Shown here: positions 1-64,000 of the stretch, one piece after another
Layout: each line of letters begins with the position of its first letter
How positions within the stretch are numbered: the stretch's first letter is position 1
From: Dicyema japonicum
Taxonomy: Eukaryota > Animalia > Dicyemida
Assembly (NCBI GenBank): GCA_011109175.1
Contig: RDEW01000012.1
Coordinates: 1,277,220-1,341,219 of the forward strand
Length of the DNA stretch: 64,000 nucleotides
Reading direction: 5' to 3'
Made by a program: the position numbers and the translations under genes
The notes under the pieces: generated by a model
What the model saw: only the letters and a program-made list of their open reading frames with translations
What the model was told of the DNA's origin: nothing
The model's database searches: none

Positions 1-119
1 GTTTCTTAAAAAATGATTTACTTTTTTATTAACCTCATGTATTATTCTATGCCTGGTCAAGCGAACGTTATTGTTCTGACATATGCGTATTTTATTTAGA
101 ATTTCGGTTTCTTTCGTAT

Positions 120-1000
120 TTTTGTCCTCTTCCTTTTTCTACTATAGTTGCTTCATGTGATTCAGCTGTCTAGTTTTCGTCCAATGTCAGAATGGAAAGA
201 AAAAAAAAGAATTGCTCTCACACATTCGATTCGAGGAATTTTCATAACAACAAAGAATGTAATTATTCAATAGTAGAGTTTTGAATCTATTGTATTTTTC
301 TACGTTGGTTATTGATAAGAAAGACACAAGGCAACACAGCTTATTTCATAGTTGTTGTGATAAATTACCTGTAGATAATTTTCAAGCTTTCTTTGTTATG
401 ACCAAATGACGTACATGAAATGACCTAAAGAAAATTAAGTTTCTGAGATTTTTCGCATTTATACATGTTTTAAAAATAATGATGAAATATCAAACCTGAT
501 TCCTAGTATTTTATAATGGTTAATTCCAAGAACAACACCGTTATTTAGAAACAACGTTGATTTCATTTAAATTGAATATTATTACTAGTTAAACCGTTAT
601 TGAATAATTTTTTTCATTTTGGTCAATGAAAGTAGATATTTTGTCAATATGTTTTTGCTGGAACATATAAGGAAATAACAATATCGTTTGATGTCTTAAC
701 TGATAAATAAAAAGTCCGACACAAGCTGTAATAACTGAGTTATTGTTGTGTTATTTGACGTTCCTGATTTCTGATCTCATTAGAACCGCTCCGAGGTCCT
801 CATGCAGATTTCGCGGTATATGTCTGACTTGAAACTAGCATCGATAACAAACTTGTTCTTGCTAGCTAATAATAGACAGAATTCATGGAATAAAGTGGAG
901 ACATATAGCTATCGCCTCATAAGATACGACATTTTGAGGCTACGTACGAAAAATATCTTATCTTCGATATGGTACAATTCATAGGAGCATCATAAACTCT
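120..1000 (-). mobile_element. Decayed jockey/I-like LINE reverse-transcriptase 3' half (recurs in every array unit; better-preserved homologs at ~34330-35100 + and ~54960-55720 -)
   Basis: Homolog ORF 55237-55494 reads LRINHPNILGVMFDTSFHF...FGHNKESLIIIYRKFIRTTMNNAVAAW, resembling the LINE RT C-terminal KILGVTFD...WG..KE.L..YK.FIRP..YA..W motif. A YADD-like DDIVI remnant lies upstream. Many stops. Confidence 0.7.
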
Positions 1001-1099
1001 ATTAACGAAATCAAACAGAAAATAATTTATGGGAAGAAATAGTCGTTGCTTTTTCTACAGAGCTCAGCTCAAATCGGTAATTAAATCAAGATAGAGACT

Positions 1100-1570
1100 C
1101 TTTGGCCACGTGTTACGTCTAAATTACAAGGTCCATGCAAATTCAAGTATCCAAATCTTTGTTGTATGTTAGATTTGTGTTGCCAGATTTTTATTTTATG
1201 GTCTTGACCCAAGTGGTCTTGTTTCATGTGAATGCTTAGACAAGTGTTGTATAACAGTAAGTTGAAAGCATTGCAAAATTGTATCAGTGACTCTCCATGA
1301 AGGATATGACAATTTCTTCCGTGTGCTCCAATGCACGTTTCCCCTAGTTTGGCTTTTGCAGGCCTGGCGTTCCAGTCCCCGGATACAATAAGAAAGTAAG
1401 AAGATGAGTTGAGTAAAATGCATCCATCTTATCGAGATTTGTTAAGACTCGTGCTCCGGTAGGGAATATAACATTTATAATACACTGAGTTGATTTTATT
1501 TCCGCATTTGATTTGCAGCTCGGGACACGGTAAGATACTGCCCACATTCTTATAAGACATTTAACTGGTC
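1100..1570 (-). mobile_element. Decayed RTE-type APE endonuclease fragment (recurs at ~4920-5380, 8740-9190, 12560-13010; diverged copies ~47490-47860 and 56180-56540)
   Basis: YFLIVAGDWNARPAKAKLGETCIGAHG...HGESLIQFCNAFNLLLYNT matches the GDFNA...IG.HG...NG..L..FC...L...NT pattern of RTE-clade endonucleases. Frameshifted. Confidence 0.75.
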
Positions 1571-2379
1571 CTGATAGATCGCAAATCTGAGACTACAATA
1601 TCGGCAGGCCTATGAGTGTGTAAAAAGGCGAATTTGCGAAACATTTATGTACATTGTACAGTCGCTTTGGCTCATTTAGACAGCATAAAGAGATGTTGTA
1701 TTTTGTTAGATGCATGACAGTTGATGCTTCTTGTAAGGTTGTTTAAGTCCTCTGCAATAAAAAGTTCCAACAATGAACGGAGAAATAAATAACGAAAAAG
1801 AAATAGATATAATGCAATAGAGACGTTTGTCACCCAAATAAGATAATTATTTTAAGTAGAATTTTGACTCTTTTAAATTTTTCCAATGTTTGTTATTGAT
1901 AAGAAAACCAACAGAGCGGAAAATCATAGTTCATGTATTTCTGATAAATTGTATGTCGATAATTAGCGAGCTCTGTTGTTAAGCCCAAATGAAGTAGCTG
2001 GAATGGTCAAAAGATTTTAACCTTCTGAAAATCTTATTGTTCTATGGAGCATGCCTAACATAAAATCAGCAAAAATCTCGGAATAGGCATTTTAGTTTGA
2101 TTCCCAGTGGTTATGTAATATTTTTTATAATATAAATGTTGATTAAATCTACACTTATGGTCTTACAGGACCATATGAATAAGTTGCGATTTCGTAAATA
2201 TAACGTTACTAATAAGTTGAATTAATGGGATATATTTGTTAAATCACTTATTTTTTGAGCAAATTACTTTATAAAATAATTAAGTTCTTAACATTTACAT
2301 TAGCTAAACAAAAACCAATTACAGTTACAAACAAATAACTATTTAATGAGTTAAACTTAAACTATTTGAATTAAAATAG

Positions 2380-2720
2380 TTTTCGCCCAACCAACAGGAA
2401 GCTTTTGACATGAAGATTTTTAAATACAATATTTTCCATCTTTATAAAGTTGTAACTTACTTTCCTTGCTTTTATGACGGTCATGCAAACTGATTCTCAT
2501 TATCAACTACATACAATCAGGATTACTTAAAAAGAAAAAGTGCTTTACACAATCTATAGAAAATTTATCACAACGACAATCACTAACACTTTTCCTGCAC
2601 AAGGTCCATGTTTATCAATAACAAACATCAAAAAATACAAGATTCGAGCTTTTTTGGAAGTCAATAAACAAATCATGTGATTTAAATGTTGAATCTCGAT
2701 GTTGTGCATTCTTGTTGAAG
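2380..2720 (+). mobile_element. Further jockey-like RT relic in the unit, inverted relative to the copies at ~120-1000 and ~1780-2110
   Basis: Plus-strand translation TIYRKFITTTI.NTFPA.GPCLSITN.KKYKIR (ORF 10180-10413 in unit 3) is homologous to IIYRKFIRTTMNNAVAAW on the minus strand. Confidence 0.6.
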
Positions 2721-3160
2721 GTTTCTCATATTTACGATATTGTGGGTTTAACGAGTGACAGCGTAATCAATTAATACGTCACTTGCAATCATATTTTCTA
2801 CGGTGAATCAAATGCTAAATATAGATTAAATAAAAGTAAAAAGTTAAGAACATACGCTAATAACTGTTTTTAATCTAATAATATGTGTGTTCTCGATGAG
2901 TGAAGTTATAAATATTATGCCTTTCTCAGAAAACGCTTTTTTTTATTTGATCTAGGAAAGCATAGCAAATACTAACGATTTCACAAACAAACTCTCATTT
3001 CAAAGAATTTAAGAAGGCAACAAGATCACATGAAGATTGGAAAAATTGTTAGTAAATTTCCAATGTTAGGACTTTTTTGGGCTTCAAATATGGATTAACG
3101 AAATAATTGAATAAAAAATCACAACAAATTAAAAAAGTAATAACAACAGACTTAAATAGA

Positions 3161-3701
3161 TCAATCTACTTTGGAAAGTAGATAATCAATTAACTCTTGG
3201 GGCCATTTTTCTCTCACGAAATCAAGCGTAAACTTCTCTGCATTTCTTGAATTTTGTCTTTAATTTATTTTTTAAAAATTACAATTTAATGTTAAAATAA
3301 AGCATTCCATCTGTTTTATCAAAAGATAAAATTGAAGAAATATCAGTTTTATTGCGTTTTTTAATTATAGTATCCTTCTTTTTGTAATTCATCGATTTAT
3401 TCGTATTATGACTAGAAAATTATTATTTTGAAACTTAGTATGCAAATTTTCTTTAGTTTTAGATCGTGAAATATTCTTTTTTTCTTCAAATTTAGTAACC
3501 AGGCGGATACAGTTCAAATTACAGAGTGGTTCCCATGTGTTTTCTTTGCTTTGATAAATGTATGTTAAATAAACTACCTTGAATAGCCGACCCATTTAAC
3601 AAGATATCTCTTCTCTCCGTTTTTACTAATTTTTGAATCAATTATATCCTCGACCTCGAATTCATCTTCTTTAGAACACTCTTTTTAGATTTAAATGGCA
3701 T
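3161..3701 (-). pseudogene. HP1/Swi6-like gene copy A; +2-nt insertion in exon 1 (real or sequencing error)
   Basis: Same exon/intron structure as intact copy C, but AGAACACTC replaces AGAACTC (plus strand, ~3673-3681), shifting the frame before the chromodomain. Confidence 0.85.
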
Positions 3702-6700
3702 GATAACAACAACAGACTATACGCTTTAATTGATTTATTTTATTTCAGCATTAAATAATTTTTATTATAAATATTATAATTTTTAAATTAATGTTAACTA
3801 CCATAGAATAATTTTATGTTTCTTAAAAATGATTTACTTTTTTATTAACCTTATGTATTATTCTATGCCTGGTCAAGCGAACGTTATTGTTCTGACATAT
3901 GCGTATTTTATTTAGAATTTCGGTTTCTTTCGTATTTTTGTCCTCTTCCTTTTTCTACTATAGTTGCTTCATGTGATTCAGCTGTCTAGTTTTCGTCCAA
4001 TGTCAGAATGGAAAGAAAAAAAAAGAATTGCTCTCACACATTCGATTCGAGGAATTTTCATAACAACAAAGAATGCAATTATTCAATAGTAGAGTTTTGA
4101 ATCTATTGTATTTTTCTACGTTGGTTATTGATAAGAAAGACACAAGGCAACACAGCTTATTTCATAGTTGTTGTGATAAATTACCTGTAGATAATTTTCA
4201 AGCTTTCTTTGTTATGACCAAATGACGTACATGAAATGACCTGGAGAAAATTAAGTTTCTGAGATTTTTCGCATTTATACATGTTTTAAAAATAATGATG
4301 AAATATCAAACCTAACTCCTAGTATTTTATAATGGTTAATTCCAAGAACAACACCGTTATTTAGAAACAACGTTGATTTCATTTAAATTGAATATTATTA
4401 CTAGTTAAACCGTTATTGAATAATTTTTTTTCATTTTGGTCAATGAAAGTAGATTTTTGTCAATATGTTTTTGCTGGAACATATAAGGAAATAACAATAT
4501 CGTTTTGATGTCTTAACTGATAAATAAAAAGTCCGACACAAGCTGTAATAACTGAGTTATTGTTGTGTTATTTGACGTTCCTGATTTCTGATCTCATTAG
4601 AACCGCTCCGAGGTCCTCATGCAAATTTCGCGGTATATGTCTGACTTGAAACTAGCATCGATAACAAACTTGTTCTTGCTAGCTAATAATAGACAGAATT
4701 CATGGAATAAAGTGGAGACATATAGCTATCGCCTCATAAGATACGACATTTTGAGGCTACGTACGAAAAATATCTTATCTTCGATATGGTACAATTCATA
4801 GGAGCATCATAAACTCTATTAACGAAATCAAACAGAAAATAATTTATGGGAAGAAATAGTCGTTGCTTTTCTACAGAGCTCAGCTCAAATCGGTAATTAA
4901 ATCAAGATGGAGACTCTTTGGCCACGTGTTACGTCTAAATTACTAGGTCCATGCAAATTCAAGTATCCAAATCTTTGTTGTATGTTAGATTTGTGTTGCC
5001 AGATTTTTATTTTATGGTGTTAACCCAAGTGGTCTTGTTTCATGTGAGTGCTTAGACAAGTGTTGTATAACAGTAAGTTGAAAGCATTGCAAAATTGTAT
5101 CAGTGACTCTCCATGAAGGATATGACAATTTCTTCCGTGTGCTCCAATGCACGTTTCCCCTAGTTTGGCTTTTGCAGGCCTGGCGTTCCAGTCCCCGGCT
5201 ACAATAAGAAAGTAAGAAGATGTGAGTTGAGTAAAATGCATCCATCTTATCGAGATTTGTTAAGACTCGTGCTCCGGTAGGGCATATACATTTATAATAC
5301 ACTGAGTTGATTTTATTTCCGCATTTGATTTGCAGCACGGGACACGGTAAGATACTGCCCACATTCTTATAAGACATTTAACTGGTCCTGATAGATCGCA
5401 AATCTGAGACTACAATATCGGCAGGCCTATGAGTGTGTAAAAAGGCGGAATTTGCGAAACAGTTATGTACATTGTACAGTCGCTTTTGGCTCATTTAGAC
5501 AGCATAAAGAGATGTTGTATTTTGTTAGATGCATGACAGTTGATGCTTCTTGTAAGGTTGTTTAAGTCCTCTGCAATAAAAAGTTCCAACAATGAACGGA
5601 GAAATAGGTAAGGAAAACGAAAAAGATATAATGCAATAGAGACGTTTGTCACCCAAATAAGATAATTATTTTAAAGTAGAGTTTTGAATCTTTTACATTT
5701 TTCCAACGTTTGTTATTGATAAGAAGAACACCAGATCGGAAAATCATAGTTCATGGTTTTTCTGATAAATTGTATGTCGATAATCATCGAGCCCTTTTTG
5801 TTATGGCCAAATGAAGTAGCTGGAATGGTCAAGAGATTTTAACCTTCTGAGATTCTTATTGTTCTATGGAGCATACCTAACATAAAATCAGCAAAATCTA
5901 GGAATAGGCATCTTAGTATGATTCCCAGTGGTTATGTAATATTTTTTATAATATAAGTGTTGATTTAATCTACACTTATGGTTTTATAGGACCATATGAA
6001 TAAGTTGCGATTTCGTAAATATAACTTTACTAATAAATTGATTTAATCGAATATATTTGTTGAATCACTTACTTTTTTGAGCATATTACTTTATAAAATA
6101 ATTAAGTTCATAAAATTTACATTAGCTAAACAAAATACCAATTACAGTTACAAACAAAAAACTATTTATTGAGTTAAATTTAAACTATTTGAATTAAAAC
6201 AGTTTTCGCCCTACCAACAGGAAGCATTTGACATGAAGATTTTTAAATACAATATTTGCCTATCTTTATAAAGTTGTAACTTACTTTCCTGCTTTTATGA
6301 CGGTCATGCAAACTGATTCTCATTATCAACTACATACAATCAGGATTACTTAAAAAGAAAAAGTGCTTTACACAATCTATAGAAAATTTATCACAACGAC
6401 AATCACCAACACTTTTCCTGCACGGGGTCCATGTTTATCAATAACGAACCTCAAAAAATACAAGATTCGAGCTTTTTTGAAAGACAATAAACAAATCATG
6501 AGATTTAAAAATTGAATCTCAATGTTGTGCATTCATGTTGAAGGTTTCACATATTTACGATATTGTGGGTTTAACGAGTGACAGCGTAATCAATTAATAA
6601 GTCACTTGCAATCATATTTTCTACGGTGAATCAAATGCTAAATATAGATTAAATAAAAGTAAAAAGTTAAGAACATACGCTAATAACTGTTTTTACTCTA

Positions 6701-6985
6701 ATAATATGTGTGTTCTCGATGAGTGAAGTTATAAATATTATGCCTTTCTCAGAAAACGCTTTGATTTTTATTTGATGTAGGAAAGCAAAGCAAATACTAA
6801 CGATTTCACAAACAAACTCTCATTTCAGAGAATTCAAGAAGGCAATAAGATCACATGAAAATTGGAAAAATTGTTAGTAAATTTCCAATGTTAGGACTTT
6901 TTTGGGCTTCAAATATGGATTAACGAAATAATTGAATAAAAAATCACAACAAATTAAAAAAGTAATAACAACCGACTTAAATAGA

Positions 6986-7523
6986 TCAATCTACTTTGGA
7001 AAGTAGATAATCAATTAACTCTTGGGGCCATTTTTCTCTCACGAAATCAAGCGTAAACTTCTCTGCATTTCTTGAATTTTGTCTTTAATTTATTTTTTAA
7101 AAATTACAATTTAATGTTAAAATAAAGCATTCCATCTGTTTTATCAAAAGATAAAATTGAAGAAATATCAGTTTTATTGCGTTTTTTAAGTATAGTATCC
7201 TTCTTTTTGTAATTCATCGATTTATTCGTATTATGACTAGAAAATTATTATTTTGAAACTTAGTATGCAAATTTCTTTAGTTTTAGATCGTGAAATATTC
7301 TTTTTTTCTTCAAATTTAGTAACCAGGCGGATACAGTTCAAATTACAGAGTGGTTCCCATGTGTTTTCTTTGCTTTGATAAATGTATGTTAAATAAACTA
7401 CCTTGAATAGCCGACCCATTTAACAAGATATCTCTTCTCTCCGTTTTTACTAATTTTTGAATCAATTATATCCTCGACCTCGAATTCATCTTCTTTAGAA
7501 CTCTTTTTAGATTTAAATGGCAT
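6986..7523 (-). pseudogene. HP1/Swi6-like gene copy B; 1-nt deletion in the hinge (exon 2)
   Basis: Exon 1 and chromodomain intact. KTKEICIL replaces KTKDNLHT, shifting the frame before the chromoshadow domain. Confidence 0.85.
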
Positions 7524-10500
7524 GATAACAACAACAGACTTTACGCTTTAATTGATTTATTTTATTTCAGCATTAAATAATTTTTATTATAAATATTATA
7601 ATTTTTAAATTAATGTTAACTACCATAGAATAATTTTATGTTTCTTAAAAATGATTTACTTTTTTATTAACCTTATGTATTATTATATGCCGGGTCGAGC
7701 GAATGTTATTGTTCTGACATATGCGTATTTTATTTAGAATTTCAGTTTCATTCGTATTTCTGTCCTTTTCCTTTTTCTACTATAGTTGCTTCATGTGATT
7801 CAACTGTGTAGTTTTCGTCCAATTTCAGAATGGAAAGAAAAAAAAAGAATTGCTCTCACACATTCGATTCGATGAATTTTCATAACGACAAATAATGAAT
7901 TTATTCAATAGTAGAGTTTTGAATTTATTGTATTTTTCTACGTTGGTTATTGATAATGAAGAAACAAGGCAACACAGCTTATTTCATAGTTGTTGTGATA
8001 AATTACCTGTAGATAATTTTCAAGCTTTTTTTGTTATGAGCAAATGACGTACATGAAATGACCTGGAGAAAATTAAGTTGCTGAGATTTTTCGCTTTTAT
8101 ACATGTTTTAAAAATAATGATGAAATATCAAACCTAACTCCTAGTATTTTATAATGGTTAATTCCAAGCACAACACCGTTCTTTAGAAACAACGTTGATT
8201 TCATTTAACTTTAATATTATTACTAGTTATAACGTTATTGAATAATTTTTTTTCATTTTGGTCATGAAAGTAGATTTTTGTCAATATGTTTTTGCTGGAA
8301 CATTCAAGGCAATAACAATATCGTTTGATGTCTTAACTGATAAATAAAAAGTCCGACACAAGACCTAATAACTGAGTTATTGTTGTGGTATTTGATGTTC
8401 CTGATTTCTGATCTCATTGGAACCGCTCGGAAGTCCTCATGCAAATTTAGAGGTTTATGTCTCACTTGAAACTAGCATCGATAACAAACTTGTTTTTGCT
8501 AGCTAATAATAGACAGAATTCATGGAATAAATTGGAATCATATCGCTATCACCTCATAAGATACGACATTTAGAGGCTACGTACGAAAAATATCTTATTT
8601 TCGATATGGTACAATTCAGAGGAGCATCATAAACTCTATTAACGAAATCAAACAAAAAATAATTTATGGGAAAAATAGTCGTTGCTCTTTCAACAGAGCT
8701 CAGCTCAAATCGGTAATTAAATCAAGATGGAGACTCTTTGGCCACGTGTTACGTCTAAATTACTAGGTCCATGCAAATTCAAGTATCCAAATCTGTTGTA
8801 TGTTAGATTTGTGTTGCCAGATTTTTATTTTATGTGTTAACCCAAGTGCTCTTGTTTCATGTGAGTGCTTAGACAAGTGTTGTATAACAGTAAGTTGAAA
8901 GCATTGCAAAATTGTATCAGTGACTCTCCATGAAGGATATGACAATTTCTTCCGTGTGCTCCAATGCACGTTTCCCCTAGTTTGGCTTTTGCAGGCCTGG
9001 CGTTCCAGTCCCCGGCTACAATAAGAAAGTAAGAAGATGTAGTTGAGTAAAATGCATCCATCTTATCGAGATTTGTTAAGACTCGTGCTCCGGTAGGGCA
9101 TATACATTTATAATACACTGAGTTGATTTTATTTCCGCATTTGATTTGCAGCACGGGACACGGTAAGATACTGCCCACATTCTTATAAGACATTTAACTG
9201 GTCCTGATAGATCGCAAATCTGAGACTACAATATCGGCAGGCCTATGAGTGTGTAAAAAGGCGGAATTTGCGAAACAGTTATGTACATTGTACAGTCGCT
9301 TTTGGCTCATTTAGACAGCATAAAGAGATGTTGTATTTTGTTAGATGCATGACAGTTGATGCTTCTTGTAAGGTTGTTTAAGTCCTCTGCAATAAAAAGT
9401 TCCAACAATGAACGGAGAAATAGGTAAGGAAAACGAAAAAGATATAATGCAATAGAGACGTTTGTCACCCAAATAAGATAAATATTTTAAAGTAGAGTTT
9501 TGAATCTTTTACATTTTTCCAACGTTTGTTATTGATAAGAAGAACACCAGACCGGAAAATCATAGTTCATGGTTTTTCTGATAAATTGTATGTCGATAAT
9601 CATCGAGCCCTGTTTGTTATGGCCAAATGAAGTAGCTGGAATGGTCAAGAGATTTTAACCTTCTGAGATTCTTATTGTTCTATGGAGCATACCTAACATA
9701 AAATCAGCAAAATCTCGGAATAGGCATCTTAGTATGATTTCCAGTGGTAATGTAATATTTTTTATAATATAAGTGTTGATTTAATCTTCACTTATGGTGT
9801 TATAGGACCATATGAATAAGTTGCGATTTCGTAAATATAACTTTACTAATAAATTGATTTAATCGAATATATTTGTTGAATCACTTACTTTTTTGAGCAT
9901 ATTACTTTATAAAATAATTAAGTTCATAAAATTTACATTAGCTAAACAAAAAACCAATTACAGTTACAAACAAAAAACTATTTATTGAGTTAAATTTAAA
10001 CTATTTGAATTAAAACAGTTTTCGCCCTACCAACAAGAAGCTTTTGACATGAAGATTTTTAAATACAATATTTTCCTATCTTTATAAAGTTGTAACTTAC
10101 TTTCCTTTCTTTTATGACGGTCATGCAAACTGATTCTCATTATCAACTATATACAATCAGGATTACTTAAAAAGAAAAAGTGCTTTACACAATCTATAGA
10201 AAATTTATCACAACGACAATCATCAACACTTTTCCTGCACGGGGTCCATGTTTATCAATAACGATCCTCAAAAAATACAAGATTCGAGCTTTTTTGGAAG
10301 ACAATAAACAAATCATGGATTTAAAGGTTGAATCTCAATGTTGTGCATTCTTGTTGACAGTTTCACATATTTACGATATTGTGGGTTTAACGAGTGACAG
10401 CGTAATCAATTAATACATCACTTGCAATCATACTTTCTACGGTTAATCAAATGCTAAATATAGATTAAATAAAAGTAAAAAGTTAAGAACATACGCTAAT

Positions 10501-10801
10501 AACTGTTTTTACTCTAATAATATGTGTGTTCTCGATGAGTGAAGTTATAAATATTATCCCTTTCTCAGAAAACGCGTTGATTTTTATTTGATGCAGGAAA
10601 GCAAAACAAATACTAACGATTTCACAAACAAACTCTCATTTCAGAGAATTCAAGAAGGCAATAAGATCACATGAAAATTGGAAAAATTGTTAGTAAATTT
10701 CCAATGTTAGGACTTTTTTGGGCTTCAAATATGGATTAACGAAATCATTGAATAAAAAATCACAACAAATTAAAAAAGTAATAACAACCGACTTAAATAG
10801 A

Positions 10802-11340
10802 TCAATCTACTTTCGAAAGTAGATAATCAATTAACTCTTGGGGCCATTTTTCTCTCACGAAATCAAGCGTAAACTTCTCTGCATTTCTTGAATTTTGTCT
10901 TTAATTTATTTTTTTAAAATTACAATTTAATGTTAAAATAAAGCATTCCATCTGTTTTATCAAAAGATAAAATTGAAGAAATATCAGTTTTATTGCGTTT
11001 TTTAAGTATAGTATCCTTCTTTTTGTAATTCATCGATTTATTCGTATTATGACTAGAAAATTATTATTTTAAAACTTAGTATGCAAATTGTCTTTAGTTT
11101 TAGATCGTGAAATATTCTTTTTTTCTTCAAATTTAGTAACCAGGCGGATACAGTTCAAATTACAGAGTGGTTCCCATGTGTTTTCTTTGCTTTGATAAAT
11201 GTATGTTAAATACACTACCTTGAATAGCCGACCCATTTAACAAGATATCTCTTCTCTCCGTTTTTACTAATTTTTGAATCAATTATATCCTCGACCTCGA
11301 ATTCATCTTCTTTAGAACTCTTTTTAGATTTAAATGGCAT
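10802..11340 (-). CDS. HP1/Swi6-like chromodomain + chromoshadow protein, copy C, intact, 153 aa, introns of 29, 23 and 25 nt
   Basis: Spliced translation: MPFKSKKSSKEDEFEVEDIIDSKISKNGEKRYLVKWVGYSSKENTWEPLCNLNCIRLVTKFEEKK...TDISSILSFDKTDGMLYFNIKLQNSRNAEKFTLDFVREKWPQELIDYLLSKVD*. Aromatic cage F/W/Y and ENTWEP motif present; the C-terminal ...KWPQ.LI.Y resembles a chromoshadow domain. 539-77=462 nt, in frame. Confidence 0.9.
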
Positions 11341-14300
11341 GATAACAACAACAGACTTTACGCTTTAATTGATTTATTTTATTTCAGCATTAAATAATTT
11401 TTATTATAAATATTATAATTTTTAAATTAATGTTAACTACCATAGAATAATTTTATGTTTCTTAAAAATGATTTACTTTTTTATTAACCTTATGTATTAT
11501 TCTATGCCTGGTCAAGCGAACGTTATTGTTCTGACATATGCGTATTTTATTTAGAATTTCGGTTTCTTTCGTATTTTTGTCCTCTTCCTTTTTCTACTAT
11601 AGTTGCTTCATGTGATTCAGCTGTCTAGTTTTCGTCCAATGTCAGAATGGAAAGAAAAAAAAGAATTGCTCTCACACATTCGATTCGAGGAATTTTCATA
11701 ACAACAAAGAATGCAATTATTCAATAGTAGAGTTTTGAATCTATTGTATTTTTCTACGTTGGTTATTGATAAGAAAGACACAAGGCAACACAGCTTATTT
11801 CATAGTTGTTGTGATAAATTACCTGTAGATAATTTTCAAGCTTTCTTTGTTATGACCAAATGACGTACATGAAATGACCTGGAGAAAATTAAGTTTCTGA
11901 GATTTTTCGCATTTATACATGTTTTAAAAATAATGATGAAATATCAAACCTAACTCCTAGTATTTTATAATGGTTAATTCCAAGAACAACACCGTTATTT
12001 AGAAACAACGTTGATTTCATTTAAATTGAATATTATTACTAGTTAAACCGTTATTGAATAATTTTTTTTCATTTTGGTCAATGAAAGTAGATTTTGTCAA
12101 TATGTTTTTGCTGGAACATATAAAAATAACAATATCGTTTTGATGTCTTAACTGATAAATAAAAAGTCCGACACAAGCTGTAATAACTGAGTTATTGTTG
12201 TGTTATTTGACGTTCCTGATTTCTGATCTCATTAGAACCGCTCCGAGGTCCTCATGCAAATTTCGCGGTATATGTCTGACTTGAAACTAGCATCGATAAC
12301 AAACTTGTTCTTGCTAGCTAATAATAGACAGAATTCATGGAATAAAGTGGAGACATATAGCTATCGCCTCATAAGATACGACATTTTGAGGCTACGTACG
12401 AAAAATATCTTATCTTCGATATGGTACAATTCATAGGAGCATCATAAACTCTATTAACGAAATCAAACAGAAAATAATTTATGGGAAGAAATAGTCGTTG
12501 CTTTTTCTACAGAGCTCAGCTCAAATCGGTAATTAAATCAAGATGGAGACTCTTTGGCCACGTGTTACGTCTAAATTACTAGGTCCATGCAAATTCAAGT
12601 ATCCAAATCTTTGTTGTATGTTAGATTTGTGTTGCCAGATTTTTATTTTATGGTGTTAACCCAAGTGGTCTTGTTTCATGTGAGTGCTTAGACAAGTGTT
12701 GTATAACAGTAAGTTGAAAGCATTGCAAAATTGTATCAGTGACTCTCCATGAAGGATATGACAATTTCTTCCGTGTGCTCCAATGCACGTTTCCCCTAGT
12801 TTGGCTTTTGCAGGCCTGGCGTTCCAGTCCCCGGCTACAATAAGAAAGTAAGAAGATGTGAGTTGAGTAAAATGCATCCATCTTATCGAGATTTGTTAAG
12901 ACTCGTGCTCCGGTAGGGCATATACATTTATAATACACTGAGTTGATTTTATTTCCGCATTTGATTTGCAGCACGGGACACGGTAAGATACTGCCCACAT
13001 TCTTATAAGACATTTAACTGGTCCTGATAGATCGCAAATCTGAGACTACAATATCGGCAGGCCTATGAGTGTGTAAAAAGGCGGAATTTGCGAAACAGTT
13101 ATGTACATTGTACAGTCGCTTTTGGCTCATTTAGACAGCATAAAGAGATGTTGTATTTTGTTAGATGCATGACAGTTGATGCTTCTTGTAAGGTTGTTTA
13201 AGTCCTCTGCAATAAAAAGTTCCAACAATGAACGGAGAAATAGGTAAGGAAAACGAAAAAGATATAATGCAATAGAGACGTTTGTCACCCAAATAAGATA
13301 ATTATTTTAAAGTAGAGTTTTGAATCTTTTACATTTTTCCAACGTTTGTTATTGATAAGAAGAACACCAGACCGGAAAATCATAGTTCATGGTTTTTCTG
13401 ATAAATTGTATGTCGATAATCATCGAGCCCTTTGTTATGGCCAAATGAAGTAGCTGGAATGGTCAAGAGATTTTAACCTTCTGAGATTCTTATTGTTCTA
13501 TGGAGCATACCTAACATAAAATCAGCAAAATCTCGGAATAGGCATCTTAGTAACCCAGTGGTTATGTAATATTTTTTATAATATAAGTGTTGATTTAATA
13601 CACTTATGGTTTATAGGACCATATGAATAAGTTGCGATTTCGTAAATATAACTTTACTAATAATTGATTTAATCGAATATATTTGTTGAATCACTTACTT
13701 TTTTGAGCATATTACTTTATAAAATAATTAAGTTCATAAAATTTACATTAGCTAAACAAAATACCAATTACAGTTACAAACAAAAAACTATTTATTGAGT
13801 TAAATTTAAACTATTTGAATTAAAACAGTTTTCGCCCTACCAACAGGAAGCATTTGACATGAAGATTTTTAAATACAATATTTGCCTATCTTTATAAAGT
13901 TGTAACTTACTTTCCTGGCTTTTATGACGGTCATGAAAACTGATTCTCATTATCAACTACATACAATCAGGATTACTTAAAAAGAAAAAGTGCTTTACAC
14001 AATCTATAGAAAATTTATCACAACGACAATCACCAACACTTTTCCTGCACGGGGTCCATGTTTATCAATAACGAACCTCAAAAATTACAAGATTCGAGCT
14101 TTTTTGGAAGACAATAAACAAATCATGGGATTTAAAGGTTGAATCTCAATGTTGTGCATTCTTGTTGAAGGTTTCACATATTTACGATATTGTGGGTTTA
14201 ACGAGTGACAGCGTAATCAATTAATACATCACTTGCAATCATATTTTCTACGGTGAATCAAATGCTAAATATAGATTAAATAAAAGTAAAAAGTTAAGAA

Positions 14301-14612
14301 CATACGCTAATAACTGTTTTTACTCTAATAATATGTGTGTTCTCGATGAGTGAAGTTATAAATATTATCCCTTTCTCAGAAAACGCGTTGATTTTTATTT
14401 GATGCAGGAAAGCAAAACAAATACTAACGATTTCACAAACAAACTCTCATTTCAGAGAATTCAAGAAGGCAATAAGATCACATGAAAATTGGAAAAATTG
14501 TTAGTAAATTTCCAATGTTAGGACTTTTTTGGGCTTCAAATATGGATTAACGAAATCATTGAATAAAAAATCACAACAAATTAAAAAAGTAATAACAACC
14601 GACTTAAATAGA

Positions 14613-15151
14613 TCAATCTACTTTCGAAAGTAGATAATCAATTAACTCTTGGGGCCATTTTTCTCTCACGAAATCAAGCGTAAACTTCTCTGCATTTCTT
14701 GAATTTTGTCTTTAATTTATTTTTTAAAAATTACAATTTAATGTTAAAATAAAGCATTCCATCTGTTTTATCAAAAGATAAAATTGAAGAAATATCAGTT
14801 TTATTGCGTTTTTTAAGTATAGTATCCTTCTTTTTGTAATTCATCGATTTATTCGTATTATGACTAGAAAATTATTATTTTGAAACTTAGTATGCAAATT
14901 GTCTTTAGTTTTAGATCGTGAAATATTCTTTTTTTCTTCAAATTTAGTAACCAGGCGGATACAGTTCAAATTACAGAGTGGTTCCCATGTGTTTTCTTTG
15001 CTTTGATAAATGTATGTTAAATAAACTACCTTGAATAGCCGACCCATTTAACAAGATATCTCTTCTCTCCGTTTTTACTAATTTTTGAATCAATTATATC
15101 CTCGACCTCGAATTCATCTTCTTTAGAACTCTTTTTAGATTTAAATGGCAT
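14613..15151 (-). CDS. HP1/Swi6-like protein, copy D, intact, 153 aa
   Basis: Same length (539 nt) and GT-AG introns (29, 23, 25 nt) as copy C; open after splicing. Confidence 0.9.
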
Positions 15152-16149
15152 GATAACAACAACAGACTTTACGCTTTAATTGATTTATTTTATTTCAGCA
15201 TTAAATAATTTTTATTATAAATATTATAATTTTTAAATTAATGTTAACTACCATAGAATAATTTTATGTTTCTTAATAAATGATTTACTTTTTTATTAAC
15301 CTTATGTATTATTCTATGCCGGTCAAGCGAACGTTATTGTTCTGACATATGCGTATTTTATTTAGAATTTCGGTTTCTTTCGTATTTTTGTCCTCTTCCT
15401 TTTTCTACTATAGTTGCTTCATGTGATTCAGCTGTCTAGTTTTCGTCCAATGTCAGAATGGAAAGAAAAAAAAAGAATTGCTCTCACACATTCGATTCGA
15501 GGAATTTTCATAACAACAAAGAATGCAATTATTCAATAGTAGAGTTTTGAATCTATTGTATTTTTCTACGTTGGTTATTGATAAGAAAGACACAAGGCAA
15601 CACAGCTTATTTCATAGTTGTTGTGATAAATTACCTGTAGATAATTTTCAAGCTTTCTTTGTTATGACCAAATGACGTACATGAAATGACCTGGAGAAAA
15701 TTAAGTTTCTGAGATTTTTCGCATTTATACATGTTTTAAAAATAATGATGAAATATCAAACCTAACTCCTAGTATTTTATAATGGTTAATTCCAAGAACA
15801 ACACCGTTATTTAGAAACAACGTTGATTTCATTTAAATTGAATATTATTACTAGTTAAACGTTATTGAATAATTTTTTTCATTTTGGTCATGAAAGTAGA
15901 TTTTTGTCAATATGTTTTTGCTGGAACATTAAGGAAATAACAATATCGTTTTGATGTCTTAACTGATAAATAAAAAGTCCGACACAAGCTGTAATAACTG
16001 AGTTATTGTTGTGTTATTTGACGTTCCTGATTTCTGATCTCATTAGAACCGCTCGAGGTCCTCATGCAAATTTCGCGGTATATGTCTGACTTGAAACTAG
16101 CATCGATAACAAACTTGTTTTGCTAGCTAATAATAGACAGAATTTATGG

Positions 16150-16800
16150 AATACAGTTGAAACTCAAACACAGATACCTTGTTGATTATGAACATACAAT
16201 TTATCAAAAAATCATAAGCTTTGCTGTTCCCCGTTATCTTATCAATAACAACTATAGCAAAAATAATTGAAATACTTGTCATTAATGTGTTTCTTTGATA
16301 CACCAGAGAATTTTACGGATGTCCTGAAAAGTTTTCTTCTCCCAGACAACTTTCAAAAATATCAGCTGTTCATGCAGAACACTTATCTTTTTGTTAAAAT
16401 TGTATATGCACCTCAACTATTTTTCAACTTTACGTGGGATTCTCAGAGGACTCGTTATCCCCGGTCCTTTTTGTTGTATACCTTGAACCTACACTAAAAA
16501 TATGCAAGCCCTTGGTTAGAAAATTTATGACAATACATTTTATGCTGACGATCTAGACTTTTTTCTGAAGATACTAAATAGTTTTTATCCGTAAATCCCG
16601 ACGTAACTAAGTTTCAATGATTACACGAAGTGTCCGGAGCTCGAACTAGTCATGGAGTTGGCGTGCTTCTAGGAGACTGTGAAGATATTATTCGTAGGAA
16701 TATTTTTGACCAAATTTTGTGAGTACTATGGATGAGACTCTACATTGTTTTGCTTGGCCGATTATCTCTTGAGATTCTAAAGCCGCTGTCGTTTCTTATA
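16150..16800 (+). mobile_element. RTE-like LINE RT fragment terminating the array
   Basis: Around 16435-16560 reads DSLSPVLFVVYLEPTL...YADDLD (RT domains 4-5; one frameshift needed). Confidence 0.7.
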
Positions 16801-17145
16801 TAAAGCGTTAATCGGTGTCTGAATTGTTTGTACCTAGAATTTCTTAAAAGACATAATACAAGCGACTCAAATGACGATAGATTTTTTACTTAAAGCAGTC
16901 AATATAAAATAGAAGACCGAAGCAAAAAAATTGGACATCGAGAGCCCAACATTCCGGAATTCTTAAAGGAGACTTGTAACTTCTAGATCTAATCAGATGT
17001 AGTTAATTTGAAAAGATCCGATCGTAGTGTTATCACTGAGATGAAAGTTCAAAATGATTTTTGGATGCTGCTCGAGAGTATTAAAGGGATTTATCAATAG
17101 AATCTTGTGCCCGTTATTGACTATTGATCTGATAAACTCAATTAC

Positions 17146-19042
17146 TAGGGCAACCAATTACAATAAATTGCAATTAAAAATAATTTAATAAAAGTGCTAT
17201 AATTTTTTTCTGGTATAGTTAAAAAACGTGCTATAATTTTTTCTGGTATGGGTAAAAAGACTATTTTTTTATATTTTTATAGTAATTAATTATCAACAAT
17301 TAAACAAATATCAGTTGAGGAAGCCTGTTGCGTGGATTGCGAACGAGTTCCCTCAGAGTATGGCTATTCCAATCTTTTGTCTTAGCCATAACCCTTCTAG
17401 TTGATCCCTTTCTTTCTGGCATGCAATCTTCCGAGTTCTCTGCAAGAACTCAGCCGTCATTGGAACAACAGTTCCCGATGATTCGGTCGCAACAGGAGTA
17501 AATCGGTAGCGAAAAGACTATTTAAAAGAAAATTTCTTTTTATGCAAAAAAATTCCCAGAGTTTGTTATTAACGGAGAGGGGAATTTATTATGTTCCAGT
17601 TGTTCGACTGTTGTACGATGTGACAAAATACTTTTTGTAGACTCACATCGTTCTACAAAAAGACATTTGAAAGGGCACAGTATTTATCTGAGTTTAAAAT
17701 TATAGAAGAGTCCAACCTATCTCAGAGTTTACAAACATTCATTTCCAAGATAACGATACTCGAAAATCTCGGGCTATGAAAGTAACAGAAGCATTTTTGG
17801 AGGCAAACATCCCAGTTTACTAATAGAAAAACCTTTCTCTCATACGCCTTTTTGAAGATGAAACATATCATTTGCCACCCGAAATCAACGTGTAGGTCAA
17901 ATATAAAAAAATCTCAAAATGTAAATTAGATACTATTCAGAATCAATTAATGTTATTTTTTGAAGTTATTTAATAGTGGGAAATATGTTTTTCTAGTTCG
18001 TGATGAAACTCAAATCAACGGAACTCGCTTTTTAACTACTCTGAAATGGAAAATCTCCGCTCCGAAAAATCTTCATTTTATATCGTGAGCAACATACATT
18101 TTCCGCATATCATTTCAAGTAATTGTGTTAAAGTTGATGAAAACAATGAAAATATTTTCAATTGAACGTGAAAAGTTCGTCTTATTCGTCACAGATGGCA
18201 AAAGATATATGACAAGTGGTAGGAATAAATCTAAATTTAGCTAGGACATCAATGAAATTTTTATATCCAAATCTTTTGCACGTCACTTGTGATTTATATC
18301 TGTTACATAATTGTTCTCTAAGAATCCTACTTCACAGATGTTGATAACCTGATTTCTTATGTAAAAAAATCACGGTGAAGAACAAAAGAATCTAAAAAAT
18401 GTTCTCACAAATAGGAAATCTAGGGGAAGTTGCTGTCACAAGATGAGGAGGCTGGCGAAAAGCAGCCAAATATTACGCTCAGAATCTTTCAGATATTAGT
18501 AAATTATTCTCTGAAATTGAAGGAATGGTGTTTTGATCAAAAATGTTTCGATTCTTAATTGTTTTAGGCCAAAGAATTAGTCAATATTCCCACGTTGCTT
18601 TCAAGTTTAATCGAAATCAGTTAAAACTATTTGTTTTTAATTGGAATAATTTAAAACACCCATCTACTCAATAATTCAATTGAAAAATCTTATGCCGAAC
18701 TGAACATCATAGAATTTTAATCAGATCGGTGCAATATAGAAAATTAAATATCAAAAACGCTTTAGAAATCACGGATTCTAAGTAATCTTGATTTCTCAAA
18801 AAAAATCGCCAGCAATTATTCATACCTCCGAAATTCTAGCGGGAGCTCATCCTCTGTTAAAAGGGAGATATTTCTTTTGACGAAAATTTCTTATTAAAGA
18901 TTGAAACTTTAAAAATGAAAATATTCAAGAATATTTAATTTCGTATTAAAATAAATAGTTTAGTTTATTTTTCCATAATCAAATTTTTACACTTAAATTT
19001 TTTTTAATTTTTATTTAAAATTGCAATTTTCAGGATGCCCTA
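17146..19042 (+). mobile_element. hAT-superfamily DNA transposon (CGGBP1-like transposase), decayed; partial duplicate at ~52016-53737
   Basis: Ends TAGGGCAACC... and ...GGATGCCCTA are imperfect TIRs. N-terminal BED-like finger LLCSSCSTVVRCDKILFVDSHRSTKRH; KVTEAFLEANIP motif; C-terminal dimerisation-like remnant. No 8-bp TSD seen. Confidence 0.75.
17267..17511 (-). mobile_element. 5'-truncated CRE-like LINE 3' end inserted in the hAT ORF start
   Basis: Encodes ..LWLRQKIGIAIL.GNSFAIHA.GFLN* followed by an A-rich tail. Flanked by the 12-bp direct repeat AAAAGACTATTT (17255-17266, 17512-17523). Confidence 0.85.
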
Positions 19043-19147
19043 GTAGTTAAAAATGCAGCTCACATTACTCAGGATTATAGATATTAAGAAAGTCCTCGTA
19101 AACCTTATTTGTGAATTTCACAAATTATCTAATACAAAAAATGGCTT

Positions 19148-20029
19148 TTTCGATATTTTTATGGTACACTGACACATTAGGTAGGCCAACAAGTGTTGTG
19201 CATCGAAAGGAAGATTCGGTAGCTTAGGCGAGTTACTCCATACAATCCCTAACAGAATTCAGCATTTGGTAAATTTTATCATTTTCTGATGCCCGGAAAA
19301 GGACTTGGTTCATTTTCAGCGCTGCTCGATTGATCTCCTGTCTTATTGGGGATGAGCATCGTGCAACTTAAGGTTAAGCGATTAACATTCTTATTTGTAA
19401 ATTCCAGAAAGTAATTATTCCAGAACTATCCCGGTTAGGTTCTCGAGGCCAGCACATCCTATTTTTTGTAAAGGCTCAGTACAAATGAAGGCACCCTTCG
19501 CTCTAATTCTTTACCCAATAGGTGAGGTTATTCAGTTTGTTTCTTTCATTCTCAGATTTTCTCATGAATTTAATTTTTTGTTTTTTTATTTAAATGATAT
19601 ATTATTTGAAATGATTAGTTTTCAAAATATTTCAAGGAGAAAACTCAATTTGAGAAGATTTTTATTATATTCAGAAATTTATGATCGAAATTTATGGTAT
19701 TGATTGTTTAAAATTGTTGTATCAAGGAGAAATTCAATTTGAAATTTTTTTATTATATTCAGAAATTTTTTTTAACAATAAAATATTATTTATTAACTAT
19801 GGGGAAGAGCAGGTGCTGACATTACGGAGTAAGCGTTTCGCAAACAACTGAAATTCCAATTCGTTGCGTCAGCCAGACCGCTTCCTGCACGTCTATTTTA
19901 CTGTGTATTGAGAAATTTAAGATTTAAATTTACCGTATAATTGTTTAACAGTTATTAAGAGTTATAATAAATTAATATTAAATTTTAATAATTATTTTTT
20001 ATAACGGGAAACATAAAATAATAATAGAC
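19148..20029 (+). repeat. Left arm of a ~880-bp inverted repeat (partner 26008-26890)
   Basis: E.g. GGGGAAGAGCAGGTGCTGACATT at ~19801 versus AATGTCAGCACCTGCTCTTCCCC at ~26207. Homology can be followed across the whole arm. Contains an internal ~50-bp direct duplication. Confidence 0.92.
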
Positions 20030-20560
20030 ATCAGATTAAACAGGGTTTCATGCAATATATCGGTCGATGATCTGCACCAGAGTCAGGGTTGTCTAGCTTT
20101 GGGATCAAATATGTTGTCCCGGTGCAGGTCCAATCAGGAATCGTTTCCGAGTTAGTGATTTTATTCTGTTAATCACGACACATTGACTCGTGCAATGAAG
20201 TGCATTTTTTGTTAAAGAAATTATAAGGTTTATCGACCCCGGTCGTTTTACAATCAGGAATATGTCTCACTACCGCCACAAATTCTTCCGGAAATCGAAA
20301 ATTCCGCAAGATTCCGCCAAGAAAGGAGTGGCTCTATACGGGACATTCCACACATTTACTCTGTGTGGTTTATAAGGGACAGTCGAAATAACATGGCTTT
20401 TGCATCAATTCCCTGACAGTGGTACCTCATTAACGAGTCAATCCACAGTTAGTTTGCCTTAGAAAGGCAAATCGCCGTCCTTCATAACGTAAGTGCTATT
20501 CCTACCATTACTGGTCCTCATTGGACCTCATCCGGAAAGCATTAGGAATACATAGTTGAA
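20030..20560 (-). mobile_element. R4/Dong-like LINE fragment (RT N-terminal region); part is homologous to ~43280-43480 (+)
   Basis: Reads TGVDKPYNFFNKK...ETIPDWTCTGTTYLIPKLDNPDSGADHRPI, matching the G.D..YNF.IK...IP.W...G.TYLIPK....RPI pattern. Confidence 0.65.
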
Positions 20561-20994
20561 TAAATATAAGCTGATTTGGAATAATTTGTATAAAACTGGT
20601 TACTTGCTAAATAGTATTTGGTTTTTTAAATTACTAAGCAATTTATCAACAAGGTAACAGTTTAAATTAATTAAAAAACCAAACCAAAATAATGTGAATT
20701 ATTTAATATCTCGTTTATGGTAATTGGGTAATTCAATAACAAATTTGTTGTAAAATCATTATTTATTGCATAAACATTATTTTATCAGTGTCAATAATTT
20801 TTGGATGTAATATTTAATTTCAGATTTTCCCTATAATAAATTAATTTTTTAATATATCTAAGTCACTTTCCTCTTTTTATAAAAGCTTACCACCAACTCA
20901 TCCTTATCCCCTCTCTCCACGTTGAAATAATCAGTTTTTATCTTCAATTGGATATTCTCAATTTATTTTTAGTCAAATAAAATTAGTGGTTATA

Positions 20995-21070
20995 TAGCGG
21001 CTGCTCTGACTGCGTAGCTATTCCCTTTCAGGATAACGAGCGAGATTCGATCAAATAAACAGCAGGTAAT
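20995..21070 (-). mobile_element. Very short 3' tip of a second CRE-like family (other copies ~28135-28320, ~32390-32455, ~40370-40455)
   Basis: Family reads DPRE..WLFERISLAI.RG.SHAVRA*; the longest copy (28135-28320) extends to PLAMENSG. Confidence 0.65.
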
Positions 21071-21542
21071 TCACAATTAACAAATAGTATTTCACAATTT
21101 GGTAATAACAGAAATGAAATTTTCATTAAAGATCTTAATTCTGTTCTTGTGATCAACCAAATACTTTATAGAGATTTTTTCAACACGACTTATTTAATAC
21201 TAGTCCTTATAGCAATTTATTTGAATGAAATCCACCAAATAAAAATAAAAAATTTTAACAATGCGTGGAACTAGCACAATTCGATTATAAAATTCTTACT
21301 TTTTTTGCTTAACATATTAAGTAAATTAAAATCATTAAATAAAAAATTTAACTAAAATTTCTAAAACAAAATCGTTGAAATAACTACTAACCAAAAATTT
21401 CTTTCAATAATCTAAGTATCATAAACAAATCAATTATTGTAAGATTTTGTTGAACGTTTTTTTGTAGAATAAATATGCGTTGATTCTAAATATGACTGAT
21501 TGAATGTTATCCAAATTTTTGCTTGAATAACAGTTGCAGTTA

Positions 21543-22240
21543 TTATTTGTACAAAAACTTCTTAACAGCTGGATTAGCAGACTCAAAAAGTATCGGATTC
21601 AATTGCTGAAGAAATAACATGTAGTTGATATAATTTTGGTATTGAATAATTGGTAAAAAATTAATTGATCGATGAGTTTTATAAAAATCTGATTTCGTAA
21701 GTTCACTTACAGAAAACTGATTGTTGCAAGGTTTGTCGTTTGGAACATCCTCATTAAGAGTGTGTTCAATTTTGAAGGATTCAAGAATTGATCTCCAATG
21801 TATACCGGAGAGATTGTCTATTTTATTAGAAACAGCAAACCAGAATATTATTTTTATTTTCTACGACATTGAGTTTTACTTTTCTTATATGATCGACATT
21901 ATAATGATCGTTAATGGCTCCAGCATGTTTTGCCTTTATATGCATTTTCAATGTACTTCCTTGGCTTGATCTGTGTCCACACGTGCCACAAAAGTAAGGT
22001 TTTTCTTCTACAACTGAAAATTAATCGAAACTTGTGTGAATTCTCATGTGGACAAACATATTGCTGTAATGAAATGTCCTATATGTGCACAAAGCACATA
22101 AATAAGTTTTTTATTTTCGGCAAATGACTCTTCATTGGATTTTGGGAAATTTTATTTTCAAATTCTTCTGAATTTTTGTTACATAAATGTTTTGGTTGAC
22201 TGGATAAGATTCCTGAGGAAGTTCGTTTTGTGTAGAACAT
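21543..22240 (-). CDS. C2H2 zinc-finger protein (two fingers); one homopolymer frameshift; 3' exon structure uncertain
   Basis: YLCALCTYRTFHYSNMFVHMRIHT-K-EKPYFCGTCGHRSSQGSTLKMHIKAKH. The HTxEKPY linker is restored by a 24-nt GT-AG intron (22008-22031). An extra A in an A6 run (~22107-22112) separates the ATG at 22240 from finger 1. Confidence 0.75.
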
Positions 22241-23559
22241 TCCGCAAATATTCCGATTAATTAGAAATTAACGCAACTAATATTATAAATAACAAAAATT
22301 TCATTATCAAAGCACTTTAAATATTCTGCGGTTTTAATGCTATATTTGCTTGGAAACTCAGTACTTTTGAATATTTCACCACAAAAATTCCAGAAAATAA
22401 ATTCCAAGTAATATGAATCATGAAGCTTTTGGAGGTTTAAATTTGCTTAAATTAAAGATTACGTCAAAAATCTCTAAAATTAGTAGATCATAAAATTATT
22501 ACTATTCAAAAAGTAATCGGTCAAACTTTAATTAAAAAGATCAGCTTAAGAGATATTCCTAGTCGTATTTGATGTCTTAAGAATCCAACGTAGATGTCTA
22601 TAAGTGTTTTCTATATGGCACCAGCATGGAAAAATAATCCATTGGTCGGAAGACTTAAGGGTGATCTCCACATTGTAGGCAAAAGATGAAAATTGTGTAA
22701 CATTTTGTTATAAGTGTGGCAGAGTGGTCAACCAGACTACATGTGGATGCTTAGTGAGGCTGTGAGATCTATCCAAAGTACCCTGGAAAGCGCGTTCTTT
22801 GGCGCAGGTCGGATGAATTCTCTTATAGCACCTACAGAGCAAGAAAATAATAGTAAATAGTTGGAAAATCTTTTCAAGGGTAAAAATGTAGACACGTGAA
22901 AAAAATAGTTAGTATTTGTCTTTTTTGATAATAAATTTTTCTAAGGTAATAAATTAATCCAACTCGAATAAACTTAGGATCGAAAATCCATCTAAGATTA
23001 ACGCTATCATAAATACATGATTTTACACATTTTAAAATAAATTAAAAAATAAATCACGACACGACTCAGGGACCTCCTCGCGAAATGGAATGGTTATCAC
23101 ATCGTTTAGGATTAACAAAATCAATCGTCTCTTGAGAGTTGGAGTCTGATTTGTTGATTATGCTTTTGTTTGAATAAATTTGTTGTTAAAAATGAACATA
23201 AATAATTTTTATCATGAATTGATGACAACATTTAAAAGTTGATCAATTTATGAAAAAATGTTAATTTAAAATTATTTCATCATATTCAAACATAAAAATC
23301 GATTTAGCGATAAAATTATCATTGAGGTTATTAGATCCATTATTAACACATTCCCCAATTAAAGTACATGTTTTAGCTATAATTGACATTTATTCCGGTT
23401 GAGTACTTCCAAACTATTTTTATAAATTTTATTATATATTTTCACTCAATTAGCCACTACTACTATTAAAATGTAAATTAATTTTATTTCTTTAAAAGGG
23501 ATATTCTTATCATTTGACAATTGCTGACGTGCTAGTTTCTTGTTTGGCTAGCAAACAAA

Positions 23560-23940
23560 GAAAATGTTTTTACAAAGAAGAAGATATAATAGGATGTTTA
23601 CGTCTTAAACTACTTACATATAATACCAGAGTTACATCAGATATCTGGTCGAGTAGGATACGCAGCGATGGGTTGAATGTATGATGTTTTCGCACACATG
23701 TGAACATGTGAAGGGTGCGGAAAATATGCTAAACGACTTTTATTGGAAGCACTCAAAAACGTACAATGAATACGATTTTCCATACTGATATTTATTTCTG
23801 AAACATAAATTCGTTGAAATCAGCAGACAACCTGGATTTATTGACATCACTAGCTAACGATTGGGAGTAGCATCTAAAATTATGTCTGTTGCCTCACACA
23901 CGGAGCTATAAGTAATATGGCTCTGGTGAAAGTACTCATA
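23560..23940 (+). mobile_element. RTE-like LINE 3' end carrying the tail shared with the SINE
   Basis: LDLLTSLANDWE (RTE C-terminal DL..L..LA.DR..W-like) followed by CACACGGAGCTATAAGTAATATGGCTCTGGTGAAAG. Confidence 0.6.
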
Positions 23941-24289
23941 ATGCTTATCTTGCGGTCGAAATCAAAAATATTCAATATTCAATTAGCGGGTAAGCAAATG
24001 TACATTTTTTGACTTAATAAATTCAAAATTTTGACCATTTTTTGTCATTATGTCAAATTTCTTTAACTACAAAAGAAGCAACACTTTGACGAGAGCCATG
24101 ATACTTATACTTTCGCATGTGCAAGACACACATTTTATTTTTATAATGAAAACAGTTATTATAACTTAGTTTTCTCAACGAGGCGATTCGTCCCCCAGGG
24201 GAGATTTTTATTGGTAAGGAAGCGATTTTTTCTTTCCGCAGTGAGATATTTACTGTTGTCAGTTTTTTCTGACGACGTAATTGGAATCA

Positions 24290-25140
24290 TTTACTAAGGA
24301 GACGCCAAATGCCTGGCCGGCATTCAAAGGGATCCAATTATTCATTCCACCGGGAGACAATTTCGTTACTGGCGACGAGTTGTGGAATCGACCTCAGCTC
24401 CCCAGACAAGTCCTCTGAATCACTGTTCTTTGGTGATGGTTCTTATGGAATGCGTCAGAATCAAGAAATAGTTCATTTGATTTACTTTGTTCTTTATTTA
24501 TTTTATTTATTAACCCCGGATACATCGAGAAAGAAGATAAAGTAAACAACTAATTAAGTGTATCCAGTTTCCACTTCCACAGAAACAGAGTCCATCCCGA
24601 ATCAACATAAAGTGTAAAAGACGTCCATACTTGCAGTTGTGGAAACCCCTCCAGTGGAGTGGGGGAGAGCAAATTATACTTTTTCGTGCCGGCCTGGCAC
24701 TGGGCGCCACCTAAACAGGTGGATCACATGACGCCACTCTAATAGGAAAAGAGTGGAGGAACAGACGATCAAACAGAAACTTCAACCAACTAGCCACTAA
24801 GCACCACATGGCCACCTCAGATCACGTTTACTACCAAACGAAGTGCCCCAAGGTTCGCCTTTGTCCCCTACTCTATTCAACCTTTTCCTTTACGACCTGC
24901 CAGCAGACATTGCCATGTGCTGGCAGCCAATAAGGAGAGACTAATTTACCCCGTGATAAAGTCGTCCGTGGACTATGTGGAGTAGTCCAACTAAGTGAGC
25001 GTATCCTAATGCGAATGCACGACACCCTGATAGCTGGGTCAAGTGTGTCTGCTAGGAAGCACGACATAATAACGACCGAGAAAACACGGGCAACCCACCT
25101 AGGCACCATCAGACCTTTTTTGTCTGCTAAGTGTGATGTT
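24290..25140 (-). mobile_element. Jockey/I-like LINE relic with 3' tail, related to 57600-58720
   Basis: Tail TTTATTAACCCCGG..ACA.CGAGAAAGAA..AAAC.A.AATTAAGTG (plus strand) matches ~57615-57672; RT remnants present. Confidence 0.5.
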
Positions 25141-25189
25141 TATGATAATGGACTAGTAAATGTGAAGGCGTTGTCGAATTACAATATAA

Positions 25190-25890
25190 TAATTTGATGG
25201 AAAAGATCAACTTAAAGAGCTTTCATAAGGTCCTCTTCAGAGCATTGGACAACCCACATGTCGACCTTAAGTCGTCGAAAAAATGGGTAAAATACGGTGA
25301 CAACTCACCTCGATCGAAGGCGATGTACAACGTATATGCAAGACCCAATCTTTCGGAGTCGATCAACAAATACATGTCCCCATTGTAAGTCAAGGAGCAT
25401 GTCGGTTGATCATTTAGCCACTCGGTGCGGATCCATGCTCTGCCACGACTATGTGTGGGGGCATAACGAGGTAGTAAGGAGTCTTCATCTTCTACTATGC
25501 AATAAGTATGGTATTCGTCACACCAGAAAGTTGCTAAGGTGCAATCTGTAGTAGAGAACACCAGGGTCCAAATTAAAGTAGACAGTGTTATTCGTACCTC
25601 GGTGCTAGTCAAGCACAAAAAACCGGACATTGTGGTACACGATAAGGAGTCTGGCCAAGTCCTTATCATAGAGGTTAAGATTACGTATCAAGACCGTTTG
25701 CAGACTGTTGAGGTAAGTATGAATTGCTTGCAAACAAGATGGAGCAGATGCTTGGTTGCAAAGTTCTTGTTATTCCAATAGTATTGACGTGGGAAGAAAT
25801 TACAACAAAATACCCAAGGGTCATCTGAAGCAGTTGGGGTAGATAGGAAGCTCCAGGCCTATCTACAGTGGAATCGTAGATTAATTTAAT
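25190..25890 (+). mobile_element. R4/Dong-like LINE C-terminus (CCHC knuckle + restriction-like endonuclease)
   Basis: CPHCKSRSMSVDHLATRCGSMLCHDYVWGHNEVVRSLHLLLCNKYG...KHKKPDIVVHDKESGQVLIIEVKITYQDRLQTVE; frameshifted. Confidence 0.85.
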
Positions 25891-26007
25891 CAATTAATTA
25901 AATGAAATTTATGTTGCTAATAGTTTTTCGATAAAATGATATTTTTTTGAATTAGATAAATTGTGAAATAAACAAATAAGGTTTACGAGGTCTCTCTGAA
26001 TTTGTAA

Positions 26008-26890
26008 GTCTATTATTTTATGTTTACCGTTATAAAAAATAATTATTAAAATTTAATATTATTTTTTATATTAATAACTGTTAAACAATTATACGGTAAA
26101 TTTTAATCTTAAATTTCTGAATACACAGTAAAAAAGACGTGCGGGAAGCGGTCTGGCTGACGCAACGAATTGGAATTGCAGTTGTCCGCGGAAACGCTTA
26201 CTCCATAATGTCAGCACCTGCTCTTCCCCATAGTTAATAAATAATATTTTATTGTTAAAAAAATTTCTGAATATAATAAAAAAATTTCAAATTGAATTTT
26301 CTCCTTGATACAATAATTTTAAACAATTAATACCATAAATTTCGATCATAAATTTCTGAATATAATAAAACTCTTCTCAAATTGAGTTTTCTCCTTGAAA
26401 TATTTTGAAAACTAAACATTTCAAATTAATATATCATATATCATTTAAATAAAAAAACAAAAAATTGAATTCATGAGAAAGCTGAGAATGAAAGGAACAA
26501 ACTGAATAACCTCACCTATTAGGTAAAGAGTTAGAGCGAAGGGTGCCTTCATTTGTACTGAGCCTTTACAAAAAAAGGATGTGCTGGCCTCGAGAACCTA
26601 ACCGGGATAGTTCTGGAATAATTACTTTCTGGAATTTACAAATAAGAATGTTAATCGCTTAACCTTAAGTTGCACCGATGCTCATCGCCAATGCTACAGG
26701 AGATCAATCGAGCAGCGCTGAGGATGAACCAAGTCCTTTTCCGAGCATCAGATAATGATAAAATTTACCAAATGCTGAATTCTGTTAGGGATTGTATGGA
26801 GTAACTCGCCTAAGCTAGCGCATCTTCCTTAAGATGCACAACACTTGGTGGCCTGCCTAATGTGTCAGTGTACAATAAGATATATCGAAA
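26008..26890 (-). repeat. Right arm of the ~880-bp inverted repeat
   Basis: Reverse complement of 19148-20029 with scattered substitutions and small indels. Confidence 0.92.
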
Positions 26891-26959
26891 TGCCCGGGTC
26901 ACCAACCTAGGTACTAAAGAGCTTTTTTGTCTGCCAAATATAATGACGATGAGATTGGG

Positions 26960-27640
26960 ATGAAAAGGTGTTGATCAAGTTACAGTAAGAAATCTTGATT
27001 CAAAAGATAACTATGAAAGACTTTCGATCAATCCTCTTCAAGGCGGTGGATAATGCGCATGATGTTGAGTCTTCATCAACGTGCTTAAAATACGGTAATA
27101 ATGCACCTCGGTATGATCCATTGTACCTACAATCAAGGTAAAGATCTGTTTTGGAGTGGATCGAAGATGTGTCATCATTGTAAATCAAGATGCACATCTG
27201 TCGTAATTTGCCTACTAAATGCGCGAGAACATTAGATAACATAATGAAGTTGTCAGATGCATAAGTACGAAATCAAAAATTCCAAAAAGTTACTGACAAA
27301 TGTTGAGAGTCTGTAGTAGAGAAAAACTGGGTTCTAATAAAGGTCGATAACAATATTCGAACATCTATTATTGTATTTTCGGACATCTATTCAATAAACC
27401 GGACAGTCTCAGGAGAGAATGTGATTATGGAAGTTGCCATTTAATCGCTATGTCGATAAAAAGTGTAATTGGGAAATTCTGACAAGCGAATTGTGCATAA
27501 TGCATAGATGAGAGGCCCTCATCATACCATGTGTAATGAGTGGAGATAATTGTCGCAAAAAACCACAAGAAATATTTAGACATTTAGAAGTTGATAGGTA
27601 TTTACGAGCCTATATGCAAACTACTGTCTTACAAGGACTT
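26960..27640 (+). mobile_element. More decayed R4/Dong-like C-terminal fragment
   Basis: Colinear homology to 25190-25890 (HNEVVRCI, ..IMEVAI remnants). Confidence 0.65.
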
Positions 27641-27734
27641 TAAAGAGTATATTCCTAGAAAACCGGAGGTCAAGTCCATCTATGCCATCATAGAATGGCA
27701 TTGGAAACATGAATACAAGGACTATCACGTCAAC

Positions 27735-27900
27735 TTGTGATTTATTTTCAGAAAGAGAAGGGATCAACGAGAAGCGATATGGCTGAGACAAAAGATTGAA
27801 ATGGCCATACTCCGAGGGAACTCGTTCTCTATCAACGCAGCCGGCTTCCTCAACTAACATTTGCTTGTTTTGTTAAATAATTGTCATTAAAAAAATTAAG
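27735..27900 (+). mobile_element. CRE-like LINE 3' tip
   Basis: RDQREAIWLRQKIEMAILRGNSFSINAAGFLN* plus an A-rich tail. Confidence 0.8.
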
Positions 27901-27906
27901 TAAATA

Positions 27907-29922
27907 TGTCGCGAGCGCTGAGCGTGATGAAAGTTGATTTGACAGGTGCCAACATCTGTCATGTTTATTGAAAATTAATCAATACTTAAGTTTCGGAATA
28001 ATTTGTGCATTTTTATAAAAAAATCATTATTTTTACTAATAGAGATTAATCTTAGGTAATAATAATATTATGTGTAAAAGTACTTTATAAAAGATTTACA
28101 AATTCTTAATTTATTTATAAGCAAAAAAAACAAAACATTAGTTAGCTACCGCCCTCACTGCGTGGCTGTACCCTCTCAGAATTGCGAGCGAAATTCGCTC
28201 AAACAGCCAGCGGCGTTCGCGGAGATCTCCAGTGCATGAGGTGATCCGGTTTCCAAAACGTCCGAAAAACTCTAGTGTAGAGGTGAGTAGGATCCGGAAT
28301 TTTCCATAGCAAGGGGAACAAAAATTTACACCAATTTTTGTTGGAATACCATAATTTTTGACAATAAAATCAAAAAACTAACACACTAATCACGTTGTTC
28401 TGATGCCTAACAAAGTTACCATAAAAAATACTGAAGAGTACAACATAATAAAATCCATCCTCGAAGGACACGAACTGAATATATCAGCTGATCGGAAGTA
28501 TAGACAAGAAAAGAAGGCTGAAAACTTCGTTTTAATATACGAAAAGCTCTATCTTTAAGATTCTTTATATAATCACAGACTTGTTATTGCTCAACCAACA
28601 CAGAGTGATGCGAATAATGCAGAAGAGATCCACGACGCTAACCATTGTGGACACAATGCAATGGAATAATTGTGTCGAAAACGATTCTGTTTTGTTAAAG
28701 AGATGTCATTCGTCAGGTGGTAAGAGACTGCGATATATGCTAGTCTAAAGTGCCACTGAAACAATATGACGACGTAAGTCATATTTTCGCGGATGTACCG
28801 AATAAGAGATTTCAGATTGATCTGATTGACCTAAAAAAGCTATAAAATTATGTTATTTCCAAGTTTTGTAAATGATAATGATAATTTTTCTGAGTTATTA
28901 ACTGTCATTGACGTCTATTCGAGATATACCATCACAAGAAATCTTAGAAATAAAATTGGCATTGAAGTCGCTGAAAAATTAAACGACATTTTCATGGATG
29001 GTAGATATTCACATGATAAAATAGAGTGGATAAAACACAATCGAAAGCTGTGTTTTGTACAATTAGAAGCTCATTCATCCACGTAAATTGATTTTTTATT
29101 TTCTAGGCCTTAGTCCATTCAAAGATATCTTAGTATTCCTGGATTCCACACAGTTGTGGAATCATGTTCAGGAAAATCCAAAAAGTTTTAATACTGAAGA
29201 ATTGGAAGTTGTAGAAAATCCCGACATTTATAATAAAGGTTTTTATTGTTATTTATTAGTAAATGATGAGTATTAGTTTAACTTTGTGAGGGTGTATTTG
29301 CAGTCTTCAAATTATAGAAGAATGAATAGGAAGATGGGAGTGCATCGATCAAAATTGAGTTAGATGTTGGAGATATTGTATTCGATTTTTAATTACTTAA
29401 GGGTTCGTATTCAAAAAGATTATAGGACGAATCCTTTTCTTAGATTAAAAAAATTTGAACATCCGTATGGGAATCCATAACTGTTGTCGAGAGATTGTCT
29501 AACAATTTTGTCAAAGTCGAAAATAGTGCTGGGTCTATAAGAAAGTTCATTCACGAGCACTAAAAAAATTCAAGACGACTTGAAATAATAGTTAATTATC
29601 ACTTGTTAATCGCTAATAATTGGCCTTAGTTAACTTTGATGTACAGTCGACACTCTCTATAGTAAACAAAAAATATTTTTTTAACGTTCACTATTCTTTA
29701 ATAGTGAACACCAAATTATTTACATGAATGATTTTATACATTTTTAAAAGTGGTATTCATTTTATAATTAATATATCATTACAATAACTAATTTTTGTTA
29801 TTGTGAAATGCATTAATATGGCATGTTCGCTATAGAGAGGGTTCATTATAGAGAGGGTTGACTGTAATAGATTATTTTTGACAATGATTAACAGTGATAA
29901 ATCACGCTCAGCGCTCGCGACA
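27907..29922 (+). mobile_element. Ginger2/TDD-like (KRBA2/SCAND3-type integrase) DNA transposon, decayed, with nested insertions
   Basis: Perfect 22-bp TIR TGTCGCGAGCGCTGAGCGTGAT / ATCACGCTCAGCGCTCGCGACA with TGT..ACA ends. Internal HHCC remnant (NHCG...CDIC) and RFQIDLIDL...LLTVIDVYSRY integrase core. No TSD seen. Confidence 0.75.
29644..29864. mobile_element. 221-bp Tc1/mariner (pogo/Tigger-type) MITE
   Basis: TA-CAGTCGACACTCTCTATAGT ... TATAGAGAGGGTTGACTG-TA: imperfect ~20-bp TIRs and a TA duplication. Confidence 0.8.
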
Positions 29923-30697
29923 TGATACTATTAATTAGTTAGCCTCTACCTCACAAGCTTGTAATGGTCCAACAAACCTTCAAAAATCAATGTAAAAAGA
30001 GTTCTTTTGTTGCGAATTATCCTTGTAAGAAGCGTTCTTTTGTTGCTGAGGTCCATTCCAGTACAATTAGGATTACGTCCCCTCTATTTTTTCTATCAAG
30101 TGGGTGAGGTTATTTAGTTTAATTCGTCTTTTTGTGAAAGTGAAGTCATTGCCTTCCAGAAAGTTAGTTAGCTCCCATCAAATTATCATGTAAAAGGCTA
30201 GATGTCATCATGTGAGCAACAACTAGTTTTGAACAATTCCAAAAGTCTCTGATAGTCAACTGAGGGCCTCAACGGAAGAAAGAATTATCGAGAGGTAGTC
30301 AGAAGGCAAACAGATGCCCGATTCGTCCATGAAGAAACAATGCCCCGACAGAGTTAAGCTAATCCTCTTTGTCTCTCTGCGACCGTGCGTTGTGAGACAT
30401 CCACCATCGGGGTAGGCTATCTACAGCTTGTTCCAATTCAGCCTTCTATATAGCCATTGTCGATATGTGGTCATGTATAATTGTTCTCCGATTTTCAGTG
30501 AAGCATTCAATTGAAGCTAGTGAAATAGATATCGTTAATAAGAAAGGTAGAAGGTGAGAGCATTTCTAGTGAAATTACCCAAACAGCCCAATAAAGTATA
30601 ACATCAATAAAAATAGTCATCTGATAATCTCCAAAAAAGCCAACTAATAGCCATCCATTATAAGAAACAACACAAAAATACTCATTAATAAAAATTA

Positions 30698-31547
30698 TCA
30701 ATTATTATTAAATAAGCTAAGAAGATGAAGGAATAAGTTGACAAAATCACAGTACAAATTCAATGTCGCCCACACATAGTCCTCAGGCGAAATCGTATAC
30801 TTCCTCTGTCCGTCCATCAACATTTGCGTATCAATCACAATATACTACATTCAGTCTCTACCAAACCCAACAGAACACCAGGGCTGACAGACAGGAGTAG
30901 ACCCTGTGGAGTACTGGCACATTAGAAAAGGAAGATAACAATCCGAATACAAACAAAACTAAAATGGCACAGAAGGCCGCACCAGCCGTTTTCGTAAAGT
31001 CGATCTAAAATCAGTCATAACTCACCTTCGTCTGAAAACTGAACAAAGTAAGCCCAATAGACACAACCGTAGTCACTCCCAGAGCCATAAGCACAGCTGG
31101 AATAGAATAGAAACTACAATAACCCCAATTTTACCAAGTTATGGCTCCCATGTAGTTAGAGAAGAAAAACGTCTAAATAAACACAGAAAAAACGAATAAG
31201 GACAAGAAAATATAGTTTTGGGGCACTTTCCGAGTATAAGACGAGAAACAGATGGTCACAAAAAACATCACAATTATCATGAAACTAAGTTTATGCTGGG
31301 GAATACATGTTTGTGATCATAAACCACTCGTGGGTTCGTATGTAGTCTCGGATTCTCATCTCTAATGGTTAGTTGGCTATTAATACGTGAATGTAAAAAG
31401 ACAAGTTATCCCGACTGAGTATAATAATTGAATTGATAGTAATGAGTACACTTTTCTAATAATCCTAATTTTAAAATGATTTGATTACCTCTCGTACTGA
31501 TTTGTCACTAAAATTGCAAACACGTCGTTCAAAGAGATGTAACTCAT
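30698..31547 (-). CDS. Lifeguard/TMBIM (Bax inhibitor-1 superfamily) membrane protein, ~230 aa, 7 micro-introns; several 1-2-nt indels in the 5' third
   Basis: FSDKSVRE(G)FIRKVYSLLSIQLL...RKVPQNYIFLSLF|TFFFSNYMGAITC|FYSIPAVLMALGVTTVVSIGLTLFSFQTK|IDFT...|YIVIDTQMLMDGQRKYTISPEDYVWATLNLYCDFVNLFLHLLSL*. Hallmark FIRKVY, FQTK.DFT and SPE.Y....L.LY.D..N.FL motifs. The 3' two-thirds is open after splicing. Confidence 0.9.
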
Positions 31548-32972
31548 TCAACTAAAAATCTCTAAAATTCAATAAATTTAAATATTTTAAATTTTATTTA
31601 AAAAAATAAATTATTAAAAACATAATATAAAAGAATATCTATGGACATCTTTTTGAGATTGCTCTCTCTCAAGCAATGTGAGTACTGAAATGTCTATGTT
31701 GATGTTATCGTACTCATCGATATACGTGAAAACTAGATTTTGCATGTCTGGGGATGCACGACGCTGTAGTTGCGCTCATACGATGGTGTGATAGTAAAGG
31801 GTATAAGATCATACCTGAGAAGTGCGGTTTGTTAGTTTTAGCTATTTTAAGGGATTTTTAATCTAATTCCTGGAATAGCATTCTATAGTTTCCTGTAGCG
31901 GTCACAAATGGATGAGCAACCTTAGGGTTACTTTCAGTCCCAAGTGAAGTTTCCTGGAATGCGCTGTCCTCGTTGAGATGAAGGTTGTGCAGTGTTTTTG
32001 AGCAGTGGATGGCTAAACAATAAAATTTAAAAATAAATTGATGACTTAATAAATCTCTGTAACATGAGTTCATGAGTAACTTATGTTCACATGTAGCTTA
32101 CTTATTTTTTATTTGCTGCCAAATGTAACTTGAAAAGTCTAAAAGGTCACGGTAATAAAAAGTTTTCAAAATATCAAGACTATCTTGATTGGTGGGATGT
32201 TTACGATCTGAAAATCAAAAAATCAAATTTAAACATCTTTGGTAGTTCATAAAATTCTGTGATTTAAATTTTTTGAGCAAGAAAATTTTAATTAACTAAA
32301 ATAATTAGTCAAATAGTGCTCACCGACAAAATCAAGGTGCGTTGCCTTTTACGATTCGAAGACAATATAGAATCAATTAGAGGCCCAATGGCAGCGACCC
32401 TGATTTTGTGACTATTCCCTCTTAGGATTGCGAGAAAGATTCGTTCAAATTACTTTCATTACTCCGATTCTTTAAACACGACATTGTCTTACATGTGAGC
32501 GCTTCCACGTATGTGGCTGAGCACTGGATTACGTTCATTGATGCATATTGCTTATCCTTAATATAATACTAAAATTGTTTTATTTATTGAGGTACTTGCA
32601 ATTTTAACAAATTTTAAGGCAATTCAGCGAGATATATAAAAATTGTAATCAAAAAGAGGCATCTCTGGATAAAACCGAGAAAAAAATTATTGGATAATCT
32701 TGAAAAAATGATTGATCACAATTGTCAGCGTTGTGGAGATTTAGTGTAATATAGCCGTTGTGATAGGCTCGAAAATTATTCAATACACTTCAATAAGATT
32801 ACGGTGTTTATCAGATTGACTATGTGGCTAAAACGTTGTTCTAATAATTTATCTGTAGACTACAAATAGACTTTCTTTGCTCTCACCAATGATGACCTCG
32901 CCACGACCCGGAGCAAGTTGAGCTTTTTCTGAAATTTTTAGAACATATACGAAACATGTTTCGAGAATAATA

Positions 32973-33302
32973 ATAATAAAAATAATAAAGCCTTTTCACG
33001 AGAGCCATAGTATTTATAGCTCCGCATAGGCAGGACACACTTTATTTAAGTAAAGAACAGTTAATTTTAACTAATCGTAGAACCAAGGACTTCTTTTTTT
33101 TCTTTTTCTTGTGTGAGTGTCCTTTCTAGACAATCCAGTTCCGCAGTGAGTATTCACTGATGACGGCGTCACTCGTCAAACCCTTTAAGTACGACACTGT
33201 GAATTCCCAGGCGGTCACCCAGCCAAGTACTAACACAGCCTATAACCGCTTAACTTCCGTGGTCGGCTGAGAACGGGTGCTTACGGCCAAGTATAATCGT
33301 AC
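32973..33302 (-). mobile_element. 5S rRNA-SINE chimeric retrocopy with TSD
   Basis: 5S (33302-33189) joined directly to the SINE body (AAAGGGTTTGACGAGTGACGCC...) and an (ATT)n tail. Flanked by CGAGAATAATA (32962-32972) and CGAGAATGATA (33303-33313). Confidence 0.85.
33189..33302 (-). rRNA. Full-length 5S rRNA sequence (as head of a retroposed chimera; may be non-functional)
   Basis: GTACGATTATAC...GGAAGTTAAGC...GTTAGTACTTGGCTGGGTGACCGCCTGGGAATTCACAGTGTCGTAC. Canonical eukaryotic 5S motifs, box A- and box C-like elements, and a terminal helix GTACGA/TCGTAC. Confidence 0.92.
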
Positions 33303-33564
33303 CGAGAATGATAAACAGAAAAAACGATAAACATAGAAAAAATGCAAAATTCTGACCTCAGAGTATTTACTGATTGTCTAAAAAGTACTCCAACTGATCA
33401 CATCAATTGCCTCCACACATACTCGTGGCAGAGCATAGATCCACATCGAGTGGCTTTTTTAGTGTAATATGCCGGTATCTACGAAAACACGGTCCCTGTC
33501 TCACAAAGTAATCTTACATTGAAAAAATAAATTGATGACTTAAAATTTAAAAATAAATTGATCA

Positions 33565-33720
33565 CTTCGTTAGAAGTCGACAGAAGTTTTGACGAGGATC
33601 TAAAGCTCGTGAACAAACATATGAGAAGTTGGGACGACCTGGACGAGCTGAGGAAACTGTCTTACGATCGAGGAGGTTGAAAGAGGTTGGTTCGGTGGAT
33701 TGTTTTGAATGCTATCGAGT
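33565..33720 (+). mobile_element. RTE-like C-terminal fragment (similar pieces ~59870-60040 - and 63225-63395 +)
   Basis: DEDLKLVNKHMRSWDDLDELRKLSYDRGG*KRLV. Confidence 0.6.
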
Positions 33721-35243
33721 GAAATTATAATTATTATGATTTTACGAATGTTGCTTATAATAATATAGATTGTGTAAAGCATTATTTTAAGTAATCCATT
33801 TTGTATTTTATTGATAATGAGAATCAGTTTGTAAGATCGTCTAAAAAGCAAGAAAAGTAAGTTACAACATTACTAATATAGAAAAACTTTATATTTAAAA
33901 ATCTTCTTGTCCAAAAGTTTCCTAATGATAGGGCGAAAATAGTTTTTGTATGTAACTTTAATGGGTAATTGTTAAGCTTATGTAAATTTTAAGAACTTAA
34001 TTATTTTAGGAGTCTGAACTCAAATAAAAAGTGAGGAATTCACTAGTAAACAAGATCATCAAAGTGTGTCGTATATAATTATCTTTATATGAATATTATG
34101 TTTCGAATAATAATAGTAGAATTTTTAGATATATTGTTCAAAAATAAGTGAATAATGCTGTTCCTCTGAATTGTACTAAATAGAAGATTAGTAGATTCTT
34201 CGTATGTAGCCTCTTCGTTTTGTATTTTATGAGGCGATAGCTATGTTTCCACTGTTTCCATTAATTCTGTTTAGTATTAGGAAGCAAGAACAAGTTTTTT
34301 ATCGATGCTATCTTCAATTCAGCCATATGACCGCGAATTTTGCATGAGGACTTCCAACGGTTCCAATTAGATATGAAATCGGAAGCTTCAAATCCGACAG
34401 CAATAACTCCGTTATTGCGGCTTGTCTTGAACTTTTTATATATCGGTTAAGACATCAAGACGATATTGTTATTGCTTCATATGATCCAGCAAAAACATAT
34501 TGACAAAATATCTTTTGTATGGACCAAAATCTAAAGTTAATCAATAATGGTTTAACTAGTAACCATCTTTAATTTAAAATGAAATCAACGTTGTTTCTAA
34601 ATAACGATGTAGTTCTTAGAATTAACCAGCCTAATATACTGGGAGTTATGTTTGATACTTCATTTCATTTCCAAATCATGTATATATGAGAAAAATCTCA
34701 GCAACTCAAATTTCACCAGGTCATTCCAAGTACATCATTTGGTCATAACAAAGAGAGCTTGAAAATTATCTACAAGAAATTTATCAGAACAAGGATGAAC
34801 TAAGTGTTCCTGCCTGGTATCCTGCTTATCAATAACAAACATAGAAAAATACAATAGATTCAAAACCCTACTATAGAATAATTAGATTCCTTGTTATTAA
34901 AATTTCTTGAATCAAATGTGTGAGAGCAAGTCTTCTTTTTTCTTGCCATTCAGACATTGGACGAAGACTACACTGTTGAATTACATGAAGCAACTACAGT
35001 AGAAATAGAGTGGAGAAACATACCAAAGAAATTCTGAATAAAATACGCATATGGCACAACAATAACGTTCGCTCCATGCGGCATTTACTAATACATAGGT
35101 ATAAAAAAGATAAATCTTTTTTAAGAAAACATAAAATTATACTATGGTAGTTAACATTAATTTAAAAATTATAATATTAATAATAAAAATAATTTAAGCT
35201 GAAATAAAATAAATCAATTAAAAAATAAAGTATGTTGTTTATC

Positions 35244-35787
35244 ATGCCATTTAAATCTAAAAAGAGTTCTAAAAAAGATGTTGAATTCGAGGTCGAGGAA
35301 ATAATCGATTTAAAAATTAGTAAAAACGGAGAGAAGAAATATCTTGTTAAATGGGAAGGTTACTCAAGGTAGTTAAGTGTTAAATATATTTATATAAGCA
35401 AAGAAAACACTTGGGAACCACTCTCTAATTTGAATTGCATTTGTCTAATTACTAAATTTGAAAATAAAAAGAATAGTTCACGATCTAAAACTAAAGACAA
35501 TTTTTCCTATCAAGTTACAAAATAATTATTTTTGTAGAAGTAGCACGAATGAACCCAATAATTATAAAAAGGATGATACTATACTTGATAAACGTAATAA
35601 AACTGATATTTCTTCAATTTTATCTTTTGATAAAAAATACGAAATGCTTTATTTTAAAATTAAATTGTAATTTTTTAATAAAATAAAAAGACGAAATTCG
35701 AGAAGTGCACAGAGATTTACGCTAGATTTCGTAAGAGAAAAATTGCCACAAGAATTAATTGATTATCTACTTTCTAAAGTTGATTGA
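35244..35787 (+). pseudogene. HP1/Swi6-like copy E (EGYS subfamily); +1 T in a hinge homopolymer and W>L in KWPQ
   Basis: Three GT-AG introns conserved. AATTTTTCC versus AATTTTCC in copy F. Preceded by the same jockey relic as the array unit. Confidence 0.85.
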
Positions 35788-36029
35788 ACTAATTAGATCG
35801 TTTATTATGATTGTTTATTAATTGGTTTTCTACTTTTTTATTTACTGCATAGTGGTTATTATAAAATCTTAACATTGGCAATCAATAATCAATTTTCTTT
35901 TCCAATTATCTTACATCAACTACAAAAATGCATGTGAAATACTCTAATTTGAACTGAATAAATTTGATTACTTATACATGCAAAGTTAAAAATTAAAAGT
36001 TTTTGGTTATGATACGAATAAATCTTATA

Positions 36030-37250
36030 ATTATTTAAAGAATAAGAGTCTCTGCTCAGATGGCTTGAATCGTGAATTTTTTAAATATGGAACGCAAAAA
36101 CTATACACGATGATTGCCTAAATTCTAAACGAATTGTACAGTAAAGGAGTCTCCTTTCCACTTGAGAAAGACTATTGATACCAGTACAGCTGCCATACAA
36201 AATAGCGGGGAAAGTTGAGAACCTAAGACATGTGGTTTAACCAACACATTGCGAAGATAATAGCCAATATTACGCTTCAAAGAATGGACGGACGTTTAGA
36301 CTCGTACCTGTCGGCTTATCATATTGGCTTCCGCAAAGCGAGATCAACGTCAGATGTGATATGGAGCCACAAATAGAGAAGTTCGACTGTTCAAAAATAT
36401 AAAATAACGACAACATTCTTGAGATTGATATGTCAAAGGCCTTTGATTCCGTCAACAGGAACAAGCTGCTGCAAATACTGGAGCACTTCTTAGAGGGCTC
36501 AACGATTAGAATGGTCAGGACACTCCCGACGGACACAAGTTTGATGGTCAGGACTGGGAAAGCTTCATCGAGGACATTTGAAACGACAATTGATACCCCT
36601 CATGAGATCCATTATCCCTGATTTTGTTCACGAGACTTGAAGCCTCACATCGGAGAAGGAACGAGCATAATAGCATATGCGGTTGACGTGGACTTTATTT
36701 CGAATAACAAAAAAGAGTTAATTTCACATTTGGAGAAAATATCTGATAAAATGGCTGAATGGTCATTAAATGGAAACACAAATAAAACCGAAATCACGGA
36801 GCTAAACAGAAGTTTGGAAAGGACCGAGAAGCACTGACGTAGATCAAAAACTAGGATCCCTTCTTGATGACACTAAAAATATAACACGAAAAAAGACACT
36901 AACTAATGTCGCATTCAACAAAAGGAAGAAGATTTGGCTTCTACACAAAGGGCTTGACTCTAAAACTCGTATGAGACTATACAATGCCCTAGTGATGCCA
37001 ATCCTATCATATACTGCCGGTACATTGGCACGTACAGGTCAGGAACTCGAAAAGTTGAATTCTCATCACACAAAACATCTCCGAGCACTCCTTTCGTCCC
37101 GAAGCTTTTTTAAAATGCCGTCTGAAATCTTATAAAAGAGAACAGGAACTAAGCCAATATCATGTGATTTTACTGTTTCAAGATGGAGACTGTTTGGACA
37201 CAGCCACGATGGGAGAGACCCCTGCCAACATAGCAATGGAGAAGTAAACA
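36030..37250 (+). mobile_element. RTE-clade LINE reverse transcriptase, decayed
   Basis: GFRKARSTSDVIW...IDMSKAFDSVNRNKLLQIL...IIAYAVDVDFIS...WSLNGNTNKTE...RLYNALVMPILSY...RWRLFGH across frameshifts. Confidence 0.88.
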
Positions 37251-37799
37251 TAATACATATCTATTATGTTTTCAAATTGGATGGAATTTGCGTCAGACGA
37301 ATTTAATTTAATATAACCTATGGTTCACGTTCGTAAAGATTAGAAATAGACGTACAAGTAGACAAATATGGTGGACAATAGACGTACAAGTCTTTCATAA
37401 TCTAAAATACATACAGGGAACATCGTGTAAGCCACTAGACCTTCTGGGTTCATGTAGTCCTGTAAATGTGTTTGGTGATCTACTCAGAAGCTTAGAAAGT
37501 GAACATAAACTTATTTTAGTTAGACATGCTCTCCTTTATCAATTATTTGCTTCAAATTTCTAGAAACTTGTTGATACTTGGTTTGCTTCAAATTCTGAAA
37601 TAAATCTCATACAATACCAGAATTTACTTTAGCTAGAGTCTCTTCAATTAATTCAATGTGAACGGTTCTTCTCAATCAACAATATAATTCAAAATACTCT
37701 TCTCTATTTTTACAAGCATTTTTTCAAATAACTTTTAATCCAAGACAAATATGTTCAATTGTGTTGAACAATAGATTATGGAAAAAAGAAGATGTCTTC

Positions 37800-37900
37800 C
37801 TACTACCTATTAAAACTGATGTTTCTCCAATTATTTCTATATAGAAATTAGGATGAATACTTTATTTTAACATTTAATTGTAATTTTATAATCAAATTAT
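37800..37900 (+). pseudogene. Diverged HP1 chromoshadow-region relic
   Basis: AAAACTGATGTTTCT...TACTTTATTTTAACATTTAATT|GTAATT matches the end of exon 3 and the intron-3 donor; homologous to ~60400-60640. Confidence 0.6.
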
Positions 37901-38039
37901 AGATAGTATAATTAGAATTGAAAATTGGTTTTGATTTCAAACGTTACGATTTTATAGGAATCTACTATGCAGTAACGTAATTAATGAAAAAAAAGTAGGA
38001 AACCAATTAACAAAAATCATAAGAGAAGATCTAACTAGT

Positions 38040-38582
38040 TTAATCAACTTTAGAAAGAAGATAATCAATTAATTCTTGTGGCCATTTTTCTCTTACGAAA
38101 TCTAGCGTAAATCTCTGTGCACTTCTCGAATTTCGTCTTTTTATTTAATTAAAAAATTACAATTTAATTTTAAAATAAAGCATTCCGTCTTTTTTATCAA
38201 AAGATAAAATTGAAGAAATATCAGTTTTATTACGTTTATCAAGTATAGTATCATCCTTTTTATAATTATTGGGTTCATTCGTGCTATTTCTACAAAAATA
38301 ATTATTTTGTAACTTGATAGGAAAATTGTCTTTAGTTTTAGATCGTGAACTATTCTTTTTATTTTCAAATTTAGTAATTAGACGAATGCAATTCAAATTA
38401 GAGAGTGGTTCCCAAGTGTTTTCTTTGCTTATATAAATATATTTAACACTTAACTACCTTGAGTAACCTTCCCATTTAACAAGATATTTCTTCTCTCCAT
38501 TTCTATTAACTTTTGAATCAATAATTTCTTCGACATCATATTCAATATCTTTTTTAGAACTCTTGTTAGATTTAAATGGCAT
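38040..38582 (-). CDS. HP1/Swi6-like copy F (EGYS subfamily), intact, 154 aa, introns of 30, 24 and 24 nt
   Basis: MPFKSNKSSKKDIEYDVEEIIDSKVNRNGEKKYLVKWEGYSSKENTWEPLSNLNCIRLITKFE...FTLDFVREKWPQELIDYLLSKVD*; 543-78=465 nt. Confidence 0.9.
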
Positions 38583-39399
38583 GACAACAACACACTTTAC
38601 GTTTTTTTTATTTTATTGCAAGATTAAATTTTTCTATTACTAATATTATAATTTTTTAATTAATTTTGACAAATCTTTTATTATTTCCACTACACTCATG
38701 GAGAAAAATTATTGACATAAATAAAACTATCTTAGAGAAACTAGTGCTTAATTTTATTGTGAGAACGTCATGAAAATTAATCCAAAGATTTTAAATTTTC
38801 TTGACATCTTTCTTTTCTTTTATTACTTATGTGTTATTTCATAAGAAAATCATGTTTCTGTAGTGAAACGTTGTCGTCAACTATCTAACTTTGGAGGATG
38901 CACGAGGATATATTTATCTATGATCAACTAATTTCATTATCATATTATTATGAAAATAAAAATATAAAAATAAAGTCATTCGTATTGGATAGAGTGAGAG
39001 AACTATCATGGCATACACTGGATAACTTGCAAAGGTCGCTGAACGGTAACATGATGCTTGAATGTTTTCTGTGATTAACAATTATCACTGAATCCAGACC
39101 AGATTGTTTCACAGTTCTTGATGATGCATAATATTAATCAACGGCTAAAAATCGCAAATAAAATTGCCGCTTTTTTACAAAAAGCGACTAAATCTCAATG
39201 AACACTTAGAACAGTTCGAAAGAATTCACACAGACCTTAATCAAGGCATCTGCATTACGAAGTCGTTTAAGCCTTGGGTTAGAATGTAGAGCTTCTGGAC
39301 CAGTCAACGTGAATTCAGAATTATTAAAATACGCGCCAGATTATTGAAATATGACCTTAAAAATATTACTTTTAAGTCTTAAAAAATTAAATATGACTT

Positions 39400-40300
39400 T
39401 ATTAATTTCTTGCAGTTAATGTTTTTTACTTAATTTTAATCAAATTTATTGAAATAAAGCATCAAATAATTTGTATAATTTTCATCATAAAAAATTTATA
39501 TCCTTTTCAAGCATTTTATTAACATGGAAGAACTTCTTTCTACCATAAAGTGTTCCAGCACATTTACATATAGCTGGAAAAATCTTTTAATTTAGCATTT
39601 TTGATATCTTTTAATGACATTTTACTTTCCTTTTTTCAAGATATAATTGAGATCACCCGGATCCTGATAAAATTTGATTAAATCTATAAATTTTATTGCA
39701 TCCATAATGGTAAAAAATTATATCGGCATTTACCTATTTCCATAAGAATTGGATGGCAGGCATCAAATCTGACATATTTTCTGATAAATTATCTGATTTA
39801 TTGAAGCTTTAGCGTTTTCCATAATTTTTCCACCAAATATTGACAGTAACTTTCACTGGGAATTTCATATTCCAATTTTTTAAAGAAATCAACTAATTTA
39901 CAGTTGTGGATTTTGTATAACATAATATTCACTTTGGTCATCTATTCGACCAATTCTATTCCAAACTCTGAATGTGTATATAATTTTTTTGAATTTAGAC
40001 AAATTTCTTAAGTCTGAACACTTGTGTTTCATTGTTTGCCGATGTTAATTCACATAAACTTTAATTGAAGTTTACATTGACTATCCATTTTAGACAATAT
40101 AAATTAACATTAAAATCACTCTCAAATTCACTTGGATATTTGATTATAACTTTTTAATTTGTTTGGTTTGACGAGTTTGATTTAGGCATCACAATAACAC
40201 TAAACTCAACGAGAAATAAGTAATTTATTATTTTATAACTTTATAAAAAAATTATAAATAAAATATGACTTAACATACGAGATATGACTTATAAGACCTA
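39400..40300 (-). mobile_element. Second hAT (CGGBP1-like) transposase relic
   Basis: MPKSNSS...YPSEFESDFNVNLYCLK.IVNV.F....HRQTMKH N-terminus with stops; clustered ATATGAC subterminal-like repeats. Confidence 0.55.
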
Positions 40301-40759
40301 AAAATGTATATTAAAATTAATAAAGAATATATACTTTTACTGAGGAAAAAAAGGGAGTAAACGATTACATAGAGGCTGCTCTCACTGCGTGGCTATTCCT
40401 CTCAGGATAGCGAGCTAGATTCGCTCAAATAACCAGCAGCACTCACGAGGGTCTATTAAATAATGATTATATTCATAAAAATCATTAATATGTTGCCCTA
40501 TCCATAACTAATGACAATGGCCATTTTTAGTCATGAAATGCCATTTTTAAAGGAAGGGTCATTTTTAAATTAATGAGTTAATAAATAAAAGTTTTATCGA
40601 AGAAAGAATATAGAGTAACAATTAATTATATAGAAGTTATTATTATTTTTATTTTACTAAAGAATGTTAATAATTTAGTTAGAAATATTTCCTTTTTATT
40701 AGCAAAGACGTCTTTTCTACGAGCAATTTAGTGTATGGGGTTCTTCAACACACTCTAGA

Positions 40760-41530
40760 TCATCCACAAATTTCGGTTCTGAGCTGTCCAGGTTACTTGT
40801 TCCGTCGTCCTGAGAGTCTTTGTTATACATTCTCGTATAGATATTATTTATTTCTTCTTTTGCTCATTAAATCTTTTGACAAAACCCGTCTTATTCCTAT
40901 ATGAAACAATCATCGACTCAAAAGTTTTACGTATAACCGATGATTGAATATACGTATAGGTTCTTTCGCATATGTTCAGAGATCTGGAATGGTCCCACGA
41001 GTGTGAGGTTACTAATCCATCCAAGGTCAGTACTATTTGGACAACCCTCACTTTCGCATGGTGTATTGATTCCAGTTCTTTCGATAAAAGGTCATACTTT
41101 CTCAATTTTTCGAATTCTACTTGTTGGAGATTTTGGGTGATGTTACACCCACTACAATCAACAGTATTTAATTTTTTATCGTAGATAAACAAATCTGATT
41201 TGCTGTGTTAATGTTTATATCTGTTTTGATGAAAGTATCAACTCTTATCTCTAACGAATCATTCATTAAAATTGTTTGCACTGAGTGGGTTTTTAAACTT
41301 CTTTCGTTTTTGAGACCGTATTCTTTGCAAAAATGAAAGTGAAGGCACCGTACGACTTCATTATGTCTTCTGACGTATTCTCCGTGCAACATTTTGCCAC
41401 ATTTTGTAGCACAATGATCGACGGTTTTCTTCTATTTTTACACAAGGTGCAAATCTTGTTCAGTTCTTCAAAGTAGAGATATCTGTCCTGGACTAAACAG
41501 AACAAGGCTTCCGATTTCGAAGTTAAATTA
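40760..41530 (-). mobile_element. R4/Dong-like LINE C-terminus
   Basis: LLFCLVQDRYLYF...CTLCK...MLHGEYVRRHNEVVRCLHFHFCKEYG...IRVDTFIKTD...QQVEFEKLRKYDLL. Confidence 0.85.
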
Positions 41531-41659
41531 TATAAAAATTAATTAAAAAAGTTTTTTCTTTATGAAGTTATAGATGCCATTTTGCCATTTTTGATTTTAA
41601 ATGCCATAATTTGTTTTAGTTGCCATAAATGCCATTTCATACATTTAATTAAAATTTTT

Positions 41660-42185
41660 TTTAAACAAAAATTTTTTTAACAATTAAACAAATGTCAGTT
41701 GAGGAAGCCTACTGCGTGGATTGCGAACGAGTTCCCTCGGAGTATGGCTATTCTTATCTTTTGTCTTAGCCATAACCCTTCTAGTTGATCCCTTTTCTTT
41801 CTGCAAGCAATCCTCCGAGTTCTTGCAAGAATTCAGCCGTCATTGGACCAACGGCTCCCGATGAATCGGTCGCAACAGGAGTAAATCAGTACCGATCCTC
41901 GAGGCAAAAATATTTTTTGATTTTTAGGTTTCCCGCAGTCAAAGCAGCTGCTCCAGGTGTTAGAACCGATTTAAAAATGTTCGTGCTTGAAAACGTGTCT
42001 ATGCAAGTTGCGTCCTAGACCAAAGATCTTCCAGACGTGAAGGGGAAAAGGGTCATCCCGTCAGGTCTCTTCCCATCTCCTCGATCAAAACCTACTGGTT
42101 CAAGCTGTGCTGGGAAGCCTGAAGCCTTCAGAGCTCTGACGATCACATCATTCAGAGCAGCATGACGTGGTCCCCTTCCGGAGCT
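41660..42185 (-). mobile_element. CRE-like LINE C-terminal endonuclease fragment
   Basis: [58 protein letters not shown]...PGAAA...KKY...SGAVGP...RGNSFAIHAVGFLN*. Confidence 0.85.
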
Positions 42186-42197
42186 AAATTTTAAATA

Positions 42198-42720
42198 AAA
42201 GGAACACGTCACGCTGCTGGACGATTTGATCGTCAGAGCTCTGAAGGCTACAGGCTTCCAATTACAGCTAGAACTAGTGTGTCTCGATCGAGGAGATGGA
42301 TAAAGAGCTTTTCCCTTAGACATCAATAAGATCATTTGGAATGAGACGCAATCTTTGTTTACAAATATTCAAGCACGAATCTTTTCATTTCGGCTCAGAC
42401 ACCAGGAACAGCTGCTTCGACCGCCGAATACCTAAAAATCAAGAAATATTCTTGTCTCGGGGATTGGTACAGATTTACTCATGTTGTGGTCTAGTCATCT
42501 CTAGCCGTTGGTCCAATGACGGCTGAGTTCTTGCGCGAACTCGGAGGAATGCTTGCCAGAAATAAAAAAGATCAACAAGAAGGGTTTTGGCTGAGACAAA
42601 AGATTGGAATGGCCATACTTGAAGGGAGCTCTTTTGCAATCCACGCAACCGGCTTTCTCAACTAACATTTGTTTCTTTGTTAAATAATTGTCTTTAATAA
42701 AAAAATAATTAAAATTAAAC
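42198..42720 (+). mobile_element. CRE-like LINE C-terminal fragment, head-to-head with the preceding copy
   Basis: [23 protein letters not shown]...DRGDG...PGTAASTAEYLKIKKY...GFWLRQKIGMAIL...IHATGFLN*. Confidence 0.85.
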
Positions 42721-42832
42721 ATAACACGTGTAGACTTCTATTTCTTGTTATTCCACGTTAGAAATAATACAATTTACTTTAAATGAACCATGTATGTCAG
42801 TTTGAACAACAATTTTAGGTCATAATTGCGAT

Positions 42833-43160
42833 ATTAATATTAATAATAACAGCTTTTTTCACGAAACCGTAATATTTATAGCTCCGCATAGGTAGGATAC
42901 ACACTTTATTCAAGTACGGAACAGTTAATTTTAACTAATGGTAGAACCAAGCATGATCTTTGCTTCTATTTCTTTTTCTTGTGTGTGGGTTTTTTTTAGA
43001 CTATCCAGTTCCGCAGTGAAGTCCACTGATGACGGCGTCACTCGTCAACCGTTTAAGTATCGTAGATGCTTGGAACATTCTACCAGGTGAACAGCAGCGA
43101 GAATCAAACCCGTAAGCTAAGTCTCTTTGCCAGACACCTAACCACTATGCCACCCGGTCA
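42833..43160 (-). mobile_element. Full-length tRNA-derived SINE with TSD
   Basis: A-box GGCATAGTGGTTAGG, B-box-like GGTTTGATTC, shared body and AT tail. Direct repeat (GGTC)ATAATTGCGAT at 42818-42832 and 43156-43170. Confidence 0.88.
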
Positions 43161-43690
43161 TAATTGCGATCAGGTTTCCAAAATTTTATTAGTAATTGTA
43201 GAAACCCAATACAATTTAGAAAGTAACCAGTTTTATATAAATTATCTTAAGAAAGCTCATATTAACTCAATTATTAATACATAATGCTCTCCAAATGAAA
43301 TCCAATGACCTGCAGAAATTACTGAGACAAGTGAGGGTGAATGTGGTAACGGGAATATCACTTAATGTATGAAGGACAGAGATTTGCCTTTCTATGTCAA
43401 ATTAATTTGGATTGACTTGTTAAAGAGGTACCTTAGTCAAGGACATCGATGCAGAAGCCATGTTATTTCGACTGTCCTTTATTATTATTATTTATAATAA
43501 TAAAGGTACAAATTAATTAATGTCTAATACATGTCCTAAGAAAAATCTCTAGTTATACTTTAAAATACTATTAGTGTAGCAGGTGGACAACTCCTGTAAG
43601 AGGAAATGGATGATTTTAGAGATTTAAAAAATTGTTGCAATAATACTTAGATTATGCAATCTATCATAAAATTTAGAGACCGATAAATTA

Positions 43691-45000
43691 TCATCGATTC
43701 GACAAACTAAAGAATATGGAATAATAAGTAAACCCAGAATCATTTTCGGCAAAACACAGTATATCGACTGACTCGTTGTCCATGACAGCAATCACCCAGT
43801 TATTCCTTACTATTTCTCTTAATTGGTCTTTGCCCCTAAACCAATAAATAGTCGTTGATTTAGTATTATCTATCTCACATGTTAGAGACATCATTTTTGT
43901 CTTATTTAATAAAATTATTTTATCTAGTTATTCAAAATTTTTGGTTTTTCTATTATTATTGTATTAATTATACTCATCAATTTTATAGTGACATATGTAA
44001 AGCTTAGAGATCTTGTTTCCAAACAAAGGGAAGCACAAAAAAGTTTCCTCTTTTTGTATGGTTGTTCGTTCAACATTTTTCTGAACGTTCAAAGTGCAAA
44101 TTTTGGCTGATTTTGGCTCACTTTAATAATAAATAAATTTGAACCAAAAATAGATCAAGTAAAACTCATCTATATGATCAAGTAAAAGTCATCTATATGA
44201 TCTAGTAAAACTCATCTATATGATCACACATACTGCTCTTGCGTTTACACCCGTTGGGTGAACGTTAGAATATTGACCCTCGTAATAATAACTTCCACAT
44301 ACGTCCCTTGATCCGAAATTAACTTGGAATGGAGAGCTTACTCTAGTTAAGAAGAACCCATCCATCATTATAGTCAAATTCGACCATCTGATGACACTCA
44401 CATATTGTGTAGACATATTAATTTCGCGAGTCCAAAAAAAAGAATGGCGAACCTAAAGACCTTTCCTTGATTTCCAATATCCTTTTTCCCTCACCTTGAA
44501 TATTATAACAACAATATTTCCTAACAACAATCGAAAGGATGTGGGATGTGGATTACACTCTTATCAATATCCACACAAAAAAAACTAGAAGTTATACAGA
44601 ACCAGTGACCGTGAATCTTATTTAACCGTGACAGATGACAGACACCTCATCGATGAGGAATACAGTAAATGTCATAAAAGTGATAAAACATCTCGCAGAC
44701 AGAACTTCTTAAAATTGACGAGGTTTTTTGAAAGCCCTCTAGAAGAGGAGACTTTGTCTATCATAAGTATTCTTGCAAATTGGAATACAAAATTTTTCCC
44801 TTTTGGATGCAATGACATTAGGATCACATACTTAAAAAGATACTTTTTCTCAACAATAAATAAATGAAATTTTGAATAATATGATAATGGAAGATTACAA
44901 GATCGAATATTGGAATAAACCAAATGTACTGCAATTAACAATTACGACTAATAACTCTTTAATTCCTCATGGCTTTTCCAATTGATCTCTGTGCGATAGC
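43691..45000 (-). pseudogene. Multi-Ig-domain surface protein paralog 2 (disrupted, no TM exon seen)
   Basis: SLTCEIDNTKSTTIYWFRGKDQL...ILCFAENDSG; colinear with 45410-45830 and with ~46300-46370. 5' boundary approximate. Confidence 0.5.
44153..44226. repeat. 23-bp minisatellite x3
   Basis: GATCAAGTAAAACTCATCTATAT repeated three times with 1 mismatch in each of the second and third copies. Confidence 0.9.
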
Positions 45001-45174
45001 GAGAGGCAACTTCGATAATTTTTGCAGGACTATTTTTGAATGAATTTTTTGTGTTTTTGAAAATTAAAATTAATAATAATTTTGTTTTCTTAAAAAATTT
45101 CTAACTAGTATTGCAGAAAATGATTGAACACACCAATTTTGTTAATTTTAATAAATCTTGTTAAAGAAACTAAA

Positions 45175-46960
45175 TTAAGTGTTACGGACTAGTTTGGAGT
45201 TCTTTTTTGTTAAACAAAAAACTAAATGATAAAACAATAATAAACCAATCAAAACGATGGAAATAGTAATAACTGCAAATATGGCTACTCCAATAATGAT
45301 ATTTTTTACGGTTCCATAATTATCTTCTGAAGTACCATTGGATCCTTTATATTGATCTTCATCATCAGATAATATTATCTGTATATTTTATAATCAAATC
45401 CATAATTTTTTTAGGCAAAACATATTATTTCGACTGACTCGTTGACCATGACAGCAATCACCCTAATATTCCATACTATTTCTCTCAATTGGTCATTTCC
45501 CCTAAACCAATAAATAGTCGTTGATTCGGGATTCTCAATCTCACATGTTAGAGACATTATTTTTGTTTTATTTAATAAAATTATTTTAATCTCGTTATTC
45601 AAAATTTTTGGTTTTTCTAATATTATTGTATTAATTATACTCATCAATTTTATAGTGACATTTGTTGAGCTTGAAGATCTTGTTTGCAAACAAATGGAAA
45701 CACAGAGAAAGTCTCTCTCTTTTTCTATGTTAGTTTGTTCAACATTTTTCTGAAATTTAAAAGTGTAATTTATGGCTGATTTACTTTATAATAAGTAAAT
45801 TTAAACCAAAAATAGAACTCTTGTATATGATCTCCTTAGTACAAAACTATCGGTTCGTCAGGAAACGCTCTGATAACATTTTTAATTAGTAGTGAGCCTT
45901 AATATAAAAAATGAATTTAATATAACTTTAAAACCTGAAATTGTTAAATTAATCTCCTTTGTGTTGATTCCGCTTATTTCATGGATGCACTTTATATTTG
46001 AATTGTTCATTGTAGAGCTTATGGAAATGAAGACATGTTCTCCTAATCTTTAAATTTATTAATTTACTTATTAGTTGAATATCCCAGTGGATTCTTCTAA
46101 TCCGTTAATCAAAATTTTAAAATTTTTTATCGGGAAACATCTCCAAGTTCTTAACACACAAGAAAGAAAAATGATCGTTTGGCCGTTTTTTGGACAATAA
46201 CTGTGGATTCAGTTTGTTCTAAAATTCATTGATTATACAAACTCAGTTCAATTTACTGTAATAGTTGGAGATGTAATAATTCAATCACAACCACTGTCAC
46301 GCCATATATACTGCTCTTTCGATGACACTCGTTCAATGAATGTAAGAATATTACCCCTTGTAATACTAACTTTTTTGATTTTAATTCATTGGGGATCATC
46401 TTCCTCCAATAAATTCTAGTTTAATGAAATAACGTTACTGAGTTCCGAAATGAGCTTCAGATCTGCACTGCATAGTAAGTCATGGATAAGAGTAAACTAG
46501 TAATCGAAGAAGTTCTGTGAATCTATGGTCGATTGTGTTCTCGACTAAAAATGTACTGCGAGTATTATCATTCACTACAATGTACTGCGAAGCATCGATA
46601 TAATAATATTCAATGAATAACATGAATTTTTCAGCAAAACTATCAATTATTATATACATGTATAGAATCAAATTTAACTAACATCTTTCTGACAACTTAT
46701 CTTCTTTGTCCTTTCAATTTTTATTTACGGGGATTTTAACCCAGATCATGTGTCTATCCAATGCTTCCATCAATTATTAACAACTCCGGATTTTTAATGC
46801 ATCTTGAGTCCGTCATTTTAATATTCTTCAAAAGAGAAAGAAAAAAAAATGATTTCGACATGTATTATGGGAAGTGGGATTGCAACCTATGTTGCAGCCT
46901 AAATTCCAGATAGACCTGAAAATAATAATGATTAAGATTAATTTAATCTCAAATATTGAT
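45175..46960 (-). pseudogene. Multi-Ig-domain type-I membrane protein paralog 1 (several stops and frameshifts)
   Basis: Ig-like KPKIL...SLTCEIENPESTTIYWFRG...IICFA.KNYG and GNILTF..V...EQYI...ITSPTITVN. TM helix IIIGVAIFAVITISIVLIGLLLFY followed by KKNSK. 24-nt GT-AG introns between domains. 5' end uncertain. Confidence 0.6.
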
Positions 46961-47029
46961 ATGATCAACCAATTAACAAAATTATGTTGGAATCAACTAC
47001 ATATGCTTTACAGATTTCAAATCTAATTG

Positions 47030-48870
47030 GAATTGTAGTAAGTCCTCATGCAAAATTCGCAGTCATATGGCTGAATTGACGATAGTATCGATAACAAACT
47101 TGTTCTTGCTTCCTAATACTAGACAGAATTAATGGAAAACAGTTGAAACATAAAGCTATAGTCTCATAAAATACGAAGCGGAGAGGCTACATACGAAGAA
47201 TCTACTAATCTTCGATTTAGGACAATTTAGAGGAACAGCATCATCTCCATTAACGAAATCAACCATGAAAAAAATATGGGAGGAAATAGTCGTTGCTCCT
47301 TTCACAAAACTCTGCTCAAATCGGTAATCAAGATCAACTAGCCTATGATGATCTTTAATCCAATTTTATAATAAATGCAAATCCGTTATACTGTTAGATG
47401 ATTTTTTTTCAAATCAAGATGGAGCCTCTTTGCTATGAGTTACATCTAAATGACTAGGTCTCCGCAAATTCACTCCGCCATATCTCTTGTTGATATTAGT
47501 TTTGTGTTATCCGATTTGTATTTTCTGGTCCCAATCCAAAGTGTTCTTGTGTCTTGCAAGTGATTATAAAAATTATTGTATAAAAGTAAGTTGAACGGCG
47601 TGCAAAATTGTAACAGCGAATCAACAGTATGGTTTCGACAATTTCTTCCGTGTGTTCCAATGCATGTTTCCCTTGGTTTGACTTTCGAGCACTGGCGTTC
47701 CAGTCCGCGGCGAAAAGAAGATAAAAGGGCGTGAGAGTAAAGTAAATGCGTCCAGCTCTTCTAAATTTGTTAAGATTCTCGCTCCGGTAGGGGCACATAC
47801 ATTTATAATGGACTAGGTTGAATTTTTTATCCATATTTGAATTGCAGTACTGCGACACGGTCTGTTTCTGTTCACACCCTTATAAGACAGTTTAAGGTCC
47901 TAATGGATTGGAAATCTGAGATTATAAGGTCGGCAGGCAGATGAGAAGGTAAAAATGTGAAATTTGCCTACAGTTCTATACATTTTGAGTCATTTTTGGC
48001 TCATATAGACAGCATAAAAAATGTTGTATTTTGTCAGATGCATGACAGTTGCTGCTTTTGTAAGGTTGTTTAAGTCTTTTGCAATTAAAAGTTCCAAGAG
48101 TGAACAGAGAAATCGGTAAGGAATACTAATAAGATATAGTGCAATATAAACGTCGTCATTCAAAAAAAGAGATAATTATTTTAGAGTAGAGTTTTGAATT
48201 TTTCATATTTTTTCCGAAGTTTGTTATTGATAAGATGGTCACCAGTCAGGAAAAGCATAGTTCATGGTTTTTCTAAAATTCGTATGTTGATTATCATCAA
48301 GCCCTCTTTGTTATGACTAAATGTCGAATCTGGAATTGTTAAGAATTTGATTATCTTAGATTTTTTGATACATTCATGTTTTGAAAATGACAATGAAATA
48401 TCTAATCTCACTCCCAGAATTTTAGAGTGGTTAGTTCCAAAATAGATCTTTATTTAAAAAAAAGTTAATTCCATTTTGAGTGAACGTTGAGTAACGAAAG
48501 AGTTAGGACTTAAGTCCCTTAATACTGAGGGTGAGATTAGAAACTTAGAAGTAAAACGTGATTACATTGATAATTTGGTCAATCAGAGAAGATATTTTGT
48601 CAATATGTTCTTGCAGTTCCGTATGAGGAAGTTCCGGTTTCGTTAATATCACTTTTTTTAAAAAGGTTTACTATTTAGGATATATAATTAAATCACTTAG
48701 TTTTCGCCCTACCTTTAGGAAACTTTTGGACAAGAAGATTTTTAATATAAAGTTTTTCTATCTTAGTAATGTTGGAACTTACTTTTCTTACTTTTTAGAC
48801 AATCTTACAAACTGATTCTCATTATCAATAAAATACAAACTGGAATTACTTAAAATAATGCTTTACAAAA
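47030..48870. repeat. Older, diverged version of the array unit (LINE-relic part); 47030-47900 is nearly identical to 55720-56590
   Basis: Same order of jockey relic, RTE-APE relic and second/third jockey relics as the 3.8-kb unit, with many substitutions. Confidence 0.8.
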
Positions 48871-48872
48871 TT

Positions 48873-51800
48873 TATAGAAAATTTATCACAACGACAATCA
48901 CCAACACTTTTCCTGCACAAGGTCCATGTTTATCAATAACGAACATAAAAAATTACAAGATTCGAGCTTTTTTGGAAGACAATAAACAAATCATGTGATT
49001 TAAAGGTTGAATCTCGATGTTGTGCATTCTTGTTGAAGGTTTCACATATTTACGATATTGTGGGTTTAACGAGTGACAGCGTAATCAATTAATACGTCAC
49101 TTGCAATCATATTTTCTACGGTGAATCAAATGCTAAATATAGATTAAATAAAAGTAAAAAGTTAAGAACATACGCTAATAACCGTTTTTACTCTAAAAAT
49201 ATGTGTGTTCTCGATGAGTGAAGTTATAAATATTATGCCTTTCTCTGAAAACGCTTTGATTTTTATTTGATGTATGAAAGCAAAGCAAATACTAACGATT
49301 TCACAAACAAACTCTCATTTCAGAGTAAATTCAAGAAGGCAATAAGATCACATGAAAATTGGAAAAATTGTTAGTAAATTTCCAATGTTAGGACTTTTTT
49401 GGGCTTCAAATATGGATTAACGAAATAATTGAATAAAAAATCACAACAAATTAAAAAAGTAATAACAACCGACTTAAATAGATCAATCTACTTTGGAAAG
49501 TAGATAATCAATTAACTCTTGGGGCCATTTTTCTCTCACGAAATCAAGCGTAAACTTCTCTGCATTTCTTGAATTTTGTCTTTAATTTATTTTTTAAAAA
49601 TTACAATTTAATGTTAAAATAAAGCATTCCATCTGTTTTATCAAAAGATAAAATTGAAGAAATATCAGTTTTATTGCGTTTTTTAAGTATAGTATCCTTC
49701 TTTTTGTAATTCATCGATTTATTCGTATTATGACTAGAAAATTATTATTTTGAAACTTAGTATGCAAATTGTCTTTAGTTTTAGATCGTGAAATATTCTT
49801 TTTTTCTTCAAATTTAGTAACCAGGCGGATACAGTTCAAATTACAGAGTGGTTCCCATGTGTTTTCTTTGCTTTGATAAATGTATGTTAAATAAACTACC
49901 TTGAATAGCCGACCCATTTAACAAGATATCTCTTCTCTCCGTTTTTACTAATTTTTGAATCAATTATATCCTCGACCTCGAATTCATCTTCTTTAGAACT
50001 CTTTTTAGATTTAAATGGCATGATAACAACAACAGACTTTACGCTTTAATTGATTTATTTTATTTCAGCATTAAATAATTTTTATTATAAATATTATAAT
50101 TTTTAAATTAATGTTAACTACCATAGAATAATTTTATGTTTCTTAATAAATGATTTACTTTTTTATTAACCTTATGTATTATTCTATGCCGGTCAAGCGA
50201 ACGTTATTGTTCTGACATATGCGTATTTTATTTAGAATTTCGGTTTCTTTCGTATTTTTGTCCTCTTCCTTTTTCTACTATAGTTGCTTCATGTGATTCA
50301 GCTGTCTAGTTTTCGTCCAATGTCAGAATGGAAAGAAAAAAAAAGAATTGCTCTCACACATTCGATTCGAGGAATTTTCATAACAACAAAGAATGCAATT
50401 ATTCAATAGTAGAGTTTTGAATCTATTGTATTTTTCTACGTTGGTTATTGATAAGAAAGACACAAGGCAACACAGCTTATTTCATAGTTGTTGTGATAAA
50501 TTACCTGTAGATAATTTTCAAGCTTTCTTTGTTATGACCAAATGACGTACATGAAATGACCTGGAGAAAATTAAGTTTCTGAGATTTTTCGCATTTATAC
50601 ATGTTTTAAAAATAATGATGAAATATCAAACCTAACTCCTAGTATTTTATAATGGTTAATTCCAAGAACAACACCGTTATTTAGAAACAACGTTGATTTC
50701 ATTTAAATTGAATATTATTACTAGTTAAACGTTATTGAATAATTTTTTTCATTTTGGTCATGAAAGTAGATTTTTGTCAATATGTTTTTGCTGGAACATT
50801 AAGGAAATAACAATATCGTTTTGATGTCTTAACTGATAAATAAAAAGTCCGACACAAGCTGTAATAACTGAGTTATTGTTGTGTTATTTGACGTTCCTGA
50901 TTTCTGATCTCATTAGAACCGCTCGAGGTCCTCATGCAAATTTCGCGGTATATGTCTGACTTGAAACTAGCATCGATAACAAACTTGTTTTGCTAGCTAA
51001 TAATAGACAGAATTTATGGAATACAGTTGAAACTCAAACACAGATACCTTGTTGATTATGAACATACAATTTATCAAAAAATCATAAGCTTTGCTGTTCC
51101 CCGTTATCTTATCAATAACAACTATAGCAAAAATAATTGAAATACTTGTCATTAATGTGTTTCTTTGATACACCAGAGAATTTTACGGATGTCCTGAAAA
51201 GTTTTCTTCTCCCAGACAACTTTCAAAAATATCAGCTGTTCATGCAGAACACTTATCTTTTTGTTAAAATTGTATATGCACCTCAACTATTTTTCAACTT
51301 TACGTGGGATTCTCAGAGGACTCGTTATCCCCGGTCCTTTTTGTTGTATACCTTGAACCTACACTAAAAATATGCAAGCCCTTGGTTAGAAAATTTATGA
51401 CAATACATTTTATGCTGACGATCTAGACTTTTTTCTGAAGATACTAAATAGTTTTTATCCGTAAATCCCGACGTAACTAAGTTTCAATGATTACACGAAG
51501 TGTCCGGAGCTCGAACTAGTCATGGAGTTGGCGTGCTTCTAGGAGACTGTGAAGATATTATTCGTAGGAATATTTTTGACCAAATTTTGTGAGTACTATG
51601 GATGAGACTCTACATTGTTTTGCTTGGCCGATTATCTCTTGAGATTCTAAAGCCGCTGTCGTTTCTTATATAAAGCGTTAATCGGTGTCTGAATTGTTTG
51701 TACCTAGAATTTCTTAAAAGACATAATACAAGCGACTCAAATGACGATAGATTTTTTACTTAAAGCAGTCAATATAAAATAGAAGACCGAAGCAAAAAAA

Positions 51801-53737
51801 TTGGACATCGAGAGCCCAACATTCCGGAATTCTTAAAGGAGACTTGTAACTTCTAGATCTAATCAGATGTAGTTAATTTGAAAAGATCCGATCGTAGTGT
51901 TATCACTGAGATGAAAGTTCAAAATGATTTTTGGATGCTGCTCGAGAGTATTAAAGGGATTTATCAATAGAATCTTGTGCCCGTTATTGACTATTGATCT
52001 GATAAACTCAATTACTAGGGCAACCAATTACAATAAATTGCAATTAAAAATAATTTAATAAAAGTGCTATAATTTTTTTCTGGTATAGTTAAAAAACGTG
52101 CTATAATTTTTTCTGGTATGGGTAAAAAGACTATTTTTTTATATTTTTATAGTAATTAATTATCAACAATTAAACAAATATCAGTTGAGGAAGCCTGTTG
52201 CGTGGATTGCGAACGAGTTCCCTCAGAGTATGGCTATTCCAATCTTTTGTCTTAGCCATAACCCTTCTAGTTGATCCCTTTCTTTCTGGCATGCAATCTT
52301 CCGAGTTCTCTGCAAGAACTCAGCCGTCATTGGAACAACAGTTCCCGATGATTCGGTCGCAACAGGAGTAAATCGGTAGCGAAAAGACTATTTAAAAGAA
52401 AATTTCTTTTTATGCAAAAAAATTCCCAGAGTTTGTTATTAACGGAGAGGGGAATTTATTATGTTCCAGTTGTTCGACTGTTGTACGATGTGACAAAATA
52501 CTTTTTGTAGACTCACATCGTTCTACAAAAAGACATTTGAAAGGGCACAGTATTTATCTGAGTTTAAAATTATAGAAGAGTCCAACCTATCTCAGAGTTT
52601 ACAAACATTCATTTCCAAGATAACGATACTCGAAAATCTCGGGCTATGAAAGTAACAGAAGCATTTTTGGAGGCAAACATCCCAGTTTACTAATAGAAAA
52701 ACCTTTCTCTCATACGCCTTTTTGAAGATGAAACATATCATTTGCCACCCGAAATCAACGTGTAGGTCAAATATAAAAAAATCTCAAAATGTAAATTAGA
52801 TACTATTCAGAATCAATTAATGTTATTTTTTGAAGTTATTTAATAGTGGGAAATATGTTTTTCTAGTTCGTGATGAAACTCAAATCAACGGAACTCGCTT
52901 TTTAACTACTCTGAAATGGAAAATCTCCGCTCCGAAAAATCTTCATTTTATATCGTGAGCAACATACATTTTCCGCATATCATTTCAAGTAATTGTGTTA
53001 AAGTTGATGAAAACAATGAAAATATTTTCAATTGAACGTGAAAAGTTCGTCTTATTCGTCACAGATGGCAAAAGATATATGACAAGTGGTAGGAATAAAT
53101 CTAAATTTAGCTAGGACATCAATGAAATTTTTATATCCAAATCTTTTGCACGTCACTTGTGATTTATATCTGTTACATAATTGTTCTCTAAGAATCCTAC
53201 TTCACAGATGTTGATAACCTGATTTCTTATGTAAAAAAATCACGGTGAAGAACAAAAGAATCTAAGAAATGTTCTCACAAATAGGAAATCTAGGGGAAGT
53301 TGCTGTCACAAGATGAGGAGGCTGGCAAAAAGCAGCCAAATATTACGCTCAGAATCTTTCAGATATTAGTAAATTATTCTCTGAAATTGAAGGAATGGTG
53401 TTTTGATCAAAAATGTTTCGATTCTAAATTGTTTTAGGGCAAAGAATTAGTTAATATTCCCACGTTGCTTTCAAGTTTAATCGAAATCAGTTAAAACTAT
53501 TTGTTTTTGATTGGAATAATTTAAAACACCCATCTACTCAATAATTCAATTGAAAAATCTTATGCCGAACTGAACATCATAGAATTTTAATCAGATCGGT
53601 GCAATATAGAAAATTAAATATCAAAAACGCTTAGAAATCACGGATTCTAAGTAATCTAGATTTCTCAAATAAAAATCGCCAGCAATTATTCATACCTCCG
53701 AAATTCTAGCGGGAGCTCATCCTCTGTTAAAAGGGAG
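48873..53737 (+). repeat. 4.87-kb near-identical duplicate of ~14005-18867 (offset 34870), ending at the N at 53738
   Basis: Identical ORFs at 14841/49711 and 16267/51137; includes the array edge, RTE piece and hAT with its CRE insert; a few SNPs near both ends. Confidence 0.95.
49483..50021 (-). CDS. HP1/Swi6-like copy G, intact (inside the 4.87-kb duplicate; may be an assembly copy of D)
   Basis: 539 nt, same structure as D; one synonymous difference (TCC vs TCG) near the stop. Confidence 0.75.
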
Positions 53738-53738
53738 N

Positions 53739-56590
53739 CATACAATCTATATACGACAATCAACAACACCTTTCTTTGGCAGGGTCTACATTTATCAAAA
53801 CAAACCTCAATAAATTCAAGATTCGATACTTTCTAGGAAGACAAAAAAATAATGGGATTTATAGGTTGAATCTCGATGTAGTTTATTATGGTTGAAAGTT
53901 TATTATAAAACGATAAGATGTCATAACTTGTTTTACACTAATAATAGGTGTGTTCTGCATGTGTGAAGTTATAAATATTTTGGCTTCCTGTGAAATCGAT
54001 TTGTTTTTTATTTGATATTGTAATGATAACTCACATTCTCATATCTTAATTAACAAAAGTTATTTCAACAGTAGGAAAGAAAAAACACTAACGATTTTCC
54101 AACACACTCTCATCTCAGAGTATATTCAATAAGGCAGTAAGATCACATGAAAATTAAAAAAATTGTTAGTAAATTTCCAATGTAGAGATGTATGGATTCA
54201 AATATGGATTAACAAAATAATTGAATAAAAAATCACAACCAATGAAAAAAGTAATAATAACCGACTTAACTAGATTAATCTACTTTAGAAAGTAGATAAT
54301 CAATTAATTCTTGGGGCCATTTTTCTCTCACAAAATCAAGCGTAAACTTCTCTGCATTTTTTGAATTTCGTCTTTTTATTTATTTAAAAAATACAATTTA
54401 ATGTTAAAATAAGGCATTCCATCTGTTTTATCAAAAGATAAAATTGAAGAAATATCAGTTTTATTGCGTTTTTTAAGTATACTATCTTTCTTTTTGTAAT
54501 TCTTCAATTTCTTCGTATTATTACTATAAAAATTATTATTTTGTAACTTAATGTGCAAATTGTCTTTAGTTTTAGACCGTGAAATATTCCTTTTATCTTC
54601 AAATTTAGTAACAAGGCGGATGCAGTTCAAATTACAGAGTGGTTCCCATGTGTTTTCTTTGCTTTGATAAATATATTTAACATTAAACTACCTTGAATAA
54701 CCGACCCATTTAACAAGATATTTCTTCTCTCCGTTTTTACTAATTTTTGAATCAATTATTTCCTCGACCTCGAATTCAACATCTTTTTTAGAACTCATTT
54801 TAGATTTAAATGGCATGATAACAACAACAGACTTTACGTTTTAATTGATTTATTTTATTTCAGCTTAAATTATTTATTATTAATATTATAATTTTTAAAT
54901 TAATGTTAACTACCATAGTATAATTTTATGTTTCTTAAAAAATGATTTATCTTATTTATTAACCCTATGTATTAGTCTATGCCGCATGGAGAGAACGTTA
55001 TTGTTGTGCCATATGCGTATTTTATTAAGAATTTCGGTTTCTTTAGTATGTTTCTCCACTCTTTTTTCTACTATAGTTGCTTCATGTAATTCAACTGTGT
55101 AGTTTTCGTCCAATGTCTGAATGGCAAGAAAAAAAGAAGACTTGCTCTCACACATTTGATTCAAGAAATTTTAATAACAAGGAATCTAATTATTCTATAG
55201 TAGGGTTTTGAATCTATTGTATTTTTTCTATGTTTGTCATTGATACGCATGATACCAGGCAGCAACAGCATTGTTCATCGTTGTTCTGATAAATTTCCTG
55301 TAGATAATTATCAAGCTCTCTTTGTTATGACCAAATGATGTACTTGGAATGACCTGGTGAAATTTGAGTTGCTGAGATTTTTCGCATATATACATGTTTT
55401 GGAAATGAAATGAAGTATCAAACATAACTCCCAGTATATTAGGATGGTTAATTCTAAGAACTACATCGTTATTTAGAAACAACGTTGATTTCATTTTAAA
55501 TTAAAGATGGTTCCTAGTTAAACCATTATTGATTAACTTTAGATTTTGGTCCATACAAAAGATATTTTGTCAATATGTTTTTGCTGGATCATATGAGGCA
55601 ATAACAATATCGTCTTTATTTCTTAACCGATATATAAAAAGTTCAAGACAAGCCTCAATAACGGAGTTATTGCTGTCAAATTTGTGGCTTCCGATTTCAT
55701 ATCTAATTGGAATTGTAGGAAGTCCTCATGCAAAATTCGCAGTCATATGGCTGAATTGACGATAGCATCGATAACAAACTTGTTCTTGCTTCCTAATACT
55801 AGACAGAATTAATGGAAAACAGTGGAAACATAAAGCTATCGTCTCATAAAATACGAAGCGGAGAGGCTACATACGAAGAATCTACTAATCTTCGATTTAG
55901 GACAATTTAGAGGAACAGCATCATCTCCATTAACGAAATCAACCATGAAAAAAATATGGGAGGAAATAGTCGTTGCTCCTTTCACAAAACTCTGCTCAAA
56001 TCGGTAATCAAGATCAACTAGCCTATGATGATCTTTAATCCAATTTTTATAATAAATGCAAATCCGTATACTGTTAGATGATTTTTTTTCAAATCAAGAT
56101 GGAGCTCTTTGCTATGAGTTACATCTAAATGACTAGGTCTCCGCAAATTCACTCCGCCATATCTCTTGTTGATATTAGTTTTGTGTTATAAGATTTGTAT
56201 TTTCTGGTCCCAACCCAAGTGTTCTTGTGTCTTGCAAGTGATTATAAAATTATTGTATAAAAGTAAGTTAAACGGCGTGCAAAATTGTAACAGCGAATCA
56301 AACAGTATGGTTTCTACAATTTCTTCCGTGTGTTCCAATGCATGTTTCCCTTGGTTTGGCTTTCGAGCACTGGCGTTCCAGTCCGCGGCGAAAAAAAGAT
56401 AAAAGGGCGTGAGAGTAAAGTAAATGCGTCCAGCTCTTCTAAATTTGTTAAGATTCTCGCTCCGGTAGGGGCACATACATTTATAATGGACTAGGTTGAA
56501 TTTTTTATCCATATTTGAATTGCAGTACTGCGACACGATCTGTTTCTGTTCACACCCTTATAAGACAGTTTACAGGTCCTAATGGATTGG
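53739..56590. repeat. Diverged (older) copy of the HP1+LINE-relic unit; 54270-55720 is an inverted homolog of ~34330-35790
   Basis: Same component order as the array unit around HP1 copy H. Confidence 0.8.
54275..54816 (-). CDS. HP1/Swi6-like copy H, intact, 154 aa, introns of 30, 24 and 23 nt
   Basis: MPFKSKMSSKKDVEFEVEEIIDSKISKNGEKKYLVKWVGYSSKENTWEPLCNLNC...FTLDFVREKWPQELIDYLLSKVD*; 542-77=465 nt. Confidence 0.9.
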
Positions 56591-56810
56591 AAATTATTAT
56601 TATATTCCTTTGTTTTTAATTGTAGGAATAACTTTTTGTTGTTCTCGATTAAATCATATTTGGTCAAGTAATAAGAAAAGTGCGGGAACCTATAAGATTC
56701 TGTGCGAAATGATACTAATTTTTAAAAATGTTGAAAAGTTCATTTCTATATATTAGACAAAAATAAGAAACAGTTTATCTCATTCATCAGTCGATTCGAC
56801 AGAATATAAA

Positions 56811-57133
56811 GACCGGATACGGTCATAGTGGTTAGGTGTCGGGCTAAAGTGACTTAGGTTACGTGTTCGATTCTCGCTGCTGTTCACCTGGTGGAAGGTT
56901 CTACGCATCTAGATGCCAAAAGGGTTTGACGAGTGACGCCGTCATCAGTGGATACTCACTGTGGAAATGGATTTTCTAGAAAAGACCCACGCACAAGAAA
57001 AACAAAAAAAAAGAAGTGATGATCATTCCTTGGTTCTACGATTAGTTAAAATTAACTGTTCTTTACTTTAATAAAGTGTGTGTCCTGCCTATGCGGAGCT
57101 ATAAATATTATGGCTCTCGTGAATAGGCTATTA
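56811..57133 (+). mobile_element. Full-length tRNA-derived SINE
   Basis: A-box GGTCATAGTGGTTAGG, B-box GTTCGATTC; body and tail match 42833-43160. No clear TSD. Confidence 0.85.
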
Positions 57134-57599
57134 AAATACGGTCAATGATTCCTGAGGTCTCAAGAGCAAATGTGACAAACAAGTTATCTTCGAAATGCTA
57201 AATAATTCCTAGTCTTCTATTTTCAGCTAGTTTAGAAACATGACTTGGGTCCGAGACTTAAGCAGTCAAATTTTTTGGAGAGTATGTATTTACACAAGTA
57301 TCGTCAAAACTAGTTTCCGACCATTAGCAAAATTGAATGTGTTCTTCCCTTAGCGGCATTTGTGGGCCTCAGAAGCCGAGAATTTTTCATAGTGTAATCT
57401 TTAACGAGAATATAGACATAGAGAGGTAAGAAGATTCATTTTAACTACTGTTTCGTCGCTGAATGACTAGAAGCCTCACGAGTATGATCTGTTTCAAGAG
57501 AATTGACGTTCACTGAAAACTCCATCTTTCAGATTTAAATTCACAAACTTCATATCATTTTAGGAGAAGTTACATGTTAGGGAGTAGGTCATAATTATT

Positions 57600-58720
57600 T
57601 ATTTATTTAGTTTATTTAATAACCCCGAAAAGGGAACACCGAGAAAGAAAGAGGAAACCAACAAATTAAGTGATCCCGGTACGCCTCAATAGGATCGAGA
57701 GGTTTTTCCTATGTTCCTCCAGAGTACCCACGGCTTTCCTGTATAAACGACGAGCGTTTTTCACTAGTTTGAAGAGGGGTGGGTTTTTTCCCCAAAATAC
57801 GTGTATTTAAGGCTTCTAGCCTTGAATGGAAAAAACGACTTGTTTCTTGACCACACAGACCGATGAAGCCGGTGCCGTTATTTTTGATTGCGGCATTGGG
57901 GGGAAAGATCGGGGGTAGATTTGTTAGACGTGCAAGTTTGCCTGTTAGGGAGTTGATCTTGTATGATTGGAAATTGAAGCTCCATAGGCCCATGAGGCAC
58001 AAGCATACTCTACCGTTGGTTTTAGAAGTTGATTATACATGACGACAGCACATACCCGTGACGGCCTGGACTTTAAAAGGGGTTTCATTATATTCAGTTT
58101 CCTGAGACCCTTTTTCATAACGTTCTTCATATGTTAGAAAATGTCATCTAAGGGTGAAAGTCACTCCCAGAATAGTTGGATGAATCTGTAAAGGGAAAGA
58201 GTCTCCATATATGTTCAAATCCAGCGTATATATTTCTTTTCTGTCTGTGGTGAAGATGGTATACGTTAATTTATCCCTGGATATGGAGAGACGATTCAAA
58301 TTCAATCAGGCTCCCAGGTCGTCAATATGTTATTGAAGCTCTGATTTTGCCATATCCACGTATTTGTTCTTGCTAGCGATAATTAAGTTGTCAGATTTGT
58401 GAGAAGAATTTAATCTCGTCCTCCAGGACATGGTAATTCGTTTAGGAATAAATTAAATAACGCCGGAGAGAGAGGCGTTCCTTGAGAGACGCCAATTGGT
58501 AGAAGACGGGACCTCGATCTTGAGTGCTCTATACAGATACGTCCTCTTCTTCTGTAAAGAAATTGGCTATCCATCTATTCAAAGTCGGCTGAATGGTGGT
58601 GTCAAAAACCTTTTCGTGAGTAATGTTCTCGGGACAGATTCGAACGCCTTCTGGATGTCCAGGGAGACCAATATTGTCGGTAGATGGCGTTTCGGTTCGT
58701 TGAACCCTTCTCATAATTAA
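57600..58720 (-). mobile_element. Jockey/I-like LINE RT to 3' end, decayed
   Basis: TILVSLDIQKAFESVP...RWIANFF...GVSQGT.LS...MYNQLLKPTVEYACASW; ends in an A-rich tail. Confidence 0.8.
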
Positions 58721-58866
58721 AATAGAGACTAATATTTTTTGTGAGAAATTAACATTAATTAAAAAATTATTATATTAAAATTAATAAATAAATAAATTAT
58801 ATTATAAATAAAAATAATTTAATCTTGCAATAAAATAAAAAAAACGTAAAGTGTTTTGTCGTTGCC

Positions 58867-59408
58867 ATGCCATTTAAATCTAAAAAGAATTCTAAAGAAG
58901 ATTTTGAGTATCAGGTCGAAGATATTATCGATTCCAAAGTTATTAAAAATGGAGAGAAGATATATCTTGTTAAATGGGAAGGTTATTCAAGGTAGTTAAG
59001 TGTTAAAAATATTTATAAAAGCAAAGAAAACACTTGGGAACCACTCTCTAATTTGAATTGCATTCGTCTAATTACTAAATTTGAAATTAAAAAGAATATT
59101 TCACGATCTAAAACTAAATACAATTTTCCTATCAAGTTACAAAATAATTATTTTTGTAGAAATTCCACGAACGAAACCAATAATTATAAAGGATGATACT
59201 ATACTTGATAAACGTAATAAAACTGATATTTCTTCAATTTTATCTTTTGATAAAAAAGACGGAATCCTTTATTTTAACATTAAATTGTATTTTTTTTAAT
59301 AAAATTAAAGACGAAATTATGAGAAATGCACAGAAGTTTACACTAGATTTTGTAAGAGAAAAATGGCCACAAGAATTAATTGATTATCTACTTTCTAAAG
59401 TTGATTGA
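58867..59408 (+). pseudogene. HP1/Swi6-like copy I (EGYS subfamily); 2-nt deletion in an A-run of exon 3
   Basis: Chromodomain intact (EYQVEDIID...YLVKWEGYS|SKENTWEP). TATAAAGGATGA versus TATAAAAAGGATGA gives an early stop. Confidence 0.85.
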
Positions 59409-59674
59409 ACTTATTAGATCGTTATCATGATTGTTTATTAATTGGTTTTCTACTTTTTTATTTACTGCATAGTGGTTATTATAAAATCTTAACATTGGCA
59501 ATCAATAATCAATTTTCTTTTCCAATTATCCTACATCAACCACAAAAATGCATGTGAAATACTCTAATTTGAACTGAATGAATGTGATTACTTATACAAA
59601 GTTAAAAATTAAAAGTTTTTAGTTGTGATACGAATAAATCTTATAATTATTTAAAGAATGACATTATATTTCAA

Positions 59675-59830
59675 ATTAATATTAAAACTGATGTTTATCC
59701 AATTTTAACTACCTAGAAAAAAGGTAGAATACTTTATTTTAACATTAAATTGTAGTTTTTAAAAATAATTAAAAAATAAATTCGAAAAATGCAAAGATTT
59801 TACATTTGCATTCGTAATAAAAAATTAACA
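59675..59830 (+). pseudogene. HP1 chromoshadow-region relic
   Basis: AAAACTGATGTTT...TACTTTATTTTAACATTAAATT|GTAG...AATTCGAAAAATGCA..GATTTTAC homologous to exon 3/intron 3/exon 4. Confidence 0.55.
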
Positions 59831-60544
59831 TTATTATTAGCAATTTTCGTAATACTAAAAAATTTAATTAATTGAGATTTCAATTTGGCCATGTATCACA
59901 GTATACGCGCTGTATGTTGCTTCCATCCTCCTCTGTTGCTCACATCCGCCCTCAGATCATCCAGATCCTCTCCGATTTCAGCTTCTTTCCTATTCACATG
60001 AGTTCTTTGTCGACGGCAATTTGCAGAGATAGGACTTATTCGACGATTTTTTTAGGTTTGGTTTTGAATATTCTTGAGTTGGTTTCTTTCTTAATTCAAT
60101 TTAGCAGGCTTTGAATCTATCATAAATGAAGTTTGGTTATTTTCTTATAAACGATTTAAACCACTTTTAAATATTTTATTTAAATGTGAGATAGCCTTCT
60201 TGATACTGTAGAATCTTTAATTTGTAAAAGATCTTCATTTTAACAAAAATAATTATAGGCTTGTAATGACGATTGAGGTCATAAACCATACAACACTAGA
60301 AAGATGGACAACAATTGCGGAGCCAACTTTTAGTCGGAAAATTTAATACAATCATAATGCGCTTTAATTCCAATTACTCTAAAACTTAAAAATTTTTCTA
60401 TTTTATTGCAAGCATTTTTTCACAAAAAGCTTTAAATCCAAAATAAATATGTTTAATTGTGTTGAACATTGGATTGTATTGAAATATCGAAGATAAAAAA
60501 ATTCGTGAATTAAAAGATTACTTGCAAGTGTCTTGTAGTTACGT

Positions 60545-60730
60545 ATTAAAACTGATGTTTCTCAAATTTAATCTATTGAGAAATATGGAAGAATACTTTA
60601 TTTTAACATTAAATTGTATTTTTTTAACCTAATTAAAAACGAAATTCGAGAAATGTTAAAATGTTAATATTTAACTTCGTAATTGAAAAATGGACTAAAT
60701 TAATTGATTTTTCACTTATTAAATTAAATT
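60545..60730 (+). pseudogene. HP1 chromoshadow-region relic
   Basis: KTDVSQI*SIEKYGRILYFNIK|intron|RNSRN...FVIEKW..LID. Confidence 0.6.
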
Positions 60731-61080
60731 ACCTTGTGTGTTGTTATTATGATTGTTAATTTTTTTCAACTTCTTAATTTAATAATTACTCGAATCCATA
60801 TTTTATTCTTATTAAATTTTAACATTGGAAATTAATACCAATTTACTTTCAATTCTGTTAATGATTTATCGCTAACTAAAAGAAACCATGAGACTCGTTT
60901 GGGAAATTGTTACTATACGTTTGTTTTCAAATATTAGAACAACTTTCGTTTAAATTAAGTTATTAAAAATCATATTATCTATACGATGATATCCAGATCA
61001 GAAAATAAATTTTGTATTTTTGACTTCTATTTAATATTGAGATCCATTTTATTCTAAATCTCATATTATACTATTTATTT

Positions 61081-61286
61081 GAAGAGTGACGCCGTCATCA
61101 GTGGATACTCACTGCGGAACTGGATTGTCTAGAAAGGACCCACACACAAGAAAAAGAAAAAAAAGAAGTGAAGATCATTCCTTGGTTCTACGATTAGTTA
61201 AAATTAAATGTTCTTTACTTAAATAAGTGTGTGTCCTGCTTATGCGGAGCTATAGATATTATGGCTCTCGTGAAAAGGCTATTATT
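61081..61286 (+). mobile_element. 5'-truncated SINE (headless) with TSD
   Basis: Starts at GAGTGACGCCGTCATC; 13-bp repeat TATTATACTATTT at 61064-61076 and 61286-61298. Confidence 0.85.
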
Positions 61287-61509
61287 ATTATACTATTTCT
61301 ACAGTGAAACATTTTTTTGTTATCAGATGAGTGCTTTAATATAAAGATATCTTTGTGCAACACCTATCATCCTGTATTTTCAAATGTTGATGAGAAATCA
61401 AGTGGTTTGACTATCTTATCGCTTGATCTAATTTTCGTACTCTTTTTTTCTAGAACTTGAACCTATTTCTTGACTTTTTAGGTTTAGATTTTATTATCTT
61501 ATGTTGGTT

Positions 61510-62000
61510 TTTTTTTTTTTTAAATAAAAATTTATTAAGGTAATTAATAAAAATTAAATTAAGGCATCTGAATGGCCATGCTATTTCCCCTAACAATAGC
61601 CAACGAGATACGTTCTCGGAACCAACCAGTCTCTCGCGGATCCTTGGTCACAGCTAGAATCATGGAGCCGATCTTACGAACCAACTCACCTGCTTGGGGG
61701 CCAAGGATTCCTGACGTTTCCACCGCGAATGGAACAAATAGATACTCCTCCGAAATTCTCTGGTACTTCCTCCTCTTTCGTTCCTCGGCCTGCTTTGAAG
61801 CATGTCCTGGGTCCGAAGCAGAAGCAACCAAATTAGACGGGGAATAAGTATCAACACACGTCGCGTCCTATATCAGGTTTCGTCCGTTGGCAAATGGAAA
61901 AGTCGTCATCCCATCAGGGCGTTTTCCATCGTTTTGGGAAAGACCAGCAGGTTCTAACAGGCAATGGTGTCCAGCAGAGGCAAGGGAATTCTTTAATGTC
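61510..62000 (-). mobile_element. CRE-like LINE C-terminal fragment (third family) with poly(A) tail
   Basis: [37 protein letters not shown]...KRRKY...FVPFAVETSG...WFRERISLAIVRGN. Confidence 0.88.
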
Positions 62001-62249
62001 ATGTTTTTTTTAAATTAATTTGTTGTCTTCGAATCGTCCACGAAAATTATTCAAACAACAACAGAGCTCCAGATTTTACGAATTCCCAGGAAAATTATTC
62101 AAATACGCTCTCTGTAGTCGAGCAATCTTTTGCGATTTCTGTCAATGTTTGAAACTTTTTGCAATTATTTATCAAATAAAAATTTTTTAAATAATTTAAA
62201 AATAATTAAAATTAATAAAAAATAAGATGTTTTAAATATTGTTATAATA

Positions 62250-63175
62250 TTTTGTTGCATCGTGTAACGATCAACATTCTCGCCTACTACTTCAACAATT
62301 TGTGTGAAGTTGACAAAATAATGAAACAATTTTCAATTGAACGTGTAAAGTTCGTCTTACTCGTCACAGATGCCGCGAGATATATCAAGTGGGATGAATA
62401 AATCTAATTTTAGCTGGAATCTCAATGAAATTTTTATATCCAAATCTTTTACGTCACTTTTATTTCACATCTATTACACAATTTTACTCTAAGATTAAAA
62501 TCCTATTTCACAGATGTTGATAAATTGAATTCTTCATTAAAAACTTCTACGGTAAAGAACCAAAGACGCTGTGAAATTTTCTCTCCAATAGGAAATCCAC
62601 ATGTGGAAGCTGGTTAAAAGTAGCCAAATATTATTTCAACAGGCTCATTTAAAAATGTCTAAATTTGAAGATGAAGTTGTAATCAATTTAATCACCTCCT
62701 CATTTTTTAAGCCAATGAATCAGTTAACATTCTCACTTTGTTTTCAAGTTTAACCGAAATTTGTAAAAATTATTAAGTGTTAATTGAAATGATTTCTAAT
62801 ACTGAACTACTCAGTTGTTCAATTGAAAAAACCTTATGACGAACTGAACAACATATAATTTTTATCTGATCGGTGTAATATAAAAAATTATACATCAAAA
62901 AAGCTTCGAAGAATTCTTGATTTCTCAAATAAAATCTTTAGCCTGGAATTTACTCATACCTTCAAAATTGTTATGAAAGCTCAGTGTCATTTGAATGAGT
63001 GATATCTTTTGACGAAAGTTCTTACTAAAGATCGTAACTTTAAAACTGAAAATTTCAGGAATATTAAATTTCTTATTAAAATAAGTAATTTAGTTTATTT
63101 CTCCTATTCCGATTTTTGCAATTAAAAAATTTTTTTAAATTTTTATTTAAAAATTTCAATTTTCTGGTTGCCCTA
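62250..63175 (+). mobile_element. hAT 3' half, older relative of 17146-19042
   Basis: KFVLLVTDAARYI motif; colinear with ~18130-19042; ends GGTTGCCCTA. Confidence 0.75.
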
Positions 63176-63224
63176 TTCATAACATAAATCTCCATTTTAT
63201 GTATTAATTGTTTCTACATAAAAA

Positions 63225-63395
63225 GACTTAAATCGTGTGAGAAAAATCTAAAGACGGGGTACGACCTGGACGAATTGAGATTACTCGCATTCGACAGAGA
63301 AAGATGGAAAAGACTAACTATAAATATTGTTTCTTTGAGTTTTGCACATGCGGGGATATAAACATTATTGCTTTCGTGAAAGTGCCATAATAATA
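63225..63395 (+). mobile_element. RTE-like LINE 3' end with SINE-like tail
   Basis: YDLDELRLLAFDRERWKRL followed by CACATGCGGGGATATAAACATTATTGCTTTCGTGAAAG..(ATA)n. Confidence 0.7.
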
Positions 63396-64000
63396 ATAAA
63401 TCGTTGTTGATATAGATTTTTCCATCCGTTCAGCTACGGTTTCTATGATGAATATTCTTTACTAAAAACCCTAAAATCTCCACTAAGCTAATAAGGAAAC
63501 ACGTCCGCTAAACGATTCTAGTTTATCTTAATAGCCTGCTCAACTTTTTTCAATGTTCCCCATGCGACGTATCACACTTTCTATAAGCTCAGAACACACT
63601 GGTGATCAGGTGTACAGTATTTGGTCGCCCGTTCACATTAGAAAATCTCAATCGTGTCGGCCGTAACAGAATAGTCGAGAAACGTTAAATTCTCTAGTAA
63701 ATATCGCTTGAAAATCTGTGATACTCTTTGTTTGTTGTACATACTTCTAGCTAACTGGTGCATACCGCGTCTATTTCAAAGAAATCTTGTGCCTGTTACC
63801 TCTTAAACGGAATTACACAATGCTCTTCCCACTCTTCGGCTATATTCAACTTCCACTGATAAGCTATCCGAACTGCAGATGCGCTAGTCTTATCCAATGC
63901 GGAAGACTTGATCTGCACGGCACAGATAGGAACATTACTTCCGCCTCTGACAGCGTCCAAACACACGTGGATTATTTAGAGTCTTAGTTATTAATCAATC

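Follow-up and report, generated by a model that had tools for sequence, protein, structure and literature searches.

Nine copies of a compact gene with micro-introns

The window analysed here, a stretch of 64,000 nucleotides, contains nine full-length copies of a gene encoding 153 or 154 aa, which were located by motif search and then rebuilt as gene models. Seven of them lie on the minus strand and two (E and I) on the plus strand, partly in tandem and partly dispersed. Each copy carries three GT..AG micro-introns of 29–30, 23–24 and 23–25 nt, whose removal yields products of 153 aa for C, D and G, which encode an identical protein, and of 154 aa for F and H. The copies fall into a KWVGYS group (A, B, C, D, G and H) and a KWEGYS group (E, F and I), here KWV and KWE, and have in common an ENTWEP motif and the C-terminus, with a W>L change in E only. 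In the nine copies, the product lengths, the two groups, these sequence features and the conservation of an aromatic cage, the rebuilt models reproduced the first-pass annotation, which had described this family from the sequence alone. Its inventory of damage held in part: C, D, F, G and H are intact as assembled and A, B and E have one small indel each, as it had stated, but copy I has two instead of one. The copies and the recognisable relics are as follows.

Copy A, 3701-3161, minus strand: KWV group; frameshifted as assembled by 2 extra nt near codon 9 (near position 3677)
Copy B, 7523-6986, minus strand: KWV group; frameshifted as assembled by the loss of 1 nt from the hinge
Copy C, 11340-10802, minus strand: KWV group; intact, 153 aa
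Copy C introns, minus strand: 11190-11218, 11053-11075, 10899-10923
Copy D, 15151-14613, minus strand: KWV group; intact, 153 aa
Copy D introns, minus strand: 15001-15029, 14864-14886, 14710-14734
Copy E, 35244-35787, plus strand: KWE group; T run of the hinge lengthened by a 1-nt insertion; KWPQ motif with W>L
Copy F, 38582-38040, minus strand: KWE group; intact, 154 aa
Copy G, 50021-49483, minus strand: KWV group; intact, 153 aa
Copy H, 54816-54275, minus strand: KWV group; intact, 154 aa; within a diverged whole unit, 53753-56594
Copy I, 58867-59408, plus strand: KWE group; hinge lacking 2 nt and last exon with 1 nt inserted
Relic, 37779-37874, plus strand: hinge/chromoshadow part (tblastn E 0.055; blastn match to the unit at 37811-37888)
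Relic, 59630-59752, plus strand: hinge/chromoshadow part (tblastn E 3e-6)
Relic, 60527-60729, plus strand: chromoshadow part in two pieces (tblastn E 6e-6), with a 23-nt gap at the place of intron 3

The three older relic fragments add to the earlier inventory. All copies end at the same stop codon position, occupied by TGA or TAA, which indicates that the standard genetic code is used. A ciliate code, in which TAA and TAG specify Gln, was also considered; it leaves frames open throughout this AT-rich DNA and is uninformative, and the shared stop speaks for the standard code. In the copies of the tandem array described below, the hinge intron measures 23 nt, has a weak GTT 5' end and is required to keep the frame; in F and H it measures 24 nt.

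Domain content of the encoded protein

The first-pass annotation had proposed a chromodomain-hinge-chromoshadow layout, and profile searches bear this out, clearly for the N-terminal domain and at threshold for the C-terminal one. The Pfam Chromo profile (PF00385) matched exon 1 over profile positions 1-27 with 34.1 bits (cut-off 25.1) and exon 2 over positions 29-53 with 15.7-19.9 bits. Since the match runs unbroken across intron 1, splicing of this intron restores one complete domain. When the spliced chromodomain was compared with the sequences of solved structures in the PDB, its best relative was human CBX5/HP1alpha (50.9 bits, E 9e-13), followed by CDY1, fly HP1a, CBX1, Clr4, Chp1 and Rhino, all of which ranked above the Polycomb CBX proteins. 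In the HMMER alignment, the cage residues F (Y in copies F and I), W and Y coincide with Y, W and F of CBX5, and the cage is kept in all nine copies; the V or E that distinguishes the two groups lies next to the cage W. The chromodomain is followed by a basic hinge, roughly 40 residues long, in which SRSKTK and KKK..KKR patches occur.

For the C-terminus, spliced across intron 3, the Chromo_shadow profile (PF01393) gave 22.7 bits for C, D and G, 23.0 for F and 20.2 for H against a cut-off of 22.4 (E 6e-4 to 8e-5), so that H just misses it. A PDB sequence search with this segment returned no chromoshadow chain, only a chance match to Tapirin (E 0.83), and its pairwise similarity to the chromoshadow domain of human HP1alpha (CBX5) did not exceed that of shuffled sequence. 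Its assignment as a chromoshadow domain is thus marginal. In an ungapped register with CBX5, an Ile falls at what we take to be the place of the chromoshadow interface Ile, and the protein presumably ends one residue short of the Trp with which HP1beta holds its PxVxL partners (W170).

Searches for relatives were made with short queries, pieces of at most 57 residues serving for the structure and large-database searches. No close relative was found among 1.84 billion representative proteins; exhaustive HMMER returned distant multi-chromodomain proteins only, against which phmmer confirmed the chromodomain alone. A word-indexed protein search with an 88-aa piece of H returned nothing, and the literature was searched without usable result for intron positions that HP1 genes conserve.

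Copying at the DNA level

The left part of the window is occupied by a head-to-tail array in which the repeated element is not the gene alone but a 3.8-kb unit that includes non-coding DNA. The larger duplicated features are the following.

Tandem array, 1-16157, minus strand: 4.2 units of about 3816 bp (blastn), running off the left edge of the window
Segmental duplicate, 48699-53737: 5-kb copy of 13827-18867 at 98.6% identity, holding copy G
LINE-relic part of a unit, H-type, 47013-48348, minus strand: adjoins G; 97.8% identical to 55693-56594

When one unit was aligned to the window by blastn, unit-to-unit identity was 96-99%, and the repeat families of the array have a period of 3811-3825. 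A full unit contains one HP1-like gene with about 1 kb of DNA upstream of it, an internal repeat of about 190 bp and a decayed LINE-type endonuclease relic. We considered whether the ~190-bp repeat could be a dispersed SINE; it occurs only inside units. The H-type character of the LINE-relic copy at 47013-48348 indicates that the region from 47 to 56.6 kb is an older, diverged array. Copies E and F form a tail-to-tail inverted pair, and E is a mosaic of three types, with H-like upstream DNA and exon 1, an F-like body and an I-like 3' flank, showing that sequence has passed between copies by recombination. The earlier proposal that copying took place at the DNA level is upheld by the 3.8-kb unit, the 5-kb duplicate, the presence of inverted pairs, the mosaic copy and the retained introns, because the introns and kilobases of non-coding flank came along with the gene.

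We also asked whether the cluster could reflect a mobile element that spreads the gene, or a gene that influences the chromatin of the repeat in which it lies. Copies F and I share with the other copies only the gene and about 100 bp per side (for F, homology is confined to about 90 bp on the upstream and 130 bp on the downstream side), as a small mobile module might; every unit contains a LINE-type endonuclease relic, and copies occupy both strands. However, all three introns are retained, which makes retroposition unlikely, neither terminal inverted repeats nor target-site duplications nor poly-A tails were found at the ends of copies F, I and E, and a head-to-tail array including non-coding DNA is what unequal crossing-over predicts. 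The LINE relic itself is decayed: its Exo_endo_phos_2 match (12656-12877, E 0.024) lies below the cut-off, and Pfam searches with 20 open frames, taken from the longest that lie outside the genes, returned only sub-threshold matches (Exo_endo_phos_2, PD-(D/E)XK-type nucleases and Ig_3). We therefore regard a selfish or transposon-borne cassette as very improbable. For the same reason, the "TE-dense" chromatin of the first-pass annotation is borne out only as decayed repeats and cannot be documented by protein domains, and the anti-TE response or selfish cassette that it had offered as motive is speculation. As for RNA genes, no tRNA gene was found in the window, and a 5S rRNA was the sole match of an Rfam scan.

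Copy number and assembly state

A tandem array assembled from long reads could in principle be a single or low-copy gene multiplied by mis-assembly or by uncollapsed haplotypes. Small deletions private to single units of the window lack support in any Illumina-type contig, and D and G lie in 5-kb segments that are 98.6% identical, as might be seen in such a case. On the other hand, the contigs of the unit have about 2-5x the word depth of the adjacent flank contig in each of four DNA runs, pointing to more than one copy, as had been claimed; the four runs contain no splice junctions and behave as DNA. Moreover, true substitutions separate the units (50 segregating sites within 900 bp of upstream DNA), and the exons of H, E, F and I differ from those of the array by 5-14%, too much for assembly noise. 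An artefact of this kind is thus hardly credible as the source of the cluster. The state of individual copies is less certain. None of the Illumina-type contigs contains the private 1-2-nt indels found elsewhere in the array as assembled, which leaves the frameshifted state of A, B, E and I uncertain; the frameshifts in these four copies may be errors of the long-read assembly.

Selective constraint

Comparisons of pN/pS (NG86) show that the family is under purifying selection and not drifting. Between D and F the ratio was 0.30 overall (Fisher p 5.5e-7); by part, it was lowest in the chromoshadow domain (0.15), followed by the chromodomain (0.23) and the hinge (0.67). Comparisons between the subfamilies gave 0.15-0.25 in both domains. 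The hinge is the least constrained part (0.5-0.67). Copy H represents an older lineage within the KWV group (dS 0.11 to C/D/G), and between D and H divergence amounts to 5.4% in exons, 13.3% in introns and 14.8% in upstream DNA (-111 to -1000), so that exons diverge less than flanks. Of the outcomes that the first-pass annotation had named as refuting its reading, none was observed among those open to testing. Within the array, segregating sites number 2/461 in exons and 3/77 in introns, compared with the 50/900 upstream; exons are thus about 12x less variable than upstream DNA and about 9x less than introns, and the three private substitutions of copy C are all intronic. Exons 3 and 4, downstream of the hinge intron, have 2/226 segregating sites (p 0.001), which supports the spliced reading frame of the copies with a 23-nt intron. 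Together with the continuity of both domains across introns, this exon-specific constraint gives splicing indirect support. The block of low diversity extends about 100 bp beyond the gene on either side, suggesting that local gene conversion instead of selection could cause part of this contrast.

These data also bear on whether the 3.8-kb unit has spread neutrally, with most copies dead or dying, at most one or two working genes (F and H) and no dosage meaning of the cluster. In favour of such passenger amplification, four of the nine copies are frameshifted as assembled and three relic fragments accompany them, the array copies depend for their frame on the hinge intron with its weak 5' end, no transcripts were observed, and the internal pN/pS of the KWE group (0.5-0.6) is not significantly below 1. 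Nevertheless, the reduced variability of array exons includes those past the hinge intron, C, D and G encode one protein, and the missing Illumina-type support for private indels means that the frameshifts may not be real. We consider this explanation unlikely.

Proposed history and function

Taken together, the locus is probably a cluster of compact HP1-type genes, specific to its lineage, that has grown by repeated DNA-level duplication under birth-and-death evolution. An old unit of about 3.8 kb, comprising gene, upstream DNA and LINE relic, would have duplicated in tandem and split into the H and C/D/G lineages, while gene-sized pieces may have been copied nearby in both orientations to give E, F and I. 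Ectopic recombination has exchanged sequence between copies, as seen in mosaic E. In the latest step, a unit of C/D/G type would have expanded by unequal crossing-over into the near-identical tandem array, one end of which was presumably duplicated again to produce G.

We infer that the genes are expressed and that their products act on chromatin in three parts. The chromodomain (about residues 12-64) is predicted from its cage (F/Y14, W36 and Y39) to read methylated H3K9. Nucleic-acid binding is predicted for the short hinge (about 65-103), with its KKK/KKR patches, and dimerisation for the divergent chromoshadow domain (about 104-153). Jointly, these parts could bridge and compact H3K9-methylated chromatin, and the amplification may have raised the dosage of heterochromatin readers, or diversified them, in a genome rich in repeats.

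Relation to known systems

Canonical animal HP1 proteins (human CBX5/CBX1/CBX3 and Drosophila HP1a) have the same order of chromodomain, basic hinge and chromoshadow domain, with aligned cage residues and, in CBX5, the best solved chromodomain match. In contrast to them, the protein described here, a mini-HP1, is about 40 residues shorter and has no C-terminal extension past the last helix, its chromoshadow domain is recognisable by profile only, at threshold, and its gene is multi-copy in a tandem array.

Among the Drosophila HP1 paralogs, Rhino and HP1D2 are linked with piRNA clusters and with drive. With 41.5 bits, the chromodomain of Rhino counts among the good PDB matches of the mini-HP1 chromodomain. 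That young HP1 paralogs act in genome-defence conflicts is the model of the first-pass annotation; the mini-HP1 genes show no sign of conflict-type evolution, and their domains are under purifying selection between subfamilies. More generally, HP1 family growth of this kind is already known from flies: Diptera have recurrent, young, lineage-restricted HP1 paralogs with functional residues kept, for which germline-biased expression and positive selection have been reported, and tandem HP1 duplicates are expected to surface with better assemblies (Helleu and Levine 2018, PMC6188558; Levine et al. 2012, PMC3380853). The mini-HP1 cluster resembles these paralogs in being a recurrent, young and lineage-specific amplification that keeps functional residues, and differs in belonging to a micro-intron parasite of another phylum and in forming a near-identical tandem array whose non-coding DNA was copied with the gene.

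In ciliates, Pdd1p-type chromodomain proteins mark DNA for programmed elimination. Their relatedness to mini-HP1 ends at the chromodomain, and a link to elimination is only an idea. Chromatin elimination and formation of circular DNA have been reported for dicyemid somatic cells (PMC6543705). It is conceivable, though improbable, that the additional HP1-type readers mark chromatin for somatic elimination, circular-DNA formation or selective amplification in dicyemids, with the array itself a possible product; if so, they would be an animal counterpart to the chromodomain proteins of ciliate DNA elimination.

Nearly all work on lineage-specific HP1 growth concerns flies, in which it is connected with rapidly changing heterochromatin and conflicts in the germline. 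Another such amplification, independent and very recent, would make clear that this growth is not confined to insects. It occurs here in the strongly reduced, repeat-rich genome of a parasite, from one of only two animal lineages reported to have introns below 30 nt, and a protein of 153 aa offers a compact, tractable test object. The absence of close relatives from public protein sets is probably due to micro-introns that defeat gene finders, so that counts of chromatin genes in such genomes may be underestimates.

Gene models and state of the nine copies

The HP1-like gene family is real, of HP1 type, copied at the DNA level and constrained at the protein level. In a six-frame search of the window, the motifs reported by the first-pass annotation recurred in nine sets, seven of them minus-strand and two plus-strand. 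Gene models were built from an alignment of all nine loci (copies A–I). Every copy has an identical ATG as predicted start, three predicted GT..AG introns (29–30, 23–24 and 23–25 nt) and termination at one common codon position (TGA or TAA), bearing out the count of nine full-length copies. This shared stop position indicates that the standard genetic code applies; a trial translation with the ciliate code was uninformative. Among animals, only myxobolid myxozoans and Dicyema japonicum have been reported to carry introns below 30 nt (PMC13644364). In agreement with the proposed spliced product of 153–154 aa, copies C, D and G encode one identical predicted protein of 153 aa, and F and H predicted proteins of 154 aa. 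The remaining copies had each been assigned a single indel, which holds for A with a 2-nt insertion, for B with a 1-nt deletion and for E, where a T run has gained 1 nt; copy I carries two frameshifts, one caused by a 2-nt deletion and the other by a 1-nt insertion. Searching with the spliced proteins (tblastn) added three older, partial relics:

37779-37874, partial relic
59630-59752, partial relic
60527-60729, partial relic

Domain composition of the predicted protein

Pfam Chromo matched exon 1 over profile positions 1–27 (34.1 bits; cut-off 25.1) and exon 2 over positions 29–53 (15.7–19.9 bits). Since the two matches adjoin on the profile, removal of intron 1 joins the halves of one domain exactly. 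Among solved structures, the spliced 57-residue chromodomain matched best to human CBX5/HP1alpha (50.9 bits, E 9e-13), followed by CDY1, fly HP1a, CBX1, Clr4, Chp1 and Rhino, with Polycomb-type CBX proteins scoring lower, and the three aromatic cage positions were aligned with those of CBX5. The chromodomain is followed by a hinge with basic patches, and the protein ends directly behind the last helix.

The chromoshadow half of the claimed architecture lay at threshold. With the spliced C-terminal 55 residues, which span intron 3, as query, C/D/G scored 22.7 bits against Chromo_shadow (cut-off 22.4 bits) and F 23.0 bits; H, an older lineage of the KWVGYS subfamily (KWV), reached 20.2 bits, under the cut-off. 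A PDB sequence search with the spliced C-terminal part returned no chromoshadow chain, and ungapped pairwise alignment with the CBX5 chromoshadow domain fell in the expected register with a score not above shuffles. We consider the predicted chromoshadow assignment real but marginal. With an 88-aa query, exhaustive HMMER searching of 1.84 billion representative proteins revealed no close relative, the top match (56.6 bits) covering the chromodomain only, and a word-indexed protein search gave zero matches. As neither search found close relatives, the family is either unannotated or lineage-restricted.

Tandem array and its copy number in the reads

The left part of the window is a tandem array that continues past its left edge. 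Each unit contains one HP1-like gene together with ~1 kb of DNA upstream of it, a decayed LINE-type endonuclease relic and, internally, a ~190-bp repeat:

1-16157, 4.2 head-to-tail units of ~3816 bp, 96–99% identity
12656-12877, open frame of the LINE-type relic (Exo_endo_phos_2, E 0.024, under threshold)
11715-11904 and 13300-13488, ~190-bp direct repeat pair (75% identity, 1585 bp apart)

The ~190-bp repeat occurs twice per 3.8-kb unit and was absent outside units; the pair hints at an older, shorter periodicity.

Run searches yielded only the runs of one 2019 sample and a single 2017 run under the same species label, none of them carrying an RNA label. Contigs of four of these runs were placed on 10700-16699, which covers C and D. 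They span genes and spacers equally and without joints, so the four runs behave as DNA; a loose end in one of them is recognisable as a Nextera adaptor. Word depth of unit contigs against the flank contig (16090-16699) was 139–202 vs 42.5, 2010–2788 vs ~630, 10.7–15.4 vs 4.6 and 145–282 vs 62–69, a ratio of ~2–5 that should not be read as a copy number. In the reads, too, the unit is thus present in multiple copies, as the amplification claim had implied. All Illumina-type contigs of the four runs contradicted private 1–2-nt deletions of the third unit (after 12123, 13598, 13610 and 13661), which are likely long-read assembly errors. Other small private indels in the array may have the same origin, the frameshifted state of these four copies (A, B, E and I) is consequently uncertain as assembled, and comparable errors may disturb reading frames elsewhere in the genome. 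The pattern of the runs, with one large and several small DNA libraries made from one 2019 sample, fits the D. japonicum genome project, which reported 49% repeats and combined PacBio with a paired-end library and four mate-pair libraries of the Nextera type (PMC6736024).

Copies outside the array

A segment that comprises the array's final 2.3 kb and 2.7 kb of flank (13827-18867) is duplicated at 48699-53737 with 98.6% identity, and includes copy G. Copy H lies within a complete but diverged unit (53753-56594, 76–87% identity), and an H-type piece (47013-48348) adjoins G, identifying 47–56.6 kb as an older array of the same ~3.8-kb unit. The LINE-relic parts at 47013-47915 and 55693-56594 are 97.8% identical, whereas the adjoining G and H gene regions share only ~87%, which points to mosaic exchange between units.

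Homology of F and I to other copies is limited to the gene and flanks of ~90 bp on its upstream and ~130 bp on its downstream side. Copy E forms an inverted pair with F and is a recombinant: its upstream DNA and exon 1 are 92–97% H-like, positions +129 to +540 are 95–100% F-like and its 3' flank is 94–100% I-like. Inspection of the borders of copies F, I and E revealed neither inverted ends nor target duplications nor poly-A tails. Together with the kept introns, this shows that copies arose and exchanged sequence as DNA, in line with the original proposal of DNA-level copying, and it speaks against both retroposition and any obvious transposon vehicle.

Constraint on the coding sequence

Nei–Gojobori counts between the KWV and KWE (KWEGYS) subfamilies, represented by D and F, gave pS 0.32 and pN 0.095 (ratio 0.30; Fisher p 5.5e-7), with the chromodomain at 0.23, the chromoshadow part at 0.15 and the hinge at 0.67. 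Divergence between D and H is 5.4% in exons, 13.3% in introns and 14.8% in upstream DNA (−111 to −1000). In the young array, segregating sites number 2/461 in exons, 3/77 in introns and 50/900 in upstream DNA (exons vs upstream, p about 1e-6), so that exons vary less than their flanks, in line with selection on the protein. The low-variation block extends ~100 bp on both sides of the gene, and local conversion could therefore explain part of this contrast. Exons 3+4 alone hold 2/226 segregating sites (p 0.001). They lie behind the predicted 23-nt hinge intron of the array copies and would be frameshifted unless it is removed; their constraint supports the spliced frame and, indirectly, the predicted splicing of this intron. 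Within the KWE group the ratio was 0.5–0.6 and not significant, which fits the broken state of E and I.

Comparison with other HP1 amplifications

Repeated lineage-specific amplification of HP1 genes, with functional residues conserved, is well described in Diptera (PMC6188558, PMC3380853). The dicyemid cluster is a new instance of the same kind of event in a very different animal; its protein is unusually small and its tandem array very young. As a motive for the amplification, the anti-TE response or selfish cassette suggested by the first-pass annotation would be speculative. Somatic cells of dicyemids are reported to eliminate chromatin and to form circular DNA (PMC6543705); a link between these and the cluster is improbable.

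Other features of the window

33186-33304 (minus strand), 5S rRNA (Rfam RF00001) matched at full length with 91 bits, in the stretch that separates the array from copy E
19148-20023 and 26011-26890, two ~880-bp arms of an inverted repeat (93.8% identity, ~6 kb between)
25506-25778 (plus strand), open frame between these arms with weak PD-(D/E)XK nuclease-type Pfam matches
45411-45689 (minus strand), open frame with a weak immunoglobulin-domain match (Ig_3, E 3e-4, under cut-off)
18114-18420 (array flank), 52984-53290 (its duplicate) and 62291-62597 (near the right end), ~310-bp repeat (81% identity)

The DNA between the inverted arms is richer in G+C (0.38 at 24–28 kb), and arms and enclosed ~6 kb may form one large element whose inverted ends are long. 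The open frame at 45411-45689 may represent one exon from a host gene split by micro-introns, and the ~310-bp repeat is probably a dispersed element.
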